Origin: Octopus sinensis
Lineage: Eukaryota
Length of the DNA: 64,000 bases
Reading direction: 5' to 3'
NCBI RefSeq assembly: GCF_006345805.1
Contig: NC_042998.1
Coordinates: forward strand, 61,194,001 to 61,258,000
Shown here: positions 1-64,000 of the stretch, piece after piece
How positions within the stretch are numbered: the first letter of the stretch is position 1
How the letters are laid out: every line of letters starts with the position of its first letter
Program-made: the position numbers and the translations under genes
Notes under the pieces: generated by a model
Told to the model about the DNA's origin: nothing
The model's input: the letters and a program-made list of their open reading frames with translations, nothing else
Database searches by the model: none

Positions 1-117
1 ATTGCCAGACCAGACTGGAGCCTGGCACAGCCACCTGGCTTCCCAGACCCCGGTCGAACTGTCCAACCCATGCTAGCATGGAAAACGGACGTTAAACGAT
101 GATGATGATGATGATGA
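1..117 (+). mobile_element. 3' end of RTE-related SINE/LINE with (GAT)n tail, truncated by window edge
   Basis: cagactggagcctgg...ccaacccatgctagcatggaaaacggacgttaaacgatgatgat matches the 3' end of the RTE copies at 8074-8750 and 13661-15544 (opposite strand). Confidence 0.8.
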
Positions 118-319
118 AAATATGTATGACGAGCTTCTTTCAATTTCCATTTACCAAATTCATTCACACATAAAAAACTTTTCTTTCATTGTGTTAGACA
201 AACAGTACTGCCCACTCCCCAAAAAAAAGAAAAAAGAAAAAAGTATTATATTGCCCCAGTGCCTTGTATCATCATTTTTATGTGACAGAATGTTCAAACA
301 CGGTTATTTAATCCATGGA

Positions 320-325
320 TTTATT
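320..325 (-). terminator. Candidate polyadenylation signal of the death-domain gene
   Basis: AATAAA on the minus strand about 160 nt downstream of the TAA stop at 485-487; motif only. Confidence 0.35.
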
Positions 326-385
326 TTGAAATATACATTCATAAAGTTTTTTTTCATGTAGAAAATGAGCAATGATCAGTGAATT

Positions 386-425
386 TATGATTTAATGCAT
401 TCCAGCCAGAATGCATTAAATCATA
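386..425. other. Perfect 17-bp inverted repeat (hairpin, 6-nt loop) in the putative 3' UTR
   Basis: TATGATTTAATGCATTC-cagcca-GAATGCATTAAATCATA. Confidence 0.9.
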
Positions 426-484
426 GGTTTCTGTCTGGCGAGGATTGGCCTGGGGCCAAACAACATCTGCATTTACTCAGAAAT

Positions 485-690
485 TTACTTTTTGCCTGAT
501 GGTAGATATTTAAGTGCAGGCAAACAGTTAGCATTTTCAAGAGCTTCTCTGAGTATTTCAAATGTATTTGTGTTACTATTGCAGCGCGTAAGCCATGTTT
601 CTAGCATCTGAAAGCTCATTATTATATCGTTATTACCATTATCCTTGTCGATATTTGTTAGGGCATCAGTAGCAATGCCCAGAGAGATAC
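485..690 (-). CDS. Terminal coding exon of a death-domain protein (C-terminal two thirds of the DD)
   Basis: Acceptor tattttgcag|, phase 1; reads GISLGIATDALTNIDKDNGNNDIIMSFQMLETWLTRCNSNTNTFEILREALENANCLPALKYLPSGKK*; DD hallmarks LGI, MLETW, TFEILREAL; joins seamlessly to ...KWDLV of the upstream exon. Confidence 0.88.
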
Positions 691-1499
691 CTGCAAAATA
701 CACAAAAACAAGAACTAATTGCAACAACATTAGCAGTAATATAAATATAATAAAGAAACTTTATCAGTAGAGAAATAAGCATTGTTAAGAAACATGAACA
801 GTATAAGACATTGTTCTCAGTTTTTAAAGATGTTGATAAAAATAACAGAGGTTGAAAGAAAGGATGAAGGTGGAGAAGAAATGAAAGACAAATTGAAAAT
901 TACTTTTGGGAAAATTTTTGGTAAACAAATGGAAGGAAAAGTGTTTGTGTAGGCAAAAGTGTATCAGAGCCAAAAGAATCAACATAGATCATTAACAGTT
1001 ACACCATTTGCTCCTAACATTGAAGATCACCTGATAACATCACATTATCAATTCCTGAAAAGGGCATATGTAATGCCTCTCCTTCTCTGGCTATTTAATA
1101 TTTATAACATATCAACATGTAGACAGCAGGGATTAGACTACCAAACAATACTAGTAATATTGGCTGCAGCAAGACCAATGAAATACGAATATGATACCAG
1201 AATAATCTCAGCTACACAAAATGCAAAATATAATATTGTCTGATAGACATCGTATATTATAAAACACACTAGCTATAAACATGAACTAGGGTTCATGACT
1301 CATAGGAAATTTTGCTCTGGATCAAGGCCACAGTTTTATAGAGAAGTTGATAATGGAGAGGTCTGAAAGGAAACCAAGCAATGAAAAGAATTTTAGTTAA
1401 CAGGAAAGAAGACAGGAGTCACCAACATCTGGACCTTACATCTACAACAGTTAGGTCCTGAAGGAATCACTGCATCAATCAGTATCTTTATCATCTGGA

Positions 1500-2085
1500 G
1501 AGTTATCATATTTGACATGCAAGAAAGGTGGGTGGGGGTGGGGATAGGAATTCTATATGGCGTACCCATTATACATTAGAGGTATAGTTGGATCAGAGGT
1601 AGATTGACAGAGCGAAAGCACTTTGTATGTAACATTTTAGTTAGAGAAAAAAAAGTTAAGTGAAGAATGCACTGAAAGCTATTATGTTCACTGGCAACTA
1701 AGGGATTCCATGCCTAGATGAAGAGTAGATTGTATGATGTTTATTTGTAAAGTGTAATGCTGCATTGAATGCGGAGGATGTATAAAAACTGACAAGAAAT
1801 AAGGTAAGCATACTTCACTAGAAGTATGTTAGTATGAAGGAATGCTGGAACTAAGATGAGTTGGAAGAAAATGTGGATCTCAGAAGAATCAGAGATAGTG
1901 CACAAAAGAGATGATACAGATATAGAAGGAATATGGAAGATAAAGGTTCCAAGTGGAAAGAACCTATAGAAAACGATGGAGGAAGAGATGGAAAAGCATA
2001 GCAAAAGTTAATCACAACAGTTATGCTGGAGAAGTTGTCTAAGACTGACAAACATGGAAAAATGGACATTAAGATGATGATGATA
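1500..2085 (+). mobile_element. Highly degenerate RTE-clade LINE 3' fragment
   Basis: Remnant translation KGFHA*MKSRLYDVYL*SVMLH resembles the RTE ORF2 C-terminal region; ends in catggaaaaatggacattaagatgatgatgat, the same tail as the younger RTE copies. Confidence 0.55.
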
Positions 2086-2417
2086 ATTATGAACTGATGT
2101 TGGTGAATTGGTTTTACCCTAGTATATGACTGGTACATTCTGTATCAATTTCAAAAGCATAACAAGTCGACAATGTCATAGATAATGCCTTCACATACTT
2201 TCAATAAATCATTGATATAAGCTGATTGAGAGGATACTGTATTGATTCCCTGTGTCAAGGGTCAACAGTTCAAATCTAGCCCCAGCACTGCTCTCTGTCC
2301 CTGATAAACACAACTCTCTATAGTGCAGTCTACCTAGATGTAGATAGGTGCAATAGGGAGGTACAAGATATTGATGTAAATAATAGGAACATTGTATAAA
2401 TAATATTTTATGCTGTA

Positions 2418-2840
2418 AAGGTGGTGAGCTAGCAGAATCATTAGCACGCCAAGTGAAATGCTTAGCGGTATTTCGTCTGCCGCTACGTTCTGAGTTCAAA
2501 TTCCACCGAGGTCGACTTTGCCTTTCATCCTTTCAGGGTCGATTAAATAAGTAACAGTTATGCACAGGGGTCGATATAATCGACTTAATCCATTTGTCTG
2601 TCCTTGTTTGGTTTGTCCTCTCTGTGTTTAGCTCCTTGTGGCTAGTAAAGAAATAGGTATTTCATCTGCCATTATGTTTTGAGTTAAAATAGTGCTGAGG
2701 TCAATTTTGTCTTTCATCCTTTCAGGGTCAATTAAATAAGTAACAGTTACGCACTGAGGTTGATGTAATCAACTTATTCCCTGTGTCTGCCCTTGTTTGT
2801 CCCCTCTAAGTTTAGCCCCCTGTGGGCAATAAAGAAATAA
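2418..2840 (+). mobile_element. tRNA-derived SINE with tandemly duplicated 3' part
   Basis: ggtggtgagctagcagaatc head, gagttcaaattcc B-box-like motif; body cctttcatcctttcagggtc...aaagaaata present twice. Confidence 0.75.
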
Positions 2841-3039
2841 ATATTTTATGTTATTATACTTTCAGACAAGGAGAAATGCTATATTGCGATCTTCATGCCT
2901 TTCTAGATTGCATTTTAATGTAGAGGGGAGTGAAATGATTTCAACCAAGAAAGAAAATCAAGTTGAGTTTACATCAGTTAGGATAATTATTTTATAACTG
3001 GTGTTTCATTAAATGAATAGAATCCACCCATGAACATAT

Positions 3040-3225
3040 GTGGCACTCCATCGGTTATAATGACAAGGGTTCCAGTTGATGCCATCAATGGAACAGCCTG
3101 CTTGTGAAATTAACATGCAAGTGGCTGGGCACTCCACAGACACACATACCCATGATGTAGTTCTCGGCGAGATTCAACATGGCACAGAGTGTGACAAGGC
3201 TGGTCCTTTGAAATACAGGTACAAG
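3040..3225 (+). repeat. Dispersed repeat fragment
   Basis: ggcactccatcgg...gaacagcctgcttgtgaaattaac...gtgtgacaaggctggtcctttgaaatacaggtac recognised from memory as an abundant octopus repeat; not database-verified. Confidence 0.55.
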
Positions 3226-3676
3226 AGAAACGATACATTTGATAACATGCTCCCACACACAAGTCAGGGGTTTCACACTTAGAAGACTTTTTATCATATG
3301 TCAGCCAGATGACAATAGACATCTGGTTAAATAACACTAACTTATCGACAAACTCAGAAAAAAAGGTAAAACAAACAAAAACATTACCATTAACCCACCT
3401 GCTTACACCAACACAACGGTGTATTTCAGTTCCCAATTCCAAAAGACAATATCAACTCTATTGTGTTGTTTCATTTATCAGTATTACCAACCATGCTAAC
3501 CTCTGTAGATATTTTATGAAATTTTAGTAATATCAGTACCTTTTATAGAATTACATTACAGTTAATCTTTCAATTGGAAATTAGGAATGGAACCAGTTCA
3601 CAGACGTTCTAGAAAACAAAAGTTCAACTGTACGTAACTCTTATAGAAACCAATTAAGTATTCTTATTTTATACAC

Positions 3677-3727
3677 GTGCTAAACTTTCAACCAACTTTA
3701 GATCCTGCTTGCTCAGGTTTAGATTCT
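3677..3727 (-). pseudogene. Degraded copy of DD exon 1 (51 nt)
   Basis: tatttcag| ENLNLSKQDLKLVESLA; has lost the 18 nt encoding KWDLV and the donor is reduced to GTGTAT. Confidence 0.7.
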
Positions 3728-4226
3728 CTGAAATATTTAAAGTTTTACACTTTATAGTTAAATTTCTATATCTCTATTGGAATTTATATTTTATTGTTGT
3801 GAGATATTCCTATCATTAATGGTCAACTGGTGACCACTGTGATTTCAGTCAACATTTTTATACTTTCTACAGTGGTACCATGTAATAACTTGATATCTAG
3901 GTCCACAACAGAGCAAACTAGACTTCCTAAATCTCCTCTCTATATTAAGACATCCTACTTAATCTAACAATGTTGCAATTATCTCATTTATTTACCACTT
4001 GCTAAGGATTTTTATCACTTAGTTTTGTCTTTCATTAATTATATTTCTGTCATATCTATGATATGCCGTTGTCCTCTGATGTCTAGACTTTACTAACCAA
4101 TATTCTTCTCATCATCAGCTTAATTCCAATGTCAACCAGGGCTTGACCATCTAAGATCTAGCCACAAACACATGACACACCACTTCAATTAGGATCATCA
4201 TATACCTGCTCTCTCTCTCTCTCTCA

Positions 4227-4260
<34 letters not shown>

Positions 4261-4790
4261 TTCTCTCTCTCTCTTTCTGTTAAAGGTTGCCACTGGTAAT
4301 CTTGAATTTTAACTACCCACATTACAGTTCACCAGAATGTCATCTGATTCTTGAAATATTTGAAAACATTTACTTGTCATTCATCCTCCTTAATAAAGCA
4401 GTTTCTTTTTAGGTGAGCAAAGATTAGTTCTACACAGGTGAAATGGACAGTGGTAATGTGTCCTCAAATACTGAGCATTTGCAATCAACGTCATAAACAA
4501 CATATAACCGATCATCCATATATTGCAACGAAAGTATCTGGAGTGATACAAAAGAACTGATTCTCAAGAATATAGGTTACCTATATTTAAATCTCATCTA
4601 TACATCAAACAAAGTTATATTCCCCTTTGATATCTCCTTTATCAACGTGGTTGGGATTTTAGTAATATTAGTACCCTTTATAGAATTACATTACAGTTAA
4701 TCTTTCAATTGGAAATTAGGAATGGAACAAGTTCACTGATTTTCTAGCAAACTTATAGAAAACAATCAAGTATTCTTATTTTATACTTAC

Positions 4791-4862
4791 CAACAAGATC
4801 CCACTTTTGTGCTAAACTTTCAACCAACTGTAGGAGATCCTCATTGGTGAGTCTTACAGCTT
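4791..4862 (-). CDS. DD exon 1, copy B (72 nt, phase 1-1)
   Basis: tatttcag|...|GTAAGT; EAVRLTNEDLLQLVESLAQKWDLV, DD helices 1-2 with conserved Trp. Confidence 0.85.
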
Positions 4863-5875
4863 CTGAAATATTTAAAGTTTTACACTTTATAGTTAAATTT
4901 CTATATCTCTATTGGAATTTATATTTTATTGTTGTGAGATATTCCTATCATTAATGGTCAACTGGTGACCACTGTGATTTCACTCAACATTTTTATACTT
5001 TCTACAGTGGTACCATGTAATAACTTGATATCTAGGTCCACAACAGAGCAAACTAGACTTCCTAAATCTCCTCTCTATATTAAGACATCCTACTTAATTT
5101 AACAAAGTTGCAATTATCTCATTTATTTACCACTTGCTAAGGATTTTTATCACTTAGTTTTGTCTTTCATTAATTATATTTCTGTCATATCTATGATATG
5201 CCGTTGTCCTCTGATGTCTAGACTTTACTAACCAATATTCTTCTCATCATCTGCTTAATTCCAATGTCAACCAGGGCTTGGCCATCTAAGATCTAGCCAC
5301 AAACACATGACACACCACTTCAATTAGGATCATCATATACCTACTCTCTCTCTCTCTCTCTCTGTTAAAGGTTGCCACTGGTAATCTTGAATTTTAACTA
5401 CCCACATTACAGTTCACCAGAATGTCATCTGATTCTTGAAATATTTGAAAACATTTACTTGTCATTCATCCTCCTTAATAAAGCAGTTTCTTTTCAGGTG
5501 AGCAAAGATTAGTTCTACACAGGTGAAATGGACAGTGGTAATGTGCCCTCAAATACTGAGCATTTGCAATCAATGTCATAAACAACGTATAACCGATCAT
5601 CCATATATTGCAACAAAAGTATCTGGAATGGTACAAAAGAACTGATTCTCAAGAATATAGGTTACCTCTATTTAAATCTCATCTATACATCAAACAAAAT
5701 TACATTCCTCTTTGATATCTCCTTCATCAACGTGGTTGGAATTTTAGTAATATTATTTCCCTTTATAGAATTACATTACAGTTAATCTTTCAATTGGAAA
5801 TTAGGAATGGAACAAGTTCACTGATATTCTAGCAAACTTATAGAAAACAATCAAGTATTCTTATTTTATACTTAC

Positions 5876-5947
5876 CAACATGATTCCACTTTTGTGCTAA
5901 ACTTTCAACCAACTGTTGGAGATTCTCCTTGGTGAGTCTTACATCCT
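5876..5947 (-). CDS. DD exon 1, copy C (72 nt, phase 1-1)
   Basis: tatttcag|...|GTAAGT; EDVRLTKENLQQLVESLAQKWNHV. Confidence 0.8.
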
Positions 5948-6427
5948 CTGAAATATTTAAAGTTTTAGACTTTATAGTTAGATTTCTATATCTCTATTAG
6001 AATTTATATTTTATTGTTGTGAGATATTCCTATCATTAATGGTCAACTGGTGACCACTGTGATTTCAGTCAACATTTTTATACTTTCTACAGTGGTACCA
6101 TGTAATAACTTGATATCTAGGTCCACAACAGAGCAAACTAGACTTCCTAAATCTCCTCTCTATATTAAGACATCCTACTTAATCTAACAAAGTTGCAATT
6201 ATCTCTTTTATTTACCACTTGCTAACGATTTTTATCACTTAGATTTGTCTTTCATTAGTTATATTTCTGTCATATCTATGATATGCCGTTGTCCTCTGAC
6301 ATCTAGACTTTACTAACCAATATTCTTCTCATCATCTGCTTAATTCCAATGTCAACCAGGGCTTGGCCATCTAAGATTTAGCCACAAACACATGACACAC
6401 CACTTCAATTAGGATCATCATACAACT

Positions 6428-6475
<48 letters not shown>

Positions 6476-7717
6476 ACTCTCTCTCTCTCTGTTAAAGGTT
6501 GCCACTGGTAATCTTGAATTTTAACTACCCACATTACAGTTCACCAGAATGTCATCTGATTCTTGAAATATTTGAAAACATTTGCTTGTCATTCATCCTC
6601 CTTAGAAAAACAGTTTCTTTTAAAATGAGCAATGATTAGTTCTACACAAGTGAAATGGACAGTGGTAATATGCCCTAAAATACTATGCATTTGCACTCAA
6701 CATCATAAGCTACATATAACATATCATCCATATATTGCAACAAAAGTACCTGGAATGGTACAACAGAACGGATTCTCAAGAATATAGGTTACCTCTATTT
6801 AAATCTCATCTATACATCAAACAAAGTTACCTTCCCCTTTGATATCTCTTTATCAATGTGGTTGGCATTGATAGGGTAGTAACCAAGAAACCAGAAAATT
6901 TGAGGACTCGGAACTTACACCTGTGTAGCAGGGTCTGATTGACAGAAACTGTCTGGTGATGTTATTGTTAATATAAGAACAACATGAAAAAGAATATCTA
7001 ATCCCATTCATGTTACCAACGTTATACTACATTTATCACTGATGTTAATTAAGACCAACTAATTACAAAATGTCACAGTAATGCTTTATAAAATATACCT
7101 AAATAGTATCATAAATATACAGAAATGTTTCACATATTGTTTTAGGAGACAATAACATCTGGACCTTATTGGACTATAGAAGTCAATAATGCCAGTTTTT
7201 AGAGAAGTGGTTCTGTGCCCAAGAAAAACTGTAGAATAACTTACACAGATGGTAATAAGATATAAATCTGTTGGGTGAGCGTAAAAGATGATGCTACGAT
7301 AAAATCAGGTTAAATTTCAGACATACAAATGTAATTCAGTTAATGAATAATATCTGATTCATTACCATGTTAACAGGTTGTATATATAATACAAAAAAAC
7401 ACTGTCTGACATGCAATACAAGATATCTATATAAATTGTACATAATCTGACTAGAAAATAAGTGACTTTCATTACAGTGAATATGATTATGTCTCAGCAC
7501 AGATCTATATAGTAGAAATTTCATCATCATCATCATCATCATCATCACCATCATCATATTTGTCGTCGTTTTCATTTAATATCTGCTTTCCATGCTGAGG
7601 TCTGAATGTGAGGTCTTGCAAGCCTGAAGGCTCCTATCTGATCTGATATACATGCATACATATATATGCATATATATATATATATGTGTATGTACATATA
7701 TATATATATATGTATAT

Positions 7718-7750
<33 letters not shown>

Positions 7751-8073
7751 CATATATATACATATATATAAATACATATACATATACATACATAAATATA
7801 TCACAGTGAATGTATTAACTCACTTTACAATAGCGATTTTATTGTTTCACTTTTGACAAGTAATACTGAAATAGTGTAAGAGATAAGAGATTGCTCCAGG
7901 ATCACATTAGGCTAGAAGTTGAAAATTTGTTTGGCCCATGACACTGCATGGACCTTAAGTAAGGAATGTGTGAAATTTGAATGAAGTCAGTTGGGTAGTT
8001 CTCGAGTTTTAGAGTTGCACACATACAGACAGACAAACATTTACACACACACATACATGCATTCTCAGTTATA

Positions 8074-8750
8074 TCATCCTCATCATCATCATCGTTTAAC
8101 GTCTGCTTTCCATGCTAGCATGGGTTGGATGGTTCGACTGGGGTCTGGGAAGCCAGGAGGCTGCACCAGGCCCAGTCTGATTTGGCAGTGTTTCTACAGC
8201 TGGATGCCCTACCTAACGCTAACCACTCTGTGTGTGTAGTGGGTGCATTTTACGTGCCAGGTGAGGCTGGCAACAGCCACGATCGGTTGGTGCATTTTAC
8301 GTGCCACTGGCACAGAGGTCAGTAACTGCGGCGCTGGCAATGGCCACGTTCGGATGGTTCTTTTACGTGCCACAGGCACTGGTGTCACAACTGCAATTTC
8401 CATTGATTTTTGAATGATTTCGATTTTGATTCCGATTTCACTTGCCTCAACAGGTCTTCGTAAGCAGAGTTTTGTGTCCCTAGAAAGAAAGTTATGCATA
8501 AGTGGGCTGGCTACATCCAAGGTAGAGTCCACAGGTTATGGCCTCACTTGTCATGCCAGGTCTTCTCATGCACAGCATATTTCCAAAGGTTTCAGTCACT
8601 AGTCATTGCCTCGGTGAGACCTAATGTTCGAAGGCCATGCTTCACCACATCGTCCAAGATTTTCCTGGAACTACCTCTTCCACAGGTTCCCTCAACCGCT
8701 AGGGTGTGGCAATTTTTCACACAACTATCTTCATCCATTCTCGCCACATA
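8074..8750 (-). mobile_element. 5'-truncated RTE-clade LINE
   Basis: Minus translation EDSCVKNCHTLAVEGTCGRGSSRKILDDVVKHGLRTLGLTEAMTSD (RTE ORF2 C-terminus), 3' UTR and (GAT)n tail. Confidence 0.85.
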
Positions 8751-9248
8751 ACTGAAAAATCTGACATCTTCATGTGATGATAAATCAAAAAGAACTTCTG
8801 GAGAACAATTTTTAAACAAATGAAATTATATTTAACAATATTTACCACTTAAATACATGTGCAGTTGAGATTTGTTATTGAATCTCCTAGATTAGAAAGC
8901 TGAAAATGATGTTCTTATAAGTACTTTTGACTTTAATTATCACACTCCCAAGATGTTAATACATCATTAATCATCTCTGTTGGCTCACAACTGACAGTCA
9001 CTCAGTCTTGTCATTCTCCATCTCTCTTTCAAATCACCATTCTTATCCTCGTTTTCTCAAAACTTTCACTCCCTTCTTTCTCATTATTCTTCTATCATCA
9101 CTTCTCAATGTATCACATTGAATGGAAAAACAACATCATAAAAGCAGTAAGAACTGATTAAAATTATGGGATGCAAGAAAACTGACCAATGCTAGTGCTC
9201 ATGGGAAAACTGATCGAAATCAATTTGGTACTTCAGTTTTATACTCAC

Positions 9249-9338
9249 CATTATCAACATCATCAATTTCATCATCTCCACCATCATCATCTTCTTCATT
9301 ATCATCATCAGATTTGACTGAGGGCTGGTATTGATGTT
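9249..9338 (-). CDS. Acidic cassette exon, 90 nt, phase 1-1
   Basis: ttacttactag|...|GTGAGT; EHQYQPSVKSDDDNEEDDDGGDDEIDDVDN. Confidence 0.72.
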
Positions 9339-10659
9339 CTAGTAAGTAACACAATCTTTGATTATTGGATTCTCAAGATGTTAGTAAATCATTAACCATC
9401 TCACAAATAATTGTATCTTAGCTTCAACCATTCGGTCATGTCATTCTCCACCTCTCTTTCACGTCATTGTTCTTATCCTCATTTTCTTGTAACTTTCAGT
9501 CCCTGCATCCTCATTATTCTTCCGTTATCACTTAAAGTTCTCAATTATTCAACATGTCTTCATGATTGTAAAACCACATCAGAGAGCAATGAGAATTGTA
9601 TAATATTATGAGATGCAAGTCAACCTGACAAATCCTAGCACTATGAGAAAATCATCATCATTGTCACCATCATCATCATCGTCGTTTAATATCCACTTTC
9701 GATGCTGAGGTCTGACAGGGCTGGTATGCCTGAAGGCTGCACCAGGCTCAAATTTGATCTGGTATGTATGCATATGTATGTAAAAATACATATACATGCA
9801 TATATATATATGCATATATATACATACATATACATACATAAATATATCACAGTGAAAGTATTAACTCACATTAAAATAGAGATTTTATTGTTTCACTTTT
9901 GACAAGTAATATTGAAATAGTGTAAGAGATAAGAGATTGCTCCAGGATCACATTAGGCAAGAAGTTTGGCCCATGATACAGCATGCTAGCACTATGAGAA
10001 AATGGCCCCAGTACACATTTGTAAGTGATTGGTGAATGAGAGGAGACAGCGTAATTTTGAGTGGAACCTTCAATCTAATTGTGAACATTGGAGTCTGGTA
10101 CTGCCCCTCGGCTTGCCAGCTCCGGTCAAACTGTCCAACCCATGCCAGCATGGACAATGGACGTCAACTGTAGGTAAAACTTATTTATGATGATGTCTTT
10201 CGTTTAATATCTGCTTTCCATGCTGACATGGATTGGACGGTCTGACTGATGTCTGGCATGGCAGAAGGCTGCAACAGGCTACAATCTGATCTGATATGTA
10301 TGCATATATATGTAAACATACATATACATGCATACATATATATGCATATATATAGAAATACATACATAAATATATCACGGTGAATGTATTAACTCACATT
10401 ACAATAGCAATTTTCTTGTTTCACTTTTGACAAGTAATACTGAAATAGTGTAAGAGATAAGAGATTGCTCCAGGATCACATTAGGCAAGAAGTGGAAAAT
10501 TTGTTCGGCCAATAATACAGTATGGACCCTAAGTAAGGCATGTGTGAAATTTGAACGAAATCAGATGGGGTGTTCTCGAGTTTTAGTGATGCACACATAG
10601 AGACAGACAGACACACACACATTTACACGCACCCATACATGCATCCTCAGTTGTATATA

Positions 10660-11686
10660 TCTTTATATATATAAAACTGAGAATGTGTGTCTCTCTGTCT
10701 GTTTGTGTGTTTCCCTAAAACTTGAGAACTACACAACTATTTTCATTCAAAATTTACATATGCCTTACTTAGGGTCCATGTTGTGTCATGGGCAAAAAAA
10801 AAATAAACGTTCAACATCTTGCCTAGGGCGAGCCCATAGCAATATCATATCTTCTCCACTATTTAAGTATTACGTGTTAAAAGTGAAACAAAAACATTTC
10901 TCTATTTTATGTCAGATACTTTCAATTTAACAATAAAACTAATAATAACAATTGAATTATATGTAGAAAGTAATAATTAAAATCAAACTAAAGTATAATA
11001 TAATCGTAACATAACAAAAGTAAAAATAGCAATTGGTATAAAATTGCATCAACGATTTGAACTTGAATAAGGGGTTTCACATGAATGGGATTAAATTAAA
11101 AATAAAATTAGCGTGCAGAAATGGAATAGTCTAGATGGATAATAAAAAATTAAATTAAAGAAAAGACTATTGTCTATAAAGTATACAATGTAGAGAAAAA
11201 AGATTTGAACACATGTAGGAAAGCACCTTTGAAAAGTGTCTTGGTGCGACTATGAAAGATGTCTAATCAGAAGCGGTAAATTCGCCACAATAGAAGCAAG
11301 GTTCGAGTCAACGGAGCGTCCAAGGGAGTACTCGACACAAACTTGCAAAGTGGAAATATTTTATTTTTACCTTTATATCTGGGATGTAGGACGTCCCGGA
11401 AAAAATTTAAAATGTTCCTCCAGAAGTAGAGGTAGGCTGGATTGTAGCCACACTTCTATACAAGAGGGAGGACAAGATACAATTGATCAAAATTACAAGA
11501 GACGGGCTAACAATTCCAGTCTGTTATATATTTTGAGTATTGTTATCACTAGTGATATCAAGATATAACTTTGTATTTTGTATTTTATGTGTAGATGTAT
11601 ATATATAGATGTACATGAAATATGTACACATATATATACACATGCACTAGCACTATGACCCGGCAATGACGGGTCTTTAATGCTAG
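10660..11686 (+). mobile_element. Non-autonomous Helitron (family A), copy 1
   Basis: A|TC 5' end (TCTTTATATATATAAAACTG), 3' hairpin GACCCG-gcaatga-CGGGTC 7 nt before CTAG|T; empty site visible in other monomers. Confidence 0.85.
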
Positions 11687-13161
11687 TATATATATAGATT
11701 ATAATACATATTCTAGCCTGAGACATCCTGGGAAGATACTCCTGTGAAATATGATATCTCATATCAAACATCAGTCAACTAAAAAATCTGACATCTTCAT
11801 GTCATGATAAATCAAGAACTTCTAGAGAACAATTTTTAAACAAGAGAAATTATCTTTAACAATATTTACCATTTAAAAACGTGCAGTTGAGAGTTGTTAT
11901 TGAATCTCCTACATTAAAAGGCTGAGAATGGTGTTCTTATAAATACTTTTGACTTTAATTATCACACTCCCAAGATGTTAATACATCATTAATCATCTCT
12001 GTTAGCTCACAACTGACAGTCACTCAGTCTTGTCATTCTCCTCCTCTCTTTCAAATCACCATTCTTATCCTCATTTTTTCTGTCATCATAATACAAAAAA
12101 AACACTGTCTGATATTGCAATACTTGATATCAATATAAATTGTATAAAATCTGACCAAAAAATAAGTGACTTTCATTACAGTGAATATGATTGTCTCAGC
12201 AGAGATCTGTATTGTAGAAGTTCCATCATCATCATCATCATCCTCATCATCATCATAATCATCATCACCATCATCATTATCATCATTATCATCATCATCA
12301 TCATTATCACCTTCGTCATTGTTGTTTAATATCCGCTTCTGATGCTGAGGTCTCACTGAAGGCTGGCAAGCCTAAAGGCTGCACTAGGCTCCAATTTGAT
12401 CTGATATGTATGCATATGTATGTAAACATATATATATTTGTATACATATATATGTATATATATACATACATAGATATATCACAGTGAAAGTATTAACTCA
12501 CATTACAATAGTGATTTTATTGTTTCACTTTTGACAAGTAATACTGAAACAGTGTTAGAGATAAGAGATTGCTCCCGGATCACATTAAGCAAGAAGTTGA
12601 AAATTTTGATTGTAAATATAAGAACAACATGAAAAAGAATATCTAATCCCATTCATGTTACCAACGTTATACTACATTTATCACTGATGTTAATTAAGAC
12701 CAACTAATTACAAAATGTCACAGTAATGCTTTATAAAATATACCTAAATAGTATCATAAATATACAGAAATGTTTCACATATTGTTTTAGGAGACAATAA
12801 CATCTGGACCTTATTGGACTATAGAAGACAATAATGCCAGTTTTTAGAGAAGTGGTTCCGTGCCCAAGAAAAACTTTAGAACTTCTTACACAGACGGCAA
12901 TAAGTTTTAAACCTGTGGGTAAGGGTACAAGATAATGCTATGACAAAATAAGGTTAAATTTCAGACATACAAATGTAAATCGGTTAATGAATAATATCTG
13001 ATTCATTATCATTTTAACAGGTTGTATATGTAATACACAAAAACATTGTCTGACATTGCAATACTAGATATCAATATAAATTATATATAATCTGACTAAA
13101 AAATAAGTGACTTTCATTACAGTGAATATGATTATGTCTCAGCACAGATCTATATTGTAGA

Positions 13162-13195
<34 letters not shown>

Positions 13196-13660
13196 TTAAC
13201 ATTGCCATTTCATATCCGCTTTCCATGCTGAATTCTGACTTCGGGCTGGCAAGCCAGAAGGCTGCACCAGGCTCCAATCTGATTTGATATGTATGTTTAT
13301 ATATGTAAACATACATATACATGCATACATATAATATGCATATATATACATATACATATGTAAATATATCACAGTGAAAGTATTAACTCACATTACAATA
13401 GCGATTTTATTGTTTCACTTTTGACAAGTAATAACTAAACAGGGTAAGAGATAAGAGATTGCTCCAGAATCACATTAGGCAAGAAGTTGAAAATTTCTTC
13501 GACCCATGACAGTGCATGGACCGTAACTAAGGCATGTGTGAAATATGAATGACATCAGTTGGCTAGATCTCGGGTTTTAGTGTTGCATACATACAGACAG
13601 ATAGACACGCATTTACACCCACAGATACATGCAATCTAAGTTACATATATATATATATAT

Positions 13661-15544
13661 CATCATCATCATCATCATCATTTAGCGTCCGTTTTCCATG
13701 CTAGCATGGGTTGGACGGTTCAACTGGGGTCTGGGGAGCCCGAAGGCTGCACCAGGCCAGTCAGATCTGGCAGTGTTTCTACAGCTGGATGCCCTTCCTA
13801 ACGCCAACCACTCCGAGAGTGTAGTGGGTGATTTTATGTGCCACCGACACAGGTGCCAGACGAGGCTGGCGAACGGCCACGCTCGGATGGTGTTTTTATG
13901 TGCCACCGACACAGGTGCCAGACGAGGCTGGCAGACGGCCACGCTCGGATGGTGTTTTTATGTGCCACCGACACAGGTGCCAGATGAGGCTGGCAGGTGC
14001 CAGACGAGGCTGGCAGACGGCCACGCTCGGATGGTGTTTTTATGTGCCACCGACACAGGTGCCAGATGAGGCTGGCGGACGGCCACGATCGGATGGTGTT
14101 TGTTACGTCCCCAAAGCACGGAGGCCAGTCTATGCGGTACTGGCTACGGCCACGTTCGGATGATTTTCTTGTGTGCCACCGGCACTGGTACCACAAAGAT
14201 ACAAATTCCATTTATGCTCATCTATTTTGATTTGTTTTGATTTGATTTGATTTTCACTTGCCTCAACAGGTCTTCACAAGTGTCACTTGCCTCAACAGGT
14301 CTTCACAAGTGTCACAAGAAGGAAGGTATGCACAGGTGGACTGTCTACGTCGCCGGGTCTTCGGATGGTGTCTTTATGTGCCACCGACACAGGTGCCAGA
14401 TGTGGCTGGCGAACGGCCACGATCGGATGGTTTTCTTGTGTGCCACCGGTACTGGAACCACAAAGATACAAATTCCATTGATGTTCATCTATTTTGATTT
14501 GGTTTGATTTTTCACTTGCCTCAACAGGTCTTCACAAGTGTCACGCGTGTCACACACTTGCCTCAACAGGTCTCCACAAGTGTCACACACTTGCCTCTGC
14601 CTCAACAGGTCTTCACAAAGTGTCACACACTTGCCTCTGCCTCAACAGGTCTTCACAAGTGTCATAAGAGGGAAGGTATGCACAGGTGGACTGACTACGT
14701 CGCCGGGTCTTTGGATGGTGTTTTTATGTGCCACCGACACAGGTGCCAGGTGAGGCTGGCGAACGGCCACGATCAGATGGTGTTTGTTGTGCCCACAGCA
14801 CGGAGGCCAGTCGATGCGGTACCAGCTACGGCCACTTCGGATGGTTTTCTTGTGTGCCACCGGTACTGGAACCACAAAGATACAAATTCCATTGATATTC
14901 ATCTATTTTGATTTGGTTTGATTTTCACTTGCCTCAACAGGTCTTCACAAGTGTCACACACTTGCCTCAACAGGTCTTCACAAGTGTCATAAGAGGGAAG
15001 GTATGCACAGGTGGACTGACTACGTCGCCGGGTCTTCGGATGGTGTCTTTATGTGCCACCGGGACAGGTGCCAGATGAGGCTGGCGAACGGCCACGATCG
15101 GATGGTGTTTGTCATGTGCCCACAGCACGGAGGCCAGTCGATGCGGTACTGGTTACGGCCACGTTTGGGTGGTTTTCTTGTGTGCCACCGGCACTGGTAC
15201 CACAAAGAATACAATTCCACTGATGTTCATCTATTTTGATTTGTTTTGATTTGATTTGATTTTCACTTGCCTCAACAGGTCTTCATAAGTGTCACAAGAA
15301 GGAAGGTATGCACAGGACTGACTACGTCCCAGGTCGGGGCCACGGGTTATGGCCTGACTAGTCTTGCCGGGTCTTCTCATGCACAGCATACTTCCATAGG
15401 TCTCGGTCTCTAGACATTTCCTTAGTGAGACCTAAAGTTCGAAGGTCGTGCTTCACCACCTCGTCCCAGGTTTTCCTGGGTCTACCTCTTCCACAGGTTC
15501 CCTCCACTGCTAGGGTGTAGCACTTTTGCACACAACTATCTTCA
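13661..15544 (-). mobile_element. 5'-truncated RTE-clade LINE with internally amplified 3' UTR
   Basis: EDSCVQKCYTLAVEGTCGRGRPRKTWDEVVKHDLRTLGLTKEMSRDRDLWKYAVHEKTRQD at 15358-15544; (GAT)n tail at 13661; sits inside a (TA)n tract. Confidence 0.88.
13835..15310. repeat. Minisatellites inside the RTE 3' UTR (57-bp unit, ~25-bp unit, ~300-bp blocks)
   Basis: atgtgccaccgacacaggtgccagacgaggctggcgaacggccacgctcggatggtgtttt repeated; cttgcctcaacaggtcttcacaagtg repeated. Confidence 0.9.
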
Positions 15545-15545
15545 C

Positions 15546-15580
<35 letters not shown>

Positions 15581-16888
15581 CATATACTTAATCCAAACAT
15601 GAAAGTACAAAAAAACACAACAACGCGAGGATGTGGAACAAATATAGTATTATTGGAAGCTCAGGAAAGAAGGAAAGAAGTAGGGAGCTCTTCCTCGGAA
15701 ACATAGGAGAAGGAAAGATCCAGAGAAGAGAAAACAGAAGAAAAAAAATCGCCAATGGTACACAAGCAGTGACATTTTGAATATATATATATATATATGT
15801 GTAGACTATAATAAATATTTTAACCTGAGACATTCTTGAAAGATACTTCGGCGAGAGATGTTATCTCATATCAAACATCAGATTACCGTAAAAAAACTTA
15901 CAACTTCATATGATGATAAATCAAGAAGAACTTCTGGAGAACAATTTTAAATGGTGATGATGATGACAATCTTATTAGTGTCTGTGTTACAATAAAACAT
16001 ATGCAATATCCTTTATAAAATGGTTGGCGTTAAGAAGGGTATCTTGTTAAAGAAAATCCAGAATATTTTAGTGAGATGCGTGTGTACCTGAAGCAGTCAA
16101 AGTGGATGTTAACTCTGAATAAGAACTGACTTGGACATTGATGACCCAGCTAATTGATGGGAGCATGGAAGTAGATGATGAATAAGAATAACACTATGAT
16201 TTATTATTTTGCATCTTGCAGCCTGTATCTAATCTTGAAGACAGAAAACGTATTCTTACCTTAGTAGCAAATGAAAGTTTGATACTTTGATACTAAAATA
16301 TATTTAATGTATTTAACAATTTAAACGAAGTGAAAAAGGGCAGGCTGTTCACACTCGGGACACTTTTTATCATAAGTCTGCTAGATTATGACAGATATCT
16401 GGCTAAAGAATAACAACACTAATAACCTATCAGTAAACCTAGTAAAGATGTAAAACAAACAAAAATAATGTCATTAACTCACCTGCAAAACAAAGGAGAA
16501 ATATTCTCATTAACTCACCTGTTTATACCAACATAATAATATATTTCCCTGTTTTGGTCCAATATTAACTCTAGATACACATTTGTACATGCTTATAGAC
16601 ATACACACACAATCACACACATACACACACACACTTTTTTATACCTGTAATTATTGGGGCACTGGAATATGTAACACACAGCATAAATACCAATCTTGAG
16701 AAATTGGACTTCTCCAAACCAGAAAGGAGAAAACTTATTCAAAAACTACAGATCCACTGGAACTGTAAAAATCTCTAAAACTTTCCAGAGGTTTATCATT
16801 TAAATTTATATGAGCATGTCTAGATATGTGACTAATATATATGAGAATGCATACATAAAACAAAACAAACAAATCTGCATGTATACAT

Positions 16889-16940
<52 letters not shown>

Positions 16941-17531
16941 GTATGCTGGTGCAAACAGGAAAAATAGATCTCAAAGTATGAGTATTTGCATATTTTACAC
17001 CTGCCCAGACACACATGTACATACACACACAAACACACACACATAGAGTAGAGTTGGTATTTATGATGGTGTCTTTCGTTTAATATCCGTTTTCCATTCT
17101 GGCATTGAATGGACGGTCTAACAGAGGACTGGCAAGCCAGAAGGCTGCACCAGGCTCTAATCGGATCTGATATATATGCATATACATGTAAACATACATA
17201 TACATGCATACATATATGTGCACATATATATACAGACATATACATACATAAATATATCACAGTGAAAGTATTAACTCACATTACAATAGCGATTTTATTG
17301 TTTCACGTTTGACAAGTATTACTGAAATAGTGTAAGAGATAAGAGATTGCTCCAGGATCACATTAGGCAAGAAGATGAAAATTGTTTTGGCCCATGACAC
17401 TGCATGAACCTAAAGTAAGGCCTGTGTGAAATTTGAATGAAATCCTTTGGGTAGTTCTAAAATTTTAGAGATGCACACATACAGACAGACTCACATTTAC
17501 ATGCACACATACATGCATTCTCAGTTATATA

Positions 17532-18866
17532 TCTCTATATGTATAAAACTGAGAATGTGTGTCTGTCCGTGTGTTTCCCTAAAACTTGAGAACTACACAA
17601 CCAATTTCATTCAAATTTTACACATGCCTTACTTAGTGTCCATGTAGTGTCATGGGCAAAAAAAAATAAACGTTCAACTTCTTGCCTAGGGCGAGCCCAT
17701 AGCAATATCATATCTTCTCCACTATTTCAGTATTACGTGTTAAAAGTGAAACAAATACATTTCTCTATTTTATGTCAGATACTTTCACCGTAACAATAAA
17801 AATTAGAGATAATAATAACAATTGAATTATATGTAGTAAGTAATAATTAAAATCAAACTAAAGTATAATATAATTGTAACATAACAAAAGTAAAAACAGC
17901 AATTGGTATAAAATTGCATCAATGACTTGAACTTGAATTAGTGGTTTCACATGAATGGGAATAAATTAAATTAAATCAACTGTGTACTGCTTTTGATTCA
18001 CAGTAAGGTTTGTTGTTTTTATTATAACTGTTTAACTATTGTTATCACGTTTGTTGGTTCCTCGTAAGGGAAACGTTGTTGTGTTGCATTTGTTAAATAA
18101 TTGTAAACTGTAACCCTCCCCTTTTGGGAGAAGGAGCTTTGTTTATTGTTTAAAAATTGAATTGTGTCCCTGGTTGGGGAAATTGACAATATTTTCACCA
18201 TTTATATGGAAGCATTTTTGTTAGAATGCCTTCGATAGAAGAAAGTCCAAAAATGAATTTCGCTGCAACCATCGGTGGGCGCGAACTCATTAAAATTAAA
18301 ATGGAAGAAATACAAACCTATTTCAGATTGATCACCGATAAAGAGGGTGAATCTAGGATAACACCACCAAACGAAATAAAAAATTAAATTAAAGAAAAGA
18401 CTATTGTCTATAAAGTATACAATGTAGAGAAAAAAAAAAGATTTGAACACCTGGAGGAAAGCACCTTCGAAAAGTGTCTTCGTGCGACTATGAAAGATAT
18501 CTAACTAGAAGCAGTAAATTCGCCACAATAGAAGCAAGGTTCGAGTCAACGGAGCGTGCAAGGGAGTACTTGCAAAGTGGAAATATACGTTCAGGATAAA
18601 AAATTAAAAATGGATTGTAGCCACACTTCTATACAAAAAGGAGGACAAGATACAATTGATCGAAATTGCAAGAGATGGGCCTACAATTCAAGTCTGTTAT
18701 ATATTTTGAGTATTGTTATCACTAGCGATACCAAGATATAACTTTGTATTTTGTATTTTATGTGTAGATGTATATATATAGATGTACATGTAATATGTAC
18801 ACATATATATACACATATATACATGCACTAGCACTATGATCCAGCAAGGACGGGTCATAATGCTAG
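17532..18866 (+). mobile_element. Non-autonomous Helitron (family A), copy 2
   Basis: A|TC start, CTAG|T end, degenerate hairpin; same insertion position in the monomer as copy 1; has an extra ~390-bp internal segment. Confidence 0.82.
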
Positions 18867-18893
18867 TATATATATATATGTATATATATAGAC

Positions 18894-19517
18894 TGTAGCG
18901 ATATTGTTACACTCATTGCTATCTTCACTGTTTGAGAAGAGTATTAAGAATAATCTCGTTTGAGATTACAAACATCTTCGGCTAGTTTAACATTGTTGTA
19001 AACACTAATTCGATTGGCTGACACGTGGTCTCTACTACGTTTGCACCGCTGGTTGTCACGTGACGCGATTTGCCTCCGCTTATTTTCGCGCCATTGTTCC
19101 AAGCAGCCAATCACAGCTTTCCATTTCTGAAGTTCATTTTGAGCCCAATAAACCTTATATAAAGAAGGGTTCTCAGACAAATATTCGTCTTAGGTTTCTA
19201 GTCCTTCTCAGGGCGAACCTCTGACCACACAAAGTTCATCTTTGGTTTTAGTCCTTCTCAGGGCGAACCTCTGACCACAGAGTTCGTCTTTGGTTCTAGT
19301 CCTTCTCAGGACTAACCTCTGACCACAGAGCTCGTCTTAGGTTACAGTCCTTTTCAGGGCGGACCTCTGACCACACAGCATAGCAACTATGTTCCGGTTC
19401 GAAAGGCAGGCAATTGCCAAGCATAACTATCCACGAAGATTTAGCTTGTATACAAGATGTTACAGATTCCTCTGATACTGTTAGTGTGAAAATATCACCA
19501 CGGGAAAAACGGCTACA
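18894..19517 (+). mobile_element. LTR-like segment
   Basis: Ends TGTAGC...GCTACA; contains CCAAT boxes, two CACGTG, a TATATAAA box and four 48-50 bp repeats (19185-19378); no clear TSD or PBS/PPT. Confidence 0.4.
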
Positions 19518-20987
19518 GTTAATATATCTGGAAGTATATTCATATAAAGAGAAAGATAAAACACAACAAGTGATTCAATTAATCTCAACTACGAGATGCA
19601 ACATCTTGATATGGAACTCTTACCCTCCGTGTACCTCATAAATGGTAAATCAATTATCTGTCTTGAGTTCTAGTTCTTCTAAGAACTACCTTAAGCCATC
19701 TGCTACTACCTGTTGCTAGGCTGATACCAACAACATGAACTGTGAACCAAATTCCATTGTTATTTCTCTGGTCAGTACCTTTTATGCCTCACGAACACAC
19801 AGACACAAAAACATGCTAACACTTACAAACTTCCATGATTATAAAATATGTAAAATAAATAATGTATATATCTCAAAAAGAAATCTTGTTGTCATTCCAC
19901 TTGTGTTCTATTGCCGCTGTATGTATTATGTGGTCTGTAAAATATTTCATTAAGAATGGGATCGCATGCGATTGTATTCCCTATACGATACGACCACATG
20001 TGATTCTATTTTTATAAGACTATCATACATATTCTCACCTGAGACATTCTGGGAAGATACATCGGCAGGAGATGATATCTCATATCAAACATCAGACTAC
20101 TGTAAAAATATGACATCTTCTTAAAATGATAAATCAAGAAGAACTTCTGGAGAATGATTTTGTAAACAAATGAAATTATCTTTAACAATATTTACCACTT
20201 TAAAACATTTGCAGTTGAGATTTGTTATTGAATCTCCTACATTAGAAAGCTGAAAATGGTGTTCTTATAAGTAATTTTGACTTTAATTATCAGTTTCCCA
20301 AAATGTTAATACATCATTAATCATTTCTGTTGGCTCACAACTAACAGTCACTCAATCTTGTCATTCTCCACCTTGCTTTCAAATCACCATTCTTATCCTC
20401 ATTTTCTCACAACTTTCACTCCCTGCATCCTCATTATTCTTCTGTCATCACTCCCAATGTGTCCCCTTGAATGAAAAAACAACATCATAAGAGCAGTAAG
20501 AACTGTCTAATTTTATGGGACACAAGAAAAACTGACCAATGCTAGTGCTCAAGGGAAAACTTATAGAAATCAATTTGGTACTTCATGCTGAATGATAATG
20601 ACACTATCATTTATTATTTTGTATTTATTATTTTGCATCTTGCAGCCTGTATCTAATCTTGAAGACAGAAAGAGAATGCTTACCTTAGGAGCAAACCAAA
20701 GTTTGATACTTTGATATTAAGATATGTTTAATGTATTTACAGATTCACAATAAGTGAAAAAAGACAGGGTGGTCACACTTGGGACAGTTTTTATCACAAG
20801 TCTGCCAGATTACGAAAGATATCTGGCTACAGAACAACAACAATAATAACCTATCAGTAAACCGAGTAAAGATTTAAAAGAAACAAAAAATATTGTCATT
20901 AACTCACCTGTAAAACGAAGCAGAAATATTGCTATTAACTTACCTATTTACGCCAACGTAATAACATATTTCCCTTTTTAGTTCAAT

Positions 20988-21103
20988 AGCTGTAGAAACA
21001 CTGCCAGATCAGACTGGAGCCTGGAGCAGCCTCTGGCTCCCCAGACCCCGGTCGAACCGTCCAACCCGTGCTAGCGCGGAAAACGGACGTTAAACGATGA
21101 TGA
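20988..21103 (+). mobile_element. Short RTE-related SINE 3' end insertion
   Basis: gctgtagaaacactgccagatcagactggagcc...ggacgttaaacgatgatga; absent from the homologous blocks at 3270-3530 and 16340-16580. Confidence 0.75.
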
Positions 21104-22527
21104 TTAACTCCATTGTATTCTAAGTTATCCATATTACCAACTGTACTAACCTTTGTAGATACTTTATGAGATTTCAGTAATATTGGTTTTGAATTTTGGC
21201 ACAAAACCAGCAATTTCAGGCCACTGGGTAAGTTGTTTTCATCCACCTCATAGAAATATATGCTCATAGAGATACACATTTGTACCTGCTTATAGACAAA
21301 CACACACACACACACACACACACATACATACACACATGTTTATACCTGTAACTATTGGGGTACTGGGATATGTAACACACTGCATAAATATCAATCTTGA
21401 GAAATTGGGCTTCTCAAAACCAGAAAGGAGAAAACTGATTCAAAATCTATAGATCTTCTGTGACTGTTTAAATCTGTAAAACTTTCCAGAAGTTTATTGT
21501 TTAAATTTATATGAGCATGTCTAGATATGTGACTAATATGTTTGAGATTACATACATAAAACAACACATACAAATCTGCATGTATACATACATACATACA
21601 TAGATACAAACATTCACACACACACACTCAAACAAACACACACACACACACACAACATACACACACACACACGCACACATATATATATAGGTACGTTGGT
21701 GCAAACAGGAAAGATAGAACTCAAAGTATGAGTACATGTATATTTTATCCTCACCCCCCCCCCCACATACGCACATGCACACATACACGCACACACACAT
21801 TCATGCACGCACATTAGAGTTGGTATTTATGATGGTGTCTGTCGTCTAATATCTGCTTTCCATGCTAGCATGGATTGCATGGTCTGACTGATGTCTGGCA
21901 AGTCAGAAGGCTGCAACAGGCTACAATCTGATCTGATATGTATGCATATATATGTAAACATACATATACATATACATATATATGCATATATATACATATA
22001 CATACATAAATGTATCACAGTGAATGTATTAACTCACATTACAATAGCAATTTTCTTGTTTCACTTTTGACAAGTAATACTGAAATAGTGTAAGAGATAA
22101 GAGATTGCTCCAGGATCACATTAGGCAAGAAGTTGAAAATTTGTTTGAATAATGATACAGCATGGACCCTAAGTAAGGCAGGTGTGAAATTTGAATGAAA
22201 TCAGAAGGGGTGTTCTCGAGTTTTAGTGATGCACACATAGAGACAGACAGACACACACACATTTACATGCACCCATACATGCATCGTCAGTTGTATATAT
22301 ATATAGACTATAATACATATTCTAGCCTGAGACATCCTGGGAAGATACCAGTGGCGTGCGGTGACGTCCGGGGCTGGGCATGCAATGAATTTCTCCCTCC
22401 CCCCCCCCCCGGGCAATTTTTCAGTAAAAAAAATTTTCGAATTCCGACGATTTACATATGGGAGATTCTGAATATGCAATCAATCCCGTATGACCTAGAA
22501 TAAAAAAAAAAAAACGTCGCCCTGGTA

Positions 22528-22758
22528 CTATTTAAGAAGAGTTGGGCGCGCTCGCGCATCCGCGCTGGCTAGTCGATCCTACGACTATCTAGCAAAGTAA
22601 ATAAATTTTTTAAACAAAATATATAAAACACAAAGTAAATAATGTTTTAAACAAAGTAAATAAAACACAAAGTAAGGATCGACTAGTCATGACTAGCTGG
22701 CGTGGATGCTCGGGTGCACGCACCGGGACCGCGCACCGGGACCACCCTTCTTAAATAG
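22528..22758. mobile_element. MITE nested in the hAT element
   Basis: TIR CTATTTAAGAAG / CTTCTTAAATAG flanked by TA on both sides; imperfect subterminal inverted repeats (gctagtcgatcc / ggatcgactag). Confidence 0.7.
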
Positions 22759-22974
22759 TACACATGATTTTTAAATTGTTTGCAATACTCATCAAATTTG
22801 TTGAAATTCGAAAGTTCCATGAATTTAAACTCTTCTAAGGATGAATATCGTGCTTTTATTTGGTCAACTATTGTACTGATAATTTTGTTATAAAGCATTT
22901 TATAATGTCGTTGGGGCTCAATAGATATATTCTTGGATCTCTGAATTCCGATTCCTGCATCGACTCCATATTTT

Positions 22975-23300
22975 TCCCCCGGGTTCAGTTCCACTGCGTG
23001 GCACCCTGGGCAAGGGTCTTCTACTATAGTCTCGGGCCGACCAAAGCCTTGTGAGTGGATTTGGTAGACGGAAACTGAAAGAAGCCCGTGGTATATATGT
23101 ATATATATGCGTGTGTGTGTTTGTGCGTCTGTGTTTGTCCCCATAGCATTGCTTGGCAACCGATGCTGGTGTGTTTATGTCCCCGTTACTTAGCGGTTCG
23201 GCAAAATAGACCGATAGAATAAGTCCCGGGGTCGAGTTGCTCGATTAAAGGTGGTGCTCGAGCATGGCCGCAGTCATATGACTGAAACAAGTAAAAGAGA
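22975..23300 (+). mobile_element. 5'-truncated tRNA-derived SINE nested in the hAT element
   Basis: gggttcagttccactgcgtggcacc...gtagacggaaactgaaagaagccc...gcatggccgcagtc; same family as 40947-41374. Confidence 0.8.
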
Positions 23301-24743
23301 TTGAAAAATTATCAAGTTTGTTTTCGAGTACAGTTCTAGTTTTATCTATTTGATCTTTACAATACACTATGTCATGACTTTTACTCTGGAGGATGTTAAA
23401 TATGAAAAAAGGCTGATTATGAAATGATAATTTTTCTTTGTGGTAATAATAAGCCATGAGGCTGTTGCCTTCGGAAATCTTTTTTTTAACAATGTTATCT
23501 AATGCATTAGCACTTTTCGGTGTTGGTCTCCCACCGATATAATTAATTATTTTCCTTCGAATTCTCCTTTCGAAAAACTATTTCTCAAAATATCGTTTAT
23601 AACACACATTTCGTAAAAGGCTGTTCTTATATATACACGTAAATTGTAAGTCAATTTCAACAAAACAGAAAGATACAGAAAGTGGGTATCATGTGGTCAG
23701 CTCATAGCATGATATGCCACTGAGAGAAAGAGGAAGGTGGTACAAAATATTATGAATGACCTTTCCTCCTAGCATCTGTTTTATCAATTCACTAAGAGAG
23801 AGGGAGGAAGGAGGGACAAACTAAGAGACAGAGAGGGAGGTCATGCCGGTTGTCCCACAGCATAGCCACTAAGAGAAAGAGGAAGGGGGTAAAAATATTT
23901 CAAATGCCCTATCCCCTTAGCATGTCTTTTAAACAAGTCACTAAGAGTGAGAGAGAGAGAGAGAGAGAGGGAGGAAGGACAAACTGAGACAGAGAGGGAG
24001 TGTCTGACATGCTGGTCTTGTCAATGCATGACCTCTAAAAGCAGAAGTAGAGTCACTGAGAGAGAAGGGGAGAAAAATACAACTGGACGGATTTTCTTTG
24101 AAACAAAGTAACTATTTTATCTAATTTTCCGATCATATGGATAAAAAAATCACAGGGCATGCAATGCATACCTTGCATACCTGAGAGTGCACGCCCCTGG
24201 AAGATACTCCAGCGAGAGATGATATCTCATATCAAACATCAGTCAACTGAAAAATCTGACATCTTCATGTGATGATAAATCAAAAAGAACATCTGGAGAA
24301 CAATTTTTAAACAAATGAAATTATATTGAACAATATTTACCACTTAAATACATGTGCAGTTGAGATTTGTTATTGAATCTCCTACATTAGAAAGCTGAAA
24401 ATGAGGTTCTTATAAGTAATTTTGACTTTAATTATCAGTTTCCCAAAATGTTAATACATCATTAATCATTTCTGTTGGCTCACAACTAACAGTCACTCAG
24501 TCTTGTCATTCTCCACCTCTCTTTCAAATCACCATTCTTAACCTCGTTTTCTCACAACTTTCACTCCCTTCTTTCTCATTATTCTTCTGTCATCAGTTCT
24601 CAACATGTCCCCTTGAATGATGAAACACATCATAAGAGCAGTAAGACCTGTCTAATTTTATTGGATACAAGAAAAACTGACAAATACTAGTGCTCAAAGG
24701 AAAACTTAAAGAAATCAGCTTGGTACTTCAGTTTTATTCTCAC

Positions 24744-24872
24744 CATCATAAACTTCAGAGTGTTGAACAGAATGCTCAAGATCCTCATATTTCTCACAAT
24801 TATCATCATCTTCATCGTCGACTGATACCCGCTCTCCATGCATAGGTCTGAGTGAGGGCTGCCATTGATGTC
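24744..24872 (-). CDS. Acidic cassette exon, 129 nt, phase 1-1
   Basis: ttacttactag|...|GTGAGA; GHQWQPSLRPMHGERVSVDDEDDDNCEKYEDLEHSVQHSEVYD. Confidence 0.75.
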
Positions 24873-27328
24873 CTAGTAAGTAACACTGTCTTTGATTATT
24901 GAATTCTCAAGATAGAAAATCATTAACCATCTCACAAATAAATTTATCTTAGCTTCAACCATTCAGTCATATCATTCTCCACATCTCTTTCAAGTCATTG
25001 TTCTTATCCTCAGTTTCTGGTAACTTTCAGTTCCTGAATCCTCATTATTCTTCCGTTATCTTGTAAACTGCTCACTTTCTCAACATGTCTTCATGATTGT
25101 AAAAACACATCAAAGAGCAAGGAGAATTGTATAATATTATGAGATGCAAGACAACCTGACCAGTGCTATCACTAAGAGAAAATGGCCACAGTACATACAT
25201 GAAAGTGATTGGTGAATGAGAGGAGACAGCATAATTTTGAGTGGAACCTTCAATCTAATTGGTCACATTGGAGTTTGGTGCAGTGTCTCAGATTGCCAGC
25301 TCTGGTGAAACTGTCTAACCCAGGCCAGCATGGACAATGGACGTTAAATGGTGATGATGATGACAATATTATTAGTGCCTGTGCTACAATAAAACATAAC
25401 CAAGACCCTATATATAATGTTTGGTGTTAAGAAGGGTATCTTGTCATCTAAACTACAAAGAATTTAAGTGAGATGCGTTTGTACCTCAAACAGTCAAAGT
25501 GGAGGTTAACTCTGAATAAGAACTGACTTGGACATTGATGACCCATCTAATCGATAGCAGCATGAAAGTAGATGATGAATAATAATGACACTATGATTTA
25601 TTATTTTCTATTTATTATTTTGCATCTTGCAGCCTGTATCTAATCTTGAGGACTTGGAACTTACACCTGTGTAGCAGGGTCAGACTGACAGAAACTGTCT
25701 TGTAATGTTATTGTTAATATATGAACAACATCAAAAGGAATATCTAATCCCATTCTTGTTACCAACGTTATACTACATTTGTCACTGAAGTTAATTAAGA
25801 CCAAATAATTACAAAACATCACAGTAATGCTTTATATAATATATCTAAATAGTATCATAAATATACAGAAATGTTTCACATTTTGTTTTAGGACACAATA
25901 ACATCTAGACCTTATTGGACTAAAAAAGTCAATAATACCAGTTTGTAGAGAAGTGGTTGCGTGCCCAAGAAAAACAGTAGAACTATTTACGCAGACAGTA
26001 ATAAGGTATAAATCTGTTGGGTGAGCGTACAAGACGATGCTATGACAAAATCAGGTTAAATTTCAGACATACAAATGTAAAGCAGTTGATGAATAATATC
26101 TGATTCATTACCATGTTAACAGGTTTTATATGTAATACAAAAAAACAACGTCTGACATTGCAATACTAGATATCTATATAAATTGTATATAATCTGACTA
26201 AAATATAAGTGACTTTCAATACAGTGAATATGATTATGTCTCCACACAGATCTATATTGTAGAAGTTCCATCATCATCGTCATTATCATCATCGTCATCA
26301 TCGTTGTTTAATATTCGCTTTCCATGCTGAGGTGTGACTGAGGCTACACAAGGCTCCAATTTGATCTGATATGTATGCATACATATGTAAACATATATAT
26401 ATTTGAATACATATATATGCATATATATACATATACATACATAGATATATCACAGTGAAAGTATTAACTCACATTACAATAGCGATTTTATTGTTTCACT
26501 TTTGACAAGTAATACTGAAATAGTGTAAGAGATAAGAGATTGCTCCAGGATCACATTAGGCAAGAAGTTGAAAATTTATTTCGCCCATGACACTGCATGG
26601 ACCTAAAGTAAGACATGTGTGAATTTTGAATGAGATAATTTGGGTAGTTCTCGAGTTTTAGTGATGCACACATACATAGAGACAGACAGATAAAATTTTA
26701 CGCGTACAGATATATGCATTCATAATTATATCTGTATTTATATATATAGACTATCATACATATTCTCAGCTGAGATATTCTGGGAAATTACTCTGGCAAG
26801 AGATGATATCTCATATCAAACATCAGACTACCTTAAAAATGTGACATCTTCATAAGATGATAAATCAACAAGAACTTCTGGATAACGATTTTGGAACCAA
26901 ATGAAATTGTCTCTAGGAAAATTTGACCAGTTGAAAACATTTTCATTTGTGATTTGTTATTGAATCTCCTACATTAGAAAGCTAAAAATGAGGTTCTTAT
27001 AAGTAATTTTGACTTTAATTATCAGATTCACAAGATGTTAATACATCATTAATCATCACTGTTGGTTCACAACTGATGGTCATTCAGTCTTATCATTCTC
27101 CAAATCTTTCAAATTACCATTTGTATCCTCATTTTCTCACAACTTTCACTCCCTGCATCCTCAGTATTCTTCTGTCAACACTTCTCAATGTGTCCCCTTG
27201 AATGATAAAACACATCATAAGAGCAGTAAGAACTGTCAAATTTTATGGGATGCAAGAAAAACTGACCAATGCTAGTGCTCAAAGGAAAACTTATAGAAAT
27301 GAATTTGGTACTTCAGTTTTATACTCAC

Positions 27329-27394
27329 CATTTGACGGAGATTTTCTTTGCTGGGTTGTACCTGGCTGTACATTTCTAGTCTGCAATTCTGTGT
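27329..27394 (-). CDS. Cassette exon, 66 nt, phase 1-1
   Basis: gaatttcag|...|GTGAGT; DTELQTRNVQPGTTQQRKSPSN. Confidence 0.72.
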
Positions 27395-29062
27395 CTGAAA
27401 TTCATAAAATGAATTGTTATAGTTTATACTAAAATTTACCAGCATTCACATTCACACAAAAAGCTATAATTATTAATCTAAACATATACCAATTAAGGAC
27501 TTTCACAGCAACACTGACCAAATGATTTCACAGTTATATTTTCTAATGTTTGTTGAGATTTTGTGATTGAGTCTCATACTTTACCAAGACCAACATTGAT
27601 ATTCTAGTAAGTAACACTGTCTTTGATTATTGGATTCTCAAGATATTTGTAAATCATTAACCATCTCACAAATAAATTTGTCTTAGCTTCAACCATTTAG
27701 TCTTGGCATTCTCCACCTCTCATTGTTCTTATCCTCATTTTCTTATAATTTCAGTCCCTGCATCCTCATCATTCTTCCGTTATCACATAAAATTCTCACT
27801 TTCTCAATATGTCATCATGATTGTAAAAACACATGAAAGAGCAATGAGAATTGTATAATATTATGAGATGCAAGACAACCTGACCAGTGCTGGCGCTATG
27901 AGAAAATGGCCCCAGTACACACATGAACTTACACCTGTGTAGCAGGGTCTGACAGACAGAAACTGTCTTCGATGTTATTGTTAATATAAGAACAACATCA
28001 AAAGGAATATCTAATTCCATTCATGTCACCAAAGTTACACTACAAATTTTCACTGATGTTAATTAAGACCAACTAATTACAAATGGTCACAGAAATGATT
28101 TATATAATATATCTAAATAGTGTCATAAATATACAGAAATGTTTCACATGTTGTTTCAGGAGACAATAACATCTAGACCTCATTGGACTATAGAAGTCAA
28201 TAATCCCAGTTTGTAGAGAAGTGGTTGTGTGCCCACGAAAAACAGTAGAATTACTGACACAGAAGGTAATAAGGTTTAAATCTGTTGGGTGAGAGTACAA
28301 GATGATGCTATGAGAAAACAGGGTTCAATTTCAGACATACAAATGTAAATCAGTTAATAAATAATAACTGATTCATTACCATGTTAACAGGTTTCATATG
28401 TAATACAAAAAAACACTGTCTGTCATTGCAATAAAAGATATCTATACAAATTGTATATAATCTGACTAGAAAAGAAGTGACTTTCATTACAGAGAATATG
28501 ATTACGTCCCAGCACAGATCTCTATTGCAGAATTTCCTTCTCCTCCTCATCCTTTAACACCACAACCGCCATCACCACCACCGCCGCCGCCGCCCCCGCC
28601 CCCACCGCCGCACCACCATCACTGCAAGCACCACCACCAGGACCCACACCACCTCCATCACCACCACCACAACCACCACCACCATCATCATCATCGTTGT
28701 TTAATATCTGCTTTCCACGCTGAGGTGTGACTGAGGGCTGGGAAGCCTAAAGGCTGCACCAGGTTCCAATCTGATCTCATATGTGTGCATATATATGCAA
28801 ACATACATATACATGCACACGTATATGTGCATATATATTTACATACATATACATTCATAGATATTTCACAGTGATGTTATTAACTCACATTACAAAATGT
28901 ATGGACCTTATGTAAGACATGTATGAAATTTGAATGAAATCAGTCGGGTAGTTCTTGAGTTTTAGTGTCGCACACATACAGACAGACTGACAGGCATTTA
29001 CATACACACATACATGCATTCTCAGTTATACACATACATATATGTATATATATGTATATAGA

Positions 29063-29873
29063 CTAATAGCAGTATTGCCCGGCTCGTGTGCTCTTGTGTT
29101 CTATGCACGCGTGAATTAAGCTAAACTTAGATGAAGTTCAATTAAAATTCAATTATTTTGGTTTTAAAATGAAGCATTTTATACCCTTATGTGTTCTATT
29201 TCCTCAATAGGAAGTACGTAGAAGCGTTTCATAAATTTTTGTTGATCAAATAATTGCATTGTTGAATTATTCTTTAAGATCAGTATTTCTCAACAGGGAT
29301 TTCAGGGTAGAGATCCAGGAGCTGCTGGCGATGTATCGTGATGATCAAAAATCCGGCCTGCTAAAATTTGGTTAAAGTGATTCAAACTGCAGACTCAATG
29401 CAAAATGGTTACATTTAATTCAAAGCATTAAAAATGTTATGTAAACAATTGGTATGTGTTCACATAGTCCAAATGATTTATACGAAAATACCCTCCAGGC
29501 TATATCCCGAAAAGTCATTTCTTTGCCGAATTTCTATAATGTTTATGGCGATTCGTTTTTATATCTTGATTTTTGATTTTTCATGCAATTTACGCATGCT
29601 TGCACACGTGGTGAACACAGATCATGTCAAAAAGCTGACTGATTAAAGTTCACTATTCAACACATGGGATAAAGCCTAAACAAACACATTATCGATTTTT
29701 GCAATTGCGAGATAAATTTGGAACAGAAATAGCGCAGTTCAATTTTCATTCACCTAAACTTTAAGTGACCCATTTTTGGTGGTTCTACGATCTCTTGGCT
29801 AGGAGATGTGCCAGGAAGTTAAACCCAAAGACACACACACAGACAAACAAGTTGAGTTTCATATATATATAGA
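29063..29873 (-). mobile_element. Helitron-like element (family B); further copies at 32184-32994, 35328-36143, 59205-60013, fragment at 61995-62091
   Basis: Minus strand begins A|TCTATATATATATGAAACTC and ends ccgggcaatactgctattag|T (degenerate CTAG); occupies the same monomer site as Helitron A in opposite orientation. Confidence 0.55.
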
Positions 29874-30449
29874 TAATACATATTCTAATCTGAGACATTC
29901 TGGGAAGATACTCCGGCAAGAGATCATATCTCATATCAAACATCAGACTACCTTAAAAATGTGACATCTTCATAAGATGATAAATCAACAAGAACTTCTG
30001 GATAACGATTTTGGAACCAAATGAAATTGTCTCTAACAAATTTTACCAGTTGAAAAAGTTTTTATTTGCGATTTGTTATTGAATCTCCTACATTAGAAAG
30101 CTGAAAATGAGGTTCTTATAAGTAATTTTGACTTTAATTATCAGATTCACAAGATGTTAATACATCATTAATCATCACTGTTGGTTCACAACTGATGGTC
30201 ATTCAGTCTTATCATTCTCCACCTCTCTTTCAAATCACCATTTGTATCCTCATTTTCTCACAACTTTCACTCCCTGCATCCTCAGTATTCTTCTGTCAAC
30301 ACTTCTCAATGTGTCCCCTTGAATGATAAAGCACATCATAAGAGCAGTAAGAACTGTAAAATTTTATGGGATGCAAGAAAAACTGACCAATGCTAGTGCT
30401 CAAAGGAAGACTTATAAAAATGAATTTGGTACTTCAGTTTTATACTCAC

Positions 30450-30515
30450 CATTTGACGGTGATGTTCTTTGACGGGTTGTGACCGGCTTTTTATTTCTAG
30501 GCGACAATTCTATGA
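30450..30515 (-). CDS. Cassette exon, 66 nt, phase 1-1
   Basis: gaatttcag|...|GTGAGT; VIELSPRNKKPVTTRQRTSPSN; phases 0 and 2 contain TAG, so only phase 1 is open. Confidence 0.75.
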
Positions 30516-33500
30516 CTGAAATTCATAATATGAAGTGTTATAATTTATAGTAAAATTTACCAGCATTCAAATTCATACAAAAAGCTATAATTATTAATCT
30601 AAACATATACCAATTAAGGACTTTCACAGCAACGCTGACCAAATGATTTCACAGTTATATTTTCTAATGTTTGTTGAGATTTTGTGATTGAGCCTCATAC
30701 TTTACCAAGACCAACATTGATATTCTAGTAAGTAACACTGTCTTTGATTATTGGATTCTCAAGATATTTGTAAATCATTAACCATCTCACAAATAGATTT
30801 GTCTTAGCTTCAACGATTTAGTCTTGGCATTCTCCACCTCTCATTGTTCTTATCCTCATTTTCTTATAATTTCAGTCCCTGCATCCTCATCATTCTTCCG
30901 TTATCACATAAAATTCTCACTTTCTCAATATGTCATCATGATTGTAAAAACACATGAAAGAGCAATGAGAATTGTATAATATTATGAGATGCAAGACAAC
31001 CTGACCAGTGCTGGCGCTATGAGAAAATGGCCCCAGTACACACATGAACTTACACCTGTGTAGCAGGGTCTGACAGACAGAAACTGTCTTCGATGTTATT
31101 GTTAATATAAGAACAACATCAAAAGGAATATCTAATTCCATTCATGTCACCAAAGTTACACTACAAATTTTCACTGATGTTAATTAAGACCAACTAATTA
31201 CAAATGGTCACAGAAATGATTTATATAATATATCTAAATAGTGTCATAAATATACAGAAATGTTTCACATGTTGTTTCAGGAGACAATAACATCTAGACC
31301 TCATTGGACTATAGAAGTCAATAATCCCAGTTTGTAGAGAAGTGGTTGTGTGCCCACGAAAAACAGTAGAATTACTGACACAGAAGGTAATAAGGTTTAA
31401 ATCTGTTGGGTGAGAGTACAAGATGATGCTATGAGAAAACAGGGTTCAATTTCAGACATACAAATGTAAATCAGTTAATAAATAATAACTGATTCATTAC
31501 CATGTTAACAGGTTTCATATGTAATACAAAAAAACACTGTCTGTCATTGCAATAAAAGATATCTATACAAATTGTATATAATCTGACTAGAAAATAAGTG
31601 ACTTTCATTACAGAGAATATGATTACGTCCCAGCACAGATCTCTATTGCAGAATTTCCTTCTCCTCCTCATCCTTTAACACCACAACCGCCATCACCACC
31701 ACCGCCGCCGCCGCCCCCGCCCCCACCGCCGCACCACCATCACTGCAAGCACCACCACCAGGACCCACACCACCTCCATCACCACCACCACAACCACCAC
31801 CACCATCATCATCATCGTTGTTTAATATCTGCTTTCCACGCTGAGGTGTGACTGAGGGCTGGGAAGCCTAAAGGCTGCACCAGGTTCCAATCTGATCTCG
31901 TATGTGTGCATATATATGCAAACATACATATACATGCACACGTATATGTGCATATATATTTACATACATATACATTCATAGATATTTCACAGTGATGTTA
32001 TTAACTCACATTACAAAATGTATGGACCTTATGTAAGACATGTATGAAATTTGAATGAAATCAGTCGGGTAGTTCTGGAGTTTTAGTGTCGCACACATAC
32101 AGACAGACTGACAGGCATTTACATGCACACATACATGCATTCTCAGTTATACACATACATATATGTATATATATGTATATAGACTAATAGCAGTATTGCC
32201 CGGCTCGTGTGCTCTTGTGTTCTATGCACGCGTGAATTAAGCTAAACTTAGATGAAGTTCAATCAAAATTCAATTATTTTGGTTTTAAAATGAAGCATTT
32301 TATACCCCTATGTGTTCTATTTCCTCAATAGGAAGTACGTAGAAGCGTTTCATAAATTTTTGTTGATCAAATAATTGCATTGTTGAATTATTCTTTAAGA
32401 TCAGTATTTCTCAACAGTGATTTCAGGGTAGAGATCCAGGAGCTGCTGGCGATGTATCGTGATGATCAAAAATCCGGCCTGCTAAAATTTGGTTAAAGTG
32501 ATTCAAACTGCAGACTCAATGCAAAATGGTTACATTTAATTCAAAGCATTAAAAATGTTATGTAAACAATTGGTATGTGTTCACATAGTCCAAATGATTT
32601 ATACGAAAATACCCTCCAGGCTATATCCCGAAAAGTCATTTCTTTGCCGAATTTCTATAATGTTTATGGCGATTCGTTTTTATATCTTGATTTTTGATTT
32701 TTCATGCAATTTACGCATGCTTGCACACGTGGTGAACACAGATCATGTCAAAAAGCTGACTGATTAAAGTTCACTATTCAACACATGGGATAAGGCCTAA
32801 ACAAACACATTATCGATTTTTGCAATTGCGAGATGAATTTGGAACAGAAATAGCGCAGTTCAATTTTCATTCACCTAAACTTTAAGTGACCCATTTTTGG
32901 TGGTTCTACGATCTCTTGGCTAGGAGATGTGCCAGGAAGTTAAACCCAAAGACACACACACAGACAAACAAGTTGAGTTTCATATATATATAGATAATAC
33001 ATATTCTAATCTGAGACATTCTGGGAAGATACTCCGGCAAGAGATCATATCTCATATCAAACATCAGACTACCTTAAAAATGTGACATCTTCATACGATG
33101 ATAAATCAACAAGAACTTCTGGATAACGATTTTGGAACCAAATGAAATTGTCTCTAACAAATTTTACCAGTTGAAAAAGTTTTTATTTGCGATTTGTTAT
33201 TGAATCTCCTACATTAGAAAGCTGAAAATGAGGTTCTTATAAGTAATTTTGACTTTAATTATCAGATTCACAAGATGTTAATACATCATTAATCATCACT
33301 GTTGGTTCACAACTGATGGTCATTCAGTCTTATCATTCTCCACCTCTCTTTCAAATCACCATTTGTATCCTCATTTTCTCACAACTTTCACTCCCTGCAT
33401 CCTCAGTATTCTTCTGTCAACACTTCTCAATGTGTCCCCTTGAATGATAAAACACATCATAAGAGCAGTAAGAACTGTCAAATTTTATGGGATGCAAGAA

Positions 33501-33570
33501 AAACTGACCAATGCTAGTGCTCAAAGGAAGACTTATAAAAATGAATTTGGTACTTCAGTTTTATACTCAC

Positions 33571-33636
33571 CATTTGACGGTGATGTTCTTCGACGGGTTG
33601 GGACCGGCTTTTTATTTCTAAGCGACAATTCTATGA
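33571..33636 (-). CDS. Cassette exon, 66 nt, phase 1-1
   Basis: gaatttcag|...|GTGAGT; VIELSLRNKKPVPTRRRTSPSN. Confidence 0.72.
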
Positions 33637-36600
33637 CTGAAATTCATAATATGAAGTGTTATAATTTATAGTAAAATTTACCAGCATTCAAATTCATACA
33701 AAAAGCTATAATTATTAATCTAAACATATACCAATTAAGGACTTTCACAGCAACGCTGACCAAATGATTTCACAGTTATATTTTCTAATGTTTGTTGAGA
33801 TTTTGTGATTGGGCCTCATACTTTACCAAGACCAACATTGATATTCTAGTAAGTAACACTGTCTTTGATTATTGGATTCTCAAGATATTTGTAAATCATT
33901 AACCATCTCACAAATAGATTTGTCTTAGCTTCAACCATTTAGTCTTGGCATTCTCCACCTCTCTTTCAAGTCATTGTTCTTATCCTCATTTTCTTATACT
34001 TTCAGTCCCTGCATCCTCATCATTCTTCCGTTATCACATAAAATTCTCACTTTCTCAATATGTCATCATGATTGTAAAAACACATGAAAGCGCAATGAGA
34101 ATTGTATAATATTATGAGACGCAAGACAACCTGACCAGTGCTGGCGCTATGAGAAAATGGCCCCAGTACACACATGAACTTACACCTGTGTAGCAGGGTC
34201 TAACAGACAGAAACTGTCTTCGATGTTATTGTTAATATAAGAACAACATCAAAAGGAATATCTAATTCCATTCATGTCACCAAAGTTACACTACAAATTT
34301 TCACTGATGTTAATTAAGACCAACTAATTACAAATGGTCACAGAAATGATTTATATAATATATCTAAATAGAATCATAAATATACAGAAATGTTTCACAT
34401 GTTGTTTCAGGAGACAATAACATCTAGACCTCATTGGACTATAGAAGTCAATAATCCCAGTTTGTAGAGAAGTGGTTGTGTGCCCACGAAAAACAGTAGA
34501 ATTACTTACACAGAAGGTAATAAGGTTTAAATCTGTTGGGTGAGAGTACAAGATGATGCTATAAGAAAATAGGGTTCAATTTCAGACATACAAATGTAAA
34601 TCAGTTAATAAATAATGTCTGATTCATTACCATGTTAGAAGGTTTCATATGTAATACAAAAAAACTCTGTCTGTCATTGCAATAAAAGATATCTATACAA
34701 ATTGTATATAATCTGATAGAAAATAAGTGACTTTCATTACAGAGAATATGATTATGTCCCAGCACAGATCTCTATTGCAGAATTTCCTTCTCCTCCTCAT
34801 CCTTTAACACCACAACCGCCATCACCACCACCAACGCCGCGGCACCGCCACCACCACCGCCGCTAGCACCACCACCGCACCCGCCAGCACCACCACCAGG
34901 ACCAGCACCACCTCCACCGCCACCACCACGACCGCCACCACCATCACCATCATCATCATCGTTGTTTAATATGTGCCTTCCACGCTGAGGTGTGACTGAC
35001 GGCTGGGAAGCCTAAAGGCTGTACCAGGTTCCAATCTGATCTCATATGTGTGCACATATATGCAAACATACATATACATGCAACCGTATATGTGCATATA
35101 TATTTACATACATATACATTCATAGATATATCACAATGAAATTATTAACTCACATTACAAAATGTATGGACCTTATGTAAGACATGTATGAAATTTGAAT
35201 GAAATCAGTCGCGTAGTTCTGGAGTTTTAGTGTCGCACACATACAGACAGACTGACAAGCATTTACATGCACACAAACATGCATTCTCAGTTATACACAT
35301 ACATACATGTATATATATGTATATAGACTAATAGCAGTATTGCCCGGATCGTGTGCTCTTGTGTTCTATGCACGCGCGAATTAAGCTAATCTTGGATGAA
35401 GTTCAATCAAAATTCAATTATTTTGGTTTTAAAATCAAGCATTTTATACCCTTATGTGTTCTATTTCCTCAATAGGAAGTACGTAGAAGCGTTTCATAAA
35501 TTTTTGTTGATCAAATAATTGCATTGTTGAATTATTCTTTTATATCATTATTTCTCAACGGGGATTTCAAGGTAGAGATCCAGGAGCTGCTGGCGATGTA
35601 TCGTGATAATCAGAATTCCAGCTAGCTAAAATTTGGTTAAAGGGATTCAAACTGCAGACTCAATGCAAAATGGTTACATTTAATTCAAAGCATTAAAAAT
35701 GTTAAGTAAACAATTGGTATGTGTTCACATAGTCCAAATGATTTATACGAAAATACCTTCCAGGCTATATCCCGAAAAGCCATTTCTTTGCTGAATTCCA
35801 CTAATGTTTATGGCGATTCGTTTTTATATCTTGATTTTGGATTTTTCATGTAATTTACGCATGCTTGTACGCATGGTGAACACAGATAACGTCAAAAAGC
35901 TGACTGATTAAAGTTCACTATTCAACGCATGGGATAAGGCGTAAACAAACGCATTATCGATTTTTGCAATTGCGAGATGAATTTGGAACAAAAAGAGCGC
36001 AGTTCAATTTTCATTCGCCTAAACTTTAAGTGACCCATTTTTGGTGGTTCTAGGATCTGTTGGCTAGGAGGAGAGGTGCCAGGAAGTTAAACCCACAGAC
36101 AAACACACAGACAAAGAAGTTGAGTTTCATATATATATATAGATAATACATATTCTAATCTGAGACATTCTGGGAAGATACTCCGGCAAGAGATTATATC
36201 TCATATCAAACATCAGACTACCTTAAAAATGTGACATCTTCATACGATGATAAATCAACAAGAACTTCTGGATAACGATTCTGGAACCAAATGAAATTGT
36301 CTCTAATAAATTTTACCAGTTGAAAACGTTTTTATTTGCAATTTGTTATTGAATCTCCTACGTTAGAAAGCTGAAAATGTGGTTCTTATAAGTAATTTTG
36401 ACTTTAATTATCAGATTCACAAGATGTTAATACATCATTAATCATCACTGTTGGTTCACAACTGATGGTCATTCAGTCTTATCATTCTCCAAATCTTTCA
36501 AATCACCATTTGTATCCTCATTTTCTCACAACTTTCACTCCCTGCATCCTCAGTATTCTTCTGTCAACACTTCTCAACGTGTCCCCTTGAATGATAAAAC

Positions 36601-36717
36601 ACATCATAAGAGCAGTAAGAACTGTCAAATTTTATGGGATGCAAGAAAAACTGACCAATGCTAGTGCTCAAAGGAAAACTTATAGAAATGAATTTGGTAC
36701 TTCAGTTTTATACTCAC

Positions 36718-36783
36718 CATTTGACGGTGATGTTCTTTGACGGGTTGTGGCCGGCCGTTCAGTTCTAGGCGGCAATTCTCTGC
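36718..36783 (-). CDS. Cassette exon, 66 nt, phase 1-1
   Basis: gaatttcag|...|GTGAGT; GRELPPRTERPATTRQRTSPSN. Confidence 0.72.
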
Positions 36784-37929
36784 CTGAAATTCATAATATG
36801 AAGTGTTGTAATTTATAGTAAAATTTACCAGCATTAAAATTCACACAAAAAGCTATAATTATTAATCTAAACATATACCAATTAAGGACTTTCACAGCAA
36901 CATTGACCAAATGATTTCACAATTATATTTTCTAATGTTTGTTGAGATATTGTGATTGGGCCTCATACTTTACCAAGACAAACATTGATGTTCTAGTAAG
37001 TAACACTGATTGGTTTTTGGATTCTCAAGATATTTGTAAATCATTAACCATCTCACAAATAAATTTGTCTTAGCTTCAACCATTTAGTCTTGGCATTCTC
37101 CACCTCTCTTTCAAGTCATTGTTCTTATCCTCATTTTCTTATAATTTCAGTCCCTGCATCCTCATCATTCTTCCGTTATCACTTAAACTTCTCACATTCT
37201 CAACATGCCTTCATGATTGTAAAAACACATGAAAGAGCAACGAGATATGTATAATATTATGAGATGCAAGACAACCTGACCAGTGCTAGCGCTACGAGAA
37301 AATGACCCCAGTACACACATGAATTTACACCTGTGTAGCAGGGTCTGACAGACAGAAACTGTCTTCGATGTTATTGTTAATATAAGAACAACATCAAAAG
37401 GAATATCTAATTCCATTCATGTCACCAAAGTTACACTACAAATTTTCACTGATGTTAATTAAGACCAACTAATTACAAACGCTCACAGAAATGATTTATA
37501 TAATATATCTAAATAGTATCATAAATATACAGAAATGTTTCACATGTTGTTTCAGGAGACAATAACATCTAGACCTCATTGGACTGTAGAAGTCAATCAT
37601 AGTTTTTAGTAAAGTGGTTGTGTGCCCACGAAAAACAGTAGAATTACTTACACAGAAGGTAATAAAGTTTAAATCTGTTGGGTGAGAGTATAAGATGATG
37701 CTATGAGATAATAGGGTTCAATTTCAGACATACAAATGTAAATCAGTTAATAAATAATATCTGATTCATTATCATGTTAAGAGGTTTCATATGTAATACA
37801 AAAAAACACTGTCTGTCATTGCAATTAAAGATATCTATACAAATTGTATATAATCTGACTAGAAAATAACTGACTTTCATTACAGAGAATATGATTATGT
37901 CCCAGCATAGATCTCTTTTGCAGAATTTC

Positions 37930-38280
37930 CTTCTCCTCCTCATCCTTTCACACCACAACCGCCATCATCACCACCACCGCCGCCGCCACCACCAACACCC
38001 GCCAGCACCACCACCAGGACAAGCACCACCACCATCACCACAACCTCAACCACAACCACCAACACCACCATCATCATCATCATCATCATCATCAACATCA
38101 TCATCATCTTCATCATCATCATCATCATCATCATCAACATCATCATCATCATCATCATCATCATCAGCATCACCACCATCATCACCATCACCACCACAAC
38201 GACGACGACGACGACCACCACCAACACCACCACCACAACCACCACCATCATCATCATCATCATTATCATCAACATCATTG
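37930..38280. repeat. Compound (CAT)n/(CAC)n/(CCG)n/(GAC)n trinucleotide tract; related tracts at ~28545, 31665, 34800, 44420, 46765, 52255, 54595, 63720
   Basis: Direct reading; each lies at the tail of the SINE remnant in the monomer. Confidence 0.95.
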
Positions 38281-38704
38281 TTGCTTAATATCCGCATTCG
38301 ATGCTGAGGTCTCACTGAAGGCTGGCAATCCTAAAGGCTGCAACAGGCTCCAATTTGATGTGATATGTACGCATATATATGTAAACATATATATATTTGT
38401 ATACATATATATGCATATATATACATATACATACATAGATATATCACAGTGAAAGTATTAACTCACATTACAATAGTGATTTTATTGTTTCACTTTTGAC
38501 AAGTAATACTGAAATAGTGTTAGAGATAAGAGATTGCTCCAGGATCACATTAGGCAAGAAGTTGAAAATTTGTTTGGCCCATGATACTGCATGGACATTA
38601 AGTAAGGCATGTGTGAAATTTGAATGAAATCATTTGGATAGTTCTAGAATTTTAGTGATGCAGAGAGACAAACATTTACACGCACAGATACATGCATTCT
38701 CAGT

Positions 38705-38743
<39 letters not shown>

Positions 38744-40946
38744 AGAGAGAGAGAGAGAGAGACTATCATACTCATTCTAGCCTGAGACATTCTGGGAAGA
38801 TACTCCTGTAAGTGATGATATCTCATATCACACATCAGACTACCGTAAATATCTGACATCTTCATAAGATGATAAATCAAGAAGACGACGACGACGACCA
38901 TCATCATCATCATTATCATCATTGTTGCTTAATATCCGCATTCGATGCTGAGGTCTCACTGAAGGTTGGCAAGCCTAAAGGCTGCACCAGGCTCCAATTT
39001 GAACTGATATGTATGCATATATATGTAAACATATATATATTTGTATACATATATATGCATATATATGCATATACATACATAGAAATATCACAGTGAAAGT
39101 ATTAACTCACATTACAATAGTGATTTTATTGTTTCACTTTTCACAAATAATTGTACCTTAGCTTCAACCAGTCTGTCTTGGCATTCTCTACCTCTCTCTG
39201 AAGTCATTATTCTTATCCTCATTTTCTTGTAACTTTCAGTCCCTGCATCCTCATTATTCTTCCGTCATCACTTAAACGTCTCACTTTCTCAACATGTCTT
39301 CATGATTGTAAAATCACATCAGAGAGCAACGAGATATGTATAATATTATGAGATGCAAGACAACCTAACCAGTGCAAGCACTATGAGAAAATGGCCCCAG
39401 TACACACTTGAAAGTGATTTGTGAATGAGAGGAGACAGCTTAATTTTGAGTGGAACCTACAATAGAATTGCGGACATTGGAGTCTGGTACTGCCACTCAG
39501 CTTGCCAGCTCTGGTCAAACTCTCCAACTCATGCCAGCTTGGACACTGGATGTTATATGGTGATGATGATGTTAATCTTATTATTGCCTGTGTTACAATA
39601 GAACAGAAACAAAATCCTTTATATAATGTTTGCTGTTAAGAAGAGTATCTTGTCATGTAAAATCCAGAGTATTTAAGTGAGATGTGTGTGTACCTGAAGC
39701 ATTCAAAGTTGATGTTAACTCTGAATGAGAACAGATTTGGACATTGATGACCCATCTAATTGTTGGGAGCATGGATGCAGATGATGAATGATAATGACAC
39801 TATCATTTATTATTTTGTATTTATTATTTTGCATCTTGCAGCCTGTATCTAATCTTTATGACTTGGAACTTACACCTGTGTAGAAGGGTCTGACTGACAG
39901 AAACTGTCGTGTAATGTTTTTGTTAATAATGAGAGCAACATCACAAGTAAAATCTAATCCCATTGATGTTACCAACTTTATACTACATTTGTCACTGATA
40001 TTAATTAAAACAAACTAATTACAAAAGGTCACAGTAATGCTTTATAAAATATACCTAAATAGTATCATAACTATACAGAAATGTTTCACATATTGTTTCA
40101 GGAAACAATAACATCTGGATATTATTGGACTATTGAAGTCAATAATCAGTTTGTAGAGAAGTGGTTCTGTGCACAAGACAAACAGTAGAATTACTTACAC
40201 AGATGGTAATAAGGTTTAAATCTGTTGGGTGAGGGTACAAGATGATGCCATGATAAAATCAGGTTAAATTTCAGACATACAAATGTAAATCAGTTAATGA
40301 ATAATATCTGATTCATTATCATGTTAACAGGTTGTATATGTAATACAAAAAACACTGTCTGACATTGCAATACTAGATATCTATATAAATTGTATATAAT
40401 CTGACAAAAAAATAAGTGACTTTATTAGAGTGAATATGATTATTTCTCAGCACAGATCTATATTGTAGACGTTCCATCAAATCATCATCATCATCATTGT
40501 CATCGTCGTTTAATATCTGCTTTCTATGCTTAGGTCTGACTGATTTCTGGCAAGCGAGAAGCCTGAACCAGGCTCCAATCTGATATGATATGTATGCATA
40601 TACATGTAAACATACATATACATGCATACATATATATGCATATATATACAGACATATGCATACATAAATATATCACAGTGAAACTATTAACTCACATTAC
40701 AATAGTGATTTTATTGTTTCACTTTTGACAAGTAATACTGAAATAGTGTTAGAGATAAGAGATTGCTCCAGGAACACATTAGGCAAGAAGTTGAAAATTT
40801 GTTTGGCCCATGACACTGCATGGACCTTAAGTAAGGCCTGTGTGAAAATTGAATGAAATCATAGTGGTAGTTCTCTAGTTTTAGTGATACACACATACAA
40901 ACAGACAGACAGACACACATTTACACTCACACTTACATGCATTCTT

Positions 40947-41374
40947 AGGCGCAGGAGTGGCTGTGTGGTAAGTAGCTTATCTACCAAACACATGGTTGTG
41001 GGTTCAGTCCCACTGCGTGGCACCTTGGGCAAGTGTCTTCTACTATAGCCTTGGGCCGACCAAAACCTTGTGAGTGGATTTGGTAGACGGAAACTGAAAG
41101 AAGACCATCGTATATATGTATATATATGTATGCGAGTGTGTATTTGTGTGTCTGTGTTTGTCCCCTAGCATTGCTTGACAACCGATGCTGGTGTGTTTAT
41201 GTCCCCGTTACTTAGCGGTTCGGCAAAAGAGACCGATAGAATAAGTACTGGGCTTACAAAAGAATAAGTCTCGGGGTCGAGTTGCTCGACTAAAGGCGGT
41301 GCTCCAGCATGGCCGCAGTCAAATGACTGAAACAGGTAGAAGAATAAAAGAATAAAAAGAAAGAATAAAAAGAA
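40947..41374 (+). mobile_element. Full-length tRNA-derived SINE with (AAGAATA)n tail; copies at 48946-49373 and 56949-57375
   Basis: aggcgcaggagtggctgtgtggtaag head, gggttcagtcccac B-box-like motif, internal (TA)/(TG) tract, A-rich tail. Confidence 0.85.
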
Positions 41375-41954
41375 TATATATATATAGACTATAATACATA
41401 TTCTAACCTGAAACATTCTGGGAAGATACTCCGGTGAGAGATGATATCTCATATCAAACATCAGAGTATGTAAATCTCTGACATCTTCATATGATTAAAA
41501 ATCAAGAAGAACTTCTGGAGAACAATTTTGTAAACAAAGGAAATTATCTTTAACAATTTTTACCACTTAAAAACCTTTCCAGTTGAGATTTGTTATTGAA
41601 TCTCCTACATTACAAAGCTGAGAATGATGTTCTTATAAGTACTTTTGACTTTAATTGTCAGTTTCCCAAGATGTTAATAACATCATTAATCATCTCTGTT
41701 GGTTCACAAATGACAGTCACTCAGTCTTCTCATTCTCCACCTCTCTTTCAAATCACCATTCTTATCCTCGTTTCACTCCCTGCATCTTCATTATTTTTCT
41801 GTCATCACTTCTCAACGTGTCACCTTGAATGAAAGAACACATCATAAGAGCAGTAAGAACTGTCTAATTTTCTGGCTGCAAGAAAAACTGACCAATGCTA
41901 GTCCCCAAGAGAAAACTTATAGAAATAGATTTGGTACTTCAGTTTTATACTCAC

Positions 41955-41990
41955 CATCTTGCATTTCATATCCATCCTCCATGTGTGAGT
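41955..41990 (-). CDS. Cassette micro-exon, 36 nt, phase 1-1
   Basis: gaatttcag|...|GTGAGT; DSHMEDGYEMQD. Confidence 0.68.
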
Positions 41991-44657
41991 CTGAAATTCA
42001 TAATTTCAAGTGTTATAATTATAGTAAAATTTACCAGCATTCACATTCACACAAAAAGCTATAATTATTAATCTAAACTTTTACCAATAACGAATATTCA
42101 CAGCAACACTGACCAAATGATTGGACAGTTATAGTTTCTAATGTTTGTTGAGATTTTGTGATTGAGCCTCATACTTTACCAAAGCCAACATTGATGTTCT
42201 AGTAAGTAACACTGTCTTTGACTATTGGATTTTCAAGATGTTAGTAAATCATTAACCATCTCACAAATAATTGTATCTTAGCTTCATCCATTCGGTCATG
42301 TCATTCTCCATCTCTCTTTCAAGTCATTGTTCTTATCCTCATTTTCTTGTAACATTCAGTCTCTACATCCTCATTATTCTTCCGTTATCACTTAAACTTA
42401 TCACTTTCTCAACATGTCTTCATGTTTGTAAAAACACATCAAAGAGCAATGAGAATTGTATAATATTATGAGATGCAAACAACCTGACCAGTGCTAGCAC
42501 TATGAGGAAATGGCCCCAGTACACACTTGAAAGTGATTGGTAAATGAGAGGAGACAGCATAATTTTCTGTGGAACGTTCAATCTAATTGTGGACATTGGA
42601 GTCTGGTGCTGCCCCTCTGCTTGCCAGCTGTGGTCAAACTGTCCAACGCAGGCCAGCATGGACAATGGACGTAAAATGTTGATGATGATGACAATCTTAT
42701 TAGTGCCTGTGTTACAATAAAACATACCCAAGAGACTTTATAAAATGGTTGCTGTTAAGATGATAAGTTGTCAAAGAAAATCCAGAGTATTTACGAGAGA
42801 TGTGTGGCTACCTCAAGCAGTCAAAGTGGATGTTAACTCTGAATAAGAACTGGCTTGGACATTGATGACCCATCTAATCGACGGGAGCATGGAAGCAGAT
42901 GATGAATGATAATGACATTATAATTTTTTTTTTGGTATTTATTATTTTGCCTCTTGCAGCCTGTATCTAATCTTTATGACTTGGAACTTACACCTGTGTA
43001 GCAGGGTCTGACTGACAGAAACTGTCGTGTAATGTTTTTGTTAATAATGAGAGCAACATCACAATTAAAATCTAATCCCATTGATGTTACCAACTTTATA
43101 CTACATTTGCCACTGATATTAATTAAAACCAACTAATTACAAAAGGTCACAGTAATGCTTTATAAAATATACCTAAATAGTATCATAACTATACAGAAAT
43201 GTTTCACATATTGTTTCAGGAAACAATAACATCTGGACATTATTGGACTATTGAAGTCAATAATCAGTTTGTAGAGAAGTGGTTCTGTGCACAAGACAAA
43301 CAGTCGAATTACTTACACAGAGGGTAATAAGGTTTAAATCTGTTGGGTGAGGGTACAAGATGATGCTGTTATACAATCAGGTTAAATTTCAGACATACAA
43401 ATGTAAATCAATTATGAATAATATCCGATTCATTATCATGTTAACAGGTTGTATATGTATACAAAAAAAAAAACACTGTCTTACATTGCAATACTAGATA
43501 TTTATATAAATTGTATATAATCTGACTAAAAAATAAGTGACTTTCATTACAGTGAATATGATTATTTCTCAGCACAGATCTATATTCTCCACCTCTCATT
43601 GTTCTTATCCTCATTTTCTTATAATTTCAGTCCCGCATCCTCATCATTCTTCCGTTATCACATAAACTTCTCACTTTCTCAACAGGTCATCATGATTGTA
43701 AAAACACATGAAAGAGCAATGAGAATTGTATAATATTATGAGATGCAAGACAACCTGACCAGTGCTAGCGCTATGAGAAAATGGCCCCAGTACACACATG
43801 AACTTACACATGTGTAGCAGGGTCTGACAGACAGAAACTGTCTTCGATGTTATTGTTAATATAAGAACAACATCAAAAGGAATATCTAATTCCATTCATG
43901 TCACCAAAGTTACACTACAAATTTTCACTGATGTTAATTAAGACCAACTAATTACAAATGGTCACAGAAATGATTTATATAATATATCTAAGTACTATCA
44001 TAAATATACAGAAATGTTTCACATGTTGTTTCAGGAGACAATAACATCTAGACCTCATTGGACTATAGAAGTTAATAATCCCAGTTTGTAGAGAAGTGGT
44101 TGTGTGCCCACGAAAAACAGTAGAATTACTTACACAGAAGGTAATAAGGTTTAAATCTGTTGCGTGAGAGTACAAGATGATGCTATGAGAAAATAGGGTT
44201 CAATTTCAGACATACAAATGTAAATCAGTTAATAAATAATATCTGATTCATTATCATGTTAAAAGGTTTCATATGTAATACAAAAAAACACTCTCTGTCA
44301 TTGCAATAAAAGATATCTATACAAATTGTATATAATCTGACTAGAAAATAAGTGACTTTCATTACAGAGAATATGATTATGTCCCAGCATAGATCTCTTT
44401 TGCAGAATTTCCTTCTCCTCCTCATCCCTTTCACACCACAACCGCCATCACCACCACGCCGCCGCCGCCACCACACCACACCAGCCAGCACCACCACCAG
44501 GACAAGCACCACCACCACCACCACCACAACCTCACCACACCACCAGCACCCACCATCATCATCATCACATGATCATCATCATGATGAGGATGATGATGAA
44601 GATGATCATCATGATCATCATCATCATCTTCATCATCATCATCATCATCATCATCAA

Positions 44658-44689
<32 letters not shown>

Positions 44690-45858
44690 GCATCACCACC
44701 ATCATCACCATCACCACCACAACGACGACGACGACCACCACCACCACCACCACAACCACCACCATCATCATCATCATCATTATCATCAACATCATTGTTG
44801 CTTAATATCCGCATTCGATGCTGAGGTCTCACTGAAGGCTCGCAATCCTAAAGGCTGCAACAGGCTCCAATTTGATCTGATATGTACGCATATATATGTA
44901 AACATATATATATTTGTATACATATATATGCATATATATACATATACATACATAGATATATCACAGTGAAAGTATTAACTCACATTACAATAGTGATTTT
45001 ATTGTTTCACTTTTGACAAGTAATACTGAAATAGTGTTAGATATAAGAGATTGCTCCAGGATCACATTAGGCAAGAAGTTGAACATTTGTTTGGCCCATG
45101 ATACTGCATGGACATTAAGTAAGGCATGTGTGAAATTTGAATGAAATCATTTGGATAGTTCTAGAATTTTAGTGATGCAGAGAGACAAACATTTACACGC
45201 ACAGATACATGCATTCTCAGTTACATTATATATATATATATATATATAATATATATATATGGAGAGAGAGAGAGAGAGACTATCATACTCATTCTAGCCT
45301 GAGACATTCTGGGAAGATACTCCTGTAAGTGATGATATCTCATATCACACATCAGACTACCGTAAATATCTGACATCTTCATAAGATGATAAATCAAGAA
45401 GACCTTGTGGAGGACGATTTTGTAAACAAATGAAATTATCTTTAACAATTTTTTCTAGTTAAAATCATTTTCAGTTTAGATTTGTTATTGAATCTCCTAC
45501 ATTAGAAAGCTGAAAATGATGTTCTTATAAGTACTTTTGACTTTAATTGTCAGTTTCCAAAGATGTTAATACATCATTAATCATTTCTGTTGGTTCACAA
45601 CTAACAGTCACTCAGTCTTGTCATTCTCCACCTCTCTTTCAAATCACCATTCTTATCCTCATTTTCTCACAACTTTTACTCCCTGCATCCTCAGTATTCT
45701 TCTGTCATCACTTCTCAACATGTCACCTTGAATGAATAAACACATCATAAGAGCAGTAAGAACTGTCTAATTTCCTGGGATGCAAGAAAAACTGACAAAT
45801 GCTAGTCCTCAAGGGAAAACTGATCGAAATCAATTTGGTACTTCAGTTTTATACTCAC

Positions 45859-45915
45859 CATGTGGATGTGATGTACTTTGACCTGTTGTACTTGGCTGTC
45901 CAAATCTATATATGT
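45859..45915 (-). CDS. Cassette exon, 57 nt, phase 1-1
   Basis: gaatttcag|...|GTGAGT; DIYRFGQPSTTGQSTSHPH; aligns to the 66-nt type with a 9-nt in-frame deletion. Confidence 0.7.
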
Positions 45916-46633
45916 CTGAAATTCATAATTTTAAGAGTTTTAATTTATAGTAAAATTTTCCAGCATTCACATTCACAAAAAAAGCTACAATTATTAATCT
46001 AAATTTTTACTTTTCATGAACATTCACAGCAACACTGACCAAATGATATCGCAGTTAGACTTTCAAATATTTGTTGAGATTTTCTTATTGAGCCTCATAC
46101 TTTACCAAAACCAACATTGATTTCTATTAAGTAACCCTGTCTTTGATGATGATGATGATGATGATGATGATCGTCATCATATCATCGTCATCCTCATCAT
46201 CATCATTGTTTTTAATATCCAATTTCGATGCTAAGGTCTCACTGAATGCTGGCAAATCTAAAGGCTGCACCAGGCTCCAATCTGATCTGATATGCATGCA
46301 TATATATGTAAACATATCTGTATTTGTATAAATATATATGCATATATATACATATACACACATAGATATATCACGATGAAAGTATTAACTCACATTACAA
46401 TAGTGATTTTATTGTTTCATTTTGACAAGTAATACTGAAATAGTGTAAGAGATAAGAGATTGATCCATGATCACATTAAGCAAGAAGTTGAAAATTTGTT
46501 TGGCTCATGATACTGTATGGACCTGAAGTAAGGCATGTGTGAAATTTGAATGAAATCATTTGGATAGTTCTAGAATTTTAGTGATGCAGACAGACAAACA
46601 TTTACACGCACAGATACACTCATTTTCAGTTAC

Positions 46634-46668
<35 letters not shown>

Positions 46669-49600
46669 GAGAGAACGAGAGAGGGAGAGAGAGGGAGAGC
46701 GACTACCATACTTATTCTAGCCTGAGACATTCTGGGAAGATACTCCTGTAAGTGATGATATCTCATCATCATCAACATCATCATCATCATCATCACCATC
46801 ATAATCATCACCACCACCACCATCACCATCATCACCATCATCACACACCACCATACACCACCACCACCACACAACTACGACGACGACGACGACCATCATC
46901 ATCATCATTATCATCATTGTGCTTAATATCCGCATTCGATGCTGAGGTCTCACTGAAGGCTGGCAAGCCTAAAGGCTGCACCAGGCTCCAATTTGATCTG
47001 ATATGTATGCATATATATGTAAACATATATATATTTGTATACATATATATGCATATATATGCATATACATACATAGATATATCACAGTGAAAGTATTAAC
47101 TCACATTACAATAGTGATTTTATTGTTTCACTTTTCACAAATAATTGTACCTTAGCTTCAACCAGTCTGTCTTGGCATTCTCTACCTCTCTCTGAAGTCA
47201 TTATTCTTATCCTCATTTTCTTGTAACTTTCAGTCCCTGCATCCTCATTATTCTTCCGTCATCACTTAAACGTCTCACTTTCTCAACATGTCTTCATGAT
47301 TGTAAAATCACATCAGAGAGCAACGAGATATGTATAATATTATGAGATGCAAGACAACCTAACCAGTGCAAGCACTATGAGAAAATGGCCCCAGTACACA
47401 CTTGAAAGTGATTTGTGAATGAGAGGAGACAGCTTAATTTTGAGTGGAACCTACAATGGAATTGTGGACATTGGAGTCTGGTACTGCCACTCAGCTTGCC
47501 AGCTCTGGTCAAACTCTCCAACTCATGCCAGCTTGGACACTGGATGTTATATGGTGATGATGATGTTAATCTTATTATTGCCTGTGTTACAATAGAACAG
47601 AAACAAAATCCTTTATATAATGTTTGCTGTTAAGAAGAGTATCTTGTCATGTAAAATCCAGAGTATTTAAGTGAGATGTGTGTGTACCTGAAGCATTCAA
47701 AGTTGATGTTAACTCTGAATGAGAACAGATTTGGACATTGATGACCCATCTAATGGTTGGGAGCATGGATGCAGATGATGAATGATAATGACACTATCAT
47801 TTATTATTTTGTATTTATTATTTTGCATCTTGCAGCCTGTATCTAATCTTTATGACTTGGAACTTACACCTGTGTAGAAGGGTCTGACTGACAGAAACTG
47901 TCGTGTAATGTTTTTGTTAATAATGAGAGCAACATCACAAGTAAAATCTAATACCATTGATGTTACCAACTTTATACTACATTTGTCACTGATATTAATT
48001 AAAACAAACTAATTACAAAAGGTCACAGTAATGCTTTATAAAATATACCTAAATAGTATCATAACTATACAGAAATGTTTCACATATTGTTTCAGGACAC
48101 AATAACATCTGGACATTATTGGACTATTGAAGTCAATAATCCCAGTTTGTAGAGAAGTGGTTCTGTGCACAAGACAAACAGTAGAATTACTTACACAGAT
48201 GGTAATAAGGTTTAAATCTGTTGGGTGAGGGTAGAAGATGATGCCATGATAAAATCAGGTTAAATTTCAGACATACAAATGTAAATCAGTTAATGAATAA
48301 TATCTGATTCATTATCATGTTAACAGGTTGTATATGTAATACAAAAAAACACTGTCTGACATTGCAATACTAGATATCTATATAAATTGTATATAATCTG
48401 ACAAAAAAATAAGTGACTTTCATTAGAGTGAATATGATTATTTCTCAGCACAGATCTATATTGTAGACGTTCCATCAAAATCATCATCATCATCATTGTC
48501 ATCGTCGTTTAATATCTGCTTTCTATGCTTAGGTCTGACTGATTTCTGGCAAGCGAGAAGCCTGAACCAGGCTCCAATCTGATATGATATGTATGCATAT
48601 ACATGTAAACATACATATACATGCATACATATATATGCATATATATACAGACATATGCATACATAAATATATCACAGTGAAACTATTAACTCACATTACA
48701 ATAGTGATTTTATTGTTTCACTTTTGACAAGTAATACTGAAATAGTGTTAGAGATAAGAGATTGCTCCAGGAACACATTAGGCAAGAAGTTGAAAATTTG
48801 TTTGGCCCATGACACTGCATGGACCTTAAGTAAGGCCTGTGTAAAAATTGAATGAAATCATGTGGGTAGTTCTCTAGTTTTAGTGATACACACATACAAA
48901 CAGACAGACAGACACACATTTACACTCACACTTACATGCATTCTTAGGCGCAGGAGTGGCTGTGTGGTAAGTAGCTTATCTACCAAACACATGGTTGTGG
49001 GTTCAGTCCCACTGCGTGGCACCTTGGGCAAGTGTCTTCTACTATAGCCTTGGGCCGACCAAAACCTTGTGAGTGGATTTGGTAGACGGAAACTGAAAGA
49101 AGACCATCGTATATATGTATATATATGTATGCGAGTGTGTATTTGTGTGTCTGTGTTTGTCCCCTAGCATTGCTTGACAACCGATGCTGGTGTGTTTATG
49201 TCCCCGTTACTTAGCGGTTCGGCAAAAGAGACCGATAGAATAAGTACTGGGCTTACAAAAGAATAAGTCTCGGGGTCGAGTTGCTCGACTAAAGGCGGTG
49301 CTCCAGCATGGCCGCAGTCAAATGACTGAAACAGGTAGAAGAATAAAAGAATAAAAAGAAAGAATAAAAAGAATATATATATATAGACTATAATACATAT
49401 TCTAACCTGAAACATTCTGGGAAGATACTCCGGTGAGAGATGATATCTCATATCAAACATCAGAGTATGTAAATCTCTGACATCTTCATATGATTAAAAA
49501 TCAAGAAGAACTTCTGGAGAACAATTTTGTAAACAAAGGAAATTATCTTTAACAATTTTTACCACTTAAAAACCTTTCCAGTTGAGATTTGTTATTGAAT

Positions 49601-49953
49601 CTCCTACATTACAAAGCTGAGAATGATGTTCTTATAAGTACTTTTGACTTTAATTGTCAGTTTCCCAAGATGTTAATAACATCATTAATCATCTCTGTTG
49701 GTTCACAAATGACAGTCACTCAGTCTTCTCATTCTCCACCTCTCTTTCAAATCACCATTCTTATCCTCGTTTCACTCCCTGCATCTTCATTATTTTTCTG
49801 TCATCACTTCTCAACGTGTCACCTTGAATGAAAGAACACATCATAAGAGCAGTAAGAACTGTCTAATTTTCTGGCTGCAAGAAAAACTGACCAATGCTAG
49901 TCCCCAAGAGAAAACTTATAGAAATAGATTTGGTACTTCAGTTTTATACTCAC

Positions 49954-49989
49954 CATCTTGCATTTCATATCCATCCTCCATGTGTGAGT
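49954..49989 (-). CDS. Cassette micro-exon, 36 nt, phase 1-1
   Basis: Identical to 41955-41990, same splice sites. Confidence 0.6.
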
Positions 49990-52496
49990 CTGAAATTCAT
50001 AATTTCAAGTGTTATAATTATAGTAAAATTTACCAGCATTCACATTCACACAAAAAGCTATAATTATTAATCTAAACTTTTACCAATAACGAATATTCAC
50101 AGCAACACTGACCAAATGATTGGACAGTTATAGTTTCTAATGTTTGTTGAGATTTTGTGATTGAGCCTCATACTTTACCAAAGCCAACATTGATGTTCTA
50201 GTAAGTAACACTGTCTTTGACTATTGGATTTTCAAGATGATTTTCAAGATGTAAATCATTAACCATCTCACAAATAATTGTATCTTAGCTTCATCCATTC
50301 GGTCATGTCATTCTCCATCTCTCTTTCAAGTCATTGTTCTTATCCTCATTTTCTTGTAACATTCAGTCTCTACATCCTCATTATTCTTCCGTTATCACTT
50401 AAACTTATCACTTTCTCAACATGTCTTCATGTTTGTAAAAACACATCAAAGAGCAATGAGAATTGTATAATATTATGAGATGCAAACAACCTGACCAGTG
50501 CTAGCACTATGAGGAAATGGCCCCAGTACACACTTGAAAGTGATTGGTAAATGAGAGGAGACAGCATAATTTTCTGTGGAACGTTCAATCTAATTGTGGA
50601 CATTGGAGTCTGGTGCTGCCCCTCTGCTTGCCAGCTGTGGTCAAACTGTCCAACGCAGGCCAGCATGGACAATGGACGTAAAATGTTGATGATGATGACA
50701 ATCTATTAGTGCCTGTGTTACAATAAACATACCCAAGAGACTTTATAAAAGGTTGCTGTTAAGATGATAAGTTGTCAAAGAAAATCCAGAGTATTTACGA
50801 GAGATGTGTGGCTACCTCAAGCAAAGTCAAAGTGGATGTAACCTCTGAATAGAACTGGCTGGACATTGATGACCCATCTAATCGACGGGAGCATGGAAGC
50901 AGATGATGAATGATAATACATATCATTTTTTTTTTTGTATTTATTATTTTGCCTCGTGCAGCCTGTATCTAATCTTTATGACTTGGAACTTACACCTGTG
51001 TAGCAGGGTCTGACTGACAGAAACTGTGTGTAATGTTTTGTTAATAATGAGAGCACATCACAATTAAAATCTAATCCCATTGATGTTACCAACTTTATAC
51101 TACATTTGCCACTGATATTATTAAACCAACTAATTACAAAAGGTCACAGTAGTATGCTTATAAAATATACCTAAATAGTATCATAACTATACAGAAATGT
51201 TTCACAATTGTTTCAGGAAACAATAAAATCTGGACATTATTGGACTATTGAAGTCAATAATGAATAATATCCGATTCTTATCATGTTAACAGGTTGTATA
51301 TGTAATACAAAAAAAAAAACACTGTCTTACCTTGCCAATACTAGATATTTATATAAATTGTATATAATCTGACTAAAAAAATAAGTGACTTTCATTACAG
51401 TGAATATGATTATTTCTCAGCACAGATCTATATTCTCCACTCTCATTGTTCTTATCCTCATTTTCTTATAATTTCAGTCCCGCATCCTCATCATTCTTCC
51501 GTTATCACATAAACTTCTCACTTTCTCAACAGGTCATCATGATTGTAAAAACACATGAAAGAGCAATGAGAATTGTATAATATTATGAGATGCAAGACAA
51601 CCTGACTAGTGCTAGCGCTATGAGAAAATGGCCCCAGTACACACATGAACTTACACTGTGTAGCAGGGTCTGACAGACAGAAACTGTCTTCGATGTTATT
51701 GTTAATATAAGAACAACATCAAAAGGATATCTAATTCCATTCATGTCACCAAAGTTACACTACAAAATTTTCACTGATGTTAATTAAGACCAACTAATTA
51801 CAAATGGTCAAGAAATGATTTATATAATATATCTAAGTACTATGATAAATACAGAAATGTTTCACATGTTGTTTCAGGAGACAATAACATCTAGACCTCA
51901 TTGGACTATAGAAGTTAATAATCCCAGTTTGTAGAGAAGTGGTTGTGTGCCCACGAAAAACAGTAGAATTACTTACACAGAAGGTAATAAGGGTTTAAAT
52001 CTGTTGCGTGAGAGTACAAGATGATGCTATGAGAAAATAGGGTTCAATTTCAGACACAAAATGTAAATCAGTAATAAATAATATCTGATTCATTATCATG
52101 TTAAAAGGTTTCATATGTAATACAAAAAAACACTCTCTGTCATTGCAATAAAAGATATCTATACAAATTGTATATAATCTGACTAGAAAATAAGTGACTT
52201 TCATTACAGAGAATATGATTATGTCCCAGCATAGATCTCTTTTGCAGAATTTCCTTCTCCTCCTCATCCTTTCACACCACAACCGCCATCACCACCACCG
52301 CCGCCGCCGCCACCACCACCACCGCCAGCACCACCACCAGGACAAGCACCACCACCACCACCACAACCTCAACCACAACCACCAACACCACCATCATCAT
52401 CATCATCATGATCATCATCATGATGAGGATGATGATGAAGATGATCATCATGATCATCATCATCATCTTCATCATCATCATCATCATCATCATCAA

Positions 52497-52528
<32 letters not shown>

Positions 52529-53062
52529 GCATCACCACCATCATTACCATCACCACAACAACGACGACGACGACCACCACCACCACACCACAACCACCAC
52601 CATCATCATCATCATCATTATCATCAACATCATTGTTGCTTAATATCCGCATTCGATGCTGAGGTCTCACTGAAGGCTCGCAATCCTAAAGGCTGCAACA
52701 GGCTCCAATTTGATCTGATATGTACGCATATATATGTAAACATATATATATTTGTATACATATATATGCATATATACATATACATACATAGATATATCAC
52801 AGTGAAAGTATTAACTCACATTACAATAGTGATTTTATTGTTTCACTTTTGACAAGTAATACTGAAATAGTGTTAGATATAAGAGATTGCTCCAGGATCA
52901 CATTAGGCAAGAAGTTGAACATTTGTTTGGCCCATGATACTGCATGGACATTAAGTAAGGCATGTGTGAAATTTGAATGAAATCATTTGGATAGTTCTAG
53001 AATTTTAGTGATGCAGAGAGACAAACATTTACACGCACAGATACATGCATTCTCAGTTACAT

Positions 53063-53095
<33 letters not shown>

Positions 53096-53691
53096 GGAGA
53101 GAGAGAGAGAGAGACTATCATACTCATTCTAGCCTGAGACATTCTGGGAAGATACTCCTGTAAGTGATGATATCTCATATCACACATCAGACTACCGTAA
53201 ATATCTGACATCTTCATAAGATGATAAATCAAGAAGACCTGTGGAGGACGATTTTGTAAACAAATGAAATTATCTTTAAACAATTTTTTCTAGTTAAAAT
53301 CATTTTCAGTTTAGATTTGTTATTGAATCTCCTACATTAGAAGCTGAAAATGATGTTTTATAAGTACTTTTGACTTTAATTGTCAGTTTCCAAAGATGTT
53401 AATACATCATTAATCATTTCTGTTGGTTCACAACTAACAGTCACTCAGTCTTGTCATTCTCCACCTCTCTTTCAAATCACCATTCTTATCCTCATTTTCT
53501 CACAACTTTTACTCCCTGCATCCTCAGTATTCTTCTGTCATCACTTCTCAACATGTCACCTTGAATGAATAAACACATCATAAGAGCAGTAAGAACTGTC
53601 TAATTTCCTGGGATGCAAGAAAAAACTGACAATGCTAGTCCTCAAGGGAAAACTGATCGAAATCAATTTGGTACTTCAGTTTTATACTCAC

Positions 53692-53748
53692 CATGTGGAT
53701 GTGATGTACTTTGACATGTTGTACTTGGCTGTCCAAATCTATATATGT
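53692..53748 (-). CDS. Cassette exon, 57 nt, phase 1-1
   Basis: DIYRFGQPSTTCQSTSHPH; one change (G>C) relative to 45859-45915. Confidence 0.62.
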
Positions 53749-53974
53749 CTGAAATTCATAATTTAAGAGTTTTAATTTATAGTAAAATTTTCCAGCATTC
53801 ACATTCACAAAAAAAGCTACAATTATTAATCTAAATTTTTACTTTTCATGAACATTCACAGCAACACTGACCAAATGATATCGCAGTTAGACTTTCAAAT
53901 ATTTGTTGAGATTTTCTTATTGAGCCTCATACTTTACCAAAACCAACATTGATGTTCTATTAAGTAACCCTGTC

Positions 53975-54010
<36 letters not shown>

Positions 54011-57000
54011 CGTCATCATTATCATCGTCATCCTCATCATCATCATTGTTTTTTAATATCCAATTTCGATGCTAAGGTCTCACTGAATGCTGGCAAATCT
54101 AAAGGCTGCACCAGGCTCCAATCTGATCTGATATGCATGCATATATATGTAAACATATCTGTATTTGTATAAATATATATGCATATATATACATATACAC
54201 ACATAGATATATCACGATGAAAGTATTAACTCACATTACAATAGTGATTTTATTGTTTCATTTTGACAAGTAATACTGAAATAGTGTAAGAGATAAGAGA
54301 TTGATCCATGATCACATTTACAAGAAGTTGAAATTTGTTTGGCTCATGATACTGTATGGACCTGAAGTAAGGCATGTGTGGAAATTTGAATGAAATCATT
54401 TGGATAGTTCTAGAATTTTAGTGATGCAGACAGACAAACATTTACACGCACAGATACACTCATTCTCAGTTACATAAATATATATATATATATATCGAGA
54501 GAGAACGAGAGAGGGAGAGAGAGGGAGAGCGACTATCATACTTATTCTAGCCTGAGACATTCTGGGAAGATACTCCTGTAAGTGATGATATCTCATCATC
54601 ATCAACATCATCATCATCATCATCATCATCATAATCATCACCACCACCACCATCACCATCATCACCATCATCACCACCACCACCACCATCACCACCACCA
54701 CCACCACCACCACCACCACCACCACCACCACCACCACCAACACAACTACGACGACGACGACGACCATCATCATCATCATTATCATCATTGTTGCTTAATA
54801 TCCGCATTCGATGCTGAGGTCTCACTGAAGGCTGGCAAGCCTAAAGGCTGCACCAGGCTCCAATTTGATCTGATATGTATGCATATATATGTAAACATAT
54901 ATATATTTGTATACATATATATGCATATATATGCATATACATACATAGATATATCACAGTGAAAGTATTAACTCACATTACAATAGTGATTTTATTGTTT
55001 CACTTTTCACAATAATTGTACCTTAGCTTCAACCAGTCTGTCTTGGCATTCTCTACCTCTCTCTGAAGTCATATTCTTATCCTCATTTCTTGTAACTTTC
55101 AGTCCCTGCATCCTCATTATTCTTCCGTCATCACTTAAACGTCTCACTTTCTCAACATGTCTTCATGATTGTAAAATCACATCAGAGAGCAACGAGATAT
55201 GTATAATATTATGAGATGCAAGACAACCTAACCAGTGCAAGCACTATGAGAAAATGGCCCCAGTACACACTTGAAAGTGATTTGTGAATGAGAGGAGACA
55301 GCTTAATTTTGAGTGGAACCTACAATGGAATTGTGGACATTGGAGTCTGGTACTGCCATCAGCTTGCCAGCTCTGGTCAAACTCTCCAACTCATGCCAGC
55401 TTGGACACTGGATGTTATATGGTGATGATGATGTTAATCTTATTATTGCCTGTGTTACAATAGAACAGAAACAAAATCCTTATATAATGTTTGCTGTTAA
55501 GAAGAGTATCTTGTCATGTAAAATCCAGAGTATTTAAGTGAGATGTGTGTGTACCTGAAGCATTCAAAGTTGATGTTAACTCTGAATGAGAACAGATTTG
55601 GACATTGATGACCCATCTAATGGTTGGGAGCATGGATGCAGATGATGAATGATAATGACACTATCATTTATTATTTTGTATTTATTATTTTGCCTCTTGC
55701 AGCCTGTATCTAATCTTTATGACTTGGAACTTACACCTGTGTAGAAGGGTCTGACTGACAGAAACTGTCGTGTAATGTTTTTGTTAATAATGAGAGCAAC
55801 ATCACAAGTAAAATCTAATACCATTGATGTTACCAACTTTTATACTACATTTGTCACTGATATTAATTAAAAAAAACTAATTACAAAAGGTCACAGTAAT
55901 GCTTTATAAAATATACCTAAATAGTATCATAACTATACAGAAATGTTTCACATATGTTTCAGGACACAATAACATCTGGACATTATTGGACTATTGAAGT
56001 CAATAATCCCAGTTGTAGAGAAGTGGTTCTGTGCACAAGACAAACAGTAGAATTACTTACACAGAGGGTAATAAGGTTTAAATCTGTGGGTGAGGGTACA
56101 AGATGATGCTGTTATACAATCAGGTTAAATTTCAGACATACAAATGTAAATCAATTAATGAATAAATCCGATTCATTATCATGTTAACAGGGTATATGTA
56201 ATACAAAAAAAAAAAACTGTCTTACATTGCAATACTAGATATTTATATAAATTGTATATAATCTGACTAAAAAATAAGTGACTTTCATTACAGTGAATAT
56301 GATTATTTCTCAGCACAGATCTATATTCTCCACCTCTCATTGTTCTTATCCTCATTTTCTTATAATTTCAGTCCCTGCATCCTCATCATTCTTCCGTTAT
56401 CACATAAAAAAATAAGTGACTTTCATTAGAGTGAATATGATTATTTCTCAGCACAGATCTATATTGTAGACGTTCCATCAAAATCATCATCATCATCATT
56501 GTCATCGTCGTTTAATATCTGCTTTCTATGCTTAGGTCTGACTGATTTCTGGCAAGCGAGAAGCCTGAACCAGGCTCCAATCTGATATGATATGTATGCA
56601 TATACATGTAAACATACATATACATGCATATATATATATGCATATATATACAGACATATGCATACATAAATATATCACAGTGAAACTATTAACTCACATT
56701 ACAATAGTGATTTATTGTTTCACTTTTGACAAGTAATACTGAAATAGTTTAGAGATAAGAGAGATTGCTCCAGGAACACATTAGGCAAGAAGTTGAAAAT
56801 TTGTTTGGCCCATGACACTGCATGGACCTTAAGTAAGGCCTGTGTAAAAATTGAATGAAATCATGTGGGTAGTTCTCTAGTTTTAGTGATACACACATAC
56901 AAACAGACAGACAGACACACATTTACACTCACACTTACGTGCATTCTTAGGCGCAGGAGTGGCTGTGTGGTAAGTAGCTTATCTACCAAACACATGGTTG

Positions 57001-57954
57001 TGGGTTCAGTCCCACTGCGTGGCACCTTGGGCAAGTGTCTTCTACTATAGCCTTGGGCCGACCAAAACCTTGTGAGTGGATTTGGTAGACGGAAACTGAA
57101 AGAAGACCATCGTATATATGTATATATATGTATGCGAGTGTGTATTTGTGTGTCTGTGTTTGTCCCCTAGCATTGCTTGACAACCGATGCTGGTGTGTTT
57201 ATGTCCCCGTTACTTAGCGGTTCGGCAAAAGAGACCGATAGAATAAGTACTGGGCTTACAAAAGAATAAGTCTCGGGGTCGAGTTGCTCGACTAAAGGCG
57301 GTGCTCCAGCATGGCCGCAGTCAAATGACTGAACAGGTAGAAGAATAAAAGAATAAAAAGAAAGAATAAAAAGAATATATATATATAGACTATAATACAT
57401 ATTCTAACCTGAAACATTCTGGGAAGATACTCCGGTGAGAGATGATATCTCATATCAAACATCAGAGTATGTAAATCTCTGACATCTTCATATGATTAAA
57501 AATCAAGAAGAACTTCTGGAGAACAATTTTGTAAACAAAGGAAATTATCTTTAACAATTTTTACCACTTAAAAACCTTTCCAGTTGAGATTTGTTATTGA
57601 ATCTCCTACATTACAAAGCTGAGAATGATGTTCTTATAAGTACTTTTGACTTTAATTGTCAGTTTCCCAAGATGTTAATAACATCATTAATCATCTCTGT
57701 TGGTTCACAAATGACAGTCACTCAGTCTTCTCATTCTCCACCTCTCTTTCAAATCACCATTCTTATCCTCGTTTCACTCCCTGCATCTTCATTATTTTTC
57801 TGTCATCACTTCTCAACGTGTCACCTTGAATGAAAGAACACATCATAAGAGCAGTAAGAACTGTCTAATTTTCTGGCTGCAAGAAAACTGACCAATGCTA
57901 GTCCCCAAGAGAAAACTTATAGAAATAGATTTGGTACTTCAGTTTTATACTCAC

Positions 57955-57990
57955 CATCTTGCATTTCATATCCATCCTCCATGTGTGAGT
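57955..57990 (-). CDS. Cassette micro-exon, 36 nt, phase 1-1
   Basis: Identical to 41955-41990, same splice sites. Confidence 0.6.
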
Positions 57991-60589
57991 CTGAAATTCA
58001 TAATTTCAAGTGTTATAATTATAGTAAAATTTACCAGCATTCACATTCACACAAAAAGCTATAATTATTAATCTAAACTTTTACCAATAACGAATATTCA
58101 CAGCAACACTGACCAAATGATTGGACAGTTATAGTTTCTAATGTTTGTTGAGATTTTGTGATTGAGCCTCATACTTTACCAAAGCCAACATTGATGTTCT
58201 AGTAAGTAACACTGTCTTTGATTATTGGATTTTCAAGATGTTAGTAAATCATTAACCATCTCACAAATAATTGTATCTTAGCTTCATCCATTCGGTCATG
58301 TCATTCTCCATCTCTCTTTCAAGTCATTGTTCTTATCCTCATTTTCTTGTAACATTCAGTCTCTACATCCTCATTATTCTTCCGTTATCACTTAAACTTA
58401 TCACTTTCTCAACATGTCTTCATGATTGTAAAAACACATCAAAGAGCAATGAGAATTGTATAATATTATGAGATGCAAACAACCTGACCAGTGCTAGCAT
58501 TATGAGGAAATGGCCCCAGTACACACATGAACTTACACCTGTGTAGCAGGGTCTGACAGACAGAAACTGTCTTCGATGTTATTTTTAATATAAGAACAAC
58601 ATCAAAAGGAATATCTAATTCCATTCATGTCACCAAAGTTACACTACAAATTTTCACTGATGTTAATTAAGACCAACTAATTACAAATGGTCACAGAAAT
58701 GATTTATATAATATATCTAAATAGTATCATAAATATACAGAAATGTTTCACATGTTGTTTCAGGAGACAATAACATCTAGACCTCATTGGACTATAGAAG
58801 TTAATAATCCCAGTTTGTAGAGAAGTGGTTGTGTGCCCACGGAAAACAGTAGAATTACTTACACAGAAGGTAATAAGGTTTAAATCTGTTGGGTGAGAGT
58901 ACAAGATGATGCTATGAGAAAATAGGGTTCAATTTCAGACATACAAATGTAAATCAGTTAATAAATAATATCTGATTCATTACCATGTTAACAGGTTTCA
59001 TATGTAATACAAAAAAACACTGTCTGTCATTGCAATAAAAGATATCTATACAAATTGTATATAATCTGACTAGAAAAGAAGTGACTTTCATTACGGAGAA
59101 TATGATTATGTCCCAGCACAGATCTCTATTGCAGAATATCCTCCTCCTCCTCCTCCTCCTCCTCATCCTTTAACACACAACCATATGTAATATATGTATA
59201 TAGGCTAATAGCAGTATTGCCCGGCTCGTGTGCTCTTGTGTTCTATGCACGCGTGAATTAAGCTAAACTTGGATGAAGTTCAATCAAAATTCAATTATTT
59301 TGGTTTTAAAATCAAGCATTTTATACCCTTATGTGTTCTATTTCCTCAATAGGAAGTACGTAGAAGCGTTTTATAAATTTTTGTTGATCAAATAATTGCA
59401 TTGTTGAATTATTCTTTTATATCAGTATTCTCACGGGGATTTCAAGGTAGAGATCCAGGAGCTGCTGGCGATGTATCGTGATAATCAAAATCCAGCCTGC
59501 TAAAATTTGGTTAAGGGATTCAAACTGCAGACTCAATGCAAAATGGTTACATTTAATTCAAAGCATAAAAATGTTATGTAAACAATTGGTATGTGTTCAC
59601 ATAGTCCAAATGATTTATACGAAAATACCTACCAGGCTATATCCCGAAAAGCCATTTCTTTGTTGAATTCCTCTAATGTTTATGGCGATTCGTTTTTATA
59701 TCTTGATTTTGGATTTTTCATGTAATTTACGCATGCTTGTACGCGTGGTGAACACAGATTACGTCAAAAAGCTGACTGATTAACTTTCACTATTCAACGT
59801 AGGGGATAAGGCGTAAACAAACGCATTATCGATTTTTGCAATTGCGAGATGAATTTGGAACAAAAATAGCGCAGTTCAATTTTCATTTGCCTAAACTTTA
59901 AGTGACCCATTTTTGGTGGTTCTACGATCTGTTGGCTAGGAGGAGATGTGCCAGGAAGTTAAACCCACAGACAAACACACAGACAAACAAGTTGAGTTTC
60001 ATATATATATAGATAATACATATTCTAATCTGAGACATTCTGGGAAGATACTCCGGCAAGAGATCATATCTCATATCAAACATCAGACTACCTTAAAAAT
60101 GTGACATCTTCATACGATGATAAATCAACAAGAACTTCTGGATAACGATTCTGGAACCAAATGAAATTGTCTCTAATAAATTTTACCAGTTGAAAACGTT
60201 TTTATTTGCAATTTGTTATTGAATCTCCTACATTAGAAAGCTGAAAATGTGGTTCTTATAAGTAATTTTGACTTTAATTATCAGATTCACAAGATGTTAA
60301 TACATCATTAATCATCACTGTTGGTTCACAACTGATGGTCATTCTGTCTTATCATTCTCCACCTCTCCTTCAAATCACCATTTGTATCCTCATTTTCTCA
60401 CAACTTTCACTCCCTGCATCCTCAGTATTCTTCTGTCAACACTTCTCAACGTGTCCCCTTGAATGATAAAACACATCATAAGAGCAGTAAGAACTGTCAA
60501 ATTTTATGGGATGCAAGAAAAACTGACCAATGCTAGTGCTCAAAGGAAAACTTATATAAATGAATTTGGTACTTCAGTTTTATACTCAC

Positions 60590-60655
60590 CATTTGACGGT
60601 GATGTTCTTTGACGGGTTGTGCCCGGCTGTTCTTTTCTAGGCGGCAATTCTATGA
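60590..60655 (-). CDS. Cassette exon, 66 nt, phase 1-1
   Basis: gaatttcag|...|GTGAGT; VIELPPRKEQPGTTRQRTSPSN. Confidence 0.72.
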
Positions 60656-63600
60656 CTGAAATTCATAATATGTAGTGTTATAATCTATAGTAAAATTTAC
60701 CAGCATTCAAATTTACACAAAATGCTATAATTAATAATCTAAATATTTACAAATTAAGGACTTTCACAGCAACACAGACCAAATGATTTCACAGTTATAT
60801 TTTGTAATGTTTGTTGAGATTTTGTGATTGAGCCTCATACTTTACCAAGTCCAACATTGATATTCTAGTAAGTAACACTGTCTATGATCATTGGATTCTC
60901 AAGATATTTGTAAATCATTAACCATCTCACAAATAAATTTGTCTTAGCTTCAACCATTTAGTCTTGGCATTCTCCACCTCTCTTTCAAGTCATTGTTCTT
61001 ATCCTCATTTTCTTATAATTTCAGTCCCTGCATCCTCATCATTCTTCCGTTATCACATAAAATTCATAATATGAAGTGTTGTAATTTATAGTAAAATTTA
61101 CCAGCATTCAAATTCACACAAAAAGATATAATTATTAATCTAAACATTTACCAATTAAGGACTTTCACAGCAATAATGACCAAATGATTTCACGATTATA
61201 TTTTCTAATGTTTGTTGAGATATTGTGATTGGGCCTCATACTTTACCAAGACCAACATTGATGTTCTAGTAAGTAACACTGTCTTTGATTATTGGATTCT
61301 CAAGATATTTGTAAATCATTAACCATCTCACAAATAAATTTGTCTTAGCTTCAACCATTCAGTCTTGGCATTCTCCACCTCTCTTTCAAGTCATTGTTCT
61401 TATCCTCATTTTCTTATAATTTCAGTCCCTGCATCCTCATCATTCTTCCGTTATCACATAAAATTCTCACTTTCTCAATATGTCATCATGATTGTGAAAA
61501 CACATGAAAGAGCAATGAGAATTGTATAATATTATGAGATGCAAGACAACCTGACCAGTGCTAGTGCTATGAGAAAATGGCCCCAGTACACACATGAACT
61601 TACACCTGTGTAGCAGGGTCTTACAGACAGAAACTGTCTTCGATGTTATTGTTAATATAAGAACAACATCAAAAGGAATATCTAATTCCATTCATGTCAC
61701 CAAAGTTACACTACAAATTTTCACTGATGTTAATTAAGACCAAGTAATTACAAATGATCAAAGAAATTATTTATATAACATATCTAAATAGAATCATAAA
61801 TATACAGAAATGTTTCACATGTTGTTTCAGGAGACAATAACATCTAGACCTCATTGGACTATAGAAGTCAATAATCCCAGTATGTAGAGAAGTGGTTGTG
61901 TACACATGAAAAACAGTAGAATTACTTACGCAGAAGGTAATAAGGTTTAAATCTGTTGGGTGAGAGTACAAGATGATGCAATGAGAAAATAGGGTGGTTC
62001 TACGATCTGTTGGCTAGGAGGAGATGTGCCAGGAAGTTAAACCCACAGACACACACACAGACAAACAAGTTGAGTTTCATATATATATAGATAATACATA
62101 TTCTAATCTGAGACATTCTGGGAAGATACTCCGGCAAGAGATCATATCTCATATCAAACATCAGACTACCTTAAAAATGTGACATCTTCATAAGATGATA
62201 AATCAACAAGAACTTCTGGATAACGATTCTGGAACCAAATGAAATTGTCTCTAACAAATTTTACCAATTGAAAACGTTTTTATTTGCAATTTGTTATTGA
62301 ATCTCCTACATTAGAAAGCTGAAAATGAGGTTCTTATAAGTAATTTTGACTTTAATTATCAGATTCACAACATGATAATACATCATGAAACATCTCTGTT
62401 GGTTCACAACTGATGGTCATTCAGTCTTATCATTCTCCACCTCTCCTTCAAATCACCATTTGTATCCTCATTTTCTCACAACTTTCACTCTCTGCATCCT
62501 CAGTATTCTTCTGTCAACACTTCTCAACGTGTCCCCTTGAATGATAAAACACATCATAAGAGCAGTAAGAACTGTCAAATTTTATGGGATGCAAGAAAAA
62601 CTGACCAATGCTAGTGCTCAAATTTACACAAAATGCTATAATTAATAATCTAAATATTTACCAATTAAGGACTTTCACAGCAACACTGACCAAATGATTT
62701 CACAATTATATTTTCTAATGTTTGTTGAGATATTGTGATTGGGCCTCATACTTTACCAAGACCAACATTGATGTTCTAGTAAGTAACACTGATTGGTTTT
62801 TGGATTCTCAAGATATTTGTAAATCATTAACCATCTCACAAATAAATTTGTCTTAGCTTCAAACATTTAGTCTTGGCATTCTCCACCTCTCTTTCAAGTC
62901 ATTGTTCTTATCCTCATTTTCTTATAATTTCAGTCCCTGCATCCTCATCATTCTTCCGTTATCACAAAAAATTCTCACTTTCTCTATATGTCATCATGAT
63001 TGTAAAAACACATCAAAGAGCAATGAGAATTGTATAATATTATGAGATGCAAGACAACCTGACCAGTGCTAGCACTACGAGAAAATGACCCCAGTACACA
63101 CATGAATTTACACCTGTGTAGCAGGGTCTGACAGACAGAAACTGTCTTCGATGTTATTGTTAATATAAGAACAACATCAAAAGGAATATCTAATTCCATT
63201 CATGTCACCAAAGTTACACTACAAATTTTCACTGATGTTAATTAAGACCAACTAATTACAAACGCTCACAGAAATGATTATATATATATCTAAATAGTAT
63301 CATAAATATACAGAAATGTTTCACATGTGTTTCAGGAGACAATAACATCTAGACCTCATTGGACTGTAGAAGTCAATAATCCCAGTTTTTAGTAAAGTGG
63401 TTGTGTGCCCACGAAAAACAGTAGAATTACTTACACAGAAGGTAATAAAGTTTAAATCTGTTGGGTGAGAGTACAAGATGATGCTATGAGATAATAGGGT
63501 TCAATTTCAGACATACAAATGTAAATCAGTTAATAAATAATATCTGATTCATTATCATGTTAAAAGGTTTCATATGTAATACAAAAAAACACTGTCTGTC

Positions 63601-63850
63601 ATTGCAATAAAAGATATCTATACAAATTGTATATAATCTGACTAGAAAATAAGTGACTTTCATTACAGAGAATATGATTATGTCCCAGCATAGATCTCTT
63701 TTGCAGAATTTCCTTCTCCTCCTCATCCTTTCACACCGCAACCGGCATCACCAGCACCACCGCCGCCGCCACCACCGCCACCGCCAGCACCACCACAAGG
63801 TCAAGCACCACCACCATCACCACAACCTCAACCACAACCACCAACACCAC

Positions 63851-63915
<65 letters not shown>

Positions 63916-64000
63916 ACATCATCATCATCATCATCATCATCATCAGCATCACCACCATCATCACCATCACCACCACAACGACGACGACGACCACCACGAC

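What the first reader, a model, noticed from the sequence alone, without database searches (positions are those of the whole stretch)
485..60655. Death-domain gene fed by a ~55 kb tandem array of frame-symmetric cassette exons (candidate combinatorial diversification system)
Seen: twelve minus-strand segments (60590, 57955, 53692, 49954, 45859, 41955, 36718, 33571, 30450, 27329, 24744, 9249) share the same GTGAG donor context, have AG acceptors, and have lengths of 36, 57, 66, 90 or 129 nt. Phase 1 is the only phase open in all of them, and it is the phase of the DD exons at 5876/4791 and 690. Any subset can be spliced into one uninterrupted frame ending in a complete DD (LTNEDLLQLVESLAQKWDLV-GISLGI...MLETW...TFEILREAL). 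Established: DD-fold proteins (FADD, MyD88, TNFR and IRAK types) are immune and apoptosis signalling modules, and tandem exon arrays drive isoform diversity in Dscam. Inference: this is an expandable library of short basic, acidic and Ser/Thr/Pro-rich linker modules upstream of a DD, used constitutively or combinatorially. I know of no description of such a locus in cephalopods but cannot search. The N-terminal part of the gene lies outside the window.
Basis: partly seen in the sequence, partly recalled or inferred. Interest (0 to 1): 0.92.

Follow-up and report, generated by a model that had tools for sequence, protein, structure and literature searches.

The report
Amplified linker exons before octopus death domain
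The twelve short exons are real and belong to an already annotated Octopus sinensis gene, but they look like a recently amplified, fast-evolving flexible linker in front of a death domain, derived from the tail of a cell-surface receptor, not like a Dscam-style recognition library.

Summary
All 12 minus-strand segments have the stated coordinates, lengths, AG/GT boundaries and phase 1-1 symmetry. The window is identical to Octopus sinensis chromosome CM016860.1 and holds RefSeq gene LOC115232413 ('uncharacterized protein', at least isoforms X1-X10). All nine isoform proteins retrieved (X4 was not) parse exactly as ordered subsets of these exons plus two death-domain (DD) first-exon copies and a last exon. 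The C-terminus is a divergent DD.

New here:
- The array is a lineage-specific tandem amplification. In O. bimaculoides the collinear region, 84-93% identical in non-coding DNA, has one linker exon, one DD exon 1 and one DD exon 2. There it forms the cytoplasmic tail of an LRR adhesion GPCR (LOC106882527).
- The same layout, phase 1-1 mini-exons before a split DD, occurs in the two octopus RING-DD ('MIB2-like') paralogue loci examined.
- Coding exons diverge 3-4 times faster than adjacent introns (DD exon 2: 24.8% against 7.6%, dN/dS about 4.8). This points to positive selection.

The Dscam analogy fails. The exons are co-included rather than mutually exclusive, fall into only about five sequence classes, and encode low-complexity, probably disordered, probably cytoplasmic linker. 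Whether the array is still spliced to the receptor body is unresolved.

The parts
60590..60655 (-). Cassette exon A1, 66 nt, phase 1-1, VIELPPRKEQPGTTRQRTSPSN
   Evidence: present in isoforms X1-X3, X5-X8 and X10
57955..57990 (-). Cassette exon B1, 36 nt, DSHMEDGYEMQD (acidic; identical to B2 and B3)
53692..53748 (-). Cassette exon C1, 57 nt, DIYRFGQPSTTCQSTSHPH
49954..49989 (-). Cassette exon B2, 36 nt
45859..45915 (-). Cassette exon C2, 57 nt (1 nt different from C1: Cys to Gly)
41955..41990 (-). Cassette exon B3, 36 nt; skipped in isoform X2
36718..36783 (-). Cassette exon A2, 66 nt, GRELPPRTERPATTRQRTSPSN; skipped in X8
33571..33636 (-). Cassette exon A3, 66 nt, VIELSLRNKKPVPTRRRTSPSN; skipped in X5 and X8
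30450..30515 (-). Cassette exon A4, 66 nt, VIELSPRNKKPVTTRQRTSPSN; skipped in X3, X7 and X10
27329..27394 (-). Cassette exon A5, 66 nt, DTELQTRNVQPGTTQQRKSPSN. It has a second acceptor 6 nt downstream (exon then starts at 27388, peptide ELQTRN...).
   Evidence: both forms occur in the RefSeq proteins
24744..24872 (-). Acidic cassette exon D, 129 nt; present in most isoforms, never together with exon E
9249..9338 (-). Acidic cassette exon E, 90 nt (EHQYQPSVKSDDDNEEDDDGGDDEIDDVDN); used only in isoform X7
5876..5947 (-). DD exon 1, copy a, 72 nt, EDVRLTKENLQQLVESLAQKWNHV
   Evidence: included in all retrieved models
4791..4862 (-). DD exon 1, copy b, 72 nt, EAVRLTNEDLLQLVESLAQKWDLV
3677..3727 (-). 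Third, degenerate copy of DD exon 1. An internal deletion removes the end of the exon and the donor. Not in any model.
485..690 (-). DD exon 2 with the stop codon (the remaining helices of the DD); AATAAA/ATTAAA signals lie at 396, 325 and 312
26739..38093 (-). Tandem repeat of a unit of about 3.12 kb (about 3.6 copies, 93-96% identical), each carrying one class A exon
38884..58531 (-). Tandem repeat of a unit of about 8 kb (about 2.5 copies, 97-99% identical), each carrying one class B and one class C exon
3517..6869 (-). Tandem triplication of a unit of about 1.1 kb carrying DD exon 1 (90-96% identical)
20540..20584 (-). Start of a truncated unit copy: the intron that normally follows the donor is present, but there is no exon or donor

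Best explanation
The window holds most of O. sinensis gene LOC115232413. Its product is a long, low-complexity linker, probably disordered (inferred from composition), built from short exons and ending in a divergent death domain (DD).

Shown:
- The exons are real, are all phase 1-1, and are spliced in several ordered subsets in the RefSeq models.
- The array arose in the O. sinensis lineage by repeated unequal tandem duplication of one exon-plus-intron unit. In O. bimaculoides the collinear region has a single linker exon, one DD exon 1 and one DD exon 2. There it is the cytoplasmic tail of an adhesion GPCR with leucine-rich repeats (LOC106882527).
- The O. bimaculoides exon lengthened by a different route: an internal 15-nt repeat encoding (QSTSQ)n.
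- Coding exons, both the cassette exons and the DD, have diverged 3-4 times faster than the introns next to them, mainly at non-synonymous sites.

Inferred:
- The linker acts as a tether whose length and charge can vary. It connects a membrane-proximal part, most likely the receptor's seven-helix body, to a DD that nucleates DD-DD signalling assemblies. Partners could include the octopus-specific RING-DD ('MIB2-like') and DD-only paralogues.
- Exon duplication over evolutionary time, and exon skipping in the cell, change the tether rather than create recognition diversity.
- Positive selection suggests a conflict-driven role, such as immunity or self/non-self recognition.
For: Exons, frame and isoforms:
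- Coordinates, lengths and phases were verified.
- The window is identical to the O. sinensis chromosome.
- The gene and its isoforms are in RefSeq. All nine retrieved proteins parse as ordered exon subsets.

DD identity:
- Pfam Death E=8.6e-4 and 4e-3 for the window sequences.
- A profile of the family hits RIPK1, PIDD, ankyrin, CRADD, Fas, TRADD and FADD DDs, down to E=1.8e-13.
- 11 of 12 family members hit Pfam Death.
- The AlphaFold model (pLDDT 81) matches solved DDs at TM 0.68-0.79.

Amplification:
- Self-comparison shows tandem units of 3.12 kb, about 8 kb and 1.1 kb.
- More copies, some frameshifted, lie upstream of the annotated start.

Orthology to the receptor tail:
- In O. bimaculoides (locus L004) the last 7TM exon is followed by one 267-nt linker exon with the same 'attatgaatttcag' and 'gtgagtataaaa' junctions, then DD exon 1 and DD exon 2.
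- L004 95.5-103.6 kb is collinear with the window at 84-93% identity, including the flank beyond the stop codon.

Family-wide layout:
- Phase 1-1 mini-exons of 51, 66 or 72 nt lie between the RING exon and the DD in two paralogue loci.

Fast exon evolution:
- Class A exon: 23 substitutions in 66 nt against 126 in 1588 nt of intron, P=2e-9, with pN well above pS in most pairs.
- DD exon 2 between species: 51/206 against 84/1111 in the intron, P=2e-11, dN/dS 4.8. Whole DD: pN 0.308, pS 0.122, P=0.006.
- DD exon 1: 21-23/72 against 22-27/437.
Against: - RefSeq treats this as a stand-alone gene, and no 7TM exon lies within 10 kb upstream.
- The O. sinensis receptor body (LOC115224769, same chromosome) is modelled with a tail of its own. 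That tail has 11 copies of DPHMRDGNEAPV and a truncated DD exon 2, and none of it is in the fetched locus. Its chromosomal position could not be retrieved. A physical or splicing link between receptor and window is therefore unproven.
- The isoforms are Gnomon models. I could not see the RNA evidence. Junctions between near-identical units can be mis-assigned from short reads.
- The 97-99% identical 8-kb units could be partly an assembly artefact.
- The annotated start codon (MRD) sits in a class B exon copy with a 1-nt deletion. This may be a real decay event or a sequencing error.
- The selection tests are simple counts on short sequences. The exons are richer in G+C and CpG than the introns, which could raise their mutation rate somewhat.
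- The w27329 copy shows high pS as well as high pN.
- The role of the linker and the DD partners are inferred, not shown.
Confidence: 0.62

Rival explanations
1. The gene is a stand-alone adaptor, as RefSeq annotates it. A duplicated copy of the receptor tail became an independent cytosolic protein (linker plus DD) with its own promoter. It would act like FADD or MyD88 without a second domain, or as a decoy or regulator of the receptor's DD signalling.
For: - RefSeq models begin inside the array and contain no receptor exons.
- The receptor gene has its own tail in the annotation.
- DD-only proteins of 130-190 aa exist in this octopus family.
Against: - The annotated start codon is created by a 1-nt deletion in an exon copy.
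- An intact in-frame exon copy lies further upstream, so no real first exon or promoter is evident.
- The orthologous region in O. bimaculoides is part of the receptor gene.
Confidence: 0.3
2. One reading: a Dscam-like combinatorial system in which many alternative exons generate a large repertoire of functionally distinct isoforms for recognition.
For: - The array is a tandem set of frame-symmetric exons.
- The nine retrieved isoform models differ in which exons are used.
- The exons evolve fast.
Against: - Exons are co-included: X1 uses 11 of the 12, so they are not mutually exclusive.
- There are only about five sequence classes, and three exons are identical.
- Exon lengths differ.
- The peptides are low-complexity linker with no family match.
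- By homology with O. bimaculoides they lie on the cytoplasmic side of a receptor.
Confidence: 0.05
3. The array is a decaying by-product of unstable tandem repeats or of assembly error. The duplicated units would have no function, and the isoforms would reflect splicing noise or read mis-mapping among near-identical copies.
For: - Some copies are frameshifted, lack the exon or are truncated.
- The 8-kb units are 97-99% identical.
- The receptor model in this assembly lacks the exon or exons encoding about 70 residues of the first transmembrane region.
Against: - All twelve in-window copies keep both splice sites and an open phase-1 frame.
- Exon divergence exceeds intron divergence mainly at non-synonymous sites. 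Neutral decay cannot produce that.
- Class A copies differ by up to 27% in the exon, so they are not collapsed haplotypes.
Confidence: 0.08

Closest known systems
O. bimaculoides LOC106882527 (XP_052821851 / XP_014788728, 'G-protein coupled receptor 126-like'), an LRR adhesion GPCR with a C-terminal death domain
   Same: - Its 3' end is collinear with the window at 84-93% identity in non-coding DNA.
- The splice-junction sequences are the same, and the DD is split into the same two exons.
- Its DD is the closest found outside this gene, at 49% identity.
- Ritschard et al. [quoted passage not shown]
   Different: - It has one 267-nt linker exon, lengthened by an internal 15-nt repeat. The window locus has at least 17 exon units.
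- It has one DD exon 1 instead of three copies.
- Its DD protein sequence is only 49% identical.
- In O. bimaculoides the tail is clearly joined to the receptor body. In O. sinensis that is unproven.
Octopus 'MIB2-like' RING-DD proteins, some with ankyrin repeats (for example O. sinensis XP_036355658 and LOC115232124)
   Same: - Same DD subfamily (37-45% identity).
- Same layout of phase 1-1 mini-exons (51, 66 or 72 nt) in tandem before a two-exon DD.
- A similar sequence of about 45 nt follows each donor.
   Different: - Their N-terminal part carries a MIB-type RING finger, in some members preceded by ankyrin repeats.
- Their arrays are small (3-6 exons) and compact. One has a period of 166 bp, against 3-8 kb here.
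Titin PEVK and I-band exon arrays, and nebulin super-repeat exon blocks (from my own knowledge)
   Same: - Tandemly duplicated, frame-symmetric short exons encode a disordered or modular spacer.
- There are recent block duplications, and differential exon skipping sets the spacer length.
   Different: - Those are extensible springs or rulers in muscle proteins and are conserved across vertebrates.
- Here the array precedes a signalling domain, is species-lineage specific, and evolves under apparent positive selection.
CD44 variable exons v1-v10 and CD45 exons A, B and C (from my own knowledge)
   Same: A contiguous block of in-frame cassette exons is included in different combinations to vary a low-complexity stalk next to the functional part of a receptor.
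   Different: - Those stalks are extracellular and glycosylated, and the exons are not recent duplicates of each other.
- Here the linker is probably cytoplasmic and the exons are paralogous copies.
Dscam1 clusters of mutually exclusive exons (from my own knowledge)
   Same: A tandem array of duplicated exons inside one gene, with many possible in-frame products.
   Different: - Dscam includes exactly one exon per cluster. Its exons have equal length and encode halves of Ig domains that set binding specificity.
- Here the exons are included together, differ in length, and encode linker.
Death-domain receptors and adaptors (TNFR1, Fas, p75NTR, UNC5, ankyrin, RIPK1, PIDD)
   Same: - A C-terminal DD, with the DD fold supported by profile and model comparison.
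- The DD is joined to the rest of the protein by a flexible region.
   Different: - I know of no described vertebrate DD fused to an adhesion GPCR.
- The window's own sequence is below Pfam's curated cut-off.
- No functional data exist.

Membership tests
Death domain (Pfam PF00531, death-fold superfamily) | Significant match to the DD sequence profile | tested here: inconclusive
   The window's own DD scores 17.7 and 19.8 bits, below the 22.6-bit cut-off, at E=4e-3 and 8.6e-4. At family level the match is clear: 11 of 12 aligned relatives hit PF00531 (best E=1.9e-11). The family profile hits the RIPK1 DD at E=1.8e-13 and many other solved DDs.
Death domain (Pfam PF00531, death-fold superfamily) | Compact six-helix bundle fold | tested here: met
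   The AlphaFold2 model has pLDDT 81.1 and pTM 0.69. DSSP calls five helices, the first one long. Foldseek's top matches are all DDs (TNFR1, ankyrin-G/1, RAIDD, PIDD, RIPK1), with TM 0.68-0.79 and probability 1.00. This is a prediction, not a solved structure.
Death domain (Pfam PF00531, death-fold superfamily) | Homotypic DD-DD assembly | not testable with these tools
   Needs binding or assembly experiments.
Dscam-type cluster of mutually exclusive exons | Exactly one exon of the cluster is included per mRNA | tested here: not met
   RefSeq isoform X1 contains 11 of the 12 exons, and the other retrieved isoforms contain 8-10. Only exons 24872-24744 and 9338-9249 never occur together, and X10 has neither.
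Dscam-type cluster of mutually exclusive exons | Alternative exons have equal length and encode the same structural element | tested here: not met
   Lengths are 36, 57, 66, 90 and 129 nt. The peptides are basic, acidic or Ser/Thr/Pro/Gln-rich linker with no family match.
Dscam-type cluster of mutually exclusive exons | Competing docking-site and selector RNA pairings | not tested
   Not searched for, because the exons are co-included.
Cassette-exon array derived from tandem exon duplication (titin PEVK type) | Exons and flanking introns are paralogous copies in tandem | tested here: met
   Units are 84-99% identical over 0.6-8 kb. All share acceptor and donor contexts.
Cassette-exon array derived from tandem exon duplication (titin PEVK type) | Frame-symmetric exons, so that any can be skipped | tested here: met
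   All lengths are multiples of 3 and all exons are phase 1-1.
Cassette-exon array derived from tandem exon duplication (titin PEVK type) | Differential inclusion in transcripts | tested here: inconclusive
   The nine retrieved RefSeq isoform proteins differ by exon skipping. They are Gnomon predictions, and I could not inspect the RNA evidence. Near-identical units make short-read junctions ambiguous.
Adhesion GPCR (GAIN/GPS domain plus 7TM of the secretin/adhesion class) | GPS motif and 7TM_2 domain in the same gene product | tested here: not met
   No receptor exon was found in the window or within 10 kb upstream of the annotated coding start. The orthologous O. bimaculoides tail is joined to LRR, GPS and 7TM exons. 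The O. sinensis receptor body is a separate model on the same chromosome, at an unknown distance. So the window derives from such a gene, but current membership is unproven.
Octopus-specific DD subfamily (aGPCR-DD, RING-DD with or without ankyrin repeats, and DD-only proteins) | DD at least about 37% identical to the subfamily, with the conserved W/VG/FQML/W/CxxAL pattern, and split at the same VG|I position into two exons | tested here: met
   Identity to eleven members is 37-49%, with 13 invariant columns. The exon 1/exon 2 boundary is the same in the window gene (L001) and in L002, L003 and L004. All relatives at or above 37% whose source was looked up are from O. bimaculoides, O. sinensis or O. 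vulgaris.

The most novel reading that the evidence does not exclude
Octopuses have a fast-evolving receptor system with a leucine-rich-repeat ectodomain on an adhesion GPCR and a cytoplasmic death domain. That would be a Toll-like design built from different parts. Its tail is remodelled under positive selection in each lineage by exon amplification (O. sinensis) or intra-exon repeat expansion (O. bimaculoides), and further by exon skipping. It would signal through a co-expanded set of RING-DD ligases. This would be a new kind of innate immune or self-recognition pathway with arms-race dynamics acting on the signalling domain itself.
Probability: 0.2. Interest if true: 0.75.

Novelty: new variant of a known kind. 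Interest (0 to 1): 0.5.

Why it matters
The gene is already in RefSeq, so the exon array itself is not a discovery. Arrays of duplicated, skippable exons that encode linkers are also a known kind of thing.

Three points appear to be undescribed:
- One linker exon expanded to at least 17 units since two Octopus species split, while the sister species lengthened the same linker by a different route.
- A death domain and its linker evolve several times faster than the neighbouring introns.
- A death domain sits on an LRR adhesion GPCR, and an octopus-specific family shares the same exon layout.

If the selection signal holds up, this locus is a compact model for two questions: how signalling tails are rebuilt by exon duplication, and whether death-fold domains in invertebrates are targets of host-pathogen conflict.

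Tried and rejected
- Pfam search of the concatenated linker found no family.
- Protein search with the spliced product found only this gene's own isoforms. No O. vulgaris or O. bimaculoides orthologue of the linker was found.
- I tried to locate the O. sinensis receptor gene LOC115224769 relative to the window. Its range is 209 kb, so neither DNA nor coordinates were returned.
- Its tail exons are not in the fetched locus. A search with its tail found nothing.
- A search for receptor exons in the 88.7-kb locus found only the DD exon.
- Look-up of isoform P0018 failed, because only the longest product is on record. P0070 was used instead.
- The wide alignment of class A units is unreliable beyond column 1770, where copies leave the array. 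It gave a non-significant test, so I restricted the comparison to the well-aligned 1.6 kb.
- I considered the conserved sequence after the donors as a selectively maintained splicing element. Introns of the paralogues align generally at 65-75%, so the motif at about 80% is only mildly more conserved. I treat it as a sign of common origin, not as shown function.
- Incidental ORFs in the window gave no credible family match. The long His/Asp/Met/Val ORFs are trinucleotide repeats.
- Literature searches found no description of this locus. The only related mention is one line in PMC6408891.

Full report
**1. The observation**

- On the minus strand, twelve segments lie at the stated places with the stated lengths: 66 nt (five), 36 nt (three), 57 nt (two), 129 nt and 90 nt.
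- Each follows an AG acceptor. Ten have ...ATGAATTTCAG and two have ...TTACTAG. Each precedes G|GTGAG(T/A)ATAAAACTGAAGTACCAA.
- Reading with one base carried over, all twelve are open. The other two frames each contain a stop in several copies.
- The two 72-nt exons at 5947-5876 and 4862-4791 and the last exon at 690-485 are in the same phase. Together they encode about 92 residues that end in a stop codon.

**2. What the gene is**

- A protein search with the spliced product returned only Octopus sinensis LOC115232413, 'uncharacterized protein'. Nine isoform proteins of 300-363 aa were retrieved, labelled X1-X3 and X5-X10. X4 was not retrieved.
- The window is 100% identical to CM016860.1, positions 61.18-61.27 Mb.
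  - X1 uses eleven of the twelve.
  - Others skip 41955 (X2), 30450 (X3), 33571 (X5), a B-C pair (X6), or 36718 plus 33571 (X8).
  - X7 uses 9249 in place of 24744.
  - X10 uses neither acidic exon.
  - Exon 27394-27329 has a second acceptor 6 nt downstream.
  - Both copies of DD exon 1 are included in every retrieved model.
- The exons are therefore real in the sense of the public annotation. These are Gnomon models and I could not inspect the RNA evidence. Some junctions between near-identical copies could be mis-assigned from short reads.

**3. The C-terminal domain**

- On its own the window sequence is below Pfam's cut-off for Death (17.7 and 19.8 bits against 22.6). Its best solved relatives are the ankyrin-3, RIPK1 and TNFR1 DDs.
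- An exhaustive search found 58 relatives.
- An alignment of twelve of them hits the RIPK1 DD at E=1.8e-13, and also PIDD, ankyrin, CRADD, Fas, TRADD and FADD. Eleven of the twelve hit Pfam Death.
- An AlphaFold model (pLDDT 81) matches solved DDs at TM 0.68-0.79.
- I conclude that it is a divergent DD.

**4. Anatomy of the array**

- Self-comparison shows that the 'twelve exons' sit in segmental tandem repeats:
  - a 3.12-kb unit, about 3.6 copies (26739-38093, 93-96% identical);
  - a unit of about 8 kb carrying one B and one C exon, about 2.5 copies (38884-58531, 97-99%);
  - a 1.1-kb unit carrying DD exon 1, three copies (3517-6869). The third copy has lost its exon end and donor (3727-3677).
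- Exon-less unit remnants occur near 20584 and 62620.
- The array continues beyond the window. The fetched locus (L001) shows:
  - a further C exon;
  - a B copy with a 1-nt deletion, whose ATG supplies the annotated start 'MRD';
  - a frameshifted A copy;
  - an intact A copy still further upstream.
- The true 5' end is therefore unknown, and the annotated start looks accidental.

**5. Where it came from**

- The closest DD outside this gene (49% identity) belongs to O. bimaculoides LOC106882527. This is a 1535-aa protein with leucine-rich repeats, a GPS motif, a 7TM domain of the adhesion class and a C-terminal DD.
- In its locus (L004) the last 7TM exon is followed by:
  - one 267-nt phase 1-1 linker exon, with the same 'attatgaatttcag' acceptor and 'gtgagtataaaa' donor contexts as the window's cassettes;
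  - one DD exon 1;
  - one DD exon 2.
- L004 95.5-103.6 kb is collinear with the window at 84-93% identity.
  - The DD exon 2 region matches window 1819-168.
  - The DD exon 1 region matches window 7533-5737.
  - The flanks of the linker exon match every cassette unit.
  - A stretch beyond the stop codon also matches.
- The window is therefore the O. sinensis counterpart of the receptor's tail. One unit was amplified to at least 17, and DD exon 1 was triplicated.
- The O. bimaculoides exon lengthened differently, through about 15 copies of a 15-nt repeat (CAAAGTACATCAC..). That repeat's core is also present once in the window's class A and class C exons.
- The O. sinensis counterpart of the receptor body is LOC115224769 on the same chromosome. 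By eye it is roughly 85% identical to the O. bimaculoides protein outside the LRR region and the gapped first-transmembrane stretch.
  - Its model carries a tail of its own: 11 copies of DPHMRDGNEAPV (compare class B, DSHMEDGYEMQD), two 19-aa exons (compare class C), and a truncated DD exon 2. Over its first 31 residues, that exon is about 70% identical to the window's.
  - Those exons are not in the fetched locus. No 7TM exon is there either. The gene's position could not be retrieved.
- The simplest reading is that the whole tail was duplicated in the O. sinensis lineage and the window is the copy with the intact DD. Adjacency and splicing to the receptor are not shown.

**6. A family trait**

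- All relatives at or above 37% identity whose source was looked up come from O. bimaculoides, O. sinensis or O. vulgaris. Many are RING proteins, some also with ankyrin repeats, named 'MIB2-like'.
- In two such loci the region between the RING exon and the DD is also a tandem set of phase 1-1 mini-exons.
  - One has five 51-nt exons with a 166-bp period.
  - The other has three 51-nt exons (the last two identical) and one 66-nt exon.
  - Both have the same junction sequences and a similar stretch of about 45 nt after each donor.
- The window is the extreme case of a shared design.

**7. Rates of evolution**

- Among five class A copies, the 66-nt exon carries 23 substitutions against 126 in 1588 nt of flanking intron (Fisher P=2e-9). 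It is the single outlier in a sliding window. In most pairs pN is 0.13-0.22 while pS is about 0.03, close to the intron value.
- Between the two species:
  - DD exon 2 differs at 51 of 206 positions, against 84 of 1111 in the upstream intron (P=2e-11), with no gaps. dS is 0.078 and dN is 0.377.
  - DD exon 1 differs at 21-23 of 72 positions, against 22-27 of 437.
  - For the whole DD, pN is 0.308 and pS is 0.122 (P=0.006).
- Neutral decay cannot make exons diverge faster than introns mainly at non-synonymous sites. Gene conversion from a distant paralogue would raise pS as well.
- I therefore infer positive selection, with three cautions:
  - the sequences are short and the tests are simple counts;
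  - the exons are richer in G+C and CpG than the introns;
  - one copy (27394-27329) shows high pS as well as high pN.

**8. How it most likely works**

- The linker modules are basic (class A, net charge +1 to +5), acidic (class B -5, exon D -10, exon E -14) or Ser/Thr/Pro/Gln-rich. They have no family match.
- I infer a flexible tether between a membrane-proximal part and a DD that nucleates DD-DD assemblies. Duplication and skipping would tune its length, charge and possibly its phosphorylation sites.
- This resembles the titin PEVK exon arrays and the CD44/CD45 variable-exon blocks (from my own knowledge). It does not resemble Dscam, whose defining feature, one exon per cluster, was tested here and not met.

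**9. Novelty**

- The gene and its isoforms are public.
- One paper mentions in a single line that one O. bimaculoides adhesion GPCR has a Death domain (PMC6408891).
- I found no description of the exon amplification, of the shared exon layout, or of the fast evolution of the exons.
- I rate it a new variant of a known kind, of moderate interest. Its value depends on confirming the selection signal and the link to the receptor.

Noticed in passing
L001 9975-10010 (equivalent to window coordinate about 69.1 kb, outside the window): The annotated start codon of LOC115232413 ('MRD') lies in a class B exon copy that has lost one A. The deletion shifts the frame and exposes an ATG. This may be real decay or a homopolymer error in the assembly. 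If it is an error, the open frame would extend further upstream.
   Followed up: partly
L001 2900-2965 and about 6030-6095: Upstream of the annotated gene there is one intact class A exon copy (GRELPPRNERPATTRQRTSPSN, donor GTGAGTATTAAA). There is also one copy with an indel and a damaged donor. Neither is in any RefSeq model.
   Followed up: partly
window 3677-3727: There is a third copy of DD exon 1 with an internal deletion that removes its last 22 nt or so and the donor. The two intact copies are both included in every retrieved model, so the protein would carry the segment encoded by DD exon 1 twice in tandem.
   Followed up: partly
window 44554-44713, 52392-52552, 54639-54743, 63851-63969 (and a likely similar stretch near 38.0-38.3 kb, seen only in the ORF list): Long CAT/CAC trinucleotide repeats occur inside the repeat units. 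They produce the long poly-His, poly-Asp, poly-Met/Val and poly-Ile ORFs seen on both strands. They are not genes.
   Followed up: yes
window 13700-15250: This is a G+C-rich block (46% against about 35% elsewhere) with 40-, 62- and 82-bp minisatellite repeats and overlapping repetitive ORFs on both strands. It lies in the 15-kb intron between exons 24744 and 9338. Its nature is unknown.
   Followed up: no
window 60659-61466: A 401-bp tandem duplication (94% identical) lies immediately upstream of the acceptor of exon 60655-60590. It duplicates the acceptor-proximal intron.
   Followed up: no
L002 17458-22630, L003 13264-23030, L004 97603 and 101151, and all window donors: About 45 nt after the donor, GT(G/A)AGTATAAAA...TAC..AATTGATTTCTATAAGTTT, is shared by linker mini-exons and DD exon 1 in paralogous genes on different contigs. 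This suggests that all these exons descend from one exon-intron boundary. It is only mildly more conserved (about 80%) than the surrounding introns (65-75%).
   Followed up: partly
L004 97337-97603 (O. bimaculoides): The single linker exon of the O. bimaculoides orthologue contains about 15 tandem copies of a 15-nt unit encoding QSTS(Q/P/S). The same linker thus grew by a different mechanism in the sister lineage.
   Followed up: yes
protein P0076 (O. sinensis LOC115224769): The receptor model lacks about 70 residues covering the first transmembrane helices that are present in the O. bimaculoides protein. It ends in a DD exon 2 copy cut short by an early stop, and its gene spans 209 kb. This suggests an incomplete model or assembly problems in this region.
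   Followed up: partly
paralogue loci L002 and L003 against L001: Introns of paralogous family members still align at 65-75% identity, while their DD proteins are only 37-45% identical. Fast protein evolution may therefore be a property of the whole octopus DD family, not only of this gene.
   Followed up: no

What the first reader, a model, noticed from the sequence alone, without database searches (positions are those of the whole stretch)
3523..6855. First half of the death domain is triplicated: two intact, diverged alternatives and one decayed copy
Seen: the 72-nt exon for DD helices 1-2 occurs at 5876-5947 and 4791-4862 with canonical sites. The two copies differ at 7 nt, 6 of them non-synonymous (A/D, N/K, D/N, L/Q, D/N, L/H), while a ~190-nt intron stretch differs at about 2 positions. 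The copy nearest the last exon (3677-3727) has lost KWDLV and its GTAAG donor. Established: helices 1-2 contribute to homotypic DD interaction surfaces. Inference: mutually exclusive use would yield two DDs with different charge and partner specificity; including both would give a DD with a duplicated N-terminal hairpin.
Basis: partly seen in the sequence, partly recalled or inferred. Interest (0 to 1): 0.8.

Follow-up and report, generated by a model that had tools for sequence, protein, structure and literature searches.

The report
Duplicated death-domain helix exon in octopus
A short exon encoding the first helix of a death domain has been copied three times in an annotated Octopus sinensis gene, but the public gene models splice the two intact copies in together rather than choosing between them, so this is an ordinary tandem exon duplication with an unusual protein product.

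Summary
On the minus strand a 1.1-kb unit is repeated three times (6866..3517). Each unit carries a copy of the exon for death-domain (DD) helix 1 and the start of helix 2. Copies A (5947..5876) and B (4862..4791) are intact 72-nt phase 1-1 exons that differ at 7 nt and 6 amino acids. Copy C (3727..3677) has lost 21 nt and its consensus donor.

The window is an exact piece of Octopus sinensis chromosome CM016860.1, inside RefSeq gene LOC115232413 ("uncharacterized protein"). All nine isoform models I could retrieve (X1-3, X5-10) end ...E-DVRLTKENLQQLVESLAQKWNHV-E-AVRLTNEDLLQLVESLAQKWDLV-GISLG.... So A and B are both included in series and C is skipped. The isoforms differ only in the N-terminal cassette exons.

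Nothing in the sequence enforces mutual exclusion. The A-B intron is 1013 nt, both introns are GT-AG, co-inclusion keeps the frame, and intron complementarity is no better than in shuffles.

AlphaFold predicts a normal DD built on copy B, with copy A as an extra N-terminal helix.

The 6:1 non-synonymous ratio is the chance expectation. The exon does diverge faster than the adjacent intron (p about 0.002-0.03), but only under a recombinant-origin model.

Verdict: a genuine but ordinary tandem exon duplication. The mutually exclusive reading is not supported.

The parts
3517..6866 (-). Tandem array of three 1085-1135-nt units (A 6866..5737, B 5736..4652, C 4651..3517). Each unit carries one copy of the DD helix-1 exon plus about 1 kb of intron, including a (GA)n tract of variable length.
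   Evidence: three copies, 90-97% identical, found only here in the window
5876..5947 (-). Exon copy A, 72 nt, phase 1-1, encodes (E)DVRLTKENLQQLVESLAQKWNHV. Present in all nine retrieved RefSeq isoforms.
4791..4862 (-). Exon copy B, 72 nt, phase 1-1, encodes (E)AVRLTNEDLLQLVESLAQKWDLV. Present in all nine retrieved isoforms, directly after A. Predicted to form helix 1 of the DD bundle.
3677..3727 (-). Copy C, a pseudo-exon of 51 nt (NLNLSKQDLKLVESLA). It has a 3-nt deletion and a 20-nt deletion that removes the invariant Trp and the consensus donor. It is still in frame with a weak gtgtat donor. Skipped in all retrieved isoforms.
4863..4883 (-). Inferred recombination breakpoint in unit B. 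Upstream of it B resembles C (2.1% divergence); from the exon onward B resembles A.
   Evidence: the site pattern switches between alignment columns 946 and 968
485..690 (-). Terminal coding exon, covering the rest of the DD from helix 2 to helix 6 (GISLGIATDALTNIDKDNGNNDIIMSFQMLETWLTRCNSNTNTFEILREALENANCLPALKYLPSGKK) and the TAA stop at 487..485.
9249..9338 (-). Nearest upstream cassette exon (EHQYQPSVKSDDDNEEDDDGGDDEIDDVDN), spliced to exon A in isoform X7. It is homologous to exon 24872..24744, which is used instead in isoforms X1-3, X5, X6, X8 and X9.
24744..60655 (-). Eleven further phase 1-1 cassette exons of the same gene, each inside a 3.1-kb or 8-kb tandem unit: 60655..60590, 57990..57955, 53748..53692, 49989..49954, 45915..45859, 41990..41955, 36783..36718, 33636..33571, 30515..30450, 27388/27394..27329, 24872..24744. 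Seven of them, plus the 9338..9249 exon, are each missing from at least one retrieved model; two more are absent only from the N-terminally truncated X9.
   Evidence: isoform sequences

Best explanation
This is a tandem triplication of the phase 1-1 exon that encodes death-domain helix 1 and the first residues of helix 2. It lies in the annotated Octopus sinensis gene LOC115232413.

The whole coding region of this gene is an array of tandemly duplicated, frame-neutral cassette exons. In the annotated mRNAs, copies A and B are both spliced in, one after the other, and the decayed copy C is skipped.

The protein is therefore a disordered repeat region followed by a canonical six-helix DD built on copy B, preceded by one extra, paralogous helix-1-like segment (copy A).

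The array most likely grew by unequal crossing-over. Unit B looks like a hybrid: its intron upstream of the exon resembles C, and its exon and downstream intron resemble A.

Shown here: the repeat, the splice signals, the gene identity, the exon composition of nine isoform models, and the DD fold prediction. Inferred: that the models reflect real transcripts, the crossover history, and any function of the extra helix.
For: - Repeat and exon anatomy.
- Gene identity: the window is the exact reverse complement of CM016860.1 inside the gene that encodes XP_036369584.1 and XP_029658130.1.
- Exon usage: all nine retrieved isoforms (X1, X2, X3, X5-X10) carry ...E-DVRL..NHV-E-AVRL..DLV-GISLG... The variation between isoforms lies entirely in the N-terminal cassettes.
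- Splice signals: every exon in the window with the signature tttcag|...G|gtragtataa is used in the models. C is the only copy without this signature.
- Frame: all junction codons are G|NN, so any combination of exons stays in frame.
- DD identity: paralogues at 31-49% identity include adhesion-GPCR-DD and ANK/RING-DD proteins. The five scanned here score 24.3-51.6 bits against PF00531.
- Structure with A+B: the AlphaFold2 model of the C-terminal 125 residues has pLDDT 82 and pTM 0.77. Its helices are 16-33 (copy A), 40-60 (copy B running into helix 2), then four more.
- Fold matches: 25 of the top 26 Foldseek PDB matches are death domains, aligned over about 77-90 contiguous columns. That fits B through helix 6.
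- Structure without A: the model folds the same way, with pLDDT 86 and pTM 0.78.
- Conservation: both A and B keep the core positions conserved across the family (L10, W21, G25). All six differences fall at positions that vary within the family.
- Crossover history: the site patterns switch sharply just 5' of the exon.
Against: - I could not see the RNA-seq evidence behind the Gnomon models, so co-inclusion rests on annotation, not on junction reads.
- Isoform X4 was not retrieved, and ten guessed sequences were absent from the collection.
- N-terminal cassettes with very similar intron flanks are skipped in some isoforms, so occasional skipping of A or B is plausible.
- This protein itself scores below the Pfam gathering threshold (19.9 and 17.7 against 22.6 bits), and there is no Death-domain hit on the full-length protein.
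- No orthologue from O. bimaculoides or O. vulgaris turned up, so conservation of the arrangement is unknown.
- Three sequences give only an unrooted comparison. The crossover history therefore assumes a roughly clock-like neutral rate.
Confidence: 0.72

Rival explanations
1. Alternative or mutually exclusive use. A and B are chosen one at a time, giving two DD variants with different helix-1 surfaces. B has a net charge of -2 and A of 0.
For: - A and B have the same length, the same phase and identical splice signals.
- All six amino-acid differences lie at surface positions that vary within the family, and the core is kept.
- The exon diverges faster than the neighbouring intron under the recombinant model (p=0.002-0.026).
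- Cassettes with similar flanks are skipped in some isoforms, and the homologous exon pair 24872 and 9338 is used alternatively in the models.
- Isoform X4 was not seen.
Against: - Nine of nine retrieved isoforms contain both A and B.
- No enforcing mechanism is present. The intron is 1013 nt, so there is no steric block. Both introns are GT-AG. The 72-nt length means there is no frame or NMD penalty for including both.
- The best complementarity between the units and the unique flanks is 12-15 bp, which is weaker than for shuffled units.
Confidence: 0.13
2. Neutral passenger. The duplication is recent and one of the two included copies, most likely A, is a tolerated but functionless N-terminal extension that is drifting. 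The gene as a whole may be a fast-evolving, lineage-specific product of repeat expansion.
For: - pN/pS is 1.5, and 6 of 7 changes being non-synonymous equals the chance expectation (p=0.57).
- Whole-unit intron divergence of 4.7% is not significantly below the exon's 9.7% (p=0.065).
- Three of the B-specific changes cluster within 20 nt of the inferred breakpoint. That fits repair-associated mutation rather than selection.
- No orthologue was found in other octopus proteomes.
- The DD model folds equally well without A.
Against: - Neither A nor B has a stop codon, an indel or a core substitution, whereas C has decayed heavily.
- Relative to the matched neutral proxy of 2.2%, non-synonymous divergence is about five-fold higher (p=0.003). 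Drift alone does not give that.
Confidence: 0.12
3. Assembly artefact. The extra copies are collapsed or expanded haplotypes or mis-joined reads, not real tandem copies.
For: The region is extremely repeat-rich, and I could not examine raw reads.
Against: - The units differ by 2-10%, in (GA)n length, and by specific deletions.
- The divergence is mosaic, not uniform.
- The RefSeq proteins contain the A-B junction codon GAA (E), which requires both copies on one transcript.
Confidence: 0.03

Closest known systems
Mutually exclusive exon clusters derived from tandem exon duplication (for example Dscam exons 4/6/9, ATE1 exons 7a/7b, SCN alpha exons 5a/5b; reviewed in PMC9013439, PMC6071210, PMC5740500)
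   Same: Tandem copies of one exon together with flanking intron. The copies have identical length, phase and splice signals, and the amino-acid differences sit on an otherwise conserved structural element.
   Different: Here both copies are in every retrieved transcript model. No competing RNA structure, steric constraint, spliceosome incompatibility or frame penalty exists, so the defining 'one and only one' behaviour is absent.
Internal protein repeats built by tandem duplication of symmetrical phase 1-1 exons (classical exon-shuffling modules; from general knowledge, not tested here)
   Same: All 14 internal coding exons in the window are phase 1-1 and a multiple of 3 nt long. They lie in tandem genomic units and are co-included, exactly as in genes that grow by exon amplification.
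   Different: The duplicated piece here is not a self-contained module. It is about 28% of a globular six-helix domain, so co-inclusion yields a domain plus a spare copy of one of its helices.
Octopus C-terminal death-domain family (adhesion GPCR with LRR+GPS+7tm_2+DD, P0003; ANK/RING 'MIB2-like'-DD, P0004 and P0010; 'RIPK1' P0037; 'PIDD1-like' P0009). An adhesion GPCR with a Death domain in O. bimaculoides is mentioned in PMC6408891.
   Same: 31-49% identity across the whole DD, a shared motif pattern (L..VA..LG..W..VG..LGI ... SFQML..W ... LR.ALE.AEC..AL), and a C-terminal position in the protein.
   Different: Each aligned paralogue matches with a single helix-1 segment. LOC115232413 has two in series plus a decayed third in the intron. 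It is also more divergent: LA instead of LG, IIMSFQML instead of EQSFQML, and below the Pfam gathering score.
Solved death domains: ankyrin-G (4o6x), RIPK1 (6ac5, 9kv7), TNFR1 (1ich, 9v9c), FADD
   Same: These are the best sequence hits (4o6x E=8e-4) and the best fold hits (TM 0.6-0.8 normalised to the target).
   Different: Identity is low (14-26%). No binding partner or oligomer type can be inferred.

Membership tests
Death domain (Pfam PF00531, DD superfamily) | Sequence match to the PF00531 profile at or above the gathering score (22.6 bits) | tested here: not met
   Single-copy constructs score 19.9 bits (A) and 17.7 bits (B). Full-length X1 gives no Death hit at E<=0.01. Paralogues at 36-49% identity do pass, at 24.3-51.6 bits.
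Death domain (Pfam PF00531, DD superfamily) | Six-helix bundle fold | tested here: met
   AlphaFold2 models have pLDDT 82-86 and pTM 0.77-0.78. 25 of the top 26 Foldseek PDB matches are death domains, with TM 0.45-0.80 normalised to the target. This is a prediction, not an experiment.
Death domain (Pfam PF00531, DD superfamily) | Conserved core residues shared with bona fide family members | tested here: met
   The invariant columns W21, G25, L28, L54, W57, L71 and L87 of the 22-sequence family alignment are all present.
Death domain (Pfam PF00531, DD superfamily) | Homotypic DD-DD assembly | not testable with these tools
   Needs binding or structural experiments.
Mutually exclusive exon cluster | Tandem homologous exons of equal length and phase with intact splice sites | tested here: met
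   A and B are both 72 nt, phase 1-1, cag|...|gtaagtat.
Mutually exclusive exon cluster | Mature transcripts contain exactly one exon of the cluster | tested here: not met
   Nine of nine retrieved RefSeq isoform proteins contain A and B in series. Junction reads were not examined and X4 was not retrieved.
Mutually exclusive exon cluster | A mechanism that prevents co-inclusion: steric hindrance, U2/U12 incompatibility, competing RNA structures, or a frame-shift with NMD | tested here: not met
   The A-B intron is 1013 nt. Both introns are GT-AG. The 72-nt length keeps the frame. The best unit/flank complementarity is 12-15 bp, below the shuffled controls.
Tandem exon duplication with co-inclusion (internal repeat) | A direct tandem repeat containing the exon plus flanking intron, a symmetrical phase, and both copies in the mRNA | tested here: met
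   for the repeat and the phase. for co-inclusion, at the level of annotated models.

The most novel reading that the evidence does not exclude
The two diverged helix-1 copies in one polypeptide are both functional and compete for the same slot in the six-helix bundle. Alternatively, copy A docks onto and masks a DD interaction surface. Either way, a single transcript would yield a fold-switching or auto-inhibited death domain. The roughly five-fold excess of non-synonymous change over neighbouring intron would then reflect selection for the two helices to differ.
Probability: 0.1. Interest if true: 0.6.

Novelty: new member of a known kind. Interest (0 to 1): 0.3.

Why it matters
If the annotation is right, this is a natural case in which part of a globular signalling domain, one helix of a death domain, is duplicated and kept in frame inside the same protein rather than being resolved into alternative isoforms. 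That makes it a small, testable example of how exon amplification in a repeat-rich gene can add a spare structural element to a fold.

It also shows that symmetrical duplicated exons need not become mutually exclusive.

Beyond that it is an uncharacterised, possibly lineage-specific octopus gene with no functional data, so the wider significance is modest. The practical value of this check is to stop a 'two alternative death domains' story from being built on sequence alone.

Tried and rejected
- The word-indexed protein search with the 91-aa B-type DD found nothing, although the same database holds proteins containing that exact string. Only the exhaustive HMMER search and a full-length query recovered the gene. 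The first negative was therefore a sensitivity limit, not absence.
- Isoform X4: ten plausible cassette combinations of 341-343 aa, including ones lacking A or B, are not in the collection. X4 remains unknown.
Only the A+B and B-only constructs were modelled.
- Two RNA duplex scans timed out or gave meaningless whole-sequence duplexes. I replaced them with an ungapped Watson-Crick/GU run search with shuffled controls, which was negative. An exact-complement search gave only chance-level 11-14-mers.
- Rfam found no RNA family in the window.
- There is no second DD or other copy of the 1.1-kb unit in the window. Conversion from a nearby paralogous exon therefore cannot explain copy C's divergence, at least within these 64 kb.
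- Literature: no paper mentions LOC115232413, and none combines death domain with tandem exon duplication.
- I considered positive selection on the basis of the 6:1 ratio and rejected it as uninformative.
- I considered copy C as a functional short variant because it stays in frame. I rejected this because it lacks the family-invariant Trp, lacks the gene's own donor signature, and is absent from all models.
Full report
**What is in the sequence**

The gene runs on the minus strand.
- Exon A is 5947..5876 and exon B is 4862..4791. Both are 72 nt, with a ...tttcag| acceptor and a |gtaagtataaaa donor.
- They translate, after a split first codon, to DVRLTKENLQQLVESLAQKWNHV (A) and AVRLTNEDLLQLVESLAQKWDLV (B).
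- They differ at 7 nt. Six changes alter the protein. The seventh is the second base of the split codon (G|AG vs G|AA, both Glu).
- The last coding exon (690..485) supplies GISLGIATDALTNIDKDNGNNDIIMSFQMLETWLTRCNSNTNTFEILREALENANCLPALKYLPSGKK and the stop.
- Copy C (3727..3677) has a 3-nt deletion and a 20-nt deletion. The second removes the codons for QKWDLV and the GTAAG donor. Copy C is therefore in frame but has a poor donor.

**The repeat**

A direct-repeat search, a three-way MAFFT alignment and a self-BLAST show a clean three-unit tandem array from 6866 to 3517.
- The units are 1085-1135 nt and each contains a (GA)n tract of a different length.
- The unit occurs nowhere else in the window.
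- tblastn with the DD peptides finds no other DD in the 64 kb.

**How different are exon and intron?**

That holds only locally.
- A and B differ at 4 positions in the 200 nt upstream of the exon and at 4 in the 139 nt downstream.
- Over the whole unit the intron differs at 48 of 1013 sites (4.7%). Against that, the exon's 9.7% is not significant (p=0.065). In addition, 173 of 920 sliding 72-nt windows reach 7 differences.

The divergence is mosaic.
- From the start of the unit to 21 nt before the exon, almost all variable sites are A-specific: 35 against 7 B-specific and 9 C-specific.
- From the exon onward they are C-specific: 19 against 3 and 4.
- With a roughly constant neutral rate, this means unit B is a hybrid. 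Its upstream intron is C-like and its exon and downstream intron are A-like, as one unequal crossover between an older A-C pair would produce. The breakpoint falls at 4863-4883.

Under that history, the neutral A-B divergence expected in the exon is about 2.2% (22/1014).
- The observed 9.7% is then high. It gives p=0.002 against the pooled proxy, p=0.026 against the A-like flank alone and p=0.010 against the flanking 300 nt upstream plus the downstream stretch.
- The 6:1 non-synonymous ratio carries no information, because 57.5 of the 72 sites are non-synonymous (binomial p=0.57, pN/pS 1.5).
- Three of the B-specific changes lie within 20 nt of the breakpoint, so a repair-associated mutation cluster is a live neutral alternative.
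- Copy C's exon (17.6% from A) is not significantly more diverged than its own downstream intron (10.2%, p=0.13). That is consistent with plain decay.

**What gene is this?**

- The word-indexed protein search with the DD failed.
- The exhaustive HMMER search returned a 330-aa protein that is 96% identical to the query and matches it in two stretches. This protein is XP_029658130.1, 'uncharacterized protein LOC115232413 isoform X7 [Octopus sinensis]'.
- A full-length query and cluster look-ups then gave isoforms X1, X2, X3, X5, X6, X8, X9 and X10.
- The contig look-up returned the 68.7-kb gene on CM016860.1 (assembly GCA_006345805.1). The window is the exact reverse complement of locus positions 8153-72152.
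- The whole window therefore lies inside this gene, from its third coding exon to the 3' UTR.

**Which copies are spliced?**

Every one of the nine isoform proteins ends ...E DVRLTKENLQQLVESLAQKWNHV E AVRLTNEDLLQLVESLAQKWDLV GISLGIATD...SGKK.
- A and B are both present, in genomic order, joined by the predicted G|AA Glu codon. C is absent.
- The isoforms differ only upstream, in which N-terminal cassette exons they include.

Mapping the proteins back onto the window shows 14 internal coding exons.
- All are phase 1-1 and a multiple of 3 nt long.
- All carry the signature tttcag|...G|gtragtataa, or ttactag| / cacag| variants of the acceptor.
- Apart from the three DD exon copies, each lies in a 3.1-kb or 8-kb tandem genomic unit.
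- Every exon with that signature is used in some model. C is the only copy without it.
- About 35 nt upstream and the donor-proximal intron of the DD exon resemble the flanks of the N-terminal cassettes.

In short, the gene is an exon-amplification array, and the DD helix-1 triplication is its 3'-most instance. In the models A and B behave as constitutive exons, whereas at least seven N-terminal cassettes are variably skipped. One homologous pair (24872..24744 and 9338..9249) is used alternatively.

**Is mutual exclusion mechanistically possible?**

None of the known mechanisms is present.
- The A-B intron is 1013 nt, so there is no steric block.
- Both introns are GT-AG with near-identical signals.
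- Seventy-two nucleotides keeps the frame when both exons, either one, or neither is included.
- Exact-complement and Watson-Crick/GU run searches between the units and the unique flanking introns gave at best 12-15 bp. That is weaker than for dinucleotide-shuffled units.

**Is it a death domain, and what does the duplication do to it?**

- Pfam Death scores are sub-threshold for this protein: 19.9 and 17.7 against 22.6 bits. There is no Death hit on the full-length protein.
- The best PDB sequence hits are the ankyrin-G and RIPK1 DDs.
- The representative search shows a family of octopus C-terminal DDs at 31-49% identity. It includes an LRR/GPS/7tm_2 adhesion GPCR, ANK/RING 'MIB2-like' proteins, and 'RIPK1' and 'PIDD1-like' proteins. 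The five scanned here pass PF00531 at 24.3-51.6 bits.
- In the 22-sequence alignment all invariant columns are kept here. All six A/B differences sit at positions that vary in the family, and the core positions are identical in A and B.
- AlphaFold2 on the native C-terminal 125 residues (A+B), with nine aligned sequences, gives pLDDT 82 and pTM 0.77. The predicted helices are 16-33 (copy A), 40-60 (copy B running into helix 2), 65-75, 79-92, 101-110 and 114-119.
- With one exception at rank 23, the top 26 Foldseek hits are death domains aligned over about 77-90 contiguous columns. That span fits B through helix 6 and leaves A as an extra N-terminal helix.
- The construct without A folds identically, with pLDDT 86 and pTM 0.78.
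- From general knowledge of DD assemblies (not tested here), helix 1 contributes to the type Ia surface and the helix 1-2 junction to type IIIb. An extra helix-1 copy could therefore compete for the slot or mask a surface. This is speculation.

**Comparison with what is known**

The anatomy is that of a tandem exon duplication, the raw material of mutually exclusive exon clusters (PMC9013439, PMC6071210, PMC5740500). It fails the defining test of exclusivity. It behaves instead like exon amplification of symmetrical phase 1-1 modules, with the peculiarity that the amplified piece is a fragment of a globular domain. The gene and its isoforms are already in RefSeq. I found no paper describing the duplication.

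**Verdict**

This is an ordinary kind of event in a very repeat-rich gene, and it produces a mildly unusual protein. The remaining uncertainty is whether the annotated co-inclusion is backed by junction reads, and whether the extra helix does anything.

Noticed in passing
window 1-64000 (= CM016860.1, Octopus sinensis, reverse strand): The whole window lies inside one RefSeq gene, LOC115232413. Its CDS start is about 5.15 kb beyond the high-coordinate end of the window. The first coding exon (ATGCGAGATG|gtgagtataa) looks like a decayed copy of the DSHMEDGYEMQD cassette.
   Followed up: partly
window 24744-60655, minus strand: Eleven short phase 1-1 cassette exons (36-129 nt) each sit in a 3.1-kb or 8-kb tandem genomic unit. 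They encode repeats such as VIELPPRKEQPGTTRQRTSPSN, DIYRFGQPSTTGQSTSHPH and DSHMEDGYEMQD. The RefSeq isoforms differ by skipping individual cassettes.
   Followed up: partly
window 24744-24872 and 9249-9338, minus strand: Two homologous exons (GHQWQPS... and EHQYQPS..., both acidic) are used alternatively in the models. X7 uses the 9338 exon, most isoforms use the 24872 exon, and X10 uses neither.
   Followed up: no
window 27388/27394, minus strand: Tandem acceptors 6 nt apart (tttcag|ACACAG|AA) add or remove the dipeptide DT. The long form appears only in isoforms that skip the preceding cassette (30515..30450).
   Followed up: no
window 4863-4900 and 4775-4790 compared with, for example, 30516-30560 and 30436-30449: The intron sequence immediately flanking the DD helix-1 exon resembles the flanks of the unrelated N-terminal cassettes (about 85% over 26-35 nt upstream, E=2e-4 to 0.03; donor G|GTAAGTATAAAA vs G|GTGAGTATAAAA). 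This hints at a shared origin or a shared splicing element.
   Followed up: partly
window 15361-15660 (minus) and about 8400-8650 (minus): Retroelement-like ORF tails (…GRGRPRKTWDEVVKHDLRTLGL…DRDLWKYAVHEK…) sit within introns.
   Followed up: no
window 1-110, 8092-8171, 10122-10279: Copies of a SINE-like element (…CATGCTAGCATGGGTTGGAC…GGGTCTGGGAAGCCAGG…) preceded by (ATC/GAT)n tracts.
   Followed up: no
window 4211-4283, 5343-5365, 6429-6493: A (GA)n/(CT)n microsatellite occupies the same position in each 1.1-kb unit but has a different length in each. This argues against the copies being an assembly duplicate.
   Followed up: yes
window 320-325, minus strand: An AATAAA motif lies about 160 nt downstream of the stop codon and is a plausible poly(A) signal.
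   Followed up: no
tool behaviour: The word-indexed protein search missed proteins containing the exact 91-aa query, but found them with the full-length query. Negative results from short queries in that tool should not be read as absence.
   Followed up: yes
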